Source: Hydrolagus affinis | Lineage: Eukaryota | DNA: 64,000 nt | Assembly: GCA_012026655.1 (NCBI GenBank) | Contig: JAAILG010000381.1 | Span: forward strand, 1 to 64,000 | Direction of reading: 5' to 3' | In this document: one piece after another, positions 1 to 64,000 of the stretch | How positions within the stretch are numbered: the stretch's first letter is position 1 | How the letters are laid out: the number at the start of each line of letters is the position of its first letter | Notes under the pieces: generated by a model | What the model was told of the DNA's origin: nothing | Databases searched by the model: none | Seen by the model: the letters and a program-made list of their open reading frames with translations, nothing else | Made by a program: the position numbers and the translations under genes

Positions 1-435
1 GGGGGGGGGCGGGCCAGGGAAGTGGGGATTAGAATGTTCCAATGGGATACGTCTGGTTGTCCTGAACTCAATCGCCTTTCCTAGCAACCGCCTCCATTCG
101 TCAATTGCCCTCTAGATAAAGAAAAACTTTGTGTCGCCTCTCCTGAATTCGCCCATTGTCACTTCAAACCTATGGCCAACAGATCAGCTCTTCAGTGACA
201 CTGAAAAAAAAACATCTCCAGTGAAAGCCAAAGGTCCCAGGATAACTCAATGTGGGAATGCTTCTAGTTTTCCGGAATCCAACCCTGCCACAGGATTCTC
301 AATCACCTTTCTTTCAATGGCAGGTAGAATTGGAAGCATTTATTGTTTTATGGCTGTCAGGTGACATTGGTTAATCAAATGTTTGAACCACTTCAGCCCT
401 TCCTATTAAAAACTAGCGCTGGGGCAATTAATTCA

Positions 436-712
436 TTAATCAATCATAAAGAGTGTTTGAATGAGAGGCGATCAGATGGCTCATTGTACTGTGGGATTAG
501 TCACTGTGCGAGGTGTAGACACTGATACAGAGAGCGGCCATTTACTGAAACACGAGAGGGTTTCGTTTCCAATTCATTGCCATTCTCTCTCTCTCCACCC
601 CCCCCCATTCAACGACACGACAAGAGTGGGCATTGTCTGGGCCTATGTGGTGTTTTGCATGCATTAATGCCATCCAAATCAATCAGGGCTGAGCTAGTGA
701 TGCGTTACATCT
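436..712 (-). other. Conserved intronic block in TTLL10-A (paralog of 27684-27951)
   Basis: Reverse-complement match of roughly 90% by eye to 27684-27951, in the equivalent intron (after the GCDF..NFK exon). Confidence 0.85.
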
Positions 713-1227
713 CTGTGGTAATGGACTGCGGACTGCTAGGCAAAAGATTTCTAAGCCATTAGAAAACACAAGTAACCAACACAAACCAACAACAACAACT
801 TGGATTTGTATAGTGCCCTCCACGCCAAATGGCGTCTCAGAGCGCTTCCCAATAACAGATCCCGGGGCCAAGCCAGTCGGAGGGGGAAAAGGTGACCCAA
901 AGCACAGTTGAAAAGAGGCGAGGGGGCGAGGCGAAGGGAGTGAGGGCGGGAGTTCCACAGCCTTGGGGCATAGTGGCTGAAGGCACGGACACTGACAGTG
1001 GAACAGAGGTTTTGGGATTTGAACCATTGCCTCATTATCTTCTTTTTAAAAGTCTCACAATTTGGTGAGCTATATAAATGCAATTTGTTGTTGTTGTTGT
1101 TGTGCAGGAAATTATGTCAGTGGCCCGGATGTTGGATAAACCAACAGAAAATGTTGTCTATTCCCCATTTGCATTGTAAACAAACCCAATGCTATAATGA
1201 AGTATGTCATAACAGCAGCACATCACA

Positions 1228-1425
1228 TAATAATAATAACCCTTGCATTTGATAAAGCTCTTTTCATGTCTTCTAGATGCCTCAAAGCGCATCACAGAAT
1301 ATACTGTCAAGTGAATTGACTGTATATATGTGGGCGAAACTTCAGACAGTTGCGCACAGCAAACAGTCATGGATTGAAATGACCGATTTTGAATAGTTTT
1401 TTTGGAAGGATTATTATTATTATAA
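1228..1425 (-). mobile_element. 5'-truncated SINE of the same family (similar fragments at ~3897-4010, ~20826-20996, ~49553-49725 and elsewhere)
   Basis: ccttgcatttgata..gtgaattgactgtat..gattgaaatgacc. Confidence 0.75.
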
Positions 1426-2146
1426 TAACACACCCAATTATGTCCAAACTACACTGAATAGATCAAGGCAAATAGTACAGAACCTCTGGAAATATATACT
1501 TTTAACAGATCGCATCGAATCATAGGGATAAAAAAAGTGGGTCAGTTTAATCTACAGAAATATCAACCGTGATATATCTCTCTTGCTGTGTCATTTTCTT
1601 CAACTCGCACAGGAAACACATACAAGGTTTGGATTGCTAAATGGTACGATATTCTATGAATACAAGATTACAAAGAATTGCTTTCCCTACCTTCGTTATT
1701 GCCACTTAAACATACTATACTCGCCCATCGTATGCCAGTTTACAAAAAAACATGACTGAATTTTACAAACGCGTTTCAATAACTTGGCAATCGTCCGCGA
1801 CAAAACCCACAGCTCGAGCTGATATTTCACACCTATTTTACGCCCTTCCGAAAACTTAAAACGCATTTCAATCAGTGTCAAAACAGTGTCAAACTTAGTT
1901 CCCATTTTATGGTAGAAATGCAATTTCTTTTTAATCTGTCACGATGTGTAGGAAGGTTGTGGGGTAGTGTTTGGGGGAAGAAAGAGCGATGAATAGAAAC
2001 CGAACCTGGATTCAGATACTAACGTAACATTCAGGAAGGTCAGCAGTTTTTTTTTAACTCAACAGCTTGTACAGTTTGATTTGATCTAGGATCCAAACCT
2101 ACGTGTTATTTTCTCTAACATAAGCATCTAAAATCAGCATCATCAC

Positions 2147-5100
2147 CTTGAAATTTTGGTCAATCATAAAGTCACAGCCCAGGAGGTCAAAGAAGCCAAG
2201 TTTGGACTCCAGTTTGCTCTTGGCAGAGGTGAAACAGTGCATCATGATCTGTTGCATTTTCTTCTGCAAGAAAAAGATCAGTTGTGTGTACACCTCCTTG
2301 AGTTACAAGCCTGATACATGCATCCGTTTTCACACCTTGTTTCTTAACTAGTGGATTAAAACCGAGGTCCTGACTCCAACGTACTAAGCTAGCAAAACAT
2401 TACAAAAATAATTTGCGTTTGTATAGTACCCTTCCGAGGCAGCATCTCGGATCTCTTAAACAGTGGCAAAGCCTACGCTGGGGGTTGGGAGGAGAAGGTG
2501 ATTGTCAGCACAGTCAAAGAGGAAGATCTTTTCACACGAAGGGTGGAGAAAATCTGGAATTCTCTCCCCCCCAAGAGGCTGTGGATGTTGGATCCATTCC
2601 AATTTGCAAGACTGAAGTGGATAGATTTTTGTTAGGTCAGAGTATCAAGGGATATGGGGCAAAGGCTGGGTAGTCGGAGTGTCGGTGATACAGATCAGCC
2701 ATGATCTAATGGAATGGCGGAACAGACTTGAGCAGCTGAATGGCCTCCACCTGTTTCTATGTTCATATGTCTTCGGTCGTGACCTGAAAGATAGGGAGGT
2801 AGGGGGCTAGGCAGGGTGATTAGGGTAGAGAGTTCCAAAGCTTCGGGGCGTAGTGGCTGAAAGCATAGCCACCGATAGTGGAGCCAGCCGAGCGTAGTTG
2901 TGTGGGGAGTGGTGACCGTGATAACCTCGCACTCTAGCACTAAAATGTTAAATGTTTCTATTGAAACACGGCAGCACTCTGCCATTGCCAGCCAGGGTGC
3001 GAGCCTGTGTAACTGAATCCTCCGTTGGTTAGAAAGGGCTGTGAAGATCACTGTGTTAACTAGAGCTGGGATTGAAGCAGTATCGCACCCTTACCGCAAA
3101 AACAGTGAAGATCCAGTCCTTCTGGAGGGCCTTTGCAACCATGAAAGTCTCGTTAATGTATTTATTTAATCGTTCCATGGACCAGATTGTCTCGTCCTTC
3201 ACGTCATTGTAGTTTGGATTTTTTTTCTGTATGTACTGAGGGCAAAAAGACACAAGACTGCAATTTAGTGGATTAAAATTGCTNNNNNNNNNNNNNNNNN
3301 NNNNNNNNNNNNNNNNNNNNNNNNNNNNNNNNNNNNNNNNNNNNNNNNNNNNNNNNNNNNNNNNNNNNNNNNNNNNNNNNNNNNNNNNNNNNNNNNNNNN
3401 NNNNNNNNNNNNNNNNNNNNNNNNNNNNNNNNNNNNNNNNNNNNNNNNNNNNNNNNNNNNNNNNNNAGGGCAAGTATGGAGGGACAAAAAGCATCTTCTA
3501 AGAATGTTAATATCATTAAAGGGGACAGATAAATAAAAGATGAAGCTTATATAGAAAGGGAGGACACATCCCTAATGAGAGAAAAAAAAATCTTACATTT
3601 AGTGCAATGAATCTTATTTGGAGGATTGTGGATTTAGGAGAATGGGAGAAAGTGGATGGGGGGGGGGGTGGTGGGGGTGGAATGAATGGGTTAAAATGCA
3701 TGCAGAATTATTTAAAATACACCAGAGAAAGATAAACACATGGGATTGGAAAAGATCAACAACATCTGCTGAGCTGGGTGTTTTTATTCCCTTCCGCAGA
3801 TCACTGGGTACTTTACACAGCACTAATGAACACCTGCCGGAGCCTGACCTGCTTTGCGCACTTAGAATCCCTTGTGCACTGACTGACAATAGGAACAAGA
3901 ATAATCCTTGCATTTGATATAGTGCCTTATCATCATGTTTGTGAGATGTCTCAAAGTGTTTCACAGAATAGACTGTGAAGTGAATTGACTGTATATTTTG
4001 TGGGCGATTAATTATTGCTGGTGAAAATTACAATTTTTTTAAACCTTTGATGGGTGGTGTAGCTATAGGGCGGGGAGGGTAGGGTGGGGGGGGTGGGATG
4101 CAAGGGGTGGAGCTGTCCTGTAGCTCAGTGGTTAGAGCACTCGCCTTACAAGCCTGAGACCAATGTTTGATACCCGGTAGGTCAGGGCGAAACCTTGGGC
4201 AAGTTTCCTTACTCCACACACACACACGCACACGCACACGCACACGCACACACACACACACCCACACACCCACACACACACACGTCTGATAATAATCCCT
4301 CAAGAAAATAAAACAATAATAAATTGGTCATTTCAATCCACGACTGTTTGTGGGACACTGCTGTGCGCAATTGGCTGCTGCGTCTCACACAGAAAATATA
4401 GTCAATTCACTTTACAGTATACTCTGTGAAGCGCTTTGAGACGTCTAGAAGACATGAAAAGCGCTATATCAAAGGCAGGGAGTATTATTATTATTATGAC
4501 ATAGCTGTTGAATTCACGTCACATTTCATCTTACCTGGTTGGTTAAGTGACCTGTCAGGTCGTCAGAGTAGGCGTCATACTTATTACACGTCACCTTGAC
4601 GTAACCGTGATGAAAGAAGGTCACATGGGGTGAGGTGCAGGCAATCAGGAAGAAAGAGCGGACGTCAAATTTTCTCCCATCCAGTAGGAGAGGGTTGTGA
4701 ATGTATCTGTTTGTGGGAAAAAAGGGACACACATTTTAATGAAACTCTGAAGCAAGTTTGGAGACTGGTCAGGGATTTCACAGACTCTGAATGTTTGGAC
4801 TCAGTGGTCTCATCAGAAGTCCCACTTCCCCTTCACTTGGGGCTCTCCACAAAACCATTTCTTCATTGTGGCCACTGTCTGCTTTAGCACGAGTCACTCT
4901 CACGCTCTGGTGACTGAAAGTGAGGGAAATAAGAGTTGAGACGTCGCCCAATGTTTTATTACAGAACTGCTGTTCACGTAGCTATTCTGCCTCCTGCTTT
5001 CCTGGGAGTCAGTGAACAGCCCATCCAATCTGAACCTTCCACCCACCCAACAGCCACAGCAACAAGCTGCTGTTTAAATGAGTCCAGTGTCATGGCCTTA

Positions 5101-8100
5101 ACCAACGTTCCTGGCAAACTGTTCCATTTCCTTGCAGTTCATATGACTAGGTTCATATAAGGTTGACTTATTGGAAGATTCGTCTGTAGGTATTGACTCC
5201 CTCACAAGACAAAGTAAGTTGGTGGATCATCTGTCAGGGTGTGAGGTGCACAAGGAAAGACTAGGACTTACCTTTGAACTACTCTGTGAATGGGCGAAGA
5301 GTACAAGTAACACCGGTAGTGAGCGTTCTCGGTCACGTGCTCCAGCTTGCTGCGGAAGGCGGCTAGTTCTTCACGAGTCCTTAGAAGAAAGATCCCTCGG
5401 CCCAAACTCGATTCGGCGGGTTTGCAAATCCAAATCTGCCCCTCTGTGCAAGCGGCAAGCACAGGAAACCAAAGTCAGCAACGGGAGCTGAAGTTTCGCA
5501 ACGATGTACATGAGTGTTTAAGCCTGGAGTTCCACCTAGAGATGGCCTGCAAAATGCTCTATCAAACTATTTACTGGTCAGCGACTATCAAGTCGAAGTC
5601 TGCGATATTCCTCTCCGCTGCAGCACTGAACCCAGGTAGGGTTTCTGTACATTTATGGTGTGGCCAGTGAGGCTGTGGTCCTCTGCGCTACTTACAAAAA
5701 TAAGTCGTGAGATGATGGATGTGATAATGCAGAGCATTATCCAACTCCGTCCCTTTGAAACTCTCAGAAAAGTTTCCCTACATGAAGGGCACTACGTAAA
5801 TGGAAATTGTTGGTGATGATATGCCCACACTGCCTGGATTTACCATGCAAATGCACTCAGGATGCCATACCCCCCTGCTGCTGTGATGGTCAGCCTGACT
5901 GGCCAAGAGACTGACAACTTGGGTGGAAACTGAAAGCTTTTAAAATAGGTGAAATAATACTAGATAAACATCCTCACATTTAGTTTAGCGCCTTTCACAG
6001 CCGACGGGAGGACATCCCCAAAACACTTTGCAGGGTTAATTAACAACGTAAAGTGGAGTGACTACGTGATTTGTGCGCAAACATGGCAGCCAATTTGTGC
6101 ACTGGAATGTCCCATCGAATCAAATTTATATAGAGGATCTTTGGCCGGGACAACAGGGAGAAACTCCCCTCTCTTTTTTGAATAGTGCCATGGGTCTTTA
6201 ACGTTCACCTGAACAGATAGACGGGGCCTCGGTTTAATGTCTCATCTGAAGGATGGAGGGTAGAGGTTACCTCTGAAAACCTCAAAGTAAGCTTGACGCT
6301 CCTTCTTCAAATCCATGCGGTACGTCTCAGGATAGAAGTCATCTAGTTTCATTCCCCTACTGGGAGACGGGGTAATAAATAATAATAATAATGAGCTTTG
6401 CATTTGATGTCGCGCTTTTTCACATCTTAATAGACGACTCATAGCTCTACGTAGTGACCTAATGTAAAATGGGTTGACTGCACTTTTTGTGGGTGAGATG
6501 CAGCAGCCAGTTGCGCACAGCATGGCAAAAGTCTAAACAGGAAAAGTAGTGGGATCTAACCAGCTAAATTGATAGCACTGTCTGGGCAAGCTTCCTGCCT
6601 ACCCTGCCCTTCCAAGGCCTGGTCTATCAGTAGCAATGCCATAGAGTAGGGTTACAGGTCAAATTCTAGGAATGATTTACTGATGCTGTATTCAAATTAT
6701 TTAAGGAGATATATGTTCGAAGTAAAGTAGAATTTAATTTTGTTGTTGTGTTTGTTGTTGTAGAAGGCTGTTGTAGCCGACTGAATAAAGTCACAACAAG
6801 AAGAGAGTTAATGGTAGCAATCCTCAAAGCAAACCGATTTGTTTTGTGTTAATGGTAGAGTTAATAAAAATAGAAAAAGTCTCACAACTCTTACCATCTA
6901 ATTGTAGAAATGGATAAGTCATCTTCCCAGCAGTCCGTAATTTTACAAAGATAAAACAGACACGTTTATAAAGGTGTTCAATTGTCAGTAGACATTAGAA
7001 ACCAAAACAGCTATTACTAATGGTTGTATCTTAACCGATTTTAATTCACGTCCCTCATACTGGCAAGATTTTTCATTAGATGCTCATTTATGCAAAATCT
7101 CAACATTCAATGAGTGGCAAACCAAAGTATAATAGTTGCCCTTCTCACTCATTTTTGTTCCTCTTCCTACAAGTGAAATCAGACAACTTCAGTTGTGCCC
7201 CGAGACTCCAACCTGCATGAATCCAGGGAGCATTGTAACAAGGCCAGCCGGTATTCATGTTCAAATTCCCAACCCGTGCAGTTAATGATCTCAGTCAGTG
7301 TGCGTGGGAAACTCAGGCAGTGACCTCGATGTCAATTCTCAAATATCCCCAATGTGAAAAATTAATTACACCCGGGTGTATGTTTGATGGTGTCAGATTC
7401 TGCACTAATTAATACACATGTTTCAATGCTGTATTTTCCAGAATTTGTTGTATTGGAAGGAACTCTACAATATTAATAATAGCATTTGATATGGTCCATG
7501 ATTAGGTAGAATGACAAGACATCTCAAAGCCCTTTACAGGAGTTACTGTAACAAGCAGGGGCCGTGTATTTATAGGCAAACTGTTAGATTGGAGCCTCAT
7601 TTACAAAGATTCCCAATTAAATGCATTCTAACCAGTGTATTAATTAGGTGAGTGCTGAATATCTCAGTCTTATGGGCAAATAAATACATAAAGCAAGAGA
7701 AGATCAAAAGCTAATATCAAAGGCAAGAATCATTATTGCCAACTTACCCAGAACTTGGAGCTGCTGTATATTTACTCATTACACGATCATAGTCCTTTAG
7801 GGAACTGCAGAGGCCAGCCTTGGTGGTCAACAGCTTGTTGTTGGGGATATGGTTTAACATCTGTTTACCTGTTTGAATGACAGAAGACAAGGGCATGAGC
7901 AGAGGACATAAGAACATAAGAACATAAGAATTAGGAGCAGGAGTAGGCCATTTGGCCCCTCAAGCCTGCCCCGCCATTCGATAAGATTATGGCTAACTCT
8001 AATTACCTGCCCTACCCCAATATTCCCTAATCCCTCTATTTAAAAAAAATCCTTTCAGTCTCAGCCTTGAAACTGAGCATCTCCAGCCTTCTGGGGTAGT

Positions 8101-10787
8101 GAATTCCATAAATTCACTACCCTCTGAGTGAAGAAATGTTTCCTCAACTCTGTTCTAAAAGGCTGACCCTTCATTTTAAGACTGTGACCCCTGGTTATAG
8201 ATTCTCCTACCAGGGGAAACAGTCCCTCACTATCTACTTTATCCAGCCCTTTAAGAATCTTATCTGTTTCAATAAGATCTCCACTAATTCTTCTGTACTC
8301 TAGAGAATACAGCCCTAGTTTATTCAACCAATTCTCATAGGTCAGTCCCCTCATCCCAGAAACTAACCTAGTGAATCTACGACATGTCACTCTAGCAACA
8401 AGAAATCTGGTGCAGTTTTAGAGACGAAACTTCATAGGCAGGTACAGGGAAGCCTCAAATTGAGAAGATTCCTTGCTACAAATTAAGAAGGAAGGAGACT
8501 GCACTTGAATAGTGTGTGTATGGAAAAAACTAACTTGCATTTTTATTGTGACATGACATTTGAAAAATGTCAAAGCGCTTCACAATAATTCTTGAGTGCA
8601 AAACAGCTTATTCCCAAAGTTAGGCAAACTAAGGAGCACAGTGTTGAATTATGTAAGGCTTGGTTTGAATTATTCGGAGAGCTGACTTACCCTGCTGAAA
8701 GCTTTGATAGTTGATACGTTGCTTGAGTTCGCACCATTTTAATATGTAGTCTGTTCTGTTGCTGTCGTAGATTCGCTTCCATCCCCTATTCTCACAGAAG
8801 TTGCTTATTCTATATTCAAAAGAGATAACACAATGTTTCAAAGGTATAACCACCAGACAGACCAGAAGAGAAGATCCTAAAGGAGGATGGAGTCATGTCA
8901 ATGGAGATGGGCAGACAGGTGGCAAATGCAATTCAGGGCACAAAAATACACTTTAGGAGGAAGAACAAAAAAAGCAAATACACCCTAAATGGTAATATTC
9001 TTACTAGAGTGAAGCAGCAAATACCTTGGACTTTCACTCGACTTAGACTGTAAAACAAGCCAATTGAATGGTAGGTTTTACATCCGGGGGCATTGAATAC
9101 AAAAGTAAGGAGTTAATGAATGACGTCAATTATCAAACTGTATGAAATCTGAGGTTTTTCATGACATTATGAAATGCAGTAAATTTCAGTGCTAAATCCA
9201 ATTAAGGCCATTAAATCAATGCAGGCTATTCGAGCTACGTTAATAAAATTCACTGTGAAGCTACTTTATACATACAAGTCGGCCCCATTTGCACCTCCAA
9301 TGTAGAAGAAAGGTCCTGTGCCTCTGTAGTCATATCTCTTGGCTTTGTTGTTTTTGGAATCTCCGGACTGATCTGTTTAAACATTTAAGATTACTGGATT
9401 ATTTAGTAGTCTGTTGCATTATGAAGATATTTTAAATTAGCACCTGTGATTCGCTTTTCTCAATCGAGCAAGTTTTTTGGGGGGGTGGTCAGTAACTTGT
9501 CTATCACCTGCGGAAACATACCACCGTTGGTTAAGACTATCCAAACCAAACTGAGAATTCCATGCATCCCACCTACATATGAAAATTCCAGAGATAGCTA
9601 TTGGAATGGAATGCTCACTCTCTCCCTGGAGGGTTGAGTAAGGTATCATTCATCAGCTACGACTAGTCCAGATGTCTGTTTTGATGAGACCAAATTGGAA
9701 CTTCTTAAAAAAAATATTCACTGCCTCTGTCCATGTATCAGAGAACTCCAACACGCAAGATCTCGACTCCAAAGGAGCGTGATGAGTAAACGGGACCATA
9801 GCTCGAGGAGAGGACCAACTCAGGCACAACCTACCATAGAAACATTCTGTATCGTTCCATTTTGTGGCAACTAGTTTGGTCGCCTTGTTTAACAGCAAAT
9901 ATAACGCAGCATTGCCAAGTGGCAGGCTGTCACTGAGTGAAAGGGGTTTCTTTGTTACTTTTTTTTGAAGGGTGCTCCATTCCCAGTATTCCATTCACTC
10001 AAGCCCCCTCCAGTCCTGCTCCTGAGCCAGGGGGCTTCCTGGGAACAGGGTAGCTAACCCTTGATTTTCCCTGGAACTGTGCGGAGATTTCTGGCCTCAA
10101 AAACTGCAAGAAAGCTAAGCCTTGGAGCTCAATGGTGCAGCCGATCAAACCAGTGTTATTTTGAGGCGCTATGTAGATCAGACAAAGGTATATTTGGACT
10201 TAAATCCTGGACCGCACTTCAAAAATACATTCTTGTGCGCAATTCGAATTTCAATCGTTTCAGGAGATTGCAAACTGATTGTGGAGAGCATCCAAAATTA
10301 TTCCCCTTCAACTCAGCTCAACGATTATCCAAACACACACAAACAATCTTTCAGCACGTTGCTAGGAAATTGTACACAACACAACTGAGCTTTACATCAA
10401 ACAAATTTCCAGTGTTTTCAACATAAATGGGTCCTATTTCATTCTTATTAATTTTGTGCTATTGAAATTGACGACAATTACAGTGAGTGCATGTCTTTAG
10501 ATTGCGTGTTTATTGTCTGCATCGCTGATTGAAGGAAGCAAAGGCGCTTTGTTGAAATTACAACCGCAAATGAAGCTTAAACAATCATTAGAGTGAAATA
10601 CAAGAGCGAATCTCTTCCCATGGTAGTGTAGAGACTTTTGGTAGATCATTTGGCTGACGCTTCACACAGGGAGAGGTCTGTGACATTCCCTACATTCTAA
10701 CAGAAAGGACGCAGAGCAGGTAACAGCTTACAAAACTGCCTGGAGCCACTGGCGAGGAATGAAAGTCATAGCCTTACCAGCTTCCAT
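2147..10787 (-). CDS. ttll10: Tubulin polyglycylase TTLL10 paralog A (multi-exon, 3'-incomplete; last exons expected left of the window)
   Basis: GT-AG exons with consistent phases: 9276-9372 (DQSG..GTGPFFYIGGANGADL), 8691-8809 (ISNFCENRGWKRIYD..ILKWCE), 7748-7868 (KQMLNHIPNNKLLTTKAGL), 6271-6356 (DDFYPETYRMD), 5272-5443 (QIWICKP..GRGIFL..VVQR), 4535-4706 (YIHNPLLLDGRKFDVR..HLTNQ), 3095-3235 (YIQKKNP..WSMERLN), 2147-2263 (GFFDLLGCDFMIDQNFK). These are TTLL ATP-grasp motifs, and the GPFFYIGG/KWCE segments are TTLL10-like. The first exon 10778-10787 (ATG GAA GCT G|GTAAGG) is tentative; see findings for an alternative 5' end. Confidence 0.92.
3284..3466. other. Assembly gap (183 N)
   Basis: Run of n within a TTLL10-A intron. 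Confidence 1.
4107..4497 (+). mobile_element. tRNA-derived SINE, full length, with internal (CA)n/(CACGCA)n microsatellite
   Basis: Head ctgtagctcagtggttagagcactcgcc (pol III A box) followed by a B-box-like segment, shared family body and (TAT)n tail. Confidence 0.85.
7905..8390 (-). mobile_element. CR1-type LINE 3' fragment
   Basis: ORF 8061-8390 encodes a CR1 ORF2 C-terminus (YSLEYRRISGDLIE..TRGHSLK..FFTQRVVNLWNSLP); (TTCTTATG)n tail at ~7905-7930. Related 3' fragments at ~2520-2770 (+), ~38430-38690 (-), ~41715-41925 (+). Confidence 0.85.
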
Positions 10788-11079
10788 GCGGAATGAAAAA
10801 GGAGAAAGTATATAATCTTTAACATGTGCGCAGAATGATTTTACCGGAGTTACTTTTACACTCCGGTGGCTATTACTGCCTTAGATGGCGGAGGCTGCTG
10901 ATTGGAATAGACGAGAACAATGAGCGAAGAAGCAAACATTCCATGCTTAAAACCAGTATCGGCCACTTCTTTGTGTTTCATTTCCACAGACTCCACCTTT
11001 TCATTGGGAAAAAGTCAAGCTGGGAGTGGCATGCGTGTGTAGGTAGCTAGCAGAAGAAAACTTTCCCTCTTATAATAAG

Positions 11080-11408
11080 AATAATCCTTGCATTTGATAT
11101 TGCGCTTTTCACATCTTATCGACGTCTCAAAGCGCTTCACAGAATATACTGTAAAGTGAATTGACTGTATATTTGTGGGCGAATCGCGGCAGCCAATTGT
11201 GCACAGCAGCGTCCCACAAACAGTCGTGGATTACATGACCAATTTTTTTATTATTGTGGTTCTTTTGGACGGATTATTATTAGGCGTGTGGAGTAAGGAA
11301 ACTAAACAAGGTTTCGCCCTGACCTGCCTGGATTCAAACACAGATCTCCCCAGCTTGGTCTCCCCAGCTTCCAAGACAAGTGCTCTAACCACTAAGCCAC
11401 AGGAGCTC
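11080..11408 (-). mobile_element. tRNA-derived SINE (same family)
   Basis: aataatccttgcatttgatat..gctctaaccactaagccacaggagctc. Confidence 0.85.
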
Positions 11409-11424
11409 TTTATTTCCTAGTGAC

Positions 11425-11787
11425 CTGCTAACTCCTTATGAACCTGTCCGTTCCCTCCGCTTCCCCCACCGTACTCCTGGCCTGACCCACCATCAGCCAT
11501 GGGGCCTTCTGCCTCTCTTCCCCCATCCTTTGGAATTCCATCCCACAGTTCCTTTATCTCGTTCCTTCCCTTTCCTCTTTCACACATCGCAATACCCTCC
11601 TCTTCGGCCATGCCTACGGCCACCCTGTTACCCTTATCCTCCCTACCCTTCATCCCTCCTGATCCCGATTCCCTGCTCGAGTCCAAATCCCTGACTGTCC
11701 AGCGCCTTGGGATGTCTTCCCGATCCGAAAGACGCATTGTGAAGGTCGCTTGTTGCTTGTCGTCTGTGATCTTCATTGAATGGATCA
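11425..11787 (-). CDS. Candidate symmetric (phase 1-1) G/E/R/D-rich exon upstream of TTLL10-A
   Basis: 363-nt open segment inside ORF 11417-11821 (VIHSMKITDDKQQ..GQVHKELA) after a T-rich tract and AAG acceptor, ending at GCAG|GTCACT. Its phase fits the exon starting at 9372. Both splice sites are weak. Confidence 0.35.
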
Positions 11788-12521
11788 CTTGATGCAGCAA
11801 CAAAAATAAATCTTGTATCATTCACAGGGAAGGTGGGGAGGAGGTTGATATGTCAATTTCTAAGTCAAACGTTATGTTAATGAACCTCATTGCGATTAAC
11901 TATCATCACATTACACAACTCACTGTACTTTGGAGTCGTTTAATTGTTTAACACTAAATGACCATTAGGTGGCAATACATCCCTTCCTTTAAGGAGCCTC
12001 TCCTTTTCAGGATAATATCTCCCAACGATTAAGCCCTTCCTACATTCATGCACTTTGGAACATTTGGAACACTTCTTAGGGGCTATAATTCACCTCTGAA
12101 GAGATGACTTGAGACAGCTTTGACACCACAAAGCGCCAATCGAAACAAATGGCTTTCAAATGGTTACACACCAGGCTCCCAGCTGGTGAAATGCACAATT
12201 CCTTTCTTTTCGACAAAATTAGTGTGGTGTTAGTGTGGCCACAGTGACAATAGGACAGCCATTATGATGTGAGCAGCATTGAAACAGGAGAGAGGGGCCT
12301 TTTACGAGGAGCACTGTAACAGTGCTAGTTTTTCACTTGTCTTGCGCAACTGTCCCTGTATTCACCGTGACACACCGATAATAAGATTTCTTCCAATTGA
12401 CACCACAGCAAACTATCGCAAACAGCCACAAAATGGATGACCAATTTTTTTCTGGAATTTTACTCCGTCGCATGACACAAAGGGAAAAATCTGTTGGTTT
12501 AGTTCCCTGACTTATAATAAC

Positions 12522-12766
12522 CAGGCCTTCTCAGAGGTTCAGGCCACTTCCAACATTTCAGGCCCCTGGCCATATATGGAGGCCCCTGGCCAGATCCTCT
12601 CCCCCTCTAAACTGAGAGTGTGTGGGTCACATTTTGGTTCGAAAGGGTGGCACATACAAACAATAAGTCGTGAAACCTAACAAATACCAAAAAAAATTAA
12701 CAAGTGTCTAAATTTGAGGCACCTCTTTGAGCTTAAAGCCCAGGCCAAATGGCCCTCCTGGCCCTG
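12522..12766. mobile_element. hAT-like MITE
   Basis: Ends CAGGCC..GGCCCTG, 8-bp TSD ataataac / ttaataac, internal ggcccctggcca repeats. Confidence 0.55.
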
Positions 12767-13634
12767 TTAATAACATCAACAAGAAGTCTCGGGCGGAGTA
12801 TAAACGCAGCCGCACAGACTAGTTGGGCTGAACGGTCTATTTCTATCCAGCTGTATCTATGAAAAGGGCAACGAAAAAGCTTCGCTAACAAACCACGAAG
12901 GAAGAACTGTATATTGTACAGCTTCAAATTGGTGGATCGTTCAAGGGTATAACACATTCTCGGATTCATTTTGAACCACGGCTTTCATTCTGCTTCTGAT
13001 GGAGATGCGAAGCAAACATCCATCATCTAGCTCTCTGTCTGTGCCTGGTTTATCTTGACCTGTTCTCGCCCTCTGGTGAAATGAATGGGTCCGTGCGACT
13101 GCAACATAAAAAGCTAACTAACAGTCATTAAAATAGGTCCTGGCACTTATGTGTGTACGTAGAAGAGATCTATTGTGTCCTATTGATAAGGAATAGAATT
13201 TCATCAGTGTCCCTGAGACTTATCTGAAATTCGGCGGGTCGAGCACTGAGCTGAAAACTGTGCAGGTTCAGATTCATGGAGGATTGTCCTCACTGAAGGA
13301 CACACGCGTATTGGTGATGTGCCACACTCAGTGTTTTGAGTTAAAAACCCCACCGAGATTTAAATCGAACACACACCTGTGTACTTGCTGGAGAGTATAT
13401 CCGGGAGTGTGGGTACACTGCGTAGGAATGCTTTTCTGAATTCATTTATATTGGAAAAATAACATGTATCACCCTCCGAAGCCATATCATGTTTAGTCTG
13501 TAGCTGACATTATGCTATGATGCAAGTGGTGATCGCTGTCACAAAGACTTGGTATTTAAAGGGGTGTCATCAGACATTTTTTAAACATCAGTAATAATAT
13601 CCCACGCCTCACACTACAACAATAATAATATTAT

Positions 13635-13946
13635 TGATCCTTGCGTTTGATGTAGCGCTTTATCTTTCAGACGTCTCAAGGCGCTTCGCAGAATATACTG
13701 TGAAGTGAATTGACCGTATATTTGTGGGAGAAACGCGGCAGCCAATCGCACACAGCAGCGTCTCCCATAAACAGTTGTGGATTGAAGTAAACCAATTTTT
13801 TTTGAGGCGGGGAGGGATTACTATCAGGCGTGCCTGTGGGTAGAGTAAGGAAACTTGCCCAAGGTTGTGCTTTGACCTGCCTGGAATCGAACCCAGGTCT
13901 CTCGCTTGCAAGGTGAGTGCTCTAACCGCTGAGCTACAGGACTCCA
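13635..13946 (-). mobile_element. tRNA-derived SINE
   Basis: Family body and tRNA-like head ..gctctaaccgctgagctacaggactcca. Confidence 0.85.
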
Positions 13947-14159
13947 CAATGCCTGAATTTTCGCCCATTTCCACAAATGTTAATGTTTCAAGTTAAAACT
14001 CCAAATCCCATGTGGCAGTAGAATATGACATTGTTGGTCTGCGAAAGTCCATGGTACCTCAGGTATACGATTGTCTCCTCGTGACTGCTTCAGGAACATC
14101 CCATGCCTCAAAACACCCCATTAAATATCTTTCTATAATCTTTGCTCAAAATAGCCACG

Positions 14160-14430
14160 CGATTTGGTTACGCTCACACCTCTGAGCCAGGAGGCTGTGG
14201 GTTTTTTCAGCCCCTTGTTGGGCGCTCACAGTCTAAGCTGACACTTAAGATATTAGATATTAGATAAGATATTAAACTGAGCTTCCATCAGTCCCCAAAG
14301 GTGGGTGTTAAAGATTCCATGGCACTATTCAAAATGAGGAGGGCCTTTCTCCCAGTGTCCAGATAAAAAAAGAGTACTTCATAAATGTTTATGGGATACT
14401 TCTGTGCATAAAATCTCTGTTGCATTTGCT
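14160..14430 (+). mobile_element. Ancient Deu-domain-type SINE remnant (related copies ~6060-6260 -, ~39340-39500 -, ~46200-46330 +, ~49795-49980 -)
   Basis: ttaaagattccatggcactattc..tctcccagtgtcc core resembles the conserved Deu domain of the AmnSINE1/SacSINE1/SINE3 group (recognised from memory). Confidence 0.6.
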
Positions 14431-14761
14431 ATAAGTACACTATGCAAAGAAATACTGTATTTGCCCATATAATACACAGTCACTGCTAGCAAAGAATGTA
14501 AGAATAATCCTTTCCCCCTATTAATTGCCCAATCCCCGAACTCCATAGTAAACCCTTTTTGAGACGCTTTAAGACGTTTTGATGGAAGCCGCTACATCAA
14601 ACCGAAGATCATTGTATTATTTAACACCGCATCACCGGAACTGGGGACACATCTCAAATTGTTTCCCAGAATTGCAGTGTTCATAAACAAAATGTCATTC
14701 TCGTTATATCATCATCAACTTCTGAGCTGAAGCGTTTAATTGTGGAGGGAGTGGTGGTGTG

Positions 14762-15080
14762 TGGGGGCGTGGGGGGGGGGGGGGCGTGGGGGCAAACTTC
14801 CGGGTGGGTGAGAAATGAAGGTGAAGTTACACAACTGGTTCTTTCCAACGAGTTGTACAATGACATGAGGAGGAGTGCCCAGGCTGGTTTGCAGTTGTGC
14901 TCACTCCTTTGTTGGATAATCTCAGTGACATAAAGCGGTTGCTATGAGGATATACCGCAGAGGGACCCAGATTCCGCATACTGTATTACCTGCCAAATAG
15001 GGTACGGCCAAACACATGACCCACACAAACAGAACAAGTGGGTGATAACCCCTTCACTGCCAAACTCTTGACTTCACAGA
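14762..15080 (+). promoter_or_regulatory. Inverted copy of the 41.3-41.5 kb element, 5' of TTLL10-B, preceded by GC boxes
   Basis: 14794-15018 is the reverse complement of 41303-41527 with ~4 mismatches. Two GGGGCGTGG boxes at 14762-14792, ACTTCCGG at 14796-14803, GTTGCTATG at 14938-14946. Confidence 0.6.
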
Positions 15081-17114
15081 ATTCTATGAATGTTCGGGTG
15101 GGGGGTGGGGGGTCTCCGCCATTTGTCTAACACACGCACGGAAAATCACCTCCTTACTTAAGAATGTCTCCTGACGGCCTCGCAAAGGTGGCCATGGCTT
15201 GCCCATCGTTGCTCTTGGCTGACACTCCGATGCAATGCTGGAGGGTGTGAAGAACGATTGGAGATGGACAGTGAAGAGCCCCGGCACTTTTGTTTGTCGG
15301 CAAAACGCTCAGTTATTGTATATCCTTGGGACGTGGAAAGCGCTCTGCGAATGTAATTTTGTTATCGCTGTTGTAACCTGCAGAAAGTGCTCTGACGTGT
15401 CCTGATGTGAAAAGAGCTATCTTCAAATGCAAGAGTGCGAGAGCCGGGGGGAGCTTTGACAAGCACGATACCGAGATTGCAATAAGGAGGGAGTTCGATT
15501 GAGGGGAAAAGCAGATCAATAATCGCGGGAATCAATATCGCGACATCCATTCTCCACGGCTTGAATATCCACGTTCAAAGCATGTGATTCAGACATATAG
15601 TCTGTAAAAACAAATTATATATTTTCCACTTAAACCAGATTGATTTTTTTTTAAAAAAATACAAGAACCAGAAAGTACAGTGTTGAGTGTAGAGAAGCTG
15701 AATTATTTGTAGATTATGTGTAAAATGGAGACCTTGTGGATTCCTATCAGATAGTGGTTAACCTGTCCGGGTGCGATGCCCTCATCATGGCCAAAGGTCA
15801 AATCTTCCTTTGAAGGACAGTTACTTCTTGAAGTTCATGATCCGCTGGCAATACTAGTGTATTGTGCACAATAGGCAGTAACAGGCTTCCCTGACTTGAT
15901 TCTCTGCCGTTGTTTGAATCTCTATTCTCTGTACTTTGCGGCTCCGTTAAGACTCAGATACGATTACACAGGCTTAACAAGAACTTTAACGTTGTTTATA
16001 GGTGTGATTTATTCGTCAATTGCTCCATTTCTAGTTAGTACACTGTGCCAGATGATTAGGATTACATACACATGCGCTCAATTGTCATAGAAACAACCAT
16101 TCAGCCCAAGTAGTCCCTGCCTTGGTTATACCCCATACATCACAAGATCACGAGAATGATTCAGATGAAGCGAGGCCCTTTAGCCCATCTGATTTCATCC
16201 CTCCAAAACTCCCATCCTACCGTCCACAGTATGGCATCAAGTTGCTTTTTCAACGGCTTCCAGTGTTTTGATGTTAAAGGAGCTATTGTTGGGTTAGTGT
16301 TATTATGACCACAATAGTGTACCCGTTTAAAAGAACAGCTTTACTCTGCAATAGGAGGACGGGTTGGGGAAGTGATTCTGGAAAGGCAAGATCAAAAGAA
16401 CTGAAGGAATTTCTTCATCCCAACCTCTCTCTCTCTCTCTCTCTCGTGATCTTGTGATGAACCCTTTGACGTGGTATTCTTGCCACTAGATGCAAGGTTA
16501 TGGCTTGATGAGTTTTAGGTTTTCTTTCCACCACTGCCTGCCATCTTTGAAAGCAAATCGCATCGCAAAACCAACACAAAACCCGTGGCCATCAATCAAA
16601 TGAACTTCATAAGGTCTGACTTCATACAGCATTGTTTACATTTGCTACAACGATGTTAATCTTAATTTTGACCCTGAAACCAATGGCTCCTTTGATTAAC
16701 AGCTGCAGTATTTTTTCTTCACATGGCTTTGACATCGAATTTTAAATAAGGTTCTTAACTCTTAATTCAGTCGTTCCACATATTAACCAGAGGTCGTGGT
16801 GGGTCGGATGGAATGACACACACACACGCGCGCGAAAATGAAGTGCTGTTAACATACACTGTTGTATTCTGTACAGTGTTTGTGCCAATGGTTCAGGCTC
16901 CAGACACTGGTGTCTGAGTCGCGAGGGGGGAACTTGCGTTTTTGTAGCACTTCACCATGTTTGAAACATCTCAAAACGTTTTCACACAGTAATGACAATT
17001 GCAGCAGCCAATTCACTTCTCTTTTTGAATCGTGCCGCGAGATCTCCACTTGAACCAGCAGACGAAATCTCAGTGTAACCTCTCACCCAAAAGGACGTCA
17101 CCTCTAAGAGTGCA

Positions 17115-17155
17115 AACAAACAAACAAACAACAACAACAACAACAACAACAACAA
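17115..17155. repeat. (CAAA)n(CAA)n microsatellite (LINE/SINE tail)
   Basis: Direct reading. Confidence 0.9.
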
Positions 17156-17554
17156 AATGACATTTCTATAGCACCTTTCATGTCGGGAGGACTTCCCAGT
17201 CTTGAGAAACCCATCCCAGCCTAGACAAAAACAGAAATGGCTGGGAACACTCAGCAGGTCAGGCAGCATCTGTGGAGAAAGGAAAAGTGAGTTTCGGGGC
17301 CTAGTGGCTGAAAGCGCTGCTAGGGTTAGGTCTTGAAAGATGTCACCCACAACGATCCAGCTCTATTACCACACTGGAATGTTGGTGGAGATTGGGATTT
17401 TAACTGGTGGGATTTGAACCTATTGTCAGCTGACCCCGAATCTAAAGTATTAACTGACACCAACTGACAAGTTAGCAGATAGTCAAGGGTCAACCCTTAT
17501 TATTTATTGACTGTTACATTATCTGTTCAAGTGCAAATGTCTATCGTGTACACA

Positions 17555-17706
17555 CAGCGGCTTCCAACCTTTGAATAGTGGCTAACTCAGCAACGTTTTC
17601 GTTGCGCTCTCCCTCCTTCACACTCGACTCCGCACACTCGGGTCCTCCACCCCTCCACTGGTGACCGACCCCAAGTGAGGCTCGCCCTACAGTTTGGAAA
17701 CCACTG
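17555..17706. mobile_element. hAT (Charlie/MER5-like) MITE
   Basis: TIRs CAGCGGCTTCCAA / TTGGAAACCACTG; gtgtacac on both flanks (offset by 1 nt on the left). Confidence 0.6.
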
Positions 17707-19187
17707 GTGTACACGTACATAGGATTACAGAAGGTTACAGCATGGAAACGAGCCAATTGGCCCAACTAGATCCTGCTGCTATTTATACTCCACACAAGTC
17801 CCCTCTCTTCCCAATCCCCTCTCCTACACCAATCTATTTCCTTCTTCTTAATCAAGTTTCCTGTTAATTACACTGATGCTTTGAACGCATTTCTACAATT
17901 GTAATGCTATAACACGTAAGTGCTTTGTAAGTTAAAGTTACCATCCTTAGAAAAGTTGTGGCACTTGCCCATTAAATCCCCTCTATCTTGGGAAATGCAG
18001 TATGCTGTGATTTGATAATGGTGACAGATCATATTGTACTCCAAATATATATATATATCTCCATTTCCTGATGCGGGCCAGCATTCGCCCATAAAATATA
18101 CAGTCACTACACTTTGCAGAATATTCTGTGAAGCACTTTGAGACATCTGGAAAGACGTGATAAGGTGCTGTATCAAATGCAAGGATTCTTCTTATTATAT
18201 TCAAATACAGTAGAGGTTATGGGTGCTGTGAGGAAGCCTAATTTGAACAACATTGGTTTGTGGTGGAATTTTAACACCAAACGTATGAAGAAAAGACTGT
18301 CATTGATTTGGGAAAGTTGAGTCCATTTCAATGGCTTGGTCTCTCACTCTCAGTGGATGTGTTCCATCCAGAAAGATTGATGGGATTGTTGCCCTGTGTC
18401 AAGTAAGTCACAAAGAGCTGCACCGAGCTTTCAGTAGTAAAATCCATATTATTCCCCAGTAACTGAGAATAAAAGTTGAATTACATCCAAAAATTCTGCT
18501 GTGAAGACAGACTTCAGGCTATGAAATGACAGTGGCACCCCAAATTTAACGGATCCTCCAGCATGGAAATTACACAAAGGAATCCTGTCTTACTAGCTAT
18601 CCTGATATTTTGTCTGCGTTGGATTCGAATTCCAAAAATTCCAATTACCTTTCCATAATCCTTGCATTTGATACAGAGCCTTTTCATGTCGTCGAGACAT
18701 CTCCCAGCGCGTCACAGGATTACACTGGTAAAGTGTGGTGACTGTATATTATTTGTGGGCAAAATGCGTTCCATGGTTTCCCCCCACTCCCTTACCCCCC
18801 CCCCACCCCCTACCCCCCCACCGCTCTTAATCCAAACCCCAGCTCGGGTGCAAACTCTCAACTCTCCAGCACTTTGGGGCATCCAAAAAGGCGCTGTACA
18901 GTTGATTGCGACTTGTTGCTGCTGTCGTGGTTTCGTTCACACATAGTCTTTTCTCATAAGATACGTACGTCGCGTAAAAGCTGGCAAGTGCTATTGAATT
19001 TATAACTACAGTACAAAACGCTATCTACATAACAGCAAAGATTGCCTTTTCTGTGGTTCTGCCAACTGGCTGCTGCGCTTTGTGGGACTCTTTAAAAAAC
19101 AAAAGGGAACAATGCACCATAGCAACGGTTACTCAATGAGCCATAACACACTACGGGGCGATCTCTCTCTCTATCTTTCTCTGTGAC

Positions 19188-19258
19188 ACCTCCCCACCCC
19201 ACCCACCCACCCCCCACCCCCCCCCCTCCCCCACCCCCACCCCTCCCCACCCCCTCCA
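19188..19258. repeat. C-rich low-complexity tract (G-quadruplex-capable on the minus strand)
   Basis: Many runs of 3 or more C. Confidence 0.8.
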
Positions 19259-20509
19259 ACATTCGGACAATTTTGACTTTTCATGCCACTACAAATCTAA
19301 CCTGCTGAGTGTTAACCTCAGTCCGCAACAGAATCAACAGGCCCCGATCTCCAGTATGGTTGCCTAACTAACCCTTAGCTCAGTTGGTAACACTCTCTCT
19401 CTCTCTGGATGGTAATACATCATTGTGAGTGTGAGTGTGTGTCCCCCCACCCCACCCCACCCGGGCACCAGGACTTGAACGCTTAATTTAGGCTGAGGCA
19501 CCAGCGTGTGGCATTGAGGGACAGACACGCTGCAGAGTTGGTGGCATCTCTTCACCGGTTCAGAAAGAAACAACAACAACTTGCGCTTACATTGCGCCCT
19601 CCCTCCCCGCAAAGGGTAGCGTCTCAGAGCGCTTTAAACACTGAACCAAGGACGCTGACAATCTCGGCGGTCTCATGGCACTTCATGGAAGAAAAGCCGT
19701 ACGTTTTCCCGGTGAGCTGGCTAATACTCTTCCATCGCTAAAAAGATTTGTTGGTCATTTGTTTTATTACTGTTTGTGGCGAGTTTCCAGCCCAGATATA
19801 ATATGTTGCTGCAAGCCGGGCATTGTACTTGTTATAAACCTATTGTGACCCGCTTTGTTTGAAACAGGGACATGATAAGGTATCACATCAAATGCAAGTA
19901 TTATTATTGGTGATTAGTGTACAGGATGGGTCTGCTGTATTAAATTAAAATTCTTAGTCTTAGTGAGTTACACTTATATACAGTCGTCGCATTGGGAGAA
20001 TGGCTTTCGCATTGGGAGAATTCTCAAAGTGCTTTACAAAGACTGAGCAGGACCCTCCAGGCTGGGAGGGAGCTGGAGGGGCGGTGGGAGTGGTGGTGGG
20101 TGGGGGGGGGGGGGTGGGAATGTAATCAAATGATTTGAAAGCATAGAGGGACAGGGGAAAAGTGCAGGAATTTCCGGAGAGAATTTCCTTCAAAGGGAAA
20201 GGGCGGTGATGGGGTGGTATAACAATGCCTTTCATGTCGGATAGAGGCACATGAAAAATGAGGGACACACTCAACATCTAATTCCGTGATGTGAATGTAC
20301 AACGTGATCGGATAAAGACATCGCCTACTCGAAGGCCAAATACTGCAAGGCCAAAAAAACCCACCAGTTTTTGTGTTGCTGTGTTGTGGCACTATGACAT
20401 CATGTAAACTGCTTGATTGGAGAGATGCCTTTGAAGCCAGGTCTTTGTGACAGCAAATTAATGTCATGTGTGCTAGCACAATGTCGGGACTGGGCTACAT
20501 ACACATGAT

Positions 20510-23500
20510 ATGGCTTCAGACGACGATGGTTATTTTTCCAATATAAACGAGTTCCAAAACAATTTCCTATGCAGTATTTCACCAATCCCGGCAGTTTCCT
20601 CTCACAGGTTCTCAGGTGAGTGATTCGACTCAGTTCCAAGGGTTGGAATCCTTTTGGCAGGACCCCACGTGTTTAGAGAAACACACGTGTCTCTCTCTCT
20701 CTCTCTCTCTCTCAGTGAGAGAGAACAATAAAGTGAATCTGAAACTGTAAGAAGTTCAGTCATTTGGCAGAAGATATCAGAGATTCATCCATTCTGATCA
20801 AACAGGCCTTATACTGTACTAAGATAATATTAATCTTTGCATTTGATAGAGCGCTTTTTCATGTCTTCAAGACGTCTCAAAGCCCTTCACGGAATACACT
20901 GTAAAGTGAATTGACTGTATATATTTGTGGGCGAAATGCGGCAGCCAATCGTGCCCAGCGGCGTCCCCCACAAACAGTCGTGGATTGAGGTGACCATAAA
21001 GTGTGTTTTTTTGGGTTAAAAAGTGTCCTTTTAACAAAAGACTGTTCAATCTTCTGTTTAAAAGTGAGCCCAATGTGACAGATATCTTCTCATGTTATAA
21101 AATGTGGGATAATGTTGATAACGCAAATAACTTCCGACTTAAAAACAGATCGAACAGGGAACAATGTCAAACTAAAGGATTCCAGGCGAAAGAGAACGGA
21201 TGATCGGCGAGACAAGGGGCTTTTTTTCTACGTTGAAAGCTCAAACGAGGCTGACTTGTACGTACAAACGTAAAGCTTTCTGTGGTAATAAGTTGCTAAA
21301 ATGTTGCTCGTGACGTCCTTCAATAAAAGATGGTTTGAGACATTCGAAAATGTACCATGAGCAAATCAGAAGTTATTGTGTCATTTCAGGTTTGTATCTG
21401 AGATTCACGACGAAACTTTTAAACGTCGCACGTTACGACTCTTGCGTGCCACGTTCTGCCCACAAAGTACACTTTAATATCCACGTTATATTAATATTAA
21501 TCCTTGCATCTGACAAGCGCTTTTCACGTCTCCCAGATGTCTCAAACCGCTTTACAGAACATACTGTGTATATGTGGGCGAAACACGGCAACCGTTTGTG
21601 CAATTGTGGATTGAAATGACTAAAAAAAAATTGGGGGATTATTATTAGGCGTGTGGAGTAAGGAAAATTGCCCAAGGTGTCGCACCTGACCTGGAATTGA
21701 ATTTAGGTCTCTCGCTTGTAACGCAAGTGCTCTAACCACTGAGCTACTGGACTCCACAAATTGCAAAACGCTTCAAACAATTCAACCATTCACACCAAAA
21801 CTTCATTCCATCGGCCACAACACAAGATCTTATACTTTACAATATATTCTGTCATTTGAGATGTCTTAAGCGAAGCAATAAGGTGCTATATCAAATTAAA
21901 GGTTTAATATTCTTCTTATTATTATCATCATCATTTTGGAAGCCTACCAAATATTGTCACAAACCAACAGACTTATTGTCTCTCTGTTTGAGCTCGTTTA
22001 GGGCAACAAAAAGGATTGAAAGCAGAACTCTGATCACCTGCGGGACTTCCATGTGATATTACGTGAACTCTATGTAACATTATATGAACTGTATTCACTC
22101 AATAGATTTATTGTTCTCGCGTCAAAATATTAAATAACGATGTAAGAAGACAAGTTGCACACAGTAGGGATGGAGCTTCAATTTTTATAATCTGGTTGAT
22201 ACGCATTATTATATATGGAGCTTAAAAGCCCTTATCAGTTAAAGTAACATGTTGAAATATCACATTATTTCTTTTTTTGAATACAGAATTTACAACTACT
22301 GTGTGAACAGGGAATGGAAGCGAATCATAGACAATATCAGACTGAACTACATATTAAAAGGTAAAACAGAAATAACTCCATTCCGCACTGTTAATGTGTT
22401 TCTGCACTACATTGGATTCAACACTTACCTCTTTGACTGCACCCACTCCCTAACCTCTCCAGCTGCTAACTAGCCCCCACCCTGGCTCGGGCATCCACTC
22501 TGAGACAAAGCTCTCTGAGATACCCTCCTGACGCCCAAGATATTATATAAATGTAAATTAAATAATATAAATGTAAAGATATATAAATGTCAATTGTAAA
22601 GCAATGTGGATATTGCTGCCTTGATGTTTGTGACTTTCTTAAATCCAATTTGTTGATCTTTTTGATGGAAGCTATCAAACTAGCAGAGTGAGGATGAAAG
22701 ACTTTCTGCACTTTATTTCTCTGGCTTCTGTCTTTGAACAGGTAAGCAGACTTTATACCATATTCCTAACAACAGGTTCCTGACCACCAAAGTTGGCCTC
22801 TGCACTTCGCTCAAGGATCAAGAGCGGAGAAGCAACAGATACATAAAGTTCAGATGTTCCACGTAAGGACACTTGTACAGTATTATGTTTAGACTGTGAT
22901 ATAGACTATATGCCACTACCCTTAATTGACATACCAGCCATTGGTTACACCTGAACTAAGCAGTTGCCAAATGTGCTGCTACAGTTACCAAATGTGCTGT
23001 GACTTCCAAACGGGAAGGGAATCAATCTTCTTATTCGCGGAAACCAAACAGATCGAGGAGAAATAACAGTTCGAGAAGAGATGAGAGACCCCAAAATTTT
23101 CTCATGGTCTCTTAATGACTCAATGTTGAAGATGACGTGAATTTTTAGAAGCAAAAGAAAACATTTCTGCTTCTCTCCACCAGGCTGCTGAAACTGGATG
23201 AATTCTATCCTGAGACGTACCGCATGGATGTGGCGAAAGAGCGGTTAACTTTCTTTGAGGTCTTCAAAGGTATTTATTCTCTTCCTTTTGTCTGTCATCA
23301 AAGGCCAGTTTGTGGTATGATTGAAATCTAGACTTGTTAGTGTCAATCCGGGTGTTGTTAGACGCAAAGTAACGGATTGTTAACAACCGTGTAGGATGCG
23401 TGGTTGATGATATCTTTATGAAACAATGGGGGCGAAAGTGTTGATAAGCAACGCTCTTGTTAACAGCTCCACCATCTAAACTGTATTTCATTATCATAAA

Positions 23501-26500
23501 TCATAACCCTTACCTTTGAGAACATCCTGTGAATCGCTTTGAGGCGTCTCAAGATGTTGTAGTTATTGTCTTAACCCGATAAGGCGCTATATCAAACGCA
23601 AGGATTGTTCTAATTAGTATTATTATAAACACCGATGAGAGTATTACCTCATCGCCCATTCCTGACTGTGGCTCCCTGTGCTTGTCTCTAACGTAGACGG
23701 ACAGATTTGGATTTGCAAACCCGCCGAATCGAGCTTGGGCCGAGGGATCTTTCTTCTGCGGAATCGCAATGATGTCGCCGCCTTCCGCAGTAAACTGGAG
23801 AGCGTGGAAAAAATTCCTCAACACAGACTGTGCTTCTACAATGCGCCCATTCACAGAATAGTACAGAGGTACGTGGAAAGAACCGAAACAGAAATTAAAT
23901 TGCTGATTATGTACAGCAACAGGACTGGAGGGATACCAGGGAAGGACTGACGCGTCGTGAGTCAAAGCTCTGGCAACATGTCGCAGCTGGACATAATATC
24001 AAGATGATCATCCTTGTATCATTTGACACAGAGCCTTATCACGTTGTTGAGACGTCTCAAAGCACTTTACAGAATACACTGTAAAGTGAATTGCCTGAGT
24101 GTTTTCTTGGCGAAACAGGCAGAAAATTAGAAACGTATGGTCTGTCCAGCGCCACGGACAGATCCAGAGGAGTAAAAAATGTCCCTGACTGTGTCTCCCA
24201 ATGTACACTTGCAGTTTTATTAAAATGTCCTTTTTCCTCAAAAAGGTACATTCACAACCCTCTGCTACTGGATGGTAGAAAGTTTGACGTCCGCTCCTAC
24301 TTCCTGATTGCCTGCACCTCACCCCATGTGACCTTCTTTCACCACGGTTATGTCAAGGTGACGTGTAACCAATATCACCCAAATTCGGATGATCTGACAG
24401 GCCACTTAACCAACCAGGTAGGCTGAATATTAAACCATCGGTCACTCGCTTCAAGGCTATATTAAAATCCCGCGAAGCGCTTTGAGACATCCCAATGACA
24501 CTGTAAAATGCAAGGATTACAGTATTATTATAATACTAATAATCCTTGCATTTGATATAGAGCTTTTCACGTCTTCTAGACGTCCCAAAGCGTTTCACAG
24601 AAAACACTGTAAAGTGAATTGACTGCACGTTTGTGGGCGAAACGCGGCAGCCAATTGCGCACAGCAGTGTCCCACAAACAGTCGTGGAATGAAAGGACCA
24701 TTTTATTATTTTTTTTGTTGGAGGGATTATTATTAGGCGCACGTGTGGAGTAAGGAAACTTGCCCAAGGTTTCGCCCTGACCTGCCTGGATTCGAACACA
24801 GGTCTCACGCTTGTAAGAGCTCCACAACAACTCCCAAACCAAATGAGTCATTCAATCCATAGCTTATAATTGGTAACAAGTAAAAGTGTAAAGTTGAGGG
24901 TTTGGACCACATCAAGGCCATCTATAAAGGAAGGAATGGATGATAACGAGGTCAGGGAGATAGATGTGCGCCTGTGTTGGCCAGTGTGTAAATCCAGCTG
25001 GTGTACTGGTGTGGGCAGGTGCTCATTAGCTGTGTAACCTGCGTGAGGGGATAAAAATACGCAGCTCAGCAGATGTTGCCGATGTTTTTCTCAATCCCAT
25101 GTGTTTCATCCATCTCTGGTGTGTATAAGCCAAATCTACCTGCATTTTAACCCCTTCGCAGCACAGAAGTCTTGTTTTTCCATCGTCATTCCCCGAACGT
25201 ACGGCCGAAAGAACAAACTTATTTTCACAGCACCTTTATTGTGCTAAATTGGATCCCAAGCGGTCTTCTACGGGTGAATGTCACTGTCGAGCGTAGTGAC
25301 TGCTTTGTAAGGAAACAAAGCAGCCGTTTGCAGCAACAAGCAACAACAAACTTACACTGATAGAGTGAGCGCCTTTCACGTCGGGAGGACGTCCCAAGGC
25401 GCTGAATTTTGCAGATTTTTTTGGCCAAGATATATAGAGAAAAACTCCCTTTCAACAAGTGTCTGCAGCATCATCTTATCAAATGCCTTTTGAAAATACA
25501 TATTCACAAGACGACGGCGTTTGGTTTCCAACAATAAACCAAATGCATATGATGTAATGCCTTTATATTACAAAAACATCTAAAAGCACTTCACAGCTAA
25601 TTGCTAAATACTCCTCCTTCTGACTCACAAAGCTTCTGACTAGCTTTTAAATGTTCAATTTTTCACAGATGTCTGCAATGTCTAAAATATACCACCTGCT
25701 GCCCCCTTCCCTCTCTCTTTTCCTGGGAAGCATATTTTTAATCCACTAATTGCAGCCTTGTGTCTTTTCTCCCTCAGTTCGTGCAGAAAAAGAACCCAAA
25801 TTACAATGAGGTGATGGAGGAAACAATCTGGTCCATGGAGCGGTTAAATAACTACATTAATGACAGGTTTAGGATAGCAAAGGCTCTCCCGAAGGACTGG
25901 GTCTTCACTATGTTTGAGGTAAGGGAGTGATCCTGCTTTTCACACTGGCTCCAATTGACACAAGGGTCTTCTCAGGGCTTTTACTAAAGTAATCCTTGCA
26001 TTTGATCTAGCGCTTTTCACATCTTCTAGATGTCTCAAAGCGCTTCACGGCATATACTGTAAAGTGAATTGACTGTATATTTGTGGGCGAAACGCGGCAG
26101 CCAATTGCGCACAGCAGCGTCCCCACAAACAGTTGTGGATTGAAACGGCCAATTTTTTTGGGAGGGATTATTATTGGGTGTGAGGAGTAAGGAAACTTGC
26201 CCAAGGTTTTGTCTTGCCGTGAATTGAACCCAGGTCTCTCTCGCTTGCGAGGTGAGTGCTCTAACCACTGATTTACAGGACTCCAGGAATCATACTACCA
26301 GTGGAGCTCCTGTGGCTCAGTGGTTAGAACACTTGTCTTGCAAGCTGGGGAGACCAAGCTGGGGAGACCTGTGTTCGAATCCAGGCAGGTCAGGGCGAAA
26401 CCTTGGGCAAGTTTCCTTACTCCACACGCCTAATAATAATCCCTACAAAAAAACCACAATAATAAAATTGGTCATTTCAATCCACGACTGTGTGTGGGAC

Positions 26501-29500
26501 ACTGCTGTGTGCAATTGGCTGCCGCGATTCACCCACAAATATATACAGTCTATTCACTTTACAGTATATTCTGTGAAGCGCTTTGGGACATTGATAAGAT
26601 GTGGAAAGCGCTATATCAAATGCAAGGATTATTATTATTATTATTTTAGATGATTCGGGCACACCCTAGCTAGTGACGGCACAGAGTTGTAGTGTTTATC
26701 ATGATGACATTTTTGATCACCTGGAACGTTAGATAACTTAGTTGAGTATCTAATAACCAGGCGTTTTTCAGGAGGTTGTTTAAGAAAATAATTTTAAAAA
26801 CGACTTCAAAGACTGGACATTCTAAATTACCCCCACAATGGAGTCAGTCAGGGCAAACTATCTCCCCATTCTTGTCAAATGCTTTACTCAGTATCTTGTC
26901 AGCTCCTTAAACAGCCAGCTCATGACCAAGTACATGAGGCTGCTTAACAAATACCAATGAAAAAGAGATGCTTCAAGGTTTTAATTCAAGGAGGGATATG
27001 TGAATGAACAGCCATCTAATAAGGGTGCAAGCATCTCAAAAGGTTTCTGATTATTAATAAATCCAAGACATCTTTTTTATTATGTTAATTTAAAAACACA
27101 TTTTTGTTCCGTATAACTCTTAGTTTAAGTCCCCACCTGGAATATATCATCATCTTGGATTCCAGATAAACCCTTGTGAAATTTAAAGTTTGGGGAAAGA
27201 CCTGGGGAATGGACGAGAGAAAACTCCAGTGGGAGGGTTGGCAAAGAGCAGAAACAATTGTCTGAATGGTCTCCTTCTCCACTACATATTCTATAATTCG
27301 ATGCCCATTTTAAACACATCATTTAAAGCTTTATCAATTTTCTTGCAGAGGAGGATGCAACAGATCATGAGGCAATGCTTCATCTCTGCTAAGAGCAGAC
27401 TGGAATGTAAACTGGGCTACTTTGATCTTCTGGGCTGTGACTTTATAGTTGATCAAAATTTCAAGGTGATGTGCAGTTATTTGTATTCTTTTTATTTCCT
27501 GTGTTTGTGTTAAGTCAGAGATGACAATTCCATTGACTTGTTGCGATCACTAATCTTGCTGCTGCCAACGGCATGGACTGGCCACCAGCAAAAGTCCAAA
27601 CGTAAAATGAACTCCACCAAAAAAAGTGATTGACATACATGAAGGAACAATTCCCCAGTCCATTTAAACACAACACAGGCAGCAGATGTAACACAGCACT
27701 AGTTCAGCCATGATTGATTTGGATGGCATTAATGCATGCAAAACACTACACAGGCCCAGACAATGCACACTCTTGTCGTATCGTTGAATGGGGGGGAGAG
27801 AGAGAGTGGTAATGAATTGGAAACGAAACCCTCTCGTGTTTCAGTAAATGGCCGCTCGCTGTATCAGTGTCTACCTCGCACAGTGACTAATCCCACAGTA
27901 CAATGAGCCATCTGATCGCCTCTCATTCAAACATCCTTTATGATTAATTAAAGGACTTTGTTGCCCAGTTTGTTTTCTGACAAGAGAGGTTTTTTTTTAC
28001 ATAAAGGGTTGAAATTGTTCAAATATTTGATTTACAATGTGCCTTCATAGACATAATCAATATGTGAGAGAAAACACAACTTGGTTCCAATTTTAATAAG
28101 CTTACAATAATAATCCTTGCATTTGATGTCATGACGACCAACCCTCTCAAAGCATTTTCGCTGCAGAGTATGACTGTGTATTTGTAGGCAAGCGCGATTA
28201 CCAATAATCTGAATACAGCAAAGACCTACAAACAAGGAAGTAAATGACAAATTTTGTCCGGGGGATAGTTGGCTAGGACACCGGGAGAATGACTGGCCTT
28301 TTCGCAGTGGTTACCACATTCGCTATTTGCAAACCCTTTCGACAATCTTTGCAATGAGATGTCAGAGCATGGGTTGGTCTGAATCGCTTTGCAGAATATT
28401 GAAGTGCATCAGTAATCTTCTAATGTCCACAGCTAACGGATAACTTTGTGTAATTCCCATTTGTGAGCCACTGTTTGTGCGGGTTAGCTGCATGTTTTGT
28501 AGGCGAAGAAAGAGGTTCGTGTCTCTCAGTTACTGGTCACGGGGAGAGGAGGTGACTGTTGAGATCGCTGTGGAAGATTGCCTTTACTCAATAAAATTAG
28601 GGTCTCCATGACCTTGCAGCGAAGATCCTGGCAGGTGGATCCTAAACTGGGATTTATTTACAGCCTAATTTACTATCGCATCAGTCGGGAGATCAGCCAG
28701 AATTTGTGCTTTCACTGCTGGAAAAGTGAGGCGGGTGGAGAAAATTTAGAAAGTTGATAGGATTTGTCTGCAGTGATCACCAAATTAAAAAAAGGATGAG
28801 ATATCCAGTAGATTTATTGGTGGGAATGTTTTACCTGTTGTCATGGTGGCTAAGGCCAAACAGAACTGGTTAGAATGATTTGCTTAATGTCAACATGCGA
28901 TTGTATGTGTAATGTTTGGATTAATAAATCTGCAATCTGAGAAAAGCCAGTAGACTTATTGGCTATATCGACTTAAATCGTCAGAATCATCCTGGCAATG
29001 ATATTGCAGTTTAATAACAACAACTTGCATTTATATAGCGCCTTCCACGCTGGGCGGCGTCTCAGAGCCCTTTGCAATGGCGGAGCCTGAGGCCGGGCCA
29101 GGGGGAGGGGGGAAAGTGACCGTAAGCGTGGTCGGTCGAAGAGAAAGGTCTTCAGGTGTGACCTGGAGATGGGGAAAGAGGAGCGAGGTGAGGGGGTTGA
29201 GGGAAGGAGTTCTAAAGGTTGTGGAGCGGAGGATGCGGGGTGACAAGGAGGAGGTCAGACCCAGTAGAGGCAGAAGGTTCTGCTGTGAAGAGAGAGGAGG
29301 TTAGAGAGGTCAGGGGGGATGCAGAGGAGTGGAGGGATTTGAACACAAGAGTGAAGATCCTGAAGTTGATCCACTCTGTGACAAGAAGCCAGTCATGTTT
29401 GGTTAATACCTAACCAACCATTCAGCCACTGAACAGTACTGCACAGGAGTCAATACAAATAATTAGTTTGTTGTTGTCCTTTCACTTATATAAATCATCC

Positions 29501-32218
29501 AATGGTTATTTAATTTATCACACTCACAAAGTGGAGTCCTGTAGCTCAGTGGTTAGAGTACTCGCCTTCCTTACAAGTGAGAGGCCTGGGTTTGATTCCA
29601 GGCAGATCAGGGTGAAACCTTGGCCAATTTCCTTACTCCATAGGCCTGATAATAATAATCCCTCAAAAAATGAACAATAATAGATTGATCATTTCAATCC
29701 TCGACTGTTTGTGGGGACGCTGCTGTGTGCAAACGTTGCCACCTTTCGTCCACATATATACAGTCAATTCATTTTACAGTATATTCTGTGAGATGTCTAG
29801 AAGATGTGAAAAGCGCTATATCAAACGCAAGGATTATTATTATTAAATTGTTTTTTTTTGTTCTTAGCTTAGAAAGTTTGAGATGCATTGGCCTAAAGCC
29901 ACTGTCTGTTTTTAGCACTAAGCTACAAAGAGCTGAAGGTTACAGAATCCAGGTGTGATGAGGTAGGTGTTGTGGTGCTATAATTGGCATCAGTCCACCT
30001 GGGTGAGGAAGGGAAAAATCTGGTAGAATCATTTGTTGTGATCCCTCCTGTTCAGTGACCTAAGGGCATACATGTGGGACATTGGATGTAAGGGCATGTG
30101 ACCTGGCTCTGTGTTGACGCTGGCATCGCAGGTGAAGCATTAAAACACTCCAAATTGTTGCAAGTCTGAAATTGCTATCGCACTCGCTTCAAAATAAAAC
30201 TTTTAGAAAATCATGAAGAGGGTCACCATCCGAAAGGTCGGTAGAATTCTTTCTGACCCTTGAGACGGCTTCCCGGCTGCCATATCTATTTGCCAAATCT
30301 CCTCACATTAAGGACCTGGATTAAGCAGCTGGAGGTGAATACGGCTGGTACGTGACATTGGGCTTGCTACTCAAGAACATTCAAGGTAGCTGGCACGTCA
30401 CAAGCTGTCCTGCAGAGGTCCTCCTCATGTGCTGAAAGCAGCTAAAATGAAAGTGAGTGCGATGAAAGAGGGGGATTTTAGATGGGATTTAGTCAGAGGT
30501 GCAGAGGGAGGGAGCGAGGTTACGGACATAGCAGTAGAAAATGGAGCAGAGGAGTGGATGAACACACTGCAGGCTCCAGCAGAAGGAGTGAAGGAAGAGT
30601 TGAGGTCGGAAAAGAATCACTGAATAATGGAGGTTCCTGGGCAAGAAGGGATTTATAGGTGAGGATACAGATCTTGAAGTTGATCCTTAGGGAGACAGTG
30701 GATCTTAGTGGAGCTTAGCTTCAGGTGAGCTATTTCAGTCGCACAAAGTCATCGAGGCGAAGGGAGAGAATCCAACCCAAAGGCTTGAGGCATCATCCAG
30801 ACATGAGGGGTTATATAAATACAATTTGTTGTTGTTGTTAATCAGTAATCCGTTGCATTTAATATAGTGCTTTTCGCATCAGGTGGACATCTCAAAGCGC
30901 TTCACAGGATCTATTGTAAAATCACGTGATTTACTGTAAAGAAATAAAACGTGTATTTTGTAGGGAAATGCAGTGTGCTGTTCTTTAAGGTTCTGCACTG
31001 ACAACAACAACAACAAAATTACATTTGTAGAGCGCCTTTCACGCCGGGAGGACTTCCGTGGATAAGTTTGTGCAAAAGAAACTGGGAGAAACATTTGAAC
31101 TTTAAAAAACCCACCGTAAATATCATAGTAGTTCTGCACCATCTGGTGGACGTTTAAAGCATTGACGTGTGAAAAGGAGTGCTGAGTTTCCGTATCCAAG
31201 ATTATGCAAAATTGGATCACTCACATTCAGGGCTATTTGAGAGAAAATGTTGTGTACAAACTGGCTGCGCTGTGTTCACCAACAAATAACAGTCACCACA
31301 CTTTGCGGGAAATTCCTGTGGAGTGCTTTGAGATGTGTCGGTAAAATAAATGGCTATTTTTTTCTTTAGGATGGTAAAACCGTTTTTGCGCATCCATCCA
31401 AACCAAACGCGGCTTCACAGAGAACCACTTTAATACCATTTTATATCTTCTGTGGGTCCTAAACTGGGAATGAGGAAAAAATACACTGAAAAAGTGTTTG
31501 ACAGGAATGCAATTGATCTATTTCAGGTCTGGTTACTTGAGATGAACAGTAGCCCATCTCTGGAGAGACACTGCGAGGTTCTCAAAAATGTCATCCCCAG
31601 TTTGGTTACTGAAGCTCTCGGTAAGATAGCCCATTTTCACCCTCGAGTTATCACAAAAAGACATTCGTGGTAAGGGCGGGTTTTCAGACATACGAAATGA
31701 ACACCCTTCTGTCACTTGGCAATTCTGCTTGTTTTAACAGTGGCTCTATTTTATTATTAGATATAGTCATTGAGATATTCATCAAAAGCGGACAAGCGCT
31801 ACCCATCCTGCCACTTCAGTCACAAAAGAAGTTCATCCTGCTCTATCACACTTGCTTCCTGGATTTGAACCTCAAGTCGATCACAAAGTCGAGGGCGGAG
31901 AATCTCTTCTTGGAAAAGATACCACACATCAGCCATTCTGACTTTTCAGCGACGAATCCGAAGAGGCTGGAGCCGTCCGCAAGCTTTGCTCGCACCCTAA
32001 CCAAATTAGCTCAGAGATCGTTTCACTCGCAGCGGCAGCTGCCAGAGATTAAAGAGGGACGGAAGCGACACTCTGCCAAACCTAAATCTAGCCAGGATGT
32101 AGCAACCACTCAAGGTGCTTTGATTGAATGTAAACCCAGTACGGCATCGAAGGCTTCTAAAGCCCACTCAAAATTGACTCCAAGATCGCCTCGTAAATCA
32201 TCATCAGCTAAGGCTTAG
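20510..32218 (+). CDS. ttll10: Tubulin polyglycylase TTLL10 paralog B (11 coding exons, 549 aa, divergent)
   Basis: Exons 20510-20615 (tentative; GATATGG Kozak, MASDDDG.., AG|GTGAGT), 21149-21257, 22287-22360, 22742-22862, 23184-23269, 23697-23868, 24246-24417, 25778-25918, 27349-27465, 31527-31620 (VWLLEMNSSP), 31761-32218. They total 1650 nt in one open frame. Six internal exons have the same lengths as copy A (121, 86, 172, 172, 141, 117 nt). Confidence 0.92.
21497..21757 (-). mobile_element. tRNA-derived SINE (internally deleted)
   Basis: Family tail and head both present. Confidence 0.8.
24535..24823 (-). mobile_element. tRNA-derived SINE
   Basis: Family sequence with the head partly deleted. 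Confidence 0.8.
25989..26285 (-). mobile_element. tRNA-derived SINE (left member of a head-to-head pair)
   Basis: Family sequence ending ..tttacaggactcca. Confidence 0.85.
26302..26645 (+). mobile_element. tRNA-derived SINE (right member of a head-to-head pair)
   Basis: tggagctcctgtggctcagtggttaga..gcaaggattattattattatt. Confidence 0.85.
27684..27951 (+). other. Conserved intronic block in TTLL10-B (paralog of 436-712)
   Basis: Contains long identical runs with the reverse complement of 436-712, e.g. cctcgcacagtgactaatcccacagtacaatgagccatctgatcgcctctcattcaaaca. Confidence 0.85.
29531..29845 (+). mobile_element. tRNA-derived SINE
   Basis: gtggagtcctgtagctcagtggttagag..aaggattattattatt. Confidence 0.85.
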
Positions 32219-32902
32219 CTCCAATCATGTATTAAGCCCCAAAAGTGTCCTGGAACTCAATTGGTGCCAAAATAATTGAGGTAAAGGTAGATACTTGGTA
32301 GATACTTCACAAAATTACCATCCAGCGATATTATTATTGTCCAGGATTAAGGCCCTTGGCAGAAATAGATATCACAAAGTTGATTCAAGCTAAGAAGATT
32401 TTAGCTCATAAGTAAATTTTTTTTAAAAAAAGAAACCCAATTCTGCCTGTTTAGTATTGTTGCCTTACAAGAGTGACGAGTTTATTTCTTGTCTGATTGT
32501 GTGAAAAAAATGAATATCTCAGTGAGGTGTATAAGTTCTACTCAGTAAAGTTGTAGTACTTATAGTGCACGTGTAGAGAGAATTCCCCAACAGCATTGCT
32601 CGTATCGTTTCGTTTGAGAAATTAAAAAATAACCATTCATATCGCCTTCTCTTCATTTTCACTTTGGCTCAAAGGCTAGTAGTCTGTTTCCTATTCAAAA
32701 CCTATATTAATGCTGTTCAGTTTCAGAAAACGCAGCTATGTAAGTGAAATGTGATTCAGAAAATCATCAAGCGCAGGTGCTATTTCTTAATGTAAAATCT
32801 AATCTTTAATTTTTAATTAACTACATCTGCATTTATCAATGATGCAATACCATCAGTGACAATTAACACATGTTTGCAAGTTTCAATCTAATGAAAGGTA
32901 TT

Positions 32903-33281
32903 GACAGCCTTGCCCCACCCTACATCCGCGACCTCCTAACCCCCTACCAACCTGCCCAACTCCTCCGCTCAGCAGGCTCTGGCCTGCTCCATGTTCCCCG
33001 ACCCACCCTCCCCACCAATGGTAGGCGAGCCTTTAACCACTTTGCCTCCAACTTCTGGAACTCCATCCCGCAGCTGTCCGCCTCACCCCCCGCCTGGCCT
33101 CCTTCAAGTCCCGCCTTAAGACCGTCCTCTTCCGACGGTCCCATCGGTCACTCCAAATCCTCCCCTTTCCCTCCACCCTCCCTGACCCTAGCTCGGGTCT
33201 GAAACAATGACTATCCAGCGTTTTGGGACGTCCTCCTTTACGTGAAAGGCGCCGTACAAGTGTAATTTTGTTGTTGTTGTT
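32903..33281 (+). mobile_element. L2-type LINE 3' fragment
   Basis: LAPPYIRDLLTPYQPAQLLRSAGSGLLHVP..GRRAF..WNS motif and (TTG)n tail. Related fragments at ~785-1000 (-), ~29013-29390 (-), ~47430-47810 (-). Confidence 0.8.
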
Positions 33282-34034
33282 CCTGCTGACAATAACAGTT
33301 TATTTTGGTCTGCCGAATGTCTGACACATGCGAAGCCCAGCACCATGCTTAAGGTCTAAACCATCATTGCCAAACTAGGCTAGGAGATGCACATGCGTAT
33401 GCTACCAACGCATGAAAATGTTCCTATATCTGGAATAGGATTGGCATTCTCTCACACATGATGGCCAAATTGCCTTCTGTGCTGTAAATTTCGAAATATA
33501 GTACTTCAATACTTCGGGAGAAGTATTTCCAGAAACTTTGCAGGTGCACAAGGCTTGGTGGACCCTAGAGTACGTGTTGCGAGTTTACTCACACGGCCTG
33601 CCGTTGAGAACACGGTCTGGCAAGCTTCCTGATTCTTGTTCAGGTGAGACCACTCCATCCATTTGGCCTTTGGTTTGGTGGAATACAGGAGCCACGAGGT
33701 AAGAATCCCAGTTTAAAAAAATAAAGAATTAAGCAAATCACAGAAAGAATTAAACATAAGAGAAAATCTCTTTCCCCAGAAAGTGGTTTTGTTGAGGAAT
33801 TATGCGCCACAAATCATTGTTGGAAGTAATATAGAGGTACCTGTTCTGGCTGTAAACCCTGAAAACAAATGGTGAATGTATGTTGAAACTGAAGAACATT
33901 TGCAACAGAAATTATGAATGAATGAAAGAAGTATACAAGTGAACTGGGGTGGATTGTATTTGAAATATTGTCAATACAAACAAACTAAATTATGAACTGG
34001 TCCAGTTACACCCAAACTGTGTATTGCTATTTGC

Positions 34035-37000
34035 TTACAGCACAAACAGATAAACTGCCAGAAGCTCCAGGGCAAAGGCTAGGAACAATGGGCAAAAAAT
34101 ATAGAGCAATTCATGTTGCAGAAATCTGACCGCAAACACATTTGAATTGCTTGCACCCATGGTTGAAGAGCTTTCTAGCTGACAGGTTTGTGAAGCCTGG
34201 TTCTGTCCTACATTCTCATCCCCTTTTTCCAATTCTCTTACCTCTGACCTGGTAAGGTTTGCCTCATTGTTTGCTCTTAATTTACATTTCATACATTGGG
34301 TTGATTCCTCAGTGTCGACTTTTGAATAAATGACACGTATGACTGCTTTACCTGGGCTACCTGCACCATCATTATCTTTCATTGAGACAATATCAGAGAC
34401 AGAGTTCAATGTTTTCTCTGACTCCTCAATTCCAGTCCCCTTCACTTCCTTCTCTGTCTGTTTGGGGGTTTGGGGACTCACTTTTGTGGGATTATTCTGA
34501 GCAAGCACAGTACTGTCTAATGATTCTTCATTAGAAGAATGAAGTGTGGCACTCTGCAGTGTGTCTTCCATTGAGTCTGAGGTTGGTTGGGAAGTAGAGT
34601 CAGTTGTTTGGAATGTCTCTGTACTTTCCTGAACATTAATCAATATCTGTTTGGGAATCATGGATTTCGGTGCATGTGTGGAAGTTGGTTTGTCGTGGTC
34701 GGGTGACTCCGCTTCGGTGCCTTTCAATGTTACATCTGCTTCTTTATCCTCAGTGTCATCCTCCAAGGCGAAGATCGACCATTTGCTGGGAATGTACTTT
34801 AGCAAAGAATCCCACTTATGCTCTCCGCAGTGGCTGCCAAGCCAAAAAAAAAGACACTGACAAAAGATACAGCAACAGAACCAAAATCAACGCACTGGTA
34901 TCCATTTCATTTTACAACCCGCAGTTAATTCACAGATGATCTAGCGATGAACCAGGTTCTGAGTTTGCTTTCTCAATCCCTGGGGGAGGGGGGGTGGGGG
35001 GGCAACTCATCTGTCCCAGGGGATTTCAGCCTTTTGAGCCCAACCAGAAATAAATAGGACTTTGCCAAACAGTCAGAAGGAACGGGGATGGGGGATGAGT
35101 GTGGCTGCAGAAGGAACATGTTTGACCTGCTTCTTATATTATAATCTACAAGTGAGCAAATATTTTGGAAAAACCTTTATAAATCTTGCAGGTGGTTTGT
35201 GCACCCACCTGTTTTACAAATGACAAGGATTGGTCATTTTATTTTGTCCCATTTCCCCCTCCCTCCCTCCCTCCTCACACACACACAATGCAAACAACTG
35301 CTATTATCTGGCAACAGCTGTGACCTAGACAAAGGTAATTATACATTCCTACACCAGTCACCTGCTGTGAAGAAGATTAAAGAGATCTCAAAAATGTACA
35401 ATTTGAACAGTAAAGGATCAACTTAGTCGACTCACGGCCTAACAAAGGATCACTTCTATTAATAAATATGTAACTCAAAAGCTGTAACTTTTGGCTGCAT
35501 TGCAAATTCTCTCTCTTCTGGTCACAGAAATGAAGAGCAATTGTACTTGAATCCTGTGTAAGCACGATTACTACCGTTACAAGGTAATCAGGGAGCAAAG
35601 CAAACTGTGATACAGGGGAACTGAACAGACTGTGGAAGAGAAAACAAAATGCATGACCACCATGTAAATGTGAGGAAAAGCACCTGTGAGAGACACTCCT
35701 TTGTGAGATGGGAATCCCTGTACCTCAAACTGACCTGTGACACTGGCCCTGAACCAAGATCTCCTGAAGCTGAAGTCTTACTCATCACTCTTTCCTGAAA
35801 GGGTCAAACACTTACTTTCAGAGAAGAAAGCGGTGGTGGTGAGGGGCAGGGGGAGGGTGGTGGAGAGGGCAGGGAGTGCTAACCAAATCCATGGTAACAA
35901 CACAATTTGCTTTCTTTTTGATTCAATATCCGTGTCTATGAAACACGTCATCCGGTGAAGGCAAAAAAAGTAAAAGTTAGTCGATGGGGATGACAAAATA
36001 TAAGCCATCGTTTGAATGACAAAGTTATATTTAAAAATCCCCCACTGGTGCAAATTTGCTTCACAATCATTTAAGGAAATTTCTGTTTCCTGGCACCGGA
36101 ACTGATGAACGCACGTGAAATAGTACGGATGGTGGGTGGGGACGCAGAGGAATATGGAAAACTACAATACATGCAAATTTGCCGGTGGATGTATTCAATG
36201 CTCCGTACCTATAATTTACTACTTGCGTAGATCGGACGGTCAGTCTCCCTCGTGTCTCAGTTGGTAACACCACTGGCTACGTATGGAGAGACTAGAGAAT
36301 CCCAGCAATGTAGTTGACCTCAGCAGTAGGTGGATATAACACAACCATCAACATTGTACTAATGATCTTTTCGTTAGGTGACAATACTAAGGTTTAGGGG
36401 TGCTAAGATGATAAGGGATTTCAAATTTAATTTACCTATTAAAAAAAAGTTTGGTCGCCTTAGCAATTTGCACAAGATAAATCTGAATGAATCCAACCAG
36501 AGACTGTTTGAGAGAAAATGGAGGCTGAACACACAAAACAAAATCTCAATGCAGCAATAATAGCTGGGCGATTGAGCAATTGTCTGAGCAACCGGTTGTT
36601 CAAAGCTTCGGAAAGATTAGGAAGACATCTGGCAACCACCCTGAAGTTGACCAGTTAGAACACGTGTACGCCATTGTTTTATACATACTCAGTAAAACAA
36701 GAAAGTTAAACCATTGCACTTACCTCATACAGTTTCCTTGCAGCCATGTGTCAATCGATTTGAAGTGAAATTCCATATTCTCATAAAGCGGGGAGACAAA
36801 CTTATAGGAATCAAAAATCTGCACCTTGCCATTCCTCGGCCGAGCACCGAGCGTCTTCTCTCCATCTCCAAACCAGATCTCAACGTGCACAATGTTGTGG
36901 AGCTGCAATTTGGCTGTCAACAATCGAGAAAAGCTTGGGTTTGACAAAAATTACAAAGTGTGAATAGGCCAGACATTGGACATTCAATGGCATAACTGGC

Positions 37001-39780
37001 TGAAACAAACACACTGCCAAAAACGGGCAGTTTGACCCGACTAGTTAAATAATAATCTGTGTTATAATCCTTCACATCTTATCAACGTCTCAAAGCGCTT
37101 CACACAGCGCTTTGAGACGTTGATAAGATGTAAAGTGAATTGACTGTAGATTTGTGGGCGAAACACTGCAGCCAATCGCGCACAGCTGCGTCCCCACAAA
37201 CAGTCGTGGATTGAAATGACCAATTTTATTATTGTGGGTTTTTTGGGGAGATGGATTATTATTAGGCGTGTTTGTGAAGTAAGGAAATTTGCCTAAGGTT
37301 TCGTCCTCACCTGCCTGCATTAGAAACACAGGTCTCATGCTTGTAAGGCAAGTGCTCTAACCACTGAGCTACAGTAGCTCCACATACTTATTGGGCAAAA
37401 GCAGCAACTGTCTGATATGTACTTCAAGTCTGCAATTATGTAGTTGATTTGTAATTAAGGAGAGCTTGTCTTTGTGACTGTCTCATTCTCTATTAGATGA
37501 CTACTTCTAAGATTTTTCTAACCCAGGTAGAATATTTAAAACAACTAGTTCAACATCCCAATGTTGGGGATTGAACCCCCAAACATTCTGTTTCAGATGC
37601 AAGAGTTCTACCAACTGAACTGGGCTGAATGAATGACCAAAACATGAATGACCAAGCCAAAATGTATGCTTAAATAAGTATTCATCATAGCACTAGTCGT
37701 ACCTTTGGGGTTCAACTTTTTGCCTGAGACAAAGACAAGGTCCCCTGGCTCCATAGTCTCCTGTGTCCTTATGTTCGGGAGTGTGTCATACATGTAACTC
37801 TTGTTCCCATGAATAATAAATCCAAAGTCATCCCTCAGGTCTCGTACAACTCTCCTCACCAGCCCACCGCCATCCCGAAACAAAGGTGTTTTGTCTTCCG
37901 GAGCTAGGAAATAGTTAGTAGGAAAATGGCAATGTCACACTAAATCAGATCATATTATTGCAAAGCAACCTTAATTCACTTTGCGTCAGAGTGATTTCTG
38001 GCACTGGTAGAACAATGTTGATAATGATGAATCCCAATATGAAAAAGATCACACTGTGTACGGTCCAGAACAATCTGCGGTTCAATCCCTGATCAGTGTT
38101 GAGTTTGCTGATCTGAGTTAAGAACATTGAGTATGTGTGTTAATGTTACGTGATGACAGGATTGGATGTGATCATGCTTCAGACAGGCAAGAGTCTTGGT
38201 GAAACTCACTGTCTAACCTGACAAATGAGAACAGATACTTGACTGAGATATAGATTTGCTACTGCTCTCGGAATCATAGGTAGCGTGTGAGTCTAAGAAA
38301 TCCATTGACAAACACCCCGATTATTAAATTCCGCAAGCCATACTGATAGTGATCAAACAGGCGAATTGAATGATATAAAAGTATGACATACTGTATATGC
38401 TGGATTTGTACAGTCATTCTGAATTAAGCATAGAAACATAGGAACAGGAGTAGGCCATTCAGCCCTTCGAGCCTGTTCCGCCATTTAATTAGATTATGAC
38501 TGATCTGTATCTCTACTAATCCTTTTAATTCCAATTTCCCGCTTTCTCCACGTATCCCTTAACACCCTGACCTACCAAAAATTTATCAAGCTGACTCTTG
38601 AAGGTGTGGATGGATCTAGAATCGGGAGAGAAACTTCCAGATTTCTACCAACCCTTTGAGTAAAAAAAAATGCTTCCTGATTTCTATGTCCCCTTGCTTT
38701 GCATTCCACCACCAAAAAAAGTAGCTTTTCTGATAAGCAATTCTATCCGAGTGACGTCAAGCACACAATGAAGTCTGGCCATTTTTGCTTACTCACTTCC
38801 TGGTTGGTAGGACTTCTGTGCATATGGCACACCGATGTAATTCTTTGCTTGTTCGATGAATTTTCGCCGCAGTTCCCATTGCTGAACTGTGTTTGTCACC
38901 TGGTGGGGCTTTGTACTTATCACTGAAGCATCGTGCAGTTCCTCCTGCAGTGGGCACAAGGTCGAGAGAATTACTTTAACAGGTTCAATAAATCCACTAT
39001 TTTATTAGTTGACGTTTTATATAACGTTCATCGAACATTCATTATTCTCTTGCCCTTAAGCTTCTGAATCTGGTTTTCTTGCGAGCTATGACTTATTCCA
39101 CCTCATTGTTGAGATGGTTGAGATTGCAGTCACTAAACTCCCTTCCAAAATATCTTTGCCTTATTTCTTCTCTACCTGCCTACAAAACCCTTTTAATTAC
39201 CTTCCACCGACTGATAGAAATCTGGAAAACTATGCTTTGAGACGCAGCTCTACATGTTCCAGAACACTAGAACCTCCCATTTCTTTTAGACGAGGGCATG
39301 GGTTGTTTAAAATGACAATTTGCACTTATAATGGCTCACTTTATGTGGGACTTTGGTTTTAATGTTTCATCCAAGGGTATGGCACCTCCTTCAATAGAGA
39401 ACTCCCCCAGTACTGCACTAGATTGGTAACCTGGACTGGGGCTCAACTCCCAGTTTGGCCTTGAGGCAAGAGCGCTGTTAACTGAGTAAAGCTGACACTT
39501 GACGTAGTTTCTTGGAGTAACCCAAAATAAATGAGGAAACCACAGGGTGGAAAACGCAACACGTGAAACTGATGGCTGAATGCTGTGTGCTGGAAATTGT
39601 GCAATTTCACTACTACAATTTGCTGGCACCATCTCAGAGATCAGCCCATGTTCTCGGAAGACACGCATTACAAGCAGCGATAACAAAGATGGTGACGTGA
39701 GGAGGCAGGTTCGCATTTTTCACTGAAGTGACATAATCACCTCATGTGCTGCTTCCTCCATCAGAATCATAGTTTTACGG
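34035..39780 (-). CDS. Uncharacterised NlpC/P60 (papain-like) domain protein, catalytic Cys position replaced by Gly; acidic linker; possible hydrophobic C-terminal tail (455 aa as modelled)
   Basis: Phase-consistent GT-AG exons: 39751-39780 (MILMEEAAHE, tentative start), 38797-38944 (..LRRKFIEQAKNYIGVPYAQK), 37703-37903 (PLFRDGGGLVRRV..MEPGDLVFVSG), 36724-36913 (HNIVHVEIWFGDGEKTLGAR..KSIDTWLQGNCM), 34035-34833 (SHCGEHKW.. acidic S/T/E-rich ..LLYIFCPLFLAFALELLAVYLFVL*). Total 1368 nt, open. The motif order GxPY / D-C-x-G / GDLVF / HV-x-I matches NlpC/P60. Confidence 0.82.
37064..37382 (-). mobile_element. tRNA-derived SINE with internal inverted duplication
   Basis: Family sequence; palindrome at 37074-37131. 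Confidence 0.8.
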
Positions 39781-41234
39781 GTTGTTTCAGGTCGAGCATA
39801 ACTTGTTGCAGTACTACGTTACTGAAATTATTATCAAAGGTACTGTTAAATTGACTCCAATAAAGGTTAAATTTACAGTGAACTTTACAATGGGGCGATT
39901 GTGGAGTCCGGTTAGGCAGCAGTAATATGTCTATTTAAGGAATTTTGTTCAATGATACTCCACTACACGCAGTGCCACCTACTGAGCTAAACTGACATCA
40001 TCAGAGTTCTTTAACATACAAACCACAAAAGAGTGTCAGATGCGGAACACCGGCCCGACTGTCTTTTCGTTACAACATTGGTGTCCTGGCCTCAACTAAT
40101 CACTGGTATAACAGCGAGAGGTGTATAGCTAGTTGGAAGCACTAACGTTTTTCAGAAGCGCAAGCCGCTGAGATCAGATTTTCAGTGAGTCTCAGCTCTC
40201 AACTAATATTGGGCCGTGCTACAGGCACAAGCTTTGCGCATTTTACAAACCCCAAATGATAGGCAGAGCCACCGAGGACCAAGGTAAAGACTGCTGTTTA
40301 ATGATATTCACACGAACCCTCAATTAGGCAATCAAACTGAAACTTCAAAGTTTCCATCAATGTACTAATCTACAAAGAGTTCAAACTCCACCACACCCAG
40401 CACGACATTTTCTGTTGCTTTGATTTATTTTTTAATCAAACTGGTCTAACTTGTAAAGGTATAATTTCTACAAGAACTCTTCCCGAATGTGTGCTTTGAA
40501 CATGGTGTTTAAAGCTGTAGCGATGCCTGTTTAGGTAAAGATGGTAAAAATCAGACAACACTATTTGAAAGGGAATTTCTTTCTCCCCCTCTGTCCTGGT
40601 CAACAATCTTCTGGACTAATTGGCACTTTGTGGCTGTTTGTGAGATCATCCAATGGACAAACTAGCTGCTGCACTTGCCTTCAGAAAGTTAATACACTTC
40701 TCTGAGCAGAGTTTTGAAATATTTAAATGGTATAAAATGCAACACACATATTATTCAAAAATCAAAGTAACTTATCAACTGGTCACTGGGTGTGCAGGAG
40801 GCAAGTTCCCTTTTCCAACTTTTTTTTCGGTCAGTCGGGTGTTTGATAATGTGGAAACGTCACAACCAAGCTTAATCCATGAGTTTTAATGCAGCCCAAA
40901 TTTAGAGGACGCAATTTTTTCCTTTGGCAAATGTACATGAAGTAAGTTTGACCATATTATTGCAGTTCCCAGTAGTTATGAGCTCACAGGACAAAAATTC
41001 CGGGTTTGTGGCACTTGACTGTAAGTCGAGAAACTCTTGTTGGGACAGAAGAAGGACCTACAAATGTAAGTGGGCAAGTGTGAATAATCTCAGCGCCTGC
41101 ATCCTTTACGTTATTGAGAACCAACACTCATCAAAAAGTGCAGTCAGAATTTATACTTGATTAATATTCCTCAATAAACTGTACTTGGAATCGTTAATTG
41201 AGTATGAACCTATGCAAAGACACCAACCTATTCG

Positions 41235-41527
41235 CTCTGTGAATTCAGCTTGCGGCAGTGAAGGGGTTATCGGCAACTTGTTCCGTTTGTGTAGGTGTTG
41301 GGCATGTGTTTGGCCGTACTCTATTTGGCAGTTAATACAGTATGTGGAATCTGGGTCCCTCTGCGGTATATCCTCATAGCAACCGCTTTATGTCACTGAG
41401 ATTATCCAACAAAGGAGTGAGCACAACTGCAAACCAGCCTGGGCACTCCTCCTCATGTCATTGTACAACTCGTTGGAAAGAACCAGTCGTGTAACTTCAC
41501 CTTCATTTCTCACCCACCCGGAAGTTT
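41235..41527 (-). promoter_or_regulatory. Putative promoter/first exon of the NlpC/P60 gene
   Basis: Lies ~1.5 kb 5' of the first coding exon. Contains an ETS motif CCGGAAGT (41518-41525) and an RFX X-box half-site (CATAGCAAC, ~41375-41383). Duplicated at 14794-15080. Confidence 0.55.
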
Positions 41528-42143
41528 TTTTTAAAAAAAAAGAAGAGCAACACCCAAATTAAAAACTGAAATGCTTTAATTCTCGGTAGCCGACCGGTAA
41601 TAAGAGCATTACATTCTGGACAGTCTTTACTCGTGTTTCTGTTCTGCTTCTGAAGAAAAAAATGTACTGTAGTATTTTTCCTCAGAAGCCCATAAAATCC
41701 AATCACAGCCGCAGGGAATTCTCTACCCCCAAAAGGCTGTAGATGATCAATCCTTGAACATATTCAGGATTGAAATTGATAGATTTCTTATGGATTAAGA
41801 GATATGGGGATATGGCGAGAAGGTGGAGTTAGATTAGACGGTCAACCATGATTTTATTGAATGGCGGAGCAGGCTCAAGGGGCCGAATGGCCTACACTTG
41901 CTCCTTATTCTTATGTTCTTATGCATCAGTGGTGCCAAAATTAAGCTTATTCATTGTTAATTTCAGTCATAATCTAGCTGCTAAATGTATCTTCCCCAAT
42001 ATTATGTCTTTCTTATTGTGCCTCAGTAGCAAAGCCTTCAACAAACAATGGAAGCGAGAGTTTGTGATGCAATGTTTGTATACTTCAGTTTCCATTTTAC
42101 AAAACATGACACAAGAGAGAGCATAGATCAGTGCAAGGATGTA

Positions 42144-42332
42144 CAGTAAAATCCCGATCAACCGTAACTTCCGTATAACCGGCACATCAAAAAAAGGTCC
42201 GCATTCGATTAACCGGAATTTATCCAGACAAATGCATTCAAAAAATTATTCTGTTTTCGGCCGAATATCTGACATGGGCTTTAACTGACATTGGCCAGGT
42301 CCCGAGGGTACTGGATAAACAGGCTTTTACTG
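42144..42332. mobile_element. Tc1/mariner (Tigger-like) MITE
   Basis: TIR CAGTAAAA..TTTTACTG flanked by TA on both sides. Confidence 0.7.
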
Positions 42333-42691
42333 TACTAATATAGAGATGCCCAAAGTACTGGCTTTTATAAAGGGATTCCTTAATTAAAACGTCCAGAGCC
42401 ACCAGAAATACATCACAGTGAAGTCAAAAGTAGATTGCACAATAGGAATCTCTGAGAGGCAGCACATTTGTAGACCCAAAATGTGTCACTGTTAGCACAA
42501 GGCGATAAACTGAAGGTACATTATGATTACCAGAGGAGGGAAGAGGAAACAGCCTAATCATTATGAGCTGCAATAAATTTAGCAGTCCCAAACATCTGGT
42601 TATATCTGTGTACATATGCAAAGTATGGCTCCATTCCAACCCATAATGGAAGAATAGCAAAGTGGGGATCAGTCCCCCAAATTGTATATAT

Positions 42692-43030
42692 AATAATCAT
42701 TCTTGCATTTGATATAGCGCTTTGCACGTCATCTAGACGTTTCAAAGCGCTTCGCAAAATATACTGTAAAGTGAATTCATTATTTTTTTGTGGGGGGGGT
42801 TGAGGGAGGTGCGAAATGCGGCAGCCAATTAATTGCGCACAGTAGTGTCCTAAGAACAAGCATGGATTGAAATGACCAAATTTATTATTGTGTTTTTTTT
42901 TAGGAGGGATTATTATTAGGCCTGTGGAGTATGGAAACTTGCCCAAGGTTTCGCCCTGACCTGCCTGGAATCAAACCCAAGTCTCTCATCTGCAGGGCGA
43001 GTGATCTAACCACTGAGCTACAGGACTCCA
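42692..43030 (-). mobile_element. tRNA-derived SINE
   Basis: Family tail through to head ..accactgagctacaggactcca. Confidence 0.85.
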
Positions 43031-45246
43031 ATATATGCTTAGTGTTACAACTGTACTGGCCTACTATAGATAAGTGGGCAATGCTTACTTTATTATATGT
43101 ACGTCAGCATCCAATAGATGAAGGAAAGTCAAGATTTCCTTTGTGCATACAGGATCAGTTCTTGTTTGCCTAAGGAAATCCCCCTTGGGGTACTTTGCCT
43201 GAGTGAGTGACAATTTTTCACACAGCTTACATAGTAAAAAATTTGAAAAGGTGCCAGGGTTCAATAGTGGGTTAATATGTAATAATATGCAGCTAAAATC
43301 GTGAAATTTTAGTTCCAGAAAGACCGAGAAATCAAACACCACATCCAACACCGCAACACCGCACAAGTGACAACCCAAACTTGTGTGAATTCAAAGACGA
43401 GGCTTGAACCCCGCAACTTGCTGACTCACACGGAGAGTGCCACCAAGTGAGCCCAGACTGACATAATTTTGGGTGATAGGATAGCATGATTCACCCACAT
43501 ATTCCTGAAGTAAGAGGACATTCTCAGCCATAAAATCTAAGCTGAAAACACCAGTTGGATTGTGTTATTTTTTAAAGCAATGAGCATGTTCAGTGAACAT
43601 AACAACGGTATGAAAAGCACAAGATGTCCTGTGACTTAGGGGACATGGGTTTAGGTTAGAGTGAAAAACACTGAGTAGTCGGCATAATTTAATGCATGAT
43701 TAACTTAAACTTCATTTATTTGTTTCACTTGCACATCTGTGAACTTTGCATTCAGGTGAATGTTTCACCCATCAAAAATACAGTATATTCTGTGAAGCAC
43801 TTTGAGACATGATAAGGTTCTCTATCAAATGCAAGGATTATTATCATTATTATTATTCTGTTAAATATCCCATTGACATTGAAAAGCAACGGGAGTTTCT
43901 CTCGATATCCTGGCCAATAATCCCCTAGAATTGGTAAAAAAAATTAACGATTTCACTTCATGGCTATTTTGTGGGAAAATGACTGTGTTCGAATTAGCTG
44001 CCAATTAGATATAATTGCACAGTTACCACATGTCACAGTAAATTCTATGAAGCACTGCGATATTTTCATGACACGGCAAGATGCTATATCTAATAAATGT
44101 AAGGATCATTATCATAATTATAAAGATGTTAATGTCAAAACTAGTAAATGGAGTATTTTCCCAGTTTAGAATCACTCTCAAGTCAGAGAAACTGTGAGGT
44201 TAGACTTGAGTAACAATCTCTTTACTGTACTCCCAACAATATTAACCCTAATTTCGGAGGCCCGCTATTCAACGGTGTGCATTTATTTGTCCACTTTCCA
44301 CATTCGCCCCCGAGTGAAGCGAATGGTTTTGTGATGGTTCAGCTCCCACCATCACAAAATGGGATTCTACAAATTATTAATTGGGATATTTCCCCCAAAA
44401 GTATGATGTGTATCTTGTGCAAATATGATCTCATGTGTAAATGTGTAACACACTGGTTAGGTCGCAGTTGAAATATTGGGTTCAGTTTTGGATGTTCTAT
44501 TTTTGACTGGCTAAATTGGGGCTTTTTTTTTTACCGGAGAAGGATATGATCAAATCTTTAAAATTCTGATAAGGATGACAGGGTAAATAGGTGAAAGGAA
44601 AATTCCTTCTGTTGGGGAAATTAGTAACATGTGGGAATAGTCTCAAGGTTGTTAGAAGGAAGTAGGGGAGAGATTAGAAGCAATTTCTGCACTCAGAATG
44701 CAGAATTCATTACTACAAGTGGCTATTGAAACTTGGTCAACAGAGAGTCATTCAAAAGGAAACTGGATAAGCACCTGAGAAATAATAATCCTTACATTTG
44801 ATAAAGCGCCTTACACATCAGGAGGATTTCTCAAAGCACTTCACAGGATATATCGTGAAGTGTAATGACTGCATATTTTGTAGACAAAATAAAAACATTA
44901 ATGAGTGTGGATGAAGAACTGTGAAAGTGAGATTATTCGTCAAGGATGTGTAATAGAAGATGTGAAAAGCGCCATATCAAATGTAAGGATTATTAAGGAT
45001 GAAAAACAGGAAGCAATAGCCCAGAACAATGGTCAGTTGGCCTCCTACTGTGCTGTAAAATTCAAAAGTTTACGACACAGACTCATTGGGAATTAATAAT
45101 AACAATAATAATAATCCTTGCATTTGATATAGTGCTTTTCACATCTTCTAGTTGTCTCAAAGCACATCACAGAATTATAATAATAGTATAATATTGTTGT
45201 TAGAGCAATTTCAATTTGAGGCATTTAAAGGTGAGGATGTAGATAA

Positions 45247-45888
45247 CAGAGCTGCCAACCTTCAAGGAAGATGTTCAAGAAGGTTACAGTAATTTTTCAG
45301 GAAGGTTTGTTACATTTTCAGGAAGGATTTTGTTATTGTCTCTATCACTTCAGTATCAGCTGATAGTTAAGCCATTAACTTGACATTAACAGGCATCCAG
45401 GCACCCTGGACACCTTAATTTTAGCGTTGGGCGCGTAAAAAAAATAAAAATGTTATGATCTACAACACACTTGGGCGCCTTGAAAAAATCTGAAGGTCCA
45501 GCTGGGCCCCCTAAAATAAAGATTTAGTGTAAAATAAAGATTTATTACTCTCTTTGGAGCTCCCATGCACGTGCGTGTACTAAAGTACAGCAGTGCAGCA
45601 TACACACAGACACACACTGCATAATGCACACTACCACTCCCTGCACATTGCAAAGAGGGGTTTCTGCCACACACACACGGCCTTGCTAACTATTAGACAC
45701 GCTCCCTCCCGAGACACTGTGGACTTGTACACACGTACATGTAGTAACTATATGGGTGGTGCAAGGGGGATTTAGCTTAAATTATGAAATGGCAAAAAAT
45801 CGGAAGTTATTTATCCGGATCGGGAGGGCAGAAGGGAGCATGTAAAAGCGGAAGGCTTCCGCAAAAATCGGGAGGGTTGGCAGCTCTG
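45247..45888. mobile_element. Non-autonomous DNA transposon with 14-bp TIRs and a 6-bp TSD
   Basis: CAGAGCTGCCAACC..GGTTGGCAGCTCTG flanked by AGATAA on both sides; subterminal ttttcaggaagg repeats. Confidence 0.75.
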
Positions 45889-48800
45889 AGATAATCAAAT
45901 GTGGAGGAACAGTATTAGAGAATAATAATAATTATTGTATTTCATAAAGTGCGCCAGGTCCTGCGACCCACCCACCACACCATTTCACTCCACCCTCGCT
46001 ATCCCCAACCCCAGCTCGGGTCTGAAACGATTGTCCAGCTCCTTGGGACGTCCTCCTGACGTGAAAAACGCTATACAGTACAAGCGTCATTTTGTTGTTG
46101 TTGTTGAAACGCTTCACACAATAGTGTAAAGTGAATTGACTGTATATTTTGGGGTGAAATATACTTGCCACTCCACTTCCGAGTCCTTTAACCTTGTATT
46201 TCAAATGGACATTAAAGACCCCATCGCACCATTGTTATGAAGAGCAGGAAGTTATCCAGGGTTCTGACTATTCCCACACCACCAAAAAACAAGATCGCTC
46301 ATCTCATTGCTTTTTATGGGACATAACTGGTAATAATTATTCATTATTATTATAACCAGTGTGGATTACCTTGAATGAGTGACTGCCTAACAGTCACTAC
46401 CCTTCAAAGTAAATTAATTCCGGTGTAAAATCCTTTGATGTGATTAGGTGCTATTTCAAGTGCAAGTATTATTTATAGGATTATTGTTTCGGCTGTCCCT
46501 CTCATACCATGTTGTTTAATCAAAGTCAGAGGCGGGTCTAGGTATCATTTTTAGAAACTAACATGAAGAATTTCAGATACTGTGTGGACTTTCATGCATG
46601 CGTGGGCTTCCTGCAGTTAAATGGACGAAAGGAGATTATCAAAAGCCCATCATGAGTGGCAGGGTCCAGATAACAGAAACAAATGTGAGCTGTGTATTTG
46701 ATGTGCAAATAATGTTCAGGGTTTCTGTTAAAACAATTTGGTTGTTTTGTCGTTTGTTGTTTGTATAGGCTCTTTGAAGTTCCTGAAAACTCAACACTTC
46801 AGCTTAGATGTGTTACAAAAGACTGCAGTTAATTCATTTGAGCAGCTCACAATAAGGTCGAATAGGGTCATAAGCAGTTTCCAGGAGGGGGAATTCTAAC
46901 ATCTAGCTGAAGTGGCTCTGAAGATTATGACAATTTAAGGAGCTTGGAAACTCAAAACCAATAATAGGGTTATTATTGTGGATTGGGAGAGAGAGAGAGA
47001 GAGGGAATCTTACAGATCGGGTGGGATTGAAGTCGAGTTTTACTTCCAAATAGTAGCCAAGTAGCATGTGTCAAGGGTTATTTAGAGGCCAATGCCTGCC
47101 CTTTGTGTAAGTGTTTGCCATTTTCATTGCAGAGTGGTGAAAAGTATGTACTCTGGAAGTCTTCAGCTATCTCCCAGCACTAGTCCCATAGTGGATGTGA
47201 AAATAATGTAGATTTCTGGTAATCATATGGAATACAGCACACAGTAATATCCAAATCCTTCTTCTACCAGAAGTTATCCAGAGCGACAGTCCTTTTCTTT
47301 CACCTGTAGACTGACTCTGTCTCTCACTCCTTCCCTCTAACACATACTTTAGTTTGTGCAAATACGCACTTTATTCTGCTGGGCTAATTATATTTGTCCA
47401 ACTTGCTGATAGTATGAGGGCATTCTACAGCAACAACTACTTAGATTTATAAAGCGCCCTCCGGACGGCGTCTCAGAGCGCTTCACAATAATGGATCCGG
47501 CGGCGAGCCAGGGGCAGGGGTAGAAAGGTGACCGAAGGCGCAGTCAAAGAGAACGGAGTTTAGCTGTGACCTGAAACTGGGAAGAGAGGGGGCGAGGCGA
47601 AGGGAGTGAGGAAGGGAGTTCCAGAGCCTCGGGGCGTAGTGGCTGAAGGCACAGCCGCCGAGGGTGGAGCGGAGGATTCGGGGACATGGAGGAGGCCAGA
47701 CCTGGTGGAGCGAAGACAACAGGTGCTGGTTTGAAGAGAGAAGGGAGGAGAGGTAGTGGGGTGCAGGGGAGTGGAGGGCTTTGAAAACAAGGGTGAGGAT
47801 CTTAAAATCAAATTCTACCCTAACTTCCTTCCACCAAGGAACCGTGAGACAGCGATCAGAAGTGGGATTAAACCTGATCCCTGATCTAGGGGTGGGTCAC
47901 CATGACTAAAAAATTGCTATCGTGGTTCAGAGCAACTAACAGCACAACCAGTAACCCTCTCGCCTGTTTTGCTTAATCCTAAACATTGTAGTGTAATTTA
48001 CCCACTGGGCCATCGAGGGAACTCCCATTTTAAATTCAGACATTAATCCGCCCCTTCAGGGCACTTTACGAGCAGGGAAGGGGAAGATCAGAGATATTTA
48101 GTGGTCAATGTATTAAACTCCTTGCGTAACTTTTTACCGTTGCTGAGGCTTAACGCCTTAAATGCTACTCCAGTAAAACTTCAGTGGAAAGGATGGGAAT
48201 TCAGGTGGATTTGTCAGCCTGGTGTAGCTAGAGTTAACTCCACACGCCAGATTGGAAACGGTTGGTTTAACTGCTATGTAATTTGAGCCCCTGTAATCTT
48301 TGGAGTTTTGAATATAAAATTCATAAATGATTTGTCAAAATGAGGCTCAGAGTTCAGCTCATAAACCAGAAGGTTTTCAATGTTTGATTCTCCTCTAACC
48401 TGGGTGTGGCTCTGAGCTGCAGCAACATTTTCCAAATTCCAAGTTTCACCTCAGGTTCAGTGTTAAACACACAGGCGGAACTAGTTCCTGGATCGCTGAC
48501 ACCCACATCGTTCTGGTGATTTACGATGAGGGAGCGGTGGGTGGAGGGGCAGGGAAGCTGTTGGAAAGCCTGTGACTGCAACAACACTCCAAACCAGTTT
48601 TCCAGTAATATCAAATCACTCTTGATTTTTGCGATACAAAGACATTAAAAGTTTCAGGTTGCTTTTTCTTTTGTGAATTTGAAGTTCAATAACTGATGTA
48701 ATGCGATCAGATGTTACCTACATATAAAACAGGATGGGAGCGTTGCGGCCAAACAAGCTAGTGGCGTTGGAATAGACTCCTATCGGAATTCTATTGAAAG

Positions 48801-51595
48801 AGTCTCAGAAACTTAACCGAAACTTGAGTATGTTGAAGGGGGAGAAAAGAGGAGGAAAAGAATGAAAGACGGAGGAGAAAGAAGAGAATAAGGAGAGCGG
48901 GACAGAGTGAAGAGGGGGGGGAGGGCAAGGAAAAAGAGAAAGGGGATAGTAGAGGGTGGGAGAGAGGGGGACAAAGAACTCACAGAATAGTAACTCATTG
49001 CTACCAGCAACTCATTTTCCTCCCTTAAAAGGCAGTAAATCCATCATTTGAAATGTGTGGTGCAGTTGCAATATTGCCTTATTGATGCCCGAGACATTAT
49101 TCTTATAGATTTCAATAGAGAAAAAGAACAACAGAAAACATGTAGATCTCTCCCTGTGAAATAGTATGGATCTATACTGACACAATGGGGTCTATTATGT
49201 TTCATGCTCAAACAATATGCAAACACAGCTGTATTATGTCCCATGTGCAAACCTGTATGGATAACAGATGCCCTTAATTATGTTTTTAAACAATCGTTCC
49301 TTTATCAGAGGTATATTTACCTGAAAACCTTAAGCAGGCTTATCCAGTTATCGTCCATGGTGGAGAGTGTGAAGTACAAGGTGGAGATTTATTCTTGGGT
49401 TTTTGATGCTAGCGAGAGGTGTGATTGTGGAGATGCGTGATATTAATCCTCTATTTGATATAGCACTGTGTGACCGACTGTGCATTTTGTAGGCAAATTT
49501 AACTGGTGAGAAGTGAATAACAAATTTTTATCTGAAACGCCTTTCCCAGTTTCAATAATAATAATAATCCTTGCATTTGATATAGCGCTTTTCAAGTCTT
49601 CTAGACGTCTCAAAGCGCTTCACAGAATATACTGTGAATTGACTGTGGACTTGTGGGCAAAATTCAGCAGCCAATTGCTCATAGCAGCGTCCCACAAACA
49701 GTCTTGGATTGAAATGACCAATTAAAAATTTTTTTTTTTTTTTTAGAGTATTAGGCATTTGTGTCAACAAACAAATTGGCAATTGTGTCAACGGGATTCT
49801 TAATGCTCACCTGAAATGGCAGATGTAACCTCAGTTTAACATCTCATTTGAAGCATACACTTCTGCTAATACAGTATACCACGAGCACTACAGCGTAGCA
49901 TCATCCTGGACTATTTGATCAAAACCCCAACATGGGACTTGAACCCACAACTCCAAAACAATTGAGCTAACTGACACTTACTATTGTGTGTATGATGCAT
50001 AACTTGTTCCACACTGAAGGACCACAATGGCAAATAGATTGGTATGGGTTTTTAAAGGTGCTACAGTTGATAAATACTACTCACTTTACAGAAGACAGAT
50101 CAATCTGTAGAAGCTCTCTCTTATACAATTTATGTATTGTTTTTAAGTCGGAGACTGAAGTTCAGCAAAGATTAACAAATAACCTGCACCCAGTAGAGCA
50201 CACTACCTTACTTCTATCCAATGAGTAAGTATTTAGTGAGTAGCCAAAGCAAGTACCAGGTTTGATGCCTAATTATTCTGCTGAATAAATTAATCTTATG
50301 CAGGATGGAACTTGACAGTTATGGAGTAGAAAAGCACTCAGGGATCCGGCTCCTGAAATCGATTCCAATGATCTCTGTTGAAAGTGTACATATTAGGATA
50401 AAGCTGTTAAAATGAAGTGAGTCATGAATTTGTTGTGAAACACATGGGAGTTCCCTGCACAAGAGGCACTTTGTCTGGAGAGATACTTTTTTCTAGCACT
50501 CAAATGTTCTGAAAGCTTTTTAAAATGGGAAAAATGCCCAATGGAATATTCACTTATTGGAGAAGCAAAGACCGTGTAGGATCTTAAATGAGGAAGAAAG
50601 TAATTATTTGAAACCTTTCAAAATTCAGCGCTCATCATTTATATAAAAGTTCTACACATGTGAACACAGGGGTCAACAAAGAGAAATATACACAGAATGT
50701 GAATGAAGCAATATTTATTGTTAGGCACTGGTAATGTACAGATTGAATTTTCAATTCCTTTTTATTATATTTCATATACTGTAGTTATTAAGACCGTGAC
50801 ATGTTTCAATCATTTAAATAATAAACACGTGGGGGATAAAAGAAACATTACTCGAACAACGGCAATCTGCACTTGTTGATGTTGAATTGAATAAAATTAA
50901 GGCTCATCCAAGATGCGCTGTCGGGTAGTCTGTCAGAAATGCAGTGTTGCTGGAGTCAAGGAGAGTCAGGAAAGGTGGAGTTGTCATCTACCCACACTAT
51001 TCCTGAAGTTCAATATTGGGACACAGTAGTGAAAGCAAATAAATCATACCAGAAGTCTTCTTTAGAGGAATAGCAGACAAACCAATTCATTTCAGAAAAG
51101 CTAATAGAAACCAAAGAATTTAAGAGGGAATCAGATTAAAGTATGGAAACTGAACTGTCACTTGATTGGTGCCTTGATCCTGAAGCAAAAGATTTGCTAC
51201 TTCTTTGTGGTTCAGAATTCTTGCTGTTTAAGACAGCAGTTTAAGACTGAAATCTTACTCCTTTGAAGTTTATTTGTGTCCTGCACATGGTGGGTAAACG
51301 TTAACTAATAGCCTTGGTTTTCTGAAAAACAGCGAGGCATTGGTTCTGAGAAGCAAATATTACGAGACAGGCTCTTCTTCCTGCATACAATGTTTCTGCT
51401 GAATAACGTAAGACATTAACAGGCCAGACGTATTAAAGTTGTACTTTGAACCGATGCACTTGAATGGACTTCAGTAACACACCCAAACAGCAGCGCACAG
51501 CCCACAGCTCAACCCCTGAGTGGCCTCACCTACAAAACTGACATTGACAGCTAGGTTTGGCTGGAAGTCGTCCACCAAGGTGAAGAATTTATGAC

Positions 51596-51672
51596 ATGAG
51601 ATCGACGGCATTACCAGACAGTATTAGACTGAAGTAGCTATATCTAACTTTGCCTGGTAAGACATCAATCAA
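51596..51672 (-). ncRNA. mir429: pre-miR-429 hairpin
   Basis: 3p UAAUACUGUCUGGUAAUGCCGU (51605-51626) and 5p GUCUUACCAGGCAAAGUUAGA (51643-51663). It is third in the 200b-200a-429 order. Confidence 0.96.
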
Positions 51673-53819
51673 CATGCAGCCACCTTGGATTAGTAGTAAC
51701 CTTTGATTTAGGGTTTCTGCTAGAGTTCTGGCATCTATGAAAAGAGGTCATCATTTGATTACATACTCTAATTTTGAGGAAGCAAAAGCAAAAATAAAAT
51801 AAGTACTCCACCCCACCCACACCACTATATTTTCTAAACATTTTAAGTACATCACACTTCCGTTTGGATCCATCTGTGTTAATAGATGCAATAACTCAAA
51901 GGGAGATTGTCATCATTGAGCTAGGAGCAACTGTTATTCAACTAACCAAAGAACTGGCAGAAACTCTACCTGCAGTCAATGAAACAAATACAGTACTAAT
52001 AAAGCTTACAGTACCAGCACCAAACAAGGCATTTGGCTCTGTGCATAGACGCAATGAGTGTGCAAAATAATAGCAGTAAGATTTCTGCATGAAGTACAAC
52101 TAACAATGGCAATGCAGTTTTGCATCTGTACTCACCTGTAGTAAACCAGCTCATATTGTTTTAAAAGCTGCAATCGGTATTACAACACTCAGGAGAAATA
52201 TTACTGTACATTTATTATGAATCATTTAGCTAACTTCATTTTTAATGAGGGGGTAAAATGGAAGTCCTTTGCTTCACATCCTCTGAGATAATAGGACAGG
52301 ATCTAAAAGAAGTATGTGGACTGTAACTATGATCTAATTGCTGCTTTTGATGTAATTGTAAATATCAGGAATGCCACATGAGGGGGAAAAAAACATTAAA
52401 TCAATGTAACATCTATAAATGAAACACACCAGAAAGTCAATATTTTCTTATCTCTGATACTTGATAATTATTCTAAGACCATTTAAAATTGTGTAACAAT
52501 TCCATTTTCTGTATTCCACAGGATGAAAACTACAATGTTTAACTGATTCAATAGGTTAATTAAAAGATTGAATATATTATGAAATACGTATAGCAATTTT
52601 CTCCACATTTTGCAACTGCTTTGTACATTAGTTACAAGATGATTTTCTGCCCTTTGAATGATTTGTCATGTGCTTGGGTTATTATAGTTGAGTTTAACCA
52701 AACTTCTGAGTTACTCGAATGCTAAAAGCAGAGCGAGACTCCCAACAAGAAGCATAAAGCAGAGAATTGCTCAAGAGAATCAAGTACCAAAAGGAGCATT
52801 GATGCTGTTTGACCTGCTGAGTTTCCCCAGCAACTTTTATTTTTGTTTCAGATTCCCAGCATCTGTAGTATTTTGTGTTTTACCAAAAGGATCATGTTCC
52901 CTGGACTGGCGTAGGCACACAAATAAAATCAGAGACACCTGCCTGTCCAGCACAGCAGATTCTCTCATCTCGTTCACTTTGCCTCTTGGAAAATTGACAA
53001 TAAATGGACAATGACATGATAGCACTTTAATCTAGACTGCTGCAATTGTCCTTTTGGGAATCGTCTAAGTGTTGTACAATAAAGTCACTCAGTGTTTCGT
53101 TTTTTTTAAAAAAGTCACTGCTCCTCCGTTGAGGCAGTGATGCCGATTCTCCAGAATCAGGGATATTGTTAGCCAACTGCAAAACCAAACCAATAAAACA
53201 CATATTGTAATCACCAAAATTAATGCATGAGGGCGGCAGCAGGTAGAAATTCACAAAATAAATGGCCTTATCAGATTAAAAAGAGTACACGACTGAAGGT
53301 CTTTTCAAAAGTCTTTGCACTTTTCAAGCCTTATAACAGATTTGTAACATACTTGTGGATCGAATGAATAGTTTTCCCATTTTCTTCCAATTATGAAAGA
53401 AACAAATAAAAAAGCACAATTTCTCTTTTATATTGACACTAAACTCCACAACAGCACATCACCCTTAGTGAGCACAGACTGCCAATGCAGTGTACGTTTT
53501 GTTTGCGTGCTACGTTAATATTAAACAAAGGATTAGGCACTTCTCACTCAATATCTACACCCAGTAACCAAACAAAGATAAGCATAGGCATTCTGTATGT
53601 CTTGGTGACATTTGATGTAGCTTTGATTATTAGTTTCCAGTGTAAGATGAACCGCTATAACTCCCACTTGGACTCAACTACTAACATGGAGCTTTATACT
53701 AATTCCATAAATGGGACTGAATGTATTAAGCTTTTTCTTCATTGGTTTGCTCAGTTCTTATTAATATTGTGCTTCTAATTCAAACAGAGTGAGCCGTCTC
53801 TCCCAACACAACACTTTTC

Positions 53820-54345
53820 CTGCCTATCGGTACTGTATCTATTCTGCTTGTCGGACATCAAGTTCTGGATGAGAGCTAACTTTCTACAGCTGAATGTCAA
53901 CAAGCCCAAGGCCATCCTGATTGGCTCATGCCAGCACCTCTGCATCTCAGGGACTGGCAACATCAACCTCCATGGTTGCACACTCCACCTCACCAAGCCA
54001 GTCAGGAACCTAAGTCTTGTTCGATCCTCAAATCTTTTCTCGCCCACATCTATGCTATGATCCGCTCTGCCTTCCCTCACCTTCGCAACATTGCTTGACT
54101 CCACCACTACCTCATCTGTCAGGCTGCTCAAACTCTCGTTCATACCTCCATTACATCCAGGCTCAACTATGCCAACAATCTGCTTGTTGGCATCTCCAAC
54201 TCCTCCCTCCATCGGCTGCAGAGCATCCAGAACTCTGCAGCCCATGTCCTCTCCCGCACCAGGCTCCGAAAACCTATCACCCCCATTCTCGCTCGATTCC
54301 ACTAGCTTCCCATCACCCAGTGGATTCAATTTAAGATCCTGGTCC
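53820..54345 (+). mobile_element. Degenerate L2 LINE ORF2 fragment
   Basis: SDIKFWMRANFLQLNVNKPKAILIG motif typical of the L2 RT C-terminal region; frameshifted downstream. Confidence 0.8.
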
Positions 54346-55013
54346 TCACCTTTTGTTGTCGGTCACAATAACCATTTTGCACACAACAATTTACATGAAG
54401 CATTGTTGGCCAAGGCGCCAAGGGAAAACCAAGAGAATGATGCTAGCTTTTGATTTAGTTTGTTATTGCTCTTCCAAAGGACAATGGTGTTCTTTCTTAT
54501 AAAAAGCAGAAATACAGCAATTAACGGTTTAGCCAAAGTAGGTACTGTGCTCAGGCAGTAGCTTCAAATCTTGGACTATGAAAGAGGATAGGAAGCACTT
54601 TTCAGTAAAACGTAGTTGGAACAAACAACTAGCACTGTTTGTGGAACCACAAAGGGTTCAAGAAGGAACTACTGAAGACAGGTTCCTGGATATTATAAAG
54701 GATTCATTATCAGATAAATGCAATGAAGGAATCTCCTAGGAAGCTGGATAGACCAATAATTTGCTCATACCTGAAACCGTTACCATGATATTATATAATG
54801 CAGTGGTATCATTTACATAAATAGGATTATACTAATGGGATCTGTTCGATGAGTGACTGATTTAAATGCTCAAATCTATTGAAAACAGGTCAATCTATCC
54901 CCAAACCAGTAGTGACAAACGTCTTTCTTTTACTGCTTGGGACTTGATTGAAAATTAATGTTGAATTTACAGATTTGCATCATTTTAAATTTAAGACAGT
55001 GGCCGGTCTAAGG

Positions 55014-55149
55014 CAGTGGTTTCCAAACTGTGGGATGTGCCTCCCTTGGGTTGGGTGGTGGGGGGGAATGTGAAGGAGGGGGAATGCACAATGAAAACTT
55101 TGCTGAGTTGGGGTGGGGGGCGCTGCTGTTCAAAGTTTGGAAGCCACTG
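55014..55149. mobile_element. hAT (Charlie/MER5-like) MITE
   Basis: TIRs CAGTGGTTTCCAAACT / AGTTTGGAAGCCACTG; 8-bp TSD gtctaagg / gtctacgg. Confidence 0.75.
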
Positions 55150-56281
55150 GTCTACGGAAAGACTAAGACTATGAACAGCTGAAACCATTGTAACATTTTA
55201 TAGTGTTATTTTTACTTTGCCCCAGATTTTCTGCCTTCCTGGACACACACCTCCTAGATATAGAAAGTTCCCATCCAATTTCTCCATTCTGCAGCATGTG
55301 ATTATACACTTAGTCGAGTAGAAGGGTTGAACCTGCATTTCATGGTTCCGTACATCAGTGCTCTGATGTGCTTTGTCACTAAATTAACTCCAAGAAGATC
55401 AAGATCTTATTTGAAAAAATAAGTTTGCTTTCAGTTCTAGTTCAAAATGACAAACTGTCTGAATCTCACATTCTGTTGGCACAGTAGGAGCCTCAAGTGA
55501 TGACTGACCACCTTCTGATATTGTATAAAGTGCAATGTAGTCAGTGCACAAATAGGATTTCCTCCCGTATCAAACACTCAGGCTTGAATTCATGGAGACA
55601 TACTGAATAGCTGTGCAAATGAAGTGGGGGTGGGCGGGAACTAAGGATTAGTCAGTTTTGGGCACATTGGACAACTCCTTCAGACTGATTTAAAAAACAA
55701 GCATTGGTAGAGAAGTGAGAGAATTCCTTGAAATAATTGTCAGAAGCAAGGAACCTCATGTCAGGTACTTTACAAACTGGGCATAAAAAGTTAAACAGAA
55801 CAGGCAGGTTTGAGCAGTTCTGGTAGAATTAGAGTAGAAGCCTTTTGACAGTGTTGCCAAATACTGCATTCAAATAGAATAATAATTGACTTTTAATTCT
55901 ACTTCTAGAACATAGCATAAATGAAACATAAATTACGTGGGCATTGTAACATCGGAACATCCAATGTAAAAACACGTGTTGTAAAATGAATCATACAAAA
56001 CATTATTTAACTTAATTGAAAACTTTCTGGTTGACAGTTAAATCAAACATTAATTTTATTTATCAAATTATGAAATAGAAATAATCGAAAACTATTAAAA
56101 AAAAGTTTGGCACCTCAAAGCCTTTTTTGTCTGTACATCACATGACTTTTATTACATACTGCACTATACCGACAGGTCTTTGAGGAGATTAGGATGTAAA
56201 GCGGTAACATACAAGAGTTCAAAGTAACCACCAGATAACTAGTAGTGTGTAAACTCAATCCAATGGCTGTTGGCTGTGGTT

Positions 56282-56362
56282 CACTCATTAAACATCGTTA
56301 CCAGACAGTGTTAGAATTTATGAGTGTAATCCAGCACTGTCTAGTAAGATGTCCACAGAGGA
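56282..56362 (-). ncRNA. mir200a: pre-miR-200a hairpin
   Basis: 3p UAACACUGUCUGGUAACGAUGU (56292-56313) and 5p CAUCUUACUAGACAGUGCUGGA (56330-56351) on the minus strand. Confidence 0.97.
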
Positions 56363-58341
56363 CCAGGGTAAGAGCTCTGTCCAAACCTAGAGAAAAGCTA
56401 TACAGTTCCTGCAACCAAATCAAACATCAGATTGAAGTTTTCCATCCATTTGGAACATAATTGAAGGCCATGCAAATGAAGTGCAATGAAAACACAACAT
56501 AGAAAAAGTGCACACAAATTAAATTGATAATATATATTCCTTGCATTGTTACAAGTACTTTCTTTAAAATATATAGAGGATAAATGCGCTTACTTGTCAA
56601 AATAATTAATATTTCACAATTTGAATACTGTACCCCAGAACATGTCACTTTGAGGAATAATATTTATTACATAATTTGTCTACGACACAATATATTGGCT
56701 TTCGCTTTCCATTAAATTGTTTTACTTTTGTCTTTAAATGGACCATATTTATCGATTTGAAAAAGACTGCAATCTACAACCCTTTCTCAATGGCTGAGCT
56801 TCTAGCATGTACTGGTTGATCAGTAGAAATCCACATACACATACTTTATGTTGGAATAACACCTTCCATGTCAGATCAGGCCTTGTTCAAAAGTTTCGTC
56901 AAGTGGCTGAGTGGTTTTGTAGAACAAACAGGATGTTGAAGCTTAACCCCTTCACCAGCCTATCCCTGAATGCCAAAGCTTTCAGTAATATCGTATTGGA
57001 TTATAAAGTGGGAAGCATACAAAGAAGTCATGATGGTTGATTACTCAGATTTAGGAGCATATTTTCCATATTAAATTATGCTTAGTGCAATTCAAGGGAG
57101 CATAGATTTTGTTAACGAAAATAAAATTACTTTGCAAGCAGAATAAAGTGAAGCCTTTCAAATATGATCTTTTGGAAGGTTCAACTTTACTGAAACATAT
57201 TTTGCCACTAACTCAGTAATTCTTCGTAGTCCGCGATTGATGGTGAACTGAAAAGAAGCAGTTATTTATTTATTACCGTCAAATTCAGCACTCATTCCTT
57301 TTAAATATTTCAACTCATTGAAGTAGGTAAGATGTGTAGCTCACCTATCCCTAATCTATCCCCCAAAACAGATATCAAACCAGTAGTAACCACATCCTCC
57401 AAAGTTATATGTATCCTGACAAAAGAGATAAAACCTAACTACAAGAAGCCATCACCTATCAAACATTTGGAGGTAAACAGGCATAGAAAATGTAATTTAC
57501 ACACAAGTCAACGTGGTCAGGAACCACTTCTTCCAGTTCTAATGTTGTTTAAATCTAGCTGTTTATCTTGGTTGCGCTGAATACCATTGTTACCTTTCAA
57601 GGCATATTAATTCTTTTTTCATGGAGAATTTCTTTATACCTCTATAATTCTAGACTTCCTCAAACCCACGTCAATTCCAAATCAAATTATATAAATAAAT
57701 CACCAAATCCTCTTGACACATTCTGAAATAAATATATTCCATACTGAAGACTAAAGAAGGATTAGGCTTTTTACACGGAGATCAGGAGGAATGTTTGTTT
57801 GATAACTGAAAATATGTTTTATTTCTCCTCTCCATTTGCTTCAGCCTCATCGTAGCAAAAGTAAAATAAATCATCTACCATTTTACCAATAGGATTAGTT
57901 TAGGTGACAAGGGAAGTTCAAATCCGGTAAGATTGTAATACCATATGATAAAATACTGTCTGCTGAAAAGTTCATTTGAACCCTACATCTCTGAGGCAGT
58001 ACTGGATGTCTTTTCACATTAACTCAAGTCTTATCTTTTGAATTGCAGATGAACCTGGCCACCACGTACAGCAGGTGACAGGTGGTGGTGAGGCTATGTT
58101 CCTACATTTGGATAACTAACTATTTCCAATCACCTTGCTCCTTTTCTGGTGGGAACCAATCCGCTGATGTGTCACCAACTGCATTTCTGACTAGTGAAGT
58201 GTCACGGTAATTAACATGACTAAAATGTTTGCACTATAGTGGTGGGGGGGAAAAAAACCAAGAAAAGGTTCTACTTAAGCCTGTGAGCTGGAGATTTTCA
58301 TTCTTCTGTTTGCATTCAGTTCTTCTCCGATGAAGTTAGAG

Positions 58342-58415
58342 AGCCATCATCATCATTACCAGGCAGTATTAGAATACCAGTTTACATCCAATGCTGCCCA
58401 GTAAGATGATAATAC
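58342..58415 (-). ncRNA. mir200b: pre-miR-200b hairpin
   Basis: The reverse complement gives 5p CAUCUUACUGGGCAGCAUUGGA (58387-58408) and 3p UAAUACUGCCUGGUAAUGAUGA (58350-58371), matching the known vertebrate miR-200b arms. Confidence 0.97.
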
Positions 58416-61400
58416 CTCCCCGGAAGTCTTTCAGTACAGATTTCAGGGCAGCCATGATTGAGTTTCAGTGGGTACTTTCTCAATAAATAAAAATTAACTT
58501 TGCTGACTGCAGGTTAGTTTGAACTCTCATCTTAATTCATCCTCAGTTTCGAATGATATGCTACGCCAGTTTGCTTTAAATAAACTCTTAAATGTAACAC
58601 CTAAAATCTCTCTGAAACAATCACTTCTGCATCCTTCAATTTGCTTCCTCATACAATTTAAATTAAACTTTGTTAACAACAGATTAATTCCCAAATATCC
58701 ACTAGTTTGTGCTTTCCTTTCTCATTTCTTTAATGGATTTATTTTGCATGCAATTGTTCCACAGAAGTTTAGATATTGTTATAAGGCTTCACAACATTCT
58801 CTATCAGGACTCAGTGTAAAGTGGAAATTCACTAAGCATTTAACTTCCCTCTAAACAAACAATAGGTACTGAGCCTGATCCTGTTCACACATGATGTACA
58901 CACTTCCTCCTTACTATTCTGCAATGTCAAATGGAAACAGGAATCCTTGTTGATTTTCTCATTCTGAATAGATACAAAAGCCAATTGTAGCATCTCAACT
59001 AGCAACAGAGTTGTACATACTGTATCTGGCCTTTATAGTTCAGTGCTGCACCAGGTAGCATGTTTATTCACAAATATATTAGAAAAGTACAGAAAATTAT
59101 TTCTGTATATGTATATGGCTTGTAGCAGACATTGATGAACCCTATCATCAAGCCTCTAACCGTTTTATATTATTCCTCAAATCCTGAAAACCATAATTCC
59201 CTAGAATTCTAAATGGCATTATTTAATTGTTTCCAACATTTTGAAATTACATAATCTAACAATAAATAATAATCCTTGCATTTGATATATTTTCAATTCA
59301 TAAATGTTAAATTTCACCTTGGAAGAAGTAACCTTTACGAAAGAACAATTAGAAACATTTTATTAATTTATGTACTACAGTAGTAGTTAGTTGCTTTCCT
59401 TATTTCAATGACAGCTTCTTTATGAAATTTACCTTTCCATTTTTTTTAAAACGAAGATTTAACTCCATTTGAAGTACCTTTAAGCACTATTTTGAAAAGA
59501 AAGTGCCAGTCTAAAATAAGAACAGAATGAAGGCTATTATCTAACAATATGATTAACTTGAATTGGCATTTAAACACAGATTGCAGTTTTCCTACTGTAG
59601 TGATAATGCTCTGTGTAGAGAACAAAATTACTGTCAAGAGCCACATTTGGCAAACCTATGCTTGAAATACTTAGAAAAACATTTACATAGAATACAAATA
59701 AATGACATCATTGACTTACTCCTACACGTGAATACAGAATCAGGAGTGATAAACAATACAATCTCCCCACTACTCAACCTGCCAAAAATCTACCACAGAG
59801 GTACGGTTTAACCTGCATTCCTGTCATTAGTTTAATACATAAAGATCAAGAACTGGAGACGTTGAGGCAGATTAGGTACAAAAGCCTCTGGCTGCTATCT
59901 GCAGGGCTTTCATATTTACTGAAGCCATAAACTAATACCACCATTTTGTACAGCAGCTGTGTATGAGAAGGCAAAATGGCGTCCAGTTTATCCTGAATAG
60001 TACAACATTAATGATTCCCTTTCAGTCTACCACACAATAACCAGGCAGGAAACAGTAACATCACTGGTGTCAATTTCTCCTCGTATAATTTATAGCATTA
60101 ACCCTTTCTCTTTTTTTGCAGAAGGTAATATGAACAAACAATCCATATGTGAAATCTTATTTCATTACTATTTGCTGTATGATGTCTAAGGGGGAAACTG
60201 CCATTATTTACTAATAAGTAAGCCAACATTTGCAAAAATGTCATTGTAATCTTATATGGGGATACTCCTAATGTCTGGATAACAAAAACAATATTAATAA
60301 ATTGTCAGGTGTTCTTATTTCAGTATTTATGATTCAGAGTAAATCCATTGATGTTGATTTCTCAAACTGAAATAACTTTGTTTTCATAGGTTGGCAATGA
60401 CCCGCACCCCCCAGCATCTAAATTAGCTAATGGTTTAGTAATGTTTTTAAGTATCCAGTTATATATTTTAAAATCTTTGTTTAAACTGTCCTTGGGACTT
60501 CAACATTGTTAGCCGTTTGTTTTAATTGTTCATATTATCCTGTTTCTGAATACTATAAATTTGATAGCTAGTTGTATTGTGCTAGACTTGATGAATTTTC
60601 ATTCATTTCCAGTAAAAAAACATCAAGCTAATTAATCAGATGGCTACAATGCCACCTGATTGAATGCAATGAAGGCATAGAACAGACTTCAACATAGTTA
60701 CCAACTAGCTTTAAACTAGTGAAGAAACATTACCATTGTGGATTGCCAGGAGCAAAACAAAGCAATTAATTTCCACAAATAATTATTTGAACTGAATTAA
60801 TCAGATTATTTTTAAATTGTTAGAAAGTTAAGATAGTCTGTAGTTTACTCAACAGATGTGAAATATATTCTGCAGTCAAATCTGGGCTATTTATTCTAAA
60901 TTGCACTTCAACAAGGTGTTAAATCATCTGGACAAAGAATTGAAGAGGCGAAAGTAAATAATGTTAATTTTCTTCTTCTGTAAATCAAACGATCATAACT
61001 GCTAACAGTAAATTTCTGCAGGAAATGTTAGCAAAGATGGAAGGAGATGTAACTGGGAAATGAATACTGTAGCAAGTATTGTTTGTTTGCTATAATAGAT
61101 ACTTGTTATTTCAATATGGTCAGAACTAACAGAGCTAATCAACCAGGTTAAATTCACACTGCCGAGTCACTTATTCATCCATTCTGTACCAACTGGTCTA
61201 AAATTTGTGATCGTGAAATTTGAAGGTTAAAGGCCAGACCGAGGTATTGCAGTAAAAGAGACACAATAAGTAATGAATACCAGGGCACATTGAATCCCTT
61301 CAAAGAAAAATATCTTCACACCAACATTTACCACATAAAATTACAATATTCTCTTTCTAATTTTAGTTTTACACAATCATTTTAAAGCAAACAAAAACGT

Positions 61401-64000
61401 AAAATACTGTACTGCGGATTCTGGAAATCTGAAACACAAACAGAAATCGCTGGGAACGCTCAGCAGGTCAGCAGGTCTATTAATTTTAAAGTAGATTTGA
61501 TTAACCTTGGAATTGAAGGGGTGGGTTGTTCTCTCGTAACCTAATCTGCACAAAACACTGGAACTAAAATTTCCAGTTGTTCTGGAAATGAACCTGAACA
61601 TGTAGTAAGTCGCTTCTCTCATGAACAGGTAAGTCTCCACTCACCAAAAATATACATAAATGTAAATTGGTGCCTTGCTTTTTTAAAAAAACTTGCTTGC
61701 TTTTCCTATAGATGAGAAAATATTTTGATAAGTTGTTTCAAACGACTACTTTGAGGAGATTGTTCTATGACAAATACATTGCTGTGTGAATGTCGGTCAA
61801 TCTTTCCAGTCGCAAAACGTCAACTTTATCTATTTATTGTGTTTTAAAAGTCTTTTCTGCCCCATGTTAAATTTAACATTTGAATGTGCCGTTTTCTTGA
61901 CTTTACCGGTTTGATTTTTCAAAAGGCTCTGGAATTACTTCATAGGGAAAACAGTTGGCAACGAACTCTTGGGTGAATATTGAATTAGGTTGCCTATGGT
62001 AATAATTTTATTGCAACAAAAAACATCTTTAATGGAAAGACTATTTGTCAAAAAAAAAGCCCAACAAACTATTTTTGTGTTTGAAACCACAACTTTGATG
62101 GTAATTAATGGGAGCTTACATGTTTTAAAAAACAACTAATAATTCAGATTTGAATACTAGGCCTAGCTTGACTAAGTAGTAATTGAGGTTATTGAAACTA
62201 TAGTTTGTGCCGGAACTTTCTGTACTTGGCAGTTGATTTTAATCCTAGTTCTATAAAGGCCAAAGGGCATCTCGTGTCTGTATTAACGCTTGAATGACAC
62301 AAAAGCACTAGCATGATTCATCAATTTACACGGAAGCGAAGAACAAGTTTGAAAGCCCAAATGATCCAAAGAAAGTGACTGAAAGGATAGATTTCTTAAC
62401 TTCACCTGTTCAAAAAGAATTATAGCTAACAAATTTAAGGTAGTGTGAAATGCCAATATAATTATTAACTGACGAACTAACACCCTTTAAGGGCTTTCGC
62501 TCCCAATTTTACCATACACAAATACAGATTGAATAGAAAAGCTCGTTTTGTTGGAGATTGACAATTTTGGACCAACTTACTACCTTAACCTGTTGCCCTT
62601 TGAGCTAGCCACACAGGAAAAACTAATACTAAAATGTAAAATTAACTGGATTGAAAAAAATATTGTGTTTTTGAAAACATCTTCAGAACACAAGATACAT
62701 TTAGGCAAGATACATTTAGGCAATGACCGATACTAGAAATTACTTTTACATAAAGCAAGATTGGTTTGAAAGTACAGTACTAGGAATCCAAATGGTTAGC
62801 CTAAAAGAAAGAGACTGGTGCGCATTACCACAGAAGAATCCTCATACTTGGGGAAAGAAGAAGAAAAGTCGTTAAGAAGCCAGCAAGAAAAAGCCTGCAA
62901 GTGAAGGAAAAAAAACACCTGTTACCTTACCGTTGTGAAAAACAATACAAAGAGTGCAACGAGAAAATCTCAGTTTTCCCGACTCGTGAATAACATTGCT
63001 TCTCTGGTCATTTTGAACCCTTGAAATATAAAACCCACCTAATGGTTGCCTGGCTACAGCCTTCATTTAGTTAATCATCAGCATTATTACCAATGTGGAG
63101 GCCTTGGGAAAGAAAGGAAACAATGAATAAGACACGCAGAAAACAAGAAGCATATGCTAACTCCTCCTCTATTTAATACCAACAATTAGCCACCGGTATT
63201 ACCTGAGCTTTCTCCACCCCTTTTAGCCAATGCCTGGACAAGGTTCAAATGAATTCAAGAATGTCTAGGTAATACTAAATTCTAGGTTTTAAGCGATGCT
63301 ATCACCGTGAGTAAAGATCTCCAGCTACACTCTGGAATGCAATTTCGTTGTGGAAAGACCAACCTGTTAGTTAACTATGGCTGAGCCTTAATCAATGGTT
63401 AGCGATTGTGCAATGGACAAGGCAGATGAAACACTACACCTTATCTAATGCTCAATCTAGAGAGTGTTACCTGGAGTCTGAGGGGACAAAAGGGCTTGTT
63501 TCCCCTCCACTCCCACCACCCTCCACCCCCTCCATGGAACAAAAAATGCCTTGGGTCTGTAGACATCAACCTATTTACAAGCTACATGTATTATCAATGA
63601 GAAAACAAAATGAAAAACACACACAAAGAAATATACAATTTCCATGTCTGCTATGCAAACTAAATCACCATTCAAATAGACGTTTCATGCAAATGACGGA
63701 CCAGATGAATTTAACAGTTTTCACCGAGAAGCCAAAAATCCTGATCTTCCATGATATCAAATCTACTAAATATTTTGGCGGCAAAACCTTATCAAACGGC
63801 AACTTCCCAAAAAAAGCCCTGAATTTGAGTGAATTAAATAAACGGTAAGTCTATCAAGGTTTTTAAGTTTTATTATAGACTTTAAACTCCCCAACTGCAA
63901 CTCAACTAAAAAGAATTAAACATATAAAAATAGCATAATGCCAGAAACTAACACTGAAATCTTCTAACTAAAAGATTTTTGTTCTATTTAACTGACATTG

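Follow-up and report, generated by a model that had tools for sequence, protein, structure and literature searches.

The 64,000-nucleotide stretch of Hydrolagus affinis DNA analysed here (the window) corresponds to the miR-200/TTLL10 locus of vertebrates, here in a chimaera-like fish, and it probably records the splitting of an ancient protein fusion. As judged from homologous sequences, the ancestral unit is an NlpC/P60 domain, a linker and TTLL10 in one chain; in this fish it would have come apart into a stand-alone NlpC gene, whose predicted product is a catalytically dead protein anchored in a membrane, and a head-to-head pair of intact TTLL10 genes. The split is favoured because the NlpC gene has a conserved tail of its own, its counterpart in Callorhinchus is a separate gene, the splice donor of the shark type is mutated, and the first TTLL10 gene (TTLL10-A) has its own start exons. 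An earlier sequence-only reading had proposed an ancestral promoter-NlpC/P60-linker-TTLL10 unit that is still joined in a present-day transcript, with the second TTLL10 gene (TTLL10-B) nested antisense in its ~25-kb intron or, alternatively, a fission in progress. The ancestral chain order is borne out and the fission is the alternative that the evidence favours; the same four observations speak against the present-day fused transcript.

The miR-200/TTLL10 locus

The TTLL10 proteins of the window are 91-96% identical to TTLL10 records of Callorhinchus milii. Three miR-200 family hairpins lie on the minus strand upstream of the locus genes (Table 1). Downstream, on another contig (C7514) that also holds the two final exons of TTLL10-A, there is a TNFR-repeat ORF. 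Taken together, the window and C7514 place TTLL10 between the miR-200 cluster and a TNFR-repeat ORF; in human, TTLL10 likewise lies between the miR-200 cluster and a TNFRSF gene. Mouse Ttll10 is termed the host gene of the miR-200 cluster in the available part of one paper (PMC5356520).

Table 1. Features of the window, in descending order of position
Feature	Position	Strand	Basis or remark
mir-8/mir-141/mir-200 family precursor, first of three	58346..58413	-	Rfam RF00241, above gathering score
mir-200 family precursor	56288..56356	-	Rfam search
mir-200 family precursor	51601..51669	-	Rfam search
Two-copy element, 1.5 kb upstream of NlpC gene	41236..41527	-	likely promoter
NlpC gene, candidate first coding exon	39741..39770	-	in-frame model; Callorhinchus N-terminus loosely alike
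NlpC exon, N-terminal helix and GVPY	38797..38944	-	in-frame model, homolog alignment
NlpC exon, degenerate catalytic motif R-D-G-G-G (37863-37877), Q>K	37703..37903	-	alignment
NlpC exon retaining H-V-E and invariant Arg	36724..36913	-	alignment
NlpC terminal exon: domain end, acidic linker, hydrophobic tail, stop	34035..34833	-	in-frame model, homologs
Donor CAG|GTAAAG of the sequence-only reading, at 34352/34351	34346..34354	-	phase 1 after 1051 coding nt
Conserved 35-residue C-terminal tail, predicted membrane anchor	34038..34142	-	homolog alignment; single copy
TTLL10-B, 549 aa, 11 exons, complete	20510..32218	+	homology
TTLL10-B exons	20510-20615, 21149-21257, 22287-22360, 22742-22862, 23184-23269, 23697-23868, 24246-24417, 25778-25918, 27349-27465, 31527-31620, 31761-32218	+	
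Inverted 93% copy of the element, between divergent A and B starts	14794..15080	+	likely their promoter
Frameshifted counterpart of Callorhinchus TTLL10 X1/X2 first exon	14010..14070 (approximate ends)	-	homology
TTLL10-A, own ATG first coding exon, 109 nt, phase-1 donor	13377..13485	-	homology
Proposed symmetric exon	11425..11787	-	interspersed repeat, weak donor (4.4)
TTLL10-A, 10-nt alternative first coding exon	10778..10787	-	M-E-A, cf. Callorhinchus isoform X3 start M-E-T-D
TTLL10-A exons 9276-9372, 8691-8809, 7748-7868, 6271-6359, 5272-5443, 4535-4706, 3095-3235, 2147-2263	2147..9372	-	homology

Both TTLL10 genes are complete and carry the TTL domain (PF03133). TTLL10-A encodes 618 aa, with a core 91% identical to Callorhinchus XP_007905134.1, and the core of TTLL10-B is 96% identical to XP_007905165.1. 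TTLL10-B stands head to head with TTLL10-A and tail to tail with the NlpC gene, and is an intact, old, inverted paralog between the two. In trees built without a TTLL3/8 outgroup, one of the placement trees being a quick tree, A and B fall inside the cartilaginous-fish TTLL10 clade with support of 100, each with its Callorhinchus ortholog. They group together (83/95), with dS 0.71 and dN 0.18 over the core, and no third TTLL10 copy was found in the genome. The elasmobranch TTLL10 records form one fused and one unfused clade. With either shark paralog, fused or unfused, as the source of A and B, the AU test gave p values of 0.10-0.48 across all alternatives tested; the first exon common to A and B points to the unfused type, and the AESS loop suggests the fused one.

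The sequence-only reading had given TTLL10-A nothing but a 10-nt candidate first exon. This exon does match the start of Callorhinchus isoform X3, but it is not the sole candidate: the 109-nt ATG exon had been missed, and its homologs are the first exon of TTLL10-B and the N-terminal part of a TTLL10-like protein from a skate. The Callorhinchus TTLL10-A models (606, 607 and 590 aa) begin without NlpC and open with two short exons, whose counterparts here are the 10-nt exon and the frameshifted one. TTLL10-B was supposed to have lost the NlpC exons; retaining a first exon common to A and a skate, it need not have done so.

The element upstream of the NlpC gene was correctly seen to be duplicated in front of TTLL10-B; this second copy is inverted, and no further one was found in the genome. 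The upstream copy contains ACTTCCGG and GTTGCTATG, which we take to be ETS-like and RFX half-site-like. Motif counts in the element are weakly above shuffles (5 and 12 of 100), two of the three matches being the duplicate itself. The upstream element is likely the promoter of the NlpC gene, and the inverted copy likely that of both TTLL10-A and TTLL10-B.

The symmetric exon that had been proposed as a possible link between the NlpC exons and TTLL10-A is an interspersed repeat, presumably LINE-like. Forty of 3167 candidates were scored, and the other copies are 72-80% identical. No linker homolog matched this stretch, and a Pfam search of it gave no match.

Distribution of the NlpC/P60-linker-TTLL10 chain

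With exon 37701-37904 as query, two Heterodontus RefSeq isoform clusters were found with NlpC, linker and TTL in one chain. A search with the Heterodontus domain, limited to long proteins and therefore favouring fusions, gave 121 matches of 551-1754 aa, and NlpC is followed by TTL in 112 of the 120 matches listed, the query among them. Those named come from sharks, coelacanth, crocodile, turtles, lizards, snakes, caecilians, axolotl, sturgeons, gar, bichir, tarpon, lampreys, echinoderms, molluscs, cnidarians, a sponge and stramenopiles; no mammal, bird or frog is named among the long-protein matches listed. Some of the fused homologs lie on contigs of ~3-4 kb, barely longer than the coding sequence. 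At any length, the best 150 of 702 representatives comprise 41 with TTL and 109 without it, these mostly short or partial. TTL is the only recurring partner of the domain (20/44 of the longer or shark NlpC matches scanned).

Matches to a TTL exon look different: 79 of the 85 carry no NlpC domain, five carry it whole and one in part; those without it include primates, a rodent, frogs, most teleosts, skates, tunicates and both Callorhinchus copies. Scanned TTLL10 records of Xenopus and primates likewise lack the domain. A check of outgroup TTLL10 proteins for an N-terminal NlpC/P60 domain, which the sequence-only reading had suggested, found it in sharks, non-teleost fishes and invertebrates.

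Splice donors and the probable separation of the genes

The five NlpC exons on the minus strand, recognised from the start, splice in frame with GT-AG ends and give an open frame of 455 codons. The N-terminal segment that comes next in Callorhinchus and sharks (TLQEAF..KKRQ) was sought in the window and not found. The reading frame runs past the donor at 34352 to its own stop at 34035. The last 35 residues are identical at 32 positions in Callorhinchus and at 22 in Scyliorhinus (GCB63700.1), whereas the linker just before them is identical at only 32/70 and 15/62 positions, respectively. The DNA of the tail is single-copy in the genome. In all three species the most hydrophobic 19-mer (Kyte-Doolittle mean 2.4) lies within the last 25 residues, a single hydrophobic segment at the extreme C-terminus as in tail-anchored membrane proteins, and the tail is predicted to be a membrane anchor. 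AATAAA is absent within 700 nt past the stop, its first occurrence being at 33304 (730 nt beyond the stop); weak poly(A)-like AATACA sequences occur at 34025 and 33960.

In Callorhinchus the counterpart is LOC103187438, a separately annotated gene on the same scaffold as both TTLL10 genes. All three of its records have the same tail (XP_007905130.1, 503 aa; V9KTN9 and A0A4W3J5F9, 348 aa), though it should be said that most of the records from Callorhinchus, Heterodontus and Scyliorhinus are gene models made by computation. V9KTN9, which we take to be mRNA-derived, differs from the genome-based Callorhinchus model by one residue.

The present-day fusion had been built on the donor at 34352, and the arithmetic of that proposal holds: the donor is in phase 1 and joins the acceptor at 9372 in frame, either directly or through 11787-11425. 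On a donor matrix trained on 23 donors of the window it scores 7.8, true donors spanning 4.0-12.5, and a phase-1 donor as strong as this has a chance expectation of ~0.17 per 800 nt of intervening DNA. The Callorhinchus residue aligned at this point is Asp, where G|GT needs Gly. Callorhinchus does not conserve the site, which is plausibly a cryptic donor.

For the fusion, sharks likely splice from another donor, whose position corresponds to 34142, where GT has become AT in the window. Heterodontus isoforms X1 and X2 differ by a single residue at NPSNS[A]G; a difference of this kind marks tandem acceptors and hence an exon junction, the shark donor thus being deduced from protein isoforms rather than from shark DNA. 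At the same point Scyliorhinus reads S-G-V and continues into the tail, Callorhinchus reads S-N-A, and the window, located by gap-free counting back from the stop, reads TCA AAT GTG (34145-34137), with A|AT in place of the required G|GT and a donor score of -0.9. The first codon of the tail therefore sits at the position of the putative ancestral donor. In sharks ~23 residues separate this junction from the GPFFY exon; no counterpart of them was found in the window.

Four read runs were inspected over 22001-42000; they are repeat-dominated, and no splice joint was seen in them. One has depth in all 30 bins and behaves like the DNA of a close relative. Another, from a different organism, has depths of 2.4 and 1.5 over 34007-35340, too coarse to separate the two sides of 34352.

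Two ways in which a fused product could persist have to be weighed against the split. In the first, the locus is mostly split, but a minor long isoform uses the new donor at 34352 to connect the NlpC exons with TTLL10-A, and TTLL10-B would lie in an intron of this isoform. The phase and score of the donor, the open junction to 9372, the shared strand in ancestral order and the weakness of the poly(A) signals after 34035 all agree with such an isoform. It is nevertheless decidedly unlikely, given a donor that is not conserved in Callorhinchus and that chance would supply at ~0.17 per such exon, a 25-kb intron that would have to span an intact antisense gene together with TTLL10-A's own first exons, and the presence of NlpC in none of the four members of the Callorhinchus A cluster. 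In the second, the main product is a fused NlpC-TTLL10-A chain and TTLL10-B is nested antisense in its intron, which we hold to be highly improbable: the conserved tail next to the stop, the separate gene in Callorhinchus, the mutated ancestral donor, the first exons of TTLL10-A and the repeat origin of 11425-11787 all oppose it, even though fusion is the rule in outgroups, the Heterodontus and Heptranchias models are fused, and A and B have the AESS loop in common with the fused shark proteins. TTLL10-B is nested only if a long NlpC-TTLL10-A isoform of some kind exists, and that is unlikely. An NlpC gene ending near 34.0 kb and an independent start of TTLL10-A, which the sequence-only reading took to count against itself, are both indicated, if indirectly; outgroups lacking the domain, the third such observation, are clearly not what was found.

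The split that we favour could have come about as follows. In early cartilaginous fishes, a large linker exon would have been spliced from a phase-1 donor to the TTL exons, giving the long fusion, or alternatively read on as far as a stop 35 codons downstream, giving a short form with a hydrophobic tail, and a new internal first exon would have yielded an NlpC-free TTLL10. In holocephalans the donor would have changed from GT to AT, with only the tailed form left. The NlpC active site may then have decayed (Cys to Ser in Callorhinchus; Cys,Cys to Gly,Gly and Gln to Lys in the window), with hardly any change in the tail. TTLL10 without NlpC would now exist as two copies, A and B, likely driven by the duplicate of the element that precedes the NlpC gene.

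The NlpC/P60 active site and a possible role in deglycylation

An AlphaFold model of the Heterodontus domain (pLDDT 89), to which the window domain is 66% identical, has only NlpC/P60 proteins as its top Foldseek and VIA matches (Foldseek E to 6e-5; VIA Z 13.1, rmsd 2.3-3.3 A over 112-127 residues), and Atlas agrees on the assignment with a score of 0.96. Against Pfam PF00877, with its cut-off of 23 bits, a single NlpC exon of the window scores 14.9 and Heterodontus 17.3; several homologs score above the cut-off. PDB sequence searches gave no solved member of the TTLL10-associated NlpC family.

The family motif is D-C-C-G/A. Among 254 homologous rows, counting those with a letter at the position, the first Cys is present in 237/237 and the second in 235/237, and similar constancy is seen in the Gln of N-Q (245/245), a His (248/248), a Glu (248/249) and an Arg (248/248). 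The window copy keeps the catalytic His but reads D-G-G-G where homologs have D-C-C-G, a departure that the first reading had passed over, and Callorhinchus reads D-S-C-G. Both holocephalan proteins are likely catalytically inactive, because the first Cys would be the nucleophile, as we presume from the D-C-S-G consensus and from its conservation. In the proposed pairing of a writer with an eraser fold in one chain, the eraser role is a hypothetical one, and the window copy is without the predicted nucleophile.

Decay of this kind could also mean that the NlpC gene is a pseudogene in this species and not a working non-catalytic protein. The window copy has four changes at 38 near-invariant columns, at least four being found in only 2 of 154 complete homologs; one N-terminal segment was not found, and the domain is 82% identical to that of Callorhinchus, as against 91-96% for TTLL10-A and -B. 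A frame that is open over five exons with canonical splice sites, together with the close agreement of the tail with Callorhinchus, makes this rather unlikely. If it acts at all, the NlpC product would be a non-catalytic, membrane-tethered binder.

The family at large shares its fold, a D-C-x-G-like motif and the His with the NlpC/P60 peptidases SagA, YkfC, LytE, RipA/B and Trichomonas NlpC, and the group already has a non-catalytic member in RipD. It differs from them in its D-C-C-G/A, N-Q and H-V-E motifs, its invariant Arg and its sole recurring partner, TTL; the window copy differs further in having no motif Cys and in its hydrophobic C-terminal tail. UniRef already labels some members 'NlpC/P60 domain-containing', and no paper was found that pairs TTLL10 with NlpC/P60, in a literature search mostly outside subscription journals.

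TTLL10 is a polyglycylase, a ligase that elongates glycine chains, on the available text for the Xenopus enzyme (PMC12340829). The copies in the window share with it the TTL domain, the tree placement and the miR-200 neighbourhood, and differ in being two head-to-head copies with an NlpC/P60 gene upstream and a Leu in place of a Gln. That Gln, equivalent to TTLL6-Q180, is invariant in TTLL10 and marks elongases according to the part of a preprint available (bioRxiv 10.1101/2020.06.07.139295). It is Leu in A, B and their Callorhinchus orthologs and Gln in 174 of 216 motif matches; because Leu replaces this residue, the elongase activity of A and B may have shifted. TTLL10-B also lacks 15 residues. 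They would then be tubulin or protein glycine ligases whose elongase specificity has perhaps changed.

Gamma-glutamyl amides are cleaved by bacterial NlpC/P60 enzymes, and a glycine branch begins with a bond of this type. Three papers state, in their accessible portions, that no tubulin deglycylase is known (PMC12340829, PMC11244163, PMC13308552). The TTLL10-associated NlpC/P60 family could be this missing enzyme, with TTLL10 ancestrally a writer-eraser chain and an eraser-only membrane isoform, added in cartilaginous fishes, fixed in chimaeras as a non-catalytic reader; we regard this reading as doubtful. On it, the enzyme would cut the gamma-glutamyl-glycine branch or Gly-Gly bonds, its invariant Arg holding the glycine carboxylate, and the chimaera protein would, through the loss of one splice donor, have become a non-catalytic, membrane-anchored reader of glycylated proteins. 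The frog and mammal TTLL10 records without the domain weigh against it, as does Xenopus TTLL10, which limits its own chain length as far as the available part of its report goes (PMC12340829). A model of a short-linker fusion (pLDDT 89.5, pTM 0.69), with two confident domains and a disordered linker, gives no sign of a fixed domain arrangement and, as far as it goes, also counts against it.

A one-chain layout of this kind has a parallel in the glutathionylspermidine/trypanothione synthetase/amidases (PDB 2io7, 2vpm), where a papain-like amidase lies N-terminal to an ATP-grasp amide ligase, as in the fusion, and two opposite activities are joined in one chain. Both appeared in the fold search, weakly (Z 5.7 and 5.2). 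Their substrates are small molecules, and the analogy is one of architecture, not homology of function; the layout is found in the 112 of 120 homologs listed, and its halves are likely separate genes in the window. The only deglycylating enzymes met in the literature searched, parts of it being accessible, are the Giardia 14-3-3 deglycylases, metallocarboxypeptidases (cited in PMC3962474) that act on 14-3-3 and are unrelated to the cysteine-peptidase fold.

The case is likely one of fission of an ancient, little-noticed peptidase-ligase fusion, leaving a tailed remnant without its cysteines and two copies of TTLL10. The cysteine-peptidase domain, strictly conserved and linked to TTLL10 in animals and protists, would make a testable candidate for a deglycylase. 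If the genes are split here, as is likely, the window offers a natural dissection of that chain, a gene fission that can be traced to a single splice donor, together with a naturally Cys-less variant as control and a conserved, tailed short form.

Comparison of the two gene copies

At the initiase/elongase position, the residue equivalent to Q180 of TTLL6 and typically Gln in TTLL10, both TTLL10-A and TTLL10-B carry Leu. Glu occupies this position in the four unfused proteins of shark and skate origin, and the initiase residue, Arg, in 22 fusions that are unnamed or protist-like. One TTLL10-B exon (shortened exon in the table) splices from a donor that sits earlier than in TTLL10-A; this removes 15 residues without shifting the frame, among them the Trp of the conserved L-K-W, and the identical gap is present in the Callorhinchus B model. 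The first exons of both copies keep an out-of-frame ATG 5 nt upstream of the start codon.

Features of the TTLL10 copies and of repeats in the window
Feature	Position	Strand
Upstream out-of-frame ATG, TTLL10-A first exon	13485-13492	-
Upstream out-of-frame ATG, TTLL10-B first exon	20503-20510	+
Exon with initiase/elongase residue, TTLL10-A	5272-5443	-
Exon with initiase/elongase residue, TTLL10-B	23697-23868	+
Shortened exon, TTLL10-B	22287-22360	+
Two-copy intron element	422-712; 27684-27966	
SINE-like repeats (examples)	11072-11408; 26301-26645; 29531-29845	

Repeated elements

Equivalent introns of TTLL10-A and TTLL10-B share a two-copy element that is 90% identical, much more similar than the silent sites of the two genes, and is either a conserved element or a product of gene conversion; the 93% identical upstream duplicate raises the same question. 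Repeats resembling tRNA-derived SINEs are plentiful, with four copies in the window scoring as tRNA in Rfam.

Related genes and the elasmobranch clades

Elsewhere in the H. affinis genome, an open frame that runs without interruption for 686 codons and has a 32% TTL-domain match (G000:C22096:6415-7380) marks a candidate further TTLL gene, its exon very large or single. Among other vertebrate records (P0154, P0224; P0225, P0229, P0230), TTLL10 and the NlpC domain carry adjacent locus tags in Albula, and the records of tortoise and gecko contain only the NlpC domain, which would represent either further fissions or split annotation. In the fused Heterodontus protein (P0002), two near-invariant Tyr of the NlpC domain are replaced, by Cys and Asp, which hints at relaxed selection in sharks.

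No single species with both fused and unfused TTLL10 was seen among the elasmobranch records. These records form two clades, fused (P0002, P0012) and unfused (P0134, P0137, P0145, P0160), and since each cuts across shark orders, an old and apparently unremarked duplication is implied.

Follow-up and report, generated by a model that had tools for sequence, protein, structure and literature searches.

The window analysed here, a 64,000-nucleotide stretch of Hydrolagus affinis DNA, carries two paralogous TTLL10 genes on opposite strands, three NlpC/P60-like exons and a pair of near-identical inverted repeats (Table 1). Upstream, on the minus strand and 10 kb from the repeat, there are three hairpins of the miR-200 family; mouse Ttll10 has been described as the host of miR-200b/a/429 (PMC5356520). 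The sole N gap in the window (3284-3466) is located more than 11 kb from either repeat copy.

Table 1. Features of the TTLL10 locus, with positions in the window.
Feature	Position	Strand	Remarks
TTLL10-A	2147..13485	-	nine coding exons in window; gene continues past left end; frame open
TTLL10-B	20510..32218	+	11 coding exons, 550 codons including stop, no internal stops; antisense inside ancestral gene span
Homologue of first annotated coding exon of C. milii P0110	14013..14071	-	frameshifted here; 0.72 kb left of left copy
Left copy, core	14794..15018	+	toward TTLL10-B; probable promoter/5'-UTR region, judged from position
Left copy, decaying extension	15019..15080	+	51/68 columns identical
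Right copy, core	41303..41527	-	upstream of NlpC/P60-like exons, about 2.4 kb from exon 38944; ancestral TTLL10 5' position
Right copy, decaying extension	41236..41302	-	BLAST alignment
ETS/GABP-type word CCGGAAGT	14796..14803	-	predicted site; partner 41518-41525
RFX X-box half-site GTTGCTATG	14938..14946	+	partner 41375-41383; second half absent
Candidate splice donor facing TTLL10-A	14984..14992	-	left copy only; mismatch 14989 removes GT in right copy; post-hoc
Second paralogous block, left	15551..15743	+	unconverted relic of duplication; 126/195 columns, E 4e-13
Second paralogous block, right partner	40339..40523	-	alignment to 15551..15743
Second homogenised non-coding patch	422..712	-	TTLL10-A intron after exon 2263-2147; 264/282 identical to partner (94%)
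Partner of intronic patch	27684..27966	+	corresponding intron of TTLL10-B
Three NlpC/P60-like exons	38944-38797, 37903-37703, 36913-36724	-	DGGGL in place of DCCGL
Linker and terminal exon	34035..34833	-	ends in conserved hydrophobic tail, then stop
Exit point of shark fusions from linker exon	34140..34142	-	A/AT here, no GT donor; junction placed from protein
Candidate small phase-1 exon of old fused transcript	33593..33667	-	AG/GT bounds, open frame

The original prediction described an inverted pair of about 225 bp with about four mismatches and weaker similarity toward approximately 15080/41235, and such a pair is indeed present. The two cores align without gaps and share 221 of 225 bases; those that differ lie at 14833, 14976, 14989 and 15001 in left-copy numbering. 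The BLAST alignment reaches 15080/41236 with 272 of 293 columns identical (E 3e-121 within the 64-kb window). Among the 211 inverted pairs detected in the window this is the longest, with a longest perfect run of 142 bp. No third copy was found in the window by either an unmasked self-comparison (E<=1e-4) or a repeat-masked sensitive one (E<=0.05). Divergence increases stepwise along the repeat, from 1/182 bases to 3/43 and then 17/68 columns. The 5' edge is abrupt and lies beside homopolymer runs; upstream of the two copies no homology was detected, with 37 of 120 and 32 of 120 controls scoring equally high.

Several readings of the repeat were tried and rejected. A structured non-coding RNA found no Rfam match (gathering threshold or E<=5), and the two copies fold no better than shuffled sequences (z -0.81 and +1.57). 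A coding exon was rejected since the four long frames have no Pfam match and neither copy matches shark or Callorhinchus milii proteins, while contamination by vector or phage was dismissed for want of a match among plasmids or phages.

The two TTLL10 genes are considerably more diverged than the repeat, as had been predicted: over nine paired A/B exons 836 of 1086 bases are identical (77%), and even the best exon reaches only 152 of 172 (88%). The corresponding dS is 0.75, and 27 of the 84 four-fold sites differ. A TTLL10-B exon used as query returned two proteins among nine candidates, both from C. milii. TTLL10-A is 92% identical to one of them, P0110, and TTLL10-B is 96% identical to the other, P0109, over the TTL region, compared with 71% between A and B. 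A tree of 17 sequences joins A with P0110 (support 100/98) and B with P0109 (100/100); the separation of all four holocephalan sequences from two sharks is less well supported (89/88). The first annotated coding exon of P0110 maps uniquely to its homologue in the window (frameshift-aware score 58, next best 27 in the window). Since both paralogues also occur in C. milii, the duplication predates the split between Hydrolagus and C. milii, and the repeat copies belong to this old inverted duplication of TTLL10.

Behind each repeat copy, at +757 and +1004 bp, a second paralogous block follows in the same orientation and is 65-70% alike. Its alignment score of 94 exceeded that of all 120 controls (maximum 31), while similarity in the stretch between core and block was not above controls (64 of 120 as high). 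The presence of this block behind both copies indicates that the repeat forms the 5' terminus of the TTLL10 region that was duplicated and is not an inserted element. A further inverted non-coding pair, absent from the original prediction, lies in corresponding introns of A and B. At 94% identity it argues that homogenisation at this locus is not specific to the promoter, whereas the remaining paralogous non-coding patches found by BLAST are 65-75% alike.

Each copy points into a gene, as the original prediction had it, the left one toward TTLL10-B and the right one toward the NlpC/P60-like exons. With regards to the latter, one NlpC exon used as query returned two horn shark proteins (2 of 61 candidates) that combine it with a TTL domain in one chain. 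Along their length these fusions match first the NlpC exons and then TTLL10-A, in order and all on the minus strand, with TTLL10-B lying antisense between them; the NlpC exons are 65-71% identical to horn shark. The TTL family PF03133 was found in the same chain in 92 of 108 homologues from sponges to reptiles, which span 532-1696 residues; short forms that stand alone lay outside the scope of this search. Fusions of this type occur in sharks, coelacanth, reptiles, amphibians and invertebrates. The supposed NlpC/P60 gene is thus the ancestral N-terminal half of TTLL10. The idea of two genes sharing a promoter consequently holds in so far as both copies head genes, but not as regards an unrelated second gene, and both copies represent the same TTLL10 5' region, doubled by the event that gave rise to B.

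The domain of the shark orthologue has an NlpC/P60 fold, judged both from Atlas features (score 0.96) and from its predicted structure (TM 0.55-0.59 to bacterial C40 clusters). In Pfam, the window exon stays below the cut-off for NlpC/P60 (E 0.026), and one of the four fusions scanned lies above it. The motif DCCGL is intact in all 79 homologues (of 108) in which the pattern matched; the window has DGGGL instead, which indicates that the catalytic cysteine has been lost in this unit. In a search for the coding exon with which the NlpC unit begins, the 58 N-terminal residues of the shark protein gave no significant match in the window, and the segment 39761-39741 is at best a candidate. No NlpC remnants were found upstream of TTLL10-B.

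Whether the gene is split today was judged from the linker exon and its relatives. As a query against the protein library, the exon 34833-34035 gave three matches. Two of them share its hydrophobic tail at their ends: P0111, which is close to the window sequence, and P0112, which is close to the shark fusions. The shared tail suggests that the short tail-anchored form is old, and its conservation in both proteins led us to reject chance read-through into an intron as its origin. The shark fusions part from P0112 right after an S-x-S-G motif, which at the protein level suggests a G/GT donor in sharks; P0111, like the window, lacks the glycine at this junction. Furthermore, the C. milii models P0109 and P0110, which are annotation models and not transcripts, both come without the NlpC part. 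Because the tail is conserved, the donor is missing and the C. milii models lack the domain, the NlpC half is probably a stand-alone unit now and TTLL10 probably split, as far as can be read from the sequence. A fused NlpC-TTL transcript might nevertheless still be formed, as other in-frame donors persist in the terminal exon, of which the one at 34352 fits 7 of 9 consensus positions. The candidate exon 33667-33593 keeps the phase needed for reaching A, although its similarity to the shark linker is not significant.

By its position and its ETS motif, the repeat is a probable promoter or 5'-UTR region of TTLL10. Both copies contain the predicted ETS site and X-box half-site, in agreement with the original prediction, and two of the three window occurrences of CCGGAAGT and likewise of GTTGCTATG fall within them; the third GTTGCTATG lies at 19126, nearer B. 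Matches to the full X-box pattern exist in the window, but none inside the repeat. The CpG observed/expected ratio is 0.48 in the core, 0.74-0.98 to the right of the left copy and 0.58-0.60 at the right copy (median 0.46). GABP sites are described as accompanying two-way transcription in human promoters (PMC2077898). However, the proposed co-regulation of the two genes is so far unsupported, with no more than half an X-box present and CpG enrichment confined to the flank of the left copy. Beside the left copy there is also a G-quadruplex motif (14763), which is uninformative, being one of 20 in the window.

The near-identity of the two copies requires an explanation of its own, because the divergence between A and B cannot account for it. 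At the four-fold-site rate (57 of 84 identical), four or fewer differences in 225 have a probability of 7e-32, so that the copies must have been homogenised by conversion or, less likely, held alike by constraint, much as the original prediction had stated. With moderate confidence, we regard the repeat as a paralogous promoter/5'-UTR region homogenised by interlocus gene conversion. The stepwise decay of identity is the pattern expected from nested conversion tracts, and interlocus conversion is known to leave patches of differing age within old inverted duplications (PMC2720389, PMC1803023). Most conversion is reported at distances below 55 kb (PMC2720389), and the copies lie 26 kb apart. 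Efficient conversion is said to need roughly 92% identity (PMC3966225), while the surrounding identity here is 65-88%, so the events must have been rare or have begun when the copies were younger. It also speaks against conversion that the tract begins at the extreme edge of homology. Very strong purifying selection on both copies, as on an ultraconserved promoter or enhancer that is present twice and exchanges no sequence, would be in keeping with the slow evolution of holocephalan genomes, with the ETS and half X-box words kept in both copies and with the miR-200 cluster 10 kb off. If the best-conserved exon's non-synonymous rate (0.038) is applied, four or fewer differences would even have a probability of 0.068. 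We nevertheless consider it unlikely, since all 225 bp would have to be held as tightly as the amino acids of the catalytic core (P 5e-14 at the gene-wide non-synonymous rate), since neither a stable RNA fold nor an Rfam match, nor a Pfam match for the four long frames, was found, and since the intronic patch displays the same homogenised pattern.

The remaining explanations are less probable still. Crossovers between the copies, now or formerly, might flip the 26-kb segment and homogenise the core, an idea favoured by the inverted orientation and the short distance. If the gene is already split, such a flip would break no reading frame, and both units would keep a near-identical core. The predicted outcome, with TTLL10-B set in tandem with A, is geometrically correct, and a flip would probably break no gene. 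However, the longest perfect run of 142 bp stays under the quoted thresholds for efficient recombination of >200 bp (mouse) and 337-456 bp (human) of perfect identity (PMC3966225). Moreover, the present order of miR-200, repeat, NlpC half and A is that of the ancestral fused gene, so that no past flip is required, and the homogenisation of the intronic patch does not stem from a hinge at the repeat. The active inversion hinge of the original prediction thus finds no support so far, and we think it quite improbable. A similarly poor case can be made for two insertions of a young transposable element of low to medium copy number: the abrupt 5' boundary next to homopolymer runs would fit, but terminal inverted repeats are absent (5-9 of 30 matches), any target-site duplication has at most 2 bases, and the window holds two copies compared with 13-18 of the local SINE. 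Each copy is also oriented and placed alike with respect to its paralogue and is followed by a second paralogous block, which makes such insertions very unlikely. Least credible is mis-joined or collapsed sequence, which might be suspected from the near-identity and from the draft state of the assembly, with its gap inside the window; the copies differ by four substitutions and a graded decay instead of being exactly identical, the sequence is gap-free for 11 kb around either copy, and both paralogues exist in C. milii. A loss of PRDM9 that steers recombination to promoters was dropped from consideration, as PMC8892340 regards the C. milii gene as complete, although in PMC5519329 neither an SSXRD domain nor testis expression was found.

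Under gene conversion between the paralogues, the history of the locus would have run as follows. In a holocephalan ancestor, a TTLL10 gene consisting of promoter, NlpC/P60-like exons, linker and TTL exons would have been duplicated. Copy B would have come to lie in reverse orientation between the original gene's linker and its TTL exons, losing its NlpC exons and keeping its 5' region. The original would then have split, with the right repeat copy serving the NlpC-like unit, which carries a hydrophobic tail of its own, and TTLL10-A starting from exons immediately left of the left copy. While the flanks drifted to 65-75% identity, the first 180-225 bp were probably re-copied from one locus to the other by intrachromosomal gene conversion, and the intronic patch likewise.

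For better comparison, several known systems can be set beside this locus. Patchy concerted evolution has been described for BMP8A/B (inverted), DDX19A/B and TUBG1/2, which are old nearby paralogues as well (PMC2720389). These pairs share with the present locus segments of high identity (there >97%) amid diverged sequence, non-coding sequence included. Their tracts cover exons and introns, however, and the upstream regions are described as diversified (PMC2720389), whereas at TTLL10 the exons have escaped homogenisation and the best tract lies at what is presumed to be the 5' regulatory end. The maintained inverted repeats of Caenorhabditis likewise involve paralogues whose repeat symmetry outlasts divergence (PMC1803023), but they are long and near-perfect and comprise whole intergenic regions, while the TTLL10 patches are short and 26-27 kb apart. 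The bidirectional promoters bound by GABP (PMC2077898) resemble the locus in the consensus ETS site between divergent A and B and differ from it in that no clear CpG island is seen here and the coding starts of A and B are 7 kb apart. The NlpC/P60-like-TTL fusions of sharks and other animals show the same domain and minus-strand order; here, in contrast, an antisense paralogue interrupts the order, the catalytic cysteine is lost and the fusion donor is apparently lost. Inverted low-copy repeats mediate NAHR inversions. They too are inverted, highly similar and on the same chromosome arm, yet the TTLL10 repeat is far shorter (225 bp, 142 bp perfect).

In a literature search of titles and abstract openings that covered few subscription journals, we found no report on an NlpC/P60-like domain in TTLL10, on the chimaera duplication or on fission of the locus. 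The word "domain" is absent from the accessible part of a preprint on TTLL10 biochemistry (10.1101/2024.03.31.587457), while some database entries of TTLL10 homologues already carry the NlpC/P60 label. The N-terminal part of TTLL10 in many animals holds an NlpC/P60-like domain whose cysteine is invariant, and cartilaginous fishes have a tail-anchored short form. The repeat itself adds another case of patchy conversion between nearby inverted paralogues, unusual in favouring a presumed promoter over exons. The context of probable gene fission is more interesting than the repeat, which would mark a datable fission. A tentative and rather doubtful extension would be that an inverted duplicate with its own promoter has split TTLL10 of chimaeras into three units. 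One would be an NlpC/P60-like protein, anchored in the membrane and catalytically dead, and the others a head-to-head pair of TTL enzymes transcribed from the inserted bidirectional promoter copy. Repeated conversion would match this copy to the original promoter and thereby couple all three units, and the segment could flip at no cost. If true, the locus would be a natural test of the function of the NlpC/P60-like domain in non-mammalian TTLL10.

One exon of the TTLL10-B gene (B) is 45 bases shorter than its equivalent in the inverted paralogue TTLL10-A (A) with the frame kept, and since the same shortening is present in P0109, the Callorhinchus milii counterpart of B, it is old. The ATG-bearing first coding exon is common to A, B and P0109 but was not found in the shark fusion proteins seen, which suggests an internal start predating the A/B duplication. 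The non-coding inverted pair listed in the table lies in the same intron of both paralogues.

Coordinates of features in the window
Feature	Position	Strand	Remark
C-terminal tail, 31 residues	34035-34130	(-)	conserved in P0111, P0112
B exon, 74 bases	22287-22360	(+)	A counterpart 119 bases
First coding exon with ATG, A	13377-13485	(-)	common to A, B, C. milii P0109
First coding exon with ATG, B	20510-20615	(+)	common to A, B, C. milii P0109
miR-200-family hairpins (three)	51601-51669, 56288-56356, 58346-58413	(-)	
Second non-coding inverted pair	422-712 and 27684-27966	inverted	264/282 identical

A tRNA-Ala-derived SINE family contributes 13-18 copies to the window (e.g., 11072-11408, 13618-13947 and 25990-26645); ARAGORN called one SINE head (13872-13943) as a tRNA, and two copies form a close inverted pair at 25990-26631. 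The window's third ETS word, at 58420, adjoins the first miR-200-family hairpin.

An NlpC/P60-like domain stands at the TTLL10 N-terminus of sharks, coelacanth, sturgeon, amphibians, reptiles, lamprey and many invertebrates (proteins P0001-P0108; the corresponding region of the window is 34035-38944 (-)), and its DCCGL motif is invariant in the homologues where it was found. A literature search for this N-terminal domain of TTLL10 found no paper. The coelacanth model P0004 ends C-terminally in a PH domain, possibly through fusion with a neighbouring gene model. In the window, P0111 and P0112, 19 residues of the tail form a hydrophobic stretch with a mean hydropathy of 2.4-2.7, and the tail probably belongs to a tail-anchored short isoform that arises by read-through of a splice donor. 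Speculatively, the peptidase-like domain, joined as it is to a ligase of glycine chains, may edit the modification.

Follow-up and report, generated by a model that had tools for sequence, protein, structure and literature searches.

The five exons at 34035-39770 on the minus strand of the window, which is the whole 64,000-nt stretch analysed (Hydrolagus affinis assembly GCA_012026655.1, contig JAAILG010000381.1, positions 1-64,000), are best explained as coding for what was once the NlpC/P60 front part of a gene fused to TTLL10. This part is now likely a separate gene, whose product would be catalytically dead and anchored by its tail, with a folded binding domain exposed to the cytosol at a membrane of ciliated or sperm cells (probability of this reading about 0.7). 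After divergence from sharks, the ligase half would have been duplicated head-to-head and the short form fixed as a gene of its own.

As proposed in a preliminary description of this DNA, the exons form a phase-consistent ORF on the minus strand, in which every intron is GT-AG and a single open frame runs through 455 codons. Exon 2 (38797-38944), located by tblastn with shark, coelacanth and sturgeon proteins, encodes the N-terminal helix of the NlpC/P60 domain and the YIGVPY motif, and its acceptor coincides with the start of the shark exon (EEL). Exon 3 (37703-37903; 65% identity to horn shark) holds the catalytic-Cys helix, the pocket loop and the PGDLVF motif. Exon 4 (36724-36913; 70% identity to horn shark and 89% to the orthologue P0280) holds the catalytic His (36885-36887), the invariant Glu and the core of the beta-sheet. 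The first part of exon 5 (34134-34833) completes the domain and continues into a polar, low-complexity, fast-evolving linker of about 210 residues; its last part (34035-34133) encodes a C-terminal hydrophobic helix and the stop codon (34035-34037). The motif order described earlier (YIGVPY, D-GG, PGDLVF and HVEIWFGDG) was found in exons 2, 3, 3 and 4, respectively. Because the gene matches the horn-shark protein with 126 of 218 aligned residues identical (58%, E = 9e-79), and because simulated neutral drift at 0.1 changes per base left a stop-free frame in just 5 of 400 trials, it is more than a product of chance.

The weakest part of the model is the tentative first coding exon (39741-39770), which supplies an ATG, 10 codons (30 coding bases) and an in-frame GT donor scoring 3.5. 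A profile of vertebrate N-termini gave no match to it (the best, with E = 2.1, was located elsewhere), and its donor is one among 11 upstream phase-0 donors scoring at least 3.4, two of which come with an ATG. RNA depth in its bin was zero in all three runs, in which depth was low everywhere. The exon 1 of the preliminary description is thus poorly grounded.

We examined the fold through the predicted structure of a family member, P0037 (pLDDT 88.6), whose best matches were all NlpC/P60 proteins (Foldseek E = 3e-6; structural alignment Z 12.8, rmsd 2.8 over 120); the family profile reached E = 3e-4 against PDB sequences. Carried over from this predicted structure by alignment, the gene encodes the papain-like alpha+beta fold of NlpC/P60, as first suggested. 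Pfam NLPC_P60 (PF00877) gave 14.9 bits on exon 3 alone (E = 0.026) against a cut-off of 23, and intact homologs likewise fall below that cut-off, at 15-20 bits. The bacterial NlpC/P60 proteins (Acd24020, 7cfl; Bacteroides dipeptidyl-peptidase VI, 3npf; RipA/RipB) have the fold in common, with the order Tyr...Asp-Cys...Gly-Asp...His. Unlike them, the gene described here is eukaryotic and spliced, and no signal peptide was seen. In the bacterial proteins the third triad residue lies 12 residues after the His, whereas the TTLL10-linked family has Gly or Ala at about that distance (172 and 16 of 189 homologs) and an invariant Glu at His+2, which, judging from the alignment, may stand in for the third triad residue.

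The domain in the window has lost its nucleophile. Active NlpC/P60 peptidases need a nucleophilic Cys in the motif Asp-Cys-x-Gly, where helix 2 begins (PMC12067865). The window reads Asp-Gly-Gly-Gly at 37863-37874, without that Cys. Arg-Asp-Gly-Gly (37866-37877) replaces the Leu-Asp-Cys-Cys of the family, and the loss of the catalytic Cys, claimed earlier, is borne out by a Gly at the nucleophile-equivalent codon (37869-37871) against Cys in 188 of 188 homologs. Each of the four family residues occurs in all 188 homologs with a residue there, and the Arg, Gly and Gly of the window motif in none (0/188). The catalytic His is kept (His in 189 of 189 homologs), as are the Glu (189/189) and the Gly-Asp motif (188/188). 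Over the near-invariant columns, 27 of 31 are kept and 4 changed, a number that none of the 189 homologs reaches (at most 3); among the variable columns, 48 of 83 differ from Heptranchias. All four invariant-site losses fall in exon 3. An invariant Gln (188/188) has become Lys and the invariant Leu (188/188) Arg, and a Tyr column (168/188), a Trp column (140/188) and a Gly column (175/188, one-residue gap) are changed as well. In the alignment, this Gln falls on the QAY stretch of the bacterial proteins, beside the active site, and we take it to be a pocket-lining position. The window protein cannot be a glycine-chain eraser; from its pattern of conservation, it is predicted to be a tail-anchored pseudo-peptidase with a conserved fold core.

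Arg-Asp-Gly-Gly was read from one assembly, and P0280 as predicted is without its first 109 residues and begins after the Cys helix. An assembly error that conceals an intact enzyme would have to account for three changes, each of which, given the probable ancestral codons, could be reached by one T-to-G within 10 bases. We consider such an error very improbable, since more pocket changes lie 20-80 residues off, P0280 has non-family residues in two of these same columns, and a single long stem (100/99) leads to the window and P0280.

The preliminary description also made the dead domain a possible non-catalytic reader that binds the glycine chains of polyglycylated tubulin. Indeed, the site retains its His, Glu, Tyr and Arg, the change from Cys to Gly leaves the pocket open, and RipD (4jxb) is a precedent for a retained non-catalytic NlpC/P60 domain that binds its substrate. 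RipD, however, binds peptidoglycan outside the cell. The reader idea is weakened because both Cys, the invariant Gln and the other conserved site residues listed above are replaced; a tail anchor would moreover place the protein at a membrane and not at the axoneme. We therefore regard the reader as unlikely. Instead, the dead copy would have been retained to bind proteins while tethered to a membrane, its pocket remodelled, a proposal that we place only a little short of even odds.

A further reading is that the gene is a relaxed remnant, in which selection mostly preserves the membrane tail and the half that carries the His, and the half that carried the Cys is degenerating. The confinement of the invariant-site losses to exon 3, the missing N-terminal residues of P0280, the want of a clear first exon and a long stem branch (0.37) would all suit it. 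Yet exons 2-3 are as similar to Carcharodon (44/74 identities) as is the His half (65/103), and neither the frame nor any of its four splice junctions is broken. It also counts against a remnant that an NlpC/P60 domain reduced to one half would fail to fold, and we think this reading no likelier than the reader.

The link to TTLL10, the enzyme that elongates glycine chains on the tubulin of cilia, proved stronger than had been guessed, as the domain normally lies within the TTLL10 polypeptide. Profiling of homologs for co-occurrence or fusion with TTLL10, as suggested in the preliminary description, placed NlpC/P60 ahead of the TTL ligase domain (PF03133) in 90 of 101 long homologs, from sponges to reptiles and in protists. 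The LDCC motif precedes the TTL motif in 82 of 99 homologs and follows it in none, and Pfam recognised the two domains together in 4 of the 5 isoforms of horn shark. By this domain order, the NlpC/P60 exons are the ancestral front half of TTLL10 and not an unrelated neighbour. Fused TTLL10 genes (Heterodontus XP_067873173, Latimeria XP_064424002, Pelodiscus XP_075762301) have the same domain and the order of linker then ligase, downstream of mir-200. In contrast to these, the frame in the window has no ligase, both Cys and the donor are lost, and the ligase is present as two head-to-head copies.

TTLL10 copy A (20510-32218, plus strand) starts with its own ATG exon (20510-20615), followed by 10 exons in an open frame; the exon at 22287-22360 has lost 15 codons in frame at its end. 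Copy B (2147-13485, minus strand) likewise has its own ATG exon (13485-13377), then 8 exons in the window; its last two exons were matched on contig C7514. Both copies are intact, and their first coding exons align with a score of 79, which was reached by 0 of 5000 shuffles. They pair with each other (95/93), the sharks being their sister group (100/100), with dS 0.72 and dN 0.19, and both have Leu at the position equivalent to Q180 of TTLL6. We rejected a shark-like short linker exon between the peptidase exons and either of the ligase copies, since the 39 and 17 candidates had local scores of 23 at best, and a plus-strand segment at 19487-19738 that resembles a shark upstream exon was not recovered by profile search.

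At the genomic level, peptidase and TTL domains do not share one frame. Where sharks have a Gly codon split by a phase-1 donor to the ligase exons, the window has an Asn codon (34140-34142) and no GT; P0280 also has Asn, and no listed difference of run X1 falls on these bases. The frame reads through the lost donor into the hydrophobic tail and the stop codon, and the NlpC/P60-TTLL10 fusion has likely been split here into separate genes. Could the two halves still be joined by splicing? The gene lies on the same strand as copy B, in the ancestral order, and exon 5 holds a strong phase-0 cryptic donor at 34242 and a phase-1 donor at 34352 (score 3.9) whose frame fits that of the acceptor of copy B at 9372, so that a transcript might cross 25 kb to the minus-strand copy, with the plus-strand copy nested in the intron. 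We judge this quite improbable: copy B starts from an ATG exon of its own, run X1 has other bases at positions +5 and +6 of the donor at 34352, a few reads continue beyond each of the three stronger cryptic donors (with a depth of 2 at 34222), no shark-like linker exon was found, and the tail is strongly conserved.

The tail has a hydropathy of 2.38 over 19 residues, within the last 24 residues of the protein, one conserved Glu included. It is identical to P0280 at 31 of 32 positions and to Carcharodon and Scyliorhinus at 21 of 32 each, and in the Carcharodon model it forms a helix (441-466, pLDDT 82-90). As the single hydrophobic helix at the extreme C-terminus, it is predicted from these models to be a tail anchor. 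The linker consists of S/T/E/D/Q/N/K/P to 67%, its shark counterpart has pLDDT <50, and it matches P0280 at 84 of 181 residues, against the 31 of 32 in the tail. Of the 20 differences listed between exon 5 and run X1 (34039-34690), 19 change an amino acid and 1 is silent. Neither the hydrophobic tail nor the lost splice donor figured in the preliminary description.

Short tail-bearing forms were also found in Carcharodon (LOC121287805, XP_041061665-7), Scyliorhinus (GCB63700), sturgeon (Acipenser, MGH0125570) and one Logan record. In sharks and sturgeon, two forms are on record, of which one is spliced to the ligase and the other reads through the donor into the hydrophobic tail; the short forms have domain, polar linker, C-terminal helix and stop as in the window. 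The Carcharodon and sturgeon forms keep Leu-Asp-Cys-Cys and the donor-position Gly, unlike the window, and the Scyliorhinus model lacks the Cys part of the domain. These short forms are uncharacterised annotation models and could be artefacts of intron read-through, which is disfavoured because the tail is conserved.

RNA depth was 2.41, 0.21 and 0 for the exon-5 bin in three runs of one sample, and zero over the tail, with low depth everywhere. Stranded reads on exon 5 have the same polarity as over the mir-200 region, and this RNA could be read-through of the mir-200 transcript. No spliced reads for the peptidase gene were present among the 15 joints listed of ~14,100, all 15 of which are repeats.

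Three mir-8/mir-200 hairpins (51601-58413, minus strand; Rfam RF00241, 60-72 bits) lie upstream of the gene on the same strand. We used the mir-200 cluster, which we take to lie next to TTLL10 in the human order, as a marker of synteny for the TTLL10 locus. A genome search, in which the best candidates were scored, placed the NlpC domain at one locus, and no second, intact copy was found among those candidates; in a tree the domain groups with sharks, with weak support (80/74). Single locus, shark grouping and upstream hairpins together point to orthology and to the ancestral position at the mir-200/TTLL10 locus. The location first given, between the miR-200 cluster and the TTLL10 copies, is right, but the gene is not inside TTLL10: it lies outside any TTLL10 gene, tail-to-tail with copy A. 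The X-box half-site said to mark its 5' element did not hold up either. Just two exact half-sites occur in the window (19117 and 35889), none near exon 1 as proposed, and near-consensus X-box-like matches number 4 against 4.35 expected; for the proposed exon 1, we rejected the X-box as a sign of ciliary control.

The earlier statement that no vertebrate tubulin deglycylase is established agrees with the literature, according to which no remover of tubulin glycine chains has been identified (PMC11244163, 2024; bioRxiv 2024.03.31.587457, 2025). The only deglycylases named in the literature consulted are M20 metallocarboxypeptidases of Giardia, which act on 14-3-3 and are unrelated to NlpC/P60 in fold and chemistry. 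The peptidase domain may have been overlooked because the TTLL10 studied biochemically was the Xenopus core (residues 105-570; bioRxiv 2024.03.31.587457) and because our search with this domain returned no mammal, bird or frog among the named matches. Our literature search found no publication that pairs TTLL10 with NlpC/P60, although an earlier mention in print may exist, and nothing on NlpC/P60 glycylases, shark TTLL10 glycylation or, since 2023, tubulin deglycylation.

A papain-fold amidase also precedes an ATP-grasp ligase in one chain in glutathionylspermidine and trypanothione synthetase-amidases (2io7 and 2vpm; Z 5.7 and 5.0, values that show no function). In these enzymes the amidase cuts the glycyl amide made by its ligase. 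They belong to the CHAP branch, have a small-molecule substrate and serve as an analogy for the ancestral fusion only. By this analogy, the ancestral domain might have been an amidase trimming the glycine chains built by its partner ligase, to which we give somewhat less than even odds. Descent of the NlpC/P60 domain from an eraser fits the domain fusion, and the intact TTLL10-linked domain of most animals sampled may, on its conserved motifs, be the long-sought chain remover. Candidate deglycylases are thus the intact domains of shark, turtle or sturgeon, not that of the window. The locus adds a natural dead version of the domain, a conserved membrane-tail form that has its Cys intact in sharks and sturgeon and can be expressed free of the ligase, and a clear example of how the loss of one donor turns an alternative isoform into a gene of its own. 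In the boldest version, which we find rather doubtful, TTLL10's NlpC/P60 domain would be the missing tubulin deglycylase, and jawed vertebrates would have a writer-eraser fusion beside a membrane-anchored free eraser. In the chimaera lineage the pair would then have come apart, and the eraser, deprived of its activity, would have been recruited as a rapidly evolving membrane protein shaped by positive selection, with the elongation-determining residue changed in the duplicated writers. A complex prediction for the horn-shark peptidase domain with its own TTL domain scored 0.00, which counts neither for nor against binding.

A search with exon 3 of the NlpC/P60 gene (34035–39780, minus strand) returned, among 61 candidates, two proteins from horn shark, each roughly 1000 residues long, which begin with an NlpC/P60-type domain and continue into a TTL ligase domain. 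With the shark domain as query we obtained 148 shorter proteins (120 listed) and 101 longer ones, 90 of which contain PF03133, many being annotated as TTLL10; a fusion to TTLL10, which the preliminary description suggested looking for, exists among the homologs. The longer homologs come from sharks, coelacanth, sturgeon, bichir, tarpon and lamprey, from caecilians, axolotl, turtles, crocodile, lizards and snakes, from echinoderms, molluscs, cnidarians and sponges and, by accession, from a choanoflagellate, an ichthyosporean and a chrysophyte. No mammal, bird or frog occurs among the named rows of domain matches, many rows carrying no name. In 82/99 long homologs the peptidase motif comes before that of the TTL domain, and in none does it follow. 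The proposed NlpC/P60 fold was also borne out for the family: NlpC/P60 structures are the best structural matches of a protist member (predicted fold, pLDDT 88.6), and a profile of 71 members matched Bacteroides dipeptidyl-peptidase VI (E = 3e-4), the Cys and His residues of the two falling into register.

In the window, the quoted NlpC/P60 motifs are encoded by the minus strand and follow one another as first described. Joining minus-strand exons 1 (39770–39741), 2 (38944–38797), 3 (37903–37703), 4 (36913–36724) and 5 (34833–34035) gives a single 455-codon frame with GT-AG introns. Exons 2–5 of this model hold, each of them having its counterpart in vertebrate proteins; exon 1 is no more than a reasonable conjecture, with one of 11 candidate donors and neither homology nor reads found for it. 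The X-box half-site claimed in the 5′ element of the gene is not supported: the window has four X-box-like sites (4.35 expected), none close to exon 1. The best such site between the divergent TTLL10 starts is at 19113–19126, 1.4 kb ahead of the plus-strand ATG, the whole-window count being at chance level. Three mir-200-family hairpins do lie upstream on the same strand. Matches to tRNA-like Rfam models (4114–4185, 13872–13943, 29535–29610 and 37311–37374) and many 300-base repeats are parts of an abundant interspersed repeat, likely a tRNA-derived SINE, which dominates the read tables.

The gene is real and works like a pseudo-peptidase on the NlpC/P60 fold, not like an active member; it is a dead, lineage-specific exception within an intact family. 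From 231 matching rows, 190 with adequate domain coverage were aligned and 41 left out; the kept rows include about 10 isoforms from one shark and are not independent. Leu-Asp-Cys-Cys (188/188), His and Glu (189/189 each) and Gln (188/188) are invariant. The window copy reads Arg-Asp-Gly-Gly at the first motif, confirming the suspected loss of the catalytic Cys in this single assembly, has Lys for Gln, and deviates in columns where the family conserves Tyr, Trp and Gly; His, Glu and Arg are retained, as is the core. The copy lacks the family residue in 4/31 near-invariant columns (homologs miss at most 3, and 142 miss none) and differs from Heptranchias at 48/83 variable columns. These fractions, expected to be alike without selection, are unequal, so the fold remains under selection around a remodelled catalytic site. 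Heterodontus proteins P0001–P0011 keep both Cys residues, but the Tyr conserved in the first motif is Cys in them and the Tyr after Asn-Gln-Ala is Asp; given these changes, their domain activity may be altered too.

The hydrophobic C-terminus encoded by exon 5 also closes the Carcharodon XP_041061665-7 and Scyliorhinus GCB63700 models (21/32 identical) and, more loosely, sturgeon records, so the tail is not a stray intron. Such ends occur in 5/120 listed short homologs, two of the five resembling low-complexity artefacts, vs. 0/99 long ones. In the long forms of sharks, splicing out of the linker exon takes place within a Gly codon (the donor position being deduced from protein sequences), and short forms read through into the tail. 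The equivalent codon in the window is Asn, without GT. It is likewise Asn in P0280, a close orthologue and the best of three matches among 1.84 billion representatives, which is identical to the window protein at 31/32 tail and 87/103 His-half positions, and at just 84/181 in the linker; predicted P0280 begins downstream of the Cys helix. The Carcharodon short-form model comprises the domain, a disordered linker and a terminal helix. In Branchiostoma short forms (P0023, P0024, P0026 and P0029), a conserved amphipathic stretch below the hydropathy threshold ends the protein after a linker, perhaps an analogous membrane-binding end.

Reads from four runs were placed on 32001–52000. X1 behaves like DNA of a relative, about 1.5% divergent across five listed pieces. 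In exon 5 (34039–34690), differences exceed background (P = 2e-4), and 19 of 20 listed ones change an amino acid (40 of 1211 difference rows being listed); one silent change was seen vs. 4.8 expected (P = 0.026 for at most one). For this one sequence pair and partial table, the pattern suggests positive selection on the linker. Stranded RNA reads from a single sample (X2–X4) cover exon 5 at mean depths of 2.41, 0.21 and 0, with the same polarity as reads across the mir-200 region. The tail is free of such reads, and the splice joints listed for these runs include none of this gene.

The two TTLL10 copies, A (20510–32218, plus) and B (13485–2147, minus; last exons on contig C7514), are head-to-head with open frames. 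Each has its own homologous ATG exon (20510–20615, plus; 13377–13485, minus), unmatched among the proteins compared, whose phase-1 donor fits the following exon. The copies cluster together as sister to sharks (dS 0.72, dN 0.19), an old duplication within a lineage whose place beside sharks in the trees makes it likely a chimaera. Excerpts of bioRxiv 2020.06.07.139295 tie TTLL6 Q180 to elongation; both copies have Leu at the equivalent position, which may alter their elongase activity. Among 86 motif-bearing homologs this residue is Gln in 66, Gly in 10, Arg in 8 and Cys in 2, and Leu in none. Copy A has a degraded glycine-rich first TTL motif and lacks, in frame, 15 codons at the end of exon 22287–22360 (plus), including a Trp invariant in 73 aligned fusions. 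An exon of a different gene downstream of copy B (C7514, 781–924) matches residues 840–887 of P0133, the C-terminal part of a coelacanth TTLL10 model that may be a merged annotation.

The gene descends from the TTLL10 front module; its catalytic Cys is lost in this assembly, its tail is conserved, its donor is lost and the ligases start independently. In all probability it has ceased to be transcribed as part of TTLL10. We favour, at a probability of about 0.7, a separate gene for a predicted dead, tail-anchored protein with its domain in the cytosol. That the fusion persists through a cryptic donor is quite improbable; a few RNA reads extend past the cryptic donors of exon 5, and both ligase copies have their own starts. 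An assembly error is the most remote of the alternatives. A relaxed remnant is unlikely. More weakly than the separate gene, we infer, at somewhat less than even odds, that the dead copy might be a binding module tethered to a membrane of ciliated or germ cells; that it reads polyglycine is improbable.

The intact domain, by analogy, is a tentative candidate for trimming glycine chains, a role rather less likely than not. Glutathionylspermidine synthetase/amidase, whose amidase activity we take as the model, is a weak fold match to it. The intact family renders the deglycylase question testable. Passages of PMC11244163 describe deglycylases as 'unidentified', and those of bioRxiv 2024.03.31.587457 describe the glycine-removing enzyme as not identified, TTLL10 as self-limiting and a Xenopus construct of residues 105–570. 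Such self-limitation means that cells may manage without any eraser and so speaks against the domain being one. Parts of PMC4230590 state that CCP2/3 are not deglycylases and that Giardia M20 enzymes act upon 14-3-3; a portion of PMC10318531 on papain-like families does not mention glycylation, and one of PMC12067865 covers NlpC/P60 motifs and RipD. No paper on an NlpC/P60-TTLL10 fusion was found in the literature searched, most subscription journals and supplements lying outside it. In metagenome proteins P0229 and P0230, PF01739 (CheR methyltransferase) replaces the TTL domain beside the same NlpC/P60-type domain.

What the first reader, a model, noticed from the sequence alone, without database searches (positions are those of the whole stretch)
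37863..37874. Catalytic Cys lost: D-C-x-G motif reads DGGG
Seen: codons GAT GGC GGT GGG. Both GGC and GGT are one T>G change from Cys codons (TGC, TGT), consistent with an ancestral DCCG. The His of HVEI is kept and the frame is intact. Inference: an inactivated but maintained pseudoenzyme rather than a decaying pseudogene.
Basis: partly seen in the sequence, partly recalled or inferred. Interest (0 to 1): 0.7.

Follow-up and report, generated by a model that had tools for sequence, protein, structure and literature searches.

The report
Disarmed peptidase beside chimaera tubulin glycylase
In this fish, likely a chimaera, a peptidase-like domain that sharks, reptiles and invertebrates carry on a tubulin-modifying enzyme has lost its catalytic cysteine, yet the gene is intact and close relatives transcribe it, so it likely persists as a non-cutting, probably membrane-anchored protein.

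Summary
The bases are real: 37863-37874 (minus strand) read Asp-Gly-Gly-Gly in exon 3 of an intact five-exon, 500-residue gene for an NlpC/P60 papain-fold protein. All 47 non-chimaera homologues compared read Asp-Cys-Cys, and the first Cys aligns with the catalytic Cys of solved structures. It is no assembly slip: one close relative's contig shows no base change there, another reads DSGG. The domain is still 82% identical to elephant shark (linker 45%), is the only copy found, and a relative's RNA covers its exons. In a shark, turtles, a snake, ray-finned fishes and invertebrates this domain is the N-terminal half of the tubulin polyglycylase TTLL10; here it ends in a conserved hydrophobic tail beside two TTLL10 copies. 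Best reading: an old pseudoenzyme whose pocket is still eroding. All six departures from conserved residues lie in this exon, and recent changes there look neutral (4 replacement, 1 silent). No activity was tested.

The parts
37863..37874 (-). Degenerate active-site motif DGGG; GGC at 37871-37869 is the catalytic-Cys position, GGT at 37868-37866 the second Cys (Ser of bacterial DCSG)
38797..38944 (-). Exon 2 (148 nt): first helix of the NlpC/P60 domain and GxPY motif (Tyr at 38824-38822 kept). Exon 1 (165 nt, ATG) lies outside the window at contig C381:104637-104473, 65.5 kb away
37703..37903 (-). Exon 3 (201 nt, phase 1-1, skippable in frame): catalytic helix through the GD motif; holds all 6 departures from family-conserved columns
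   Evidence: Callorhinchus isoform X2 lacks this exon
36724..36913 (-). Exon 4 (190 nt): beta-barrel with catalytic His (36887-36885); 56/63 identical to Callorhinchus
34035..34833 (-). Exon 5 (799 nt): end of domain, long acidic Ser/Thr-rich linker, hydrophobic tail and stop
34035..34142 (-). Read-through tail, predicted single membrane helix (Kyte-Doolittle 19-mer 2.38); starts where the shark protein is spliced on to the TTLL10 exons; the inferred phase-1 donor position reads AT here (34141-34140)
   Evidence: donor position inferred from protein alignments only
2126..9376 (-). TTLL10 ligase copy 1, same strand as the NlpC/P60 gene; its last exons were not found in the window
21145..32215 (+). 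TTLL10 ligase copy 2, inverted, lying between the NlpC/P60 gene and copy 1 (ends approximate)

Best explanation
This is an intact gene for a papain-fold NlpC/P60 domain with glycine in place of its catalytic cysteine, which likely makes it a non-cutting pseudoenzyme, likely disarmed (Cys to Ser) in the ancestor of chimaeras and kept since as a probably membrane-anchored binding or scaffold protein. Shown: fold, motif loss, intact frame, single copy found, exon-restricted RNA in a relative, conservation far above the linker. Inferred: the ancestral jawed-vertebrate gene made a long NlpC/P60-TTLL10 fusion and a short form that reads through a splice donor into a hydrophobic tail; chimaeras appear to have kept the short form as a separate product, lost the nucleophile (DSCG, like a substrate-trap mutant with Tyr, Asp, second Cys and His in place), and this lineage then eroded the pocket further (L>R, second C>G, S>G, Q>K, one codon lost). 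The surviving role would rest on the folded barrel and the tail, most likely binding a ciliary or tubulin-related partner at a membrane, not on chemistry at the old active site.
For: Catalytic position: profile aligns D-C of the family with D-C of DCSG in 3npf, 3pvq, 9ubf, 4xcm; YkfC Asp237-Cys238-Ser239 with Cys238 catalytic (PMC2954226, passages). Fold of an active homologue: NlpC/P60, Z 12.2, rmsd 2.3 A over 111 residues; the Callorhinchus DSCG domain is modelled at pLDDT mostly about 90 with Ser116 opening the helix and a C-terminal helix 469-502. 47 of 47 other homologues keep L-D-C-C. Series DSCG / DSGG / DGGG; window groups with Callorhinchus 100/99. Identity to Callorhinchus: domain 135/165, exon 3 52/67, exon 4 56/63, tail 31/34, exon 1 43/55, linker 88/194. 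40 of 46 family-conserved columns kept. No second copy in three searches of the genome. RNA run X15 of organism B: mean depth 2.5 in 7 exon-bearing bins against 0.06 in 13 repeat-free intron bins, exon reads in one orientation. Fusion in Heptranchias (8 of 8 isoforms), turtles, cobra, sturgeon, bichir, invertebrates. Tail 22/34 identical to catshark.
Against: No binding, location or lack of activity was measured. The domain has run fast in this lineage (relative-rate 30:9 against Heptranchias, p 0.001, while the two TTLL10 copies give 24:23 and 34:25), which fits relaxed constraint. Among close relatives the domain exons show 6 replacement and 4 silent changes (p 0.15 against neutral) and exon 3 alone 4:1. 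Callorhinchus has an annotated isoform without exon 3. RNA depth is low (about 4), no splice joint was listed, the second RNA run X14 gave at most 0.5, and depth falls to 0.36 over the tail bin and 0 beyond it, so the expressed form may leave exon 5 before the tail. Two other GT sites lie near the junction (34156 phase 1, 34139 phase 0). Only one shark orthologue with the motif and one other holocephalan protein were seen.
Confidence: 0.6

Rival explanations
1. Slow decay: the gene was constrained for most of chimaera history but the domain, or at least exon 3, has lately been released and is drifting; the frame survives because little time has passed.
For: All 6 departures from conserved columns are in exon 3; recent exon-3 changes 4 replacement to 1 silent; end branch 0.20 against 0.084 for Callorhinchus; exon 3 can be skipped in frame.
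Against: The window-versus-Callorhinchus rate difference is not significant (14:7, p 0.19); exon 3 is still 78% identical against 45% for the linker (p 4e-6); exon 4 shows 0 replacement and 2 silent changes; all splice sites canonical; exon 3 is as well covered by RNA as exon 5.
Confidence: 0.2
2. Dead domain still on the ligase: exon 5 is spliced, through an alternative donor, to the same-strand TTLL10 copy at 9376, so the inactive domain acts as a targeting or regulatory module of a fused polyglycylase.
For: Same strand and order as the ancestral fusion; both TTLL10 copies begin with a phase-1 acceptor and no separate first exon was found; a phase-1 GT exists at 34156; RNA depth drops near there.
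Against: All four Callorhinchus proteins seen end in the tail and carry no ligase domain; tail 31/34 conserved; the alternative donors are weak matches to consensus; an inverted TTLL10 copy lies in between. This changes the setting, not the loss of catalysis.
Confidence: 0.13
3. Catalysis kept by another nucleophile: Ser in DSCG/DSGG, the second Cys, or another residue.
For: Ser-for-Cys papain-fold domains have been proposed to be active serine peptidases (PMC3495828, passages); His, Tyr, Asp are kept.
Against: The window has Gly at both positions; its only domain cysteines lie about 50 residues after the His, past the last strand (helix/strand order). Atom distances could not be measured.
Confidence: 0.04
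4. Sequencing or assembly error (a run of T>G miscalls in a fragmented assembly).
For: Four nearby changes read as T>G on the coding strand; the assembly has 245,464 contigs.
Against: Independent contigs of two related organisms share three or four of these changes, and Callorhinchus has Ser at the catalytic site.
Confidence: 0.02

Closest known systems
NlpC/P60 (Pfam PF00877, MEROPS C40) gamma-glutamyl endopeptidases, e.g. YkfC / dipeptidyl-peptidase VI (3npf, 3pvq, 3h41)
   Same: Fold (Z about 12 for an active homologue), order Tyr...Asp-Cys...GD...His.
   Different: Spliced animal gene; nucleophile and the next (S1) residue are Gly; scores under the Pfam cut-off (14 bits against 23 for the exon); no cell-wall context; no His/Glu evident at the usual third triad position in the alignment.
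Uncharacterised N-terminal NlpC/P60 domain of TTLL10 in sharks, reptiles, ray-finned fishes, invertebrates and protists (e.g. Heptranchias XP_067826386.1)
   Same: Orthologue: 113/164 identical, same exon order, same locus as TTLL10; Atlas structure match TM 0.95 to the N-terminal part of a TTLL10 cluster.
   Different: DGGG instead of DCCG/DCCA; ends in a hydrophobic tail; TTLL10 duplicated and inverted beside it.
Callorhinchus milii LOC103187438 (XP_007905130.1)
   Same: One-to-one orthologue, 503 against 500 residues, same tail, catalytic Cys also absent.
   Different: DSCG keeps the second Cys and the neighbouring Leu and Gln; 3 against 6 departures from 46 conserved columns.
RipD (Rv1566c), non-catalytic NlpC/P60 binder of mycobacteria
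   Same: Precedent for an NlpC/P60 domain that lost catalysis and kept binding (PMC12067865, passages).
   Different: Bacterial, binds peptidoglycan, His also replaced; not an orthologue.
Glutathionylspermidine / trypanothione synthetase-amidase (2io7, 2vpm)
   Same: Papain-fold amidase joined to an ATP-grasp ligase; weak structural match Z 4.8-5.2. That the amidase undoes the ligase's product is recalled.
   Different: CHAP family, small-molecule substrate; analogy only.

Membership tests
NlpC/P60 superfamily (fold) | Papain-like fold, helix with catalytic position before the His strand (non-permuted) | tested here: met
   Models of two orthologues and fold searches; the window's own spliced protein was not folded.
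NlpC/P60 superfamily (fold) | GxPY Tyr, Asp before the nucleophile, GD motif, catalytic His | tested here: met
   All present in the window.
Active NlpC/P60 peptidase (C40) | Catalytic Cys in DC[SC]G | tested here: not met
   Gly-Gly in the window.
Active NlpC/P60 peptidase (C40) | Pfam PF00877 gathering score (23 bits) | tested here: inconclusive
   Single exon 14 bits; Callorhinchus no hit, active homologues 16.6-29.2 bits, 1 of 4 above cut-off. The family straddles the cut-off.
Active NlpC/P60 peptidase (C40) | Hydrolytic activity | not testable with these tools
   No assay; none found in print for this eukaryotic family.
TTLL10-associated NlpC/P60 domain family | Orthology by sequence, tree and position next to TTLL10 | tested here: met
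   Vertebrate clade 100/99; TTLL10 exons in the window.
TTLL10-associated NlpC/P60 domain family | Fusion to the ligase in one transcript | tested here: inconclusive
   No splice joints listed at depth about 4; donor state inferred from proteins.
Pseudoenzyme | Intact, expressed gene under purifying selection despite loss of the nucleophile | tested here: met
   Met over the long term (by protein identity, not dN/dS); recent selection on exon 3 is unresolved.
Pseudoenzyme | A demonstrated non-catalytic function | not testable with these tools
   Needs localisation, binding and knockout work.
Tail-anchored membrane protein | Single C-terminal hydrophobic helix, actually translated and inserted | tested here: inconclusive
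   Hydropathy 2.38, predicted helix, conserved; RNA over the tail thin.

The most novel reading that the evidence does not exclude
The NlpC/P60 domain of TTLL10 is the missing tubulin deglycylase (a gamma-glutamyl isopeptidase that clips glycine branches), and chimaeras are a natural knockout of it: they split it from the ligase, turned it into a membrane-anchored reader of glycylated tubulin tails (DSCG as a natural substrate trap), and duplicated the freed ligase.
Probability: 0.15. Interest if true: 0.85.

Novelty: new variant of a known kind. Interest (0 to 1): 0.5.

Why it matters
Tubulin deglycylases are described as unidentified (PMC11244163, 2024, and PMC5666887, 2017; passages). A strictly conserved Cys-His domain fused to the glycine-chain elongase, from a family whose S1 pocket binds gamma-glutamyl groups (PMC2954226), is a fair candidate, because tubulin side chains hang from a gamma-glutamyl isopeptide (PMC5666887). 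This window supplies the first departure from that conservation among the proteins seen: a graded natural series DCCG, DSCG, DSGG, DGGG. It gives ready-made inactive controls and a possible substrate trap, and a lineage in which to ask whether axonemal glycylation changes when the domain is disarmed. If the domain is only drifting, it is an ordinary case of lineage-specific enzyme loss.

Tried and rejected
Artefact by T>G miscalls: rejected. A second, active copy in the genome: none in three searches (1, 4 and 7 candidates scored), but the assembly is fragmented, so this is a lower bound. Direct Cys>Gly at the catalytic codon: rejected by the Ser states. dN/dS against Callorhinchus: not run, no DNA for it was available; protein identity and relative rates were used instead. 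Deep profile search of protein representatives: never ran, so the homologue set comes from three word-based searches and is biased to proteins that share exact words; 7 of 56 proteins lack the motif region (partial or exon-skipped) and one near-duplicate (P0011) was dropped before the count of 47. Run search listed no RNA holder by index: no evidence either way. Runs X1 and X5 (organism A) show no cover at 38784-39035, over exon 2, although depth is 33-50 nearby; no joining contig was listed and records are filtered, so this is not counted as a deletion. X13 gave no cover of the exons, X6 did not cover the motif; 8 of 17 listed runs were laid. The small shark exon between linker and ligase was not found in the window, and no clear CpG island marks separate TTLL10 promoters. 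Atom distances to the His could not be measured (no coordinates returned). Papers: NlpC + TTLL10, NlpC + tubulin tyrosine ligase and TTLL10 + papain-like each gave 0 papers; searches listed nothing on this domain by title or abstract; PMC10318531 passages do not mention TTL. Iyer et al. 2009 (PMC3268129), which may discuss peptidase-TTL fusions, is not held, and subscription papers were not searched. No supplements were read.

Full report
Observation. The 12 bases at 37863-37874 read GAT GGC GGT GGG on the minus strand. They lie in a 201-nt exon (37903-37703). With exons at 38944-38797, 36913-36724 and 34833-34035, all bounded by AG and GT, they give one open frame of 445 codons. A search of the own genome with the Callorhinchus orthologue found exon 1 on the same contig, 65.5 kb upstream, with ATG, a phase-0 donor and 43 of 55 residues identical. 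The gene is complete: five exons, 500 residues. The organism is inferred to be a chimaera (holocephalan) because the protein groups with Callorhinchus milii at 100/99 support.

Is it real? Contigs of two coded relatives, about 98% alike, cover the motif. Organism B (one run, depth 21) has no substitution in the 12 bases; its 5 gap letters are not printed. Organism A (two runs, depth 36 and 49) has AGC (Ser) at the catalytic codon and TAC (Tyr) where the window has GAC. No run has the C>A change that a Cys codon would need. A near-identical run reached only the edge of the motif in its listed contig. The motif is genuine, though raw reads of the sequenced animal were not available.

What the domain is. 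The family profile aligns its D-C with the D-C of DCSG in solved NlpC/P60 enzymes (best E 0.0025). In YkfC these are Asp237-Cys238-Ser239, with Cys238 catalytic and Asp237, Ser239 and Tyr226 binding gamma-D-Glu (PMC2954226, passages). A model of the gecko homologue matches NlpC/P60 structures at Z 12.2, rmsd 2.3 A, 111 residues. Of 56 proteins fetched, 39 read DCCG, 9 DCCA, 1 DSCG and 7 lack the region. In a shark (8 of 8 Heptranchias isoforms), turtles, cobra, sturgeon, bichir and many invertebrates the domain runs on into the TTLL10 ligase. The window holds two TTLL10 copies, head to head, 202 of 280 residues alike and without stops in the exons compared.

History of the loss. The one exception among homologues is Callorhinchus isoform X1, DSCG. 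With organism A (DSGG) and organism B plus the window (DGGG) the simplest path is DCCG, DSCG, DSGG, DGGG: the nucleophile became Ser on the holocephalan stem, the second Cys went later, Ser became Gly last. The stem branch is long (0.31 against 0.13 for Heptranchias), and the domain ran faster than in the shark (30:9, p 0.001) while the ligase copies did not (24:23, 34:25). From recall, not from a call, the Callorhinchus split is well over 100 million years old.

Maintained or decaying? For maintenance: domain 135/165 identical to Callorhinchus, tail 31/34, linker only 88/194; 40 of 46 family-conserved columns kept, including Tyr, Asp, both His, Glu and Arg; one copy found; RNA reads of organism B cover the exon bins at mean depth 2.5 against 0.06 in repeat-free intron bins, in one orientation, exon 3 included (run X15). 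Against: all six departures lie in exon 3 around the pocket; recent changes there are 4 replacement to 1 silent and over the domain exons 6 to 4, neither distinguishable from neutral; Callorhinchus has an annotated isoform without exon 3; the second RNA run gave at most 0.5 and no splice joints were listed. So long-term constraint on the fold is shown, present-day constraint on the pocket is not.

The tail. The shark fusion leaves the linker exon at the point where the catshark, sturgeon, Callorhinchus and window proteins read on into a hydrophobic tail. The window's tail is 22/34 identical to the catshark's and is modelled as a helix in Callorhinchus, so it looks like an old alternative ending, not a prediction slip, although the catshark and sturgeon proteins are gene predictions. 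At the inferred phase-1 donor the window reads AT. That the gene is split from TTLL10 is therefore an inference: weaker GT sites remain nearby and RNA depth falls over the tail.

Mechanism. Most likely (0.6) a pseudoenzyme: no nucleophile, folded barrel, probably anchored by its tail, acting by binding. Rivals: recent drift of the domain (0.2), dead domain still spliced to the ligase (0.13), another nucleophile (0.04), artefact (0.02). What the active relatives cut is unknown. The fusion to the glycine elongase and the gamma-glutamyl preference of the superfamily point to tubulin side chains; deglycylases are called unidentified in PMC11244163 and PMC5666887 (passages), and a parallel idea for transglutaminase-like domains is in PMC3495828 (passages). 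Earlier notes of this scan raise the same idea for the family in other genomes; they are unchecked and not independent support.

Novelty. Non-catalytic NlpC/P60 domains are known (RipD; PMC12067865, passages). Three full-text searches found no paper joining this domain to TTLL10, within the limits of the library. What this window adds is the graded, lineage-wide loss of the nucleophile in a family that otherwise keeps it in 47 of 47 cases, and the tailed short form. Verdict: real, a new variant of a known kind, interest 0.5.

Noticed in passing
window 2126-9376 (-) and about 21145-32215 (+): Two TTLL10 paralogues, head to head, 202/280 residues alike in the exons compared, no stops; an old inverted duplication. 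No separate first exon was identified for either.
   Followed up: partly
contig C381:104637-104473 to window 38944: Intron 1 of the NlpC/P60 gene is 65,528 bases; its content was not examined for nested genes.
   Followed up: no
window 37812-37806 region (-): One codon is missing relative to Callorhinchus and sharks in the loop before the conserved Asn, and the invariant Gln after it is Lys; organism B reads Asn there (37800).
   Followed up: partly
window 36735-36724 and 34833-34815 (-): A C-x3-C-x2-H motif after the domain is kept in the window and in most homologues; a metal site or structural role was not tested.
   Followed up: no
window 38784-39035: Both runs of organism A lack cover over exon 2 while flanks are covered at depth 33-50; could be a deletion or a filtered record.
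   Followed up: no
window 37020-37440, 38364-38700 and many other places: Very high-copy interspersed repeats in the introns (summed contig depth in the millions, also abundant in RNA reads).
   Followed up: no
window 3284-3466: A run of 183 N inside an intron of TTLL10 copy 1.
   Followed up: no
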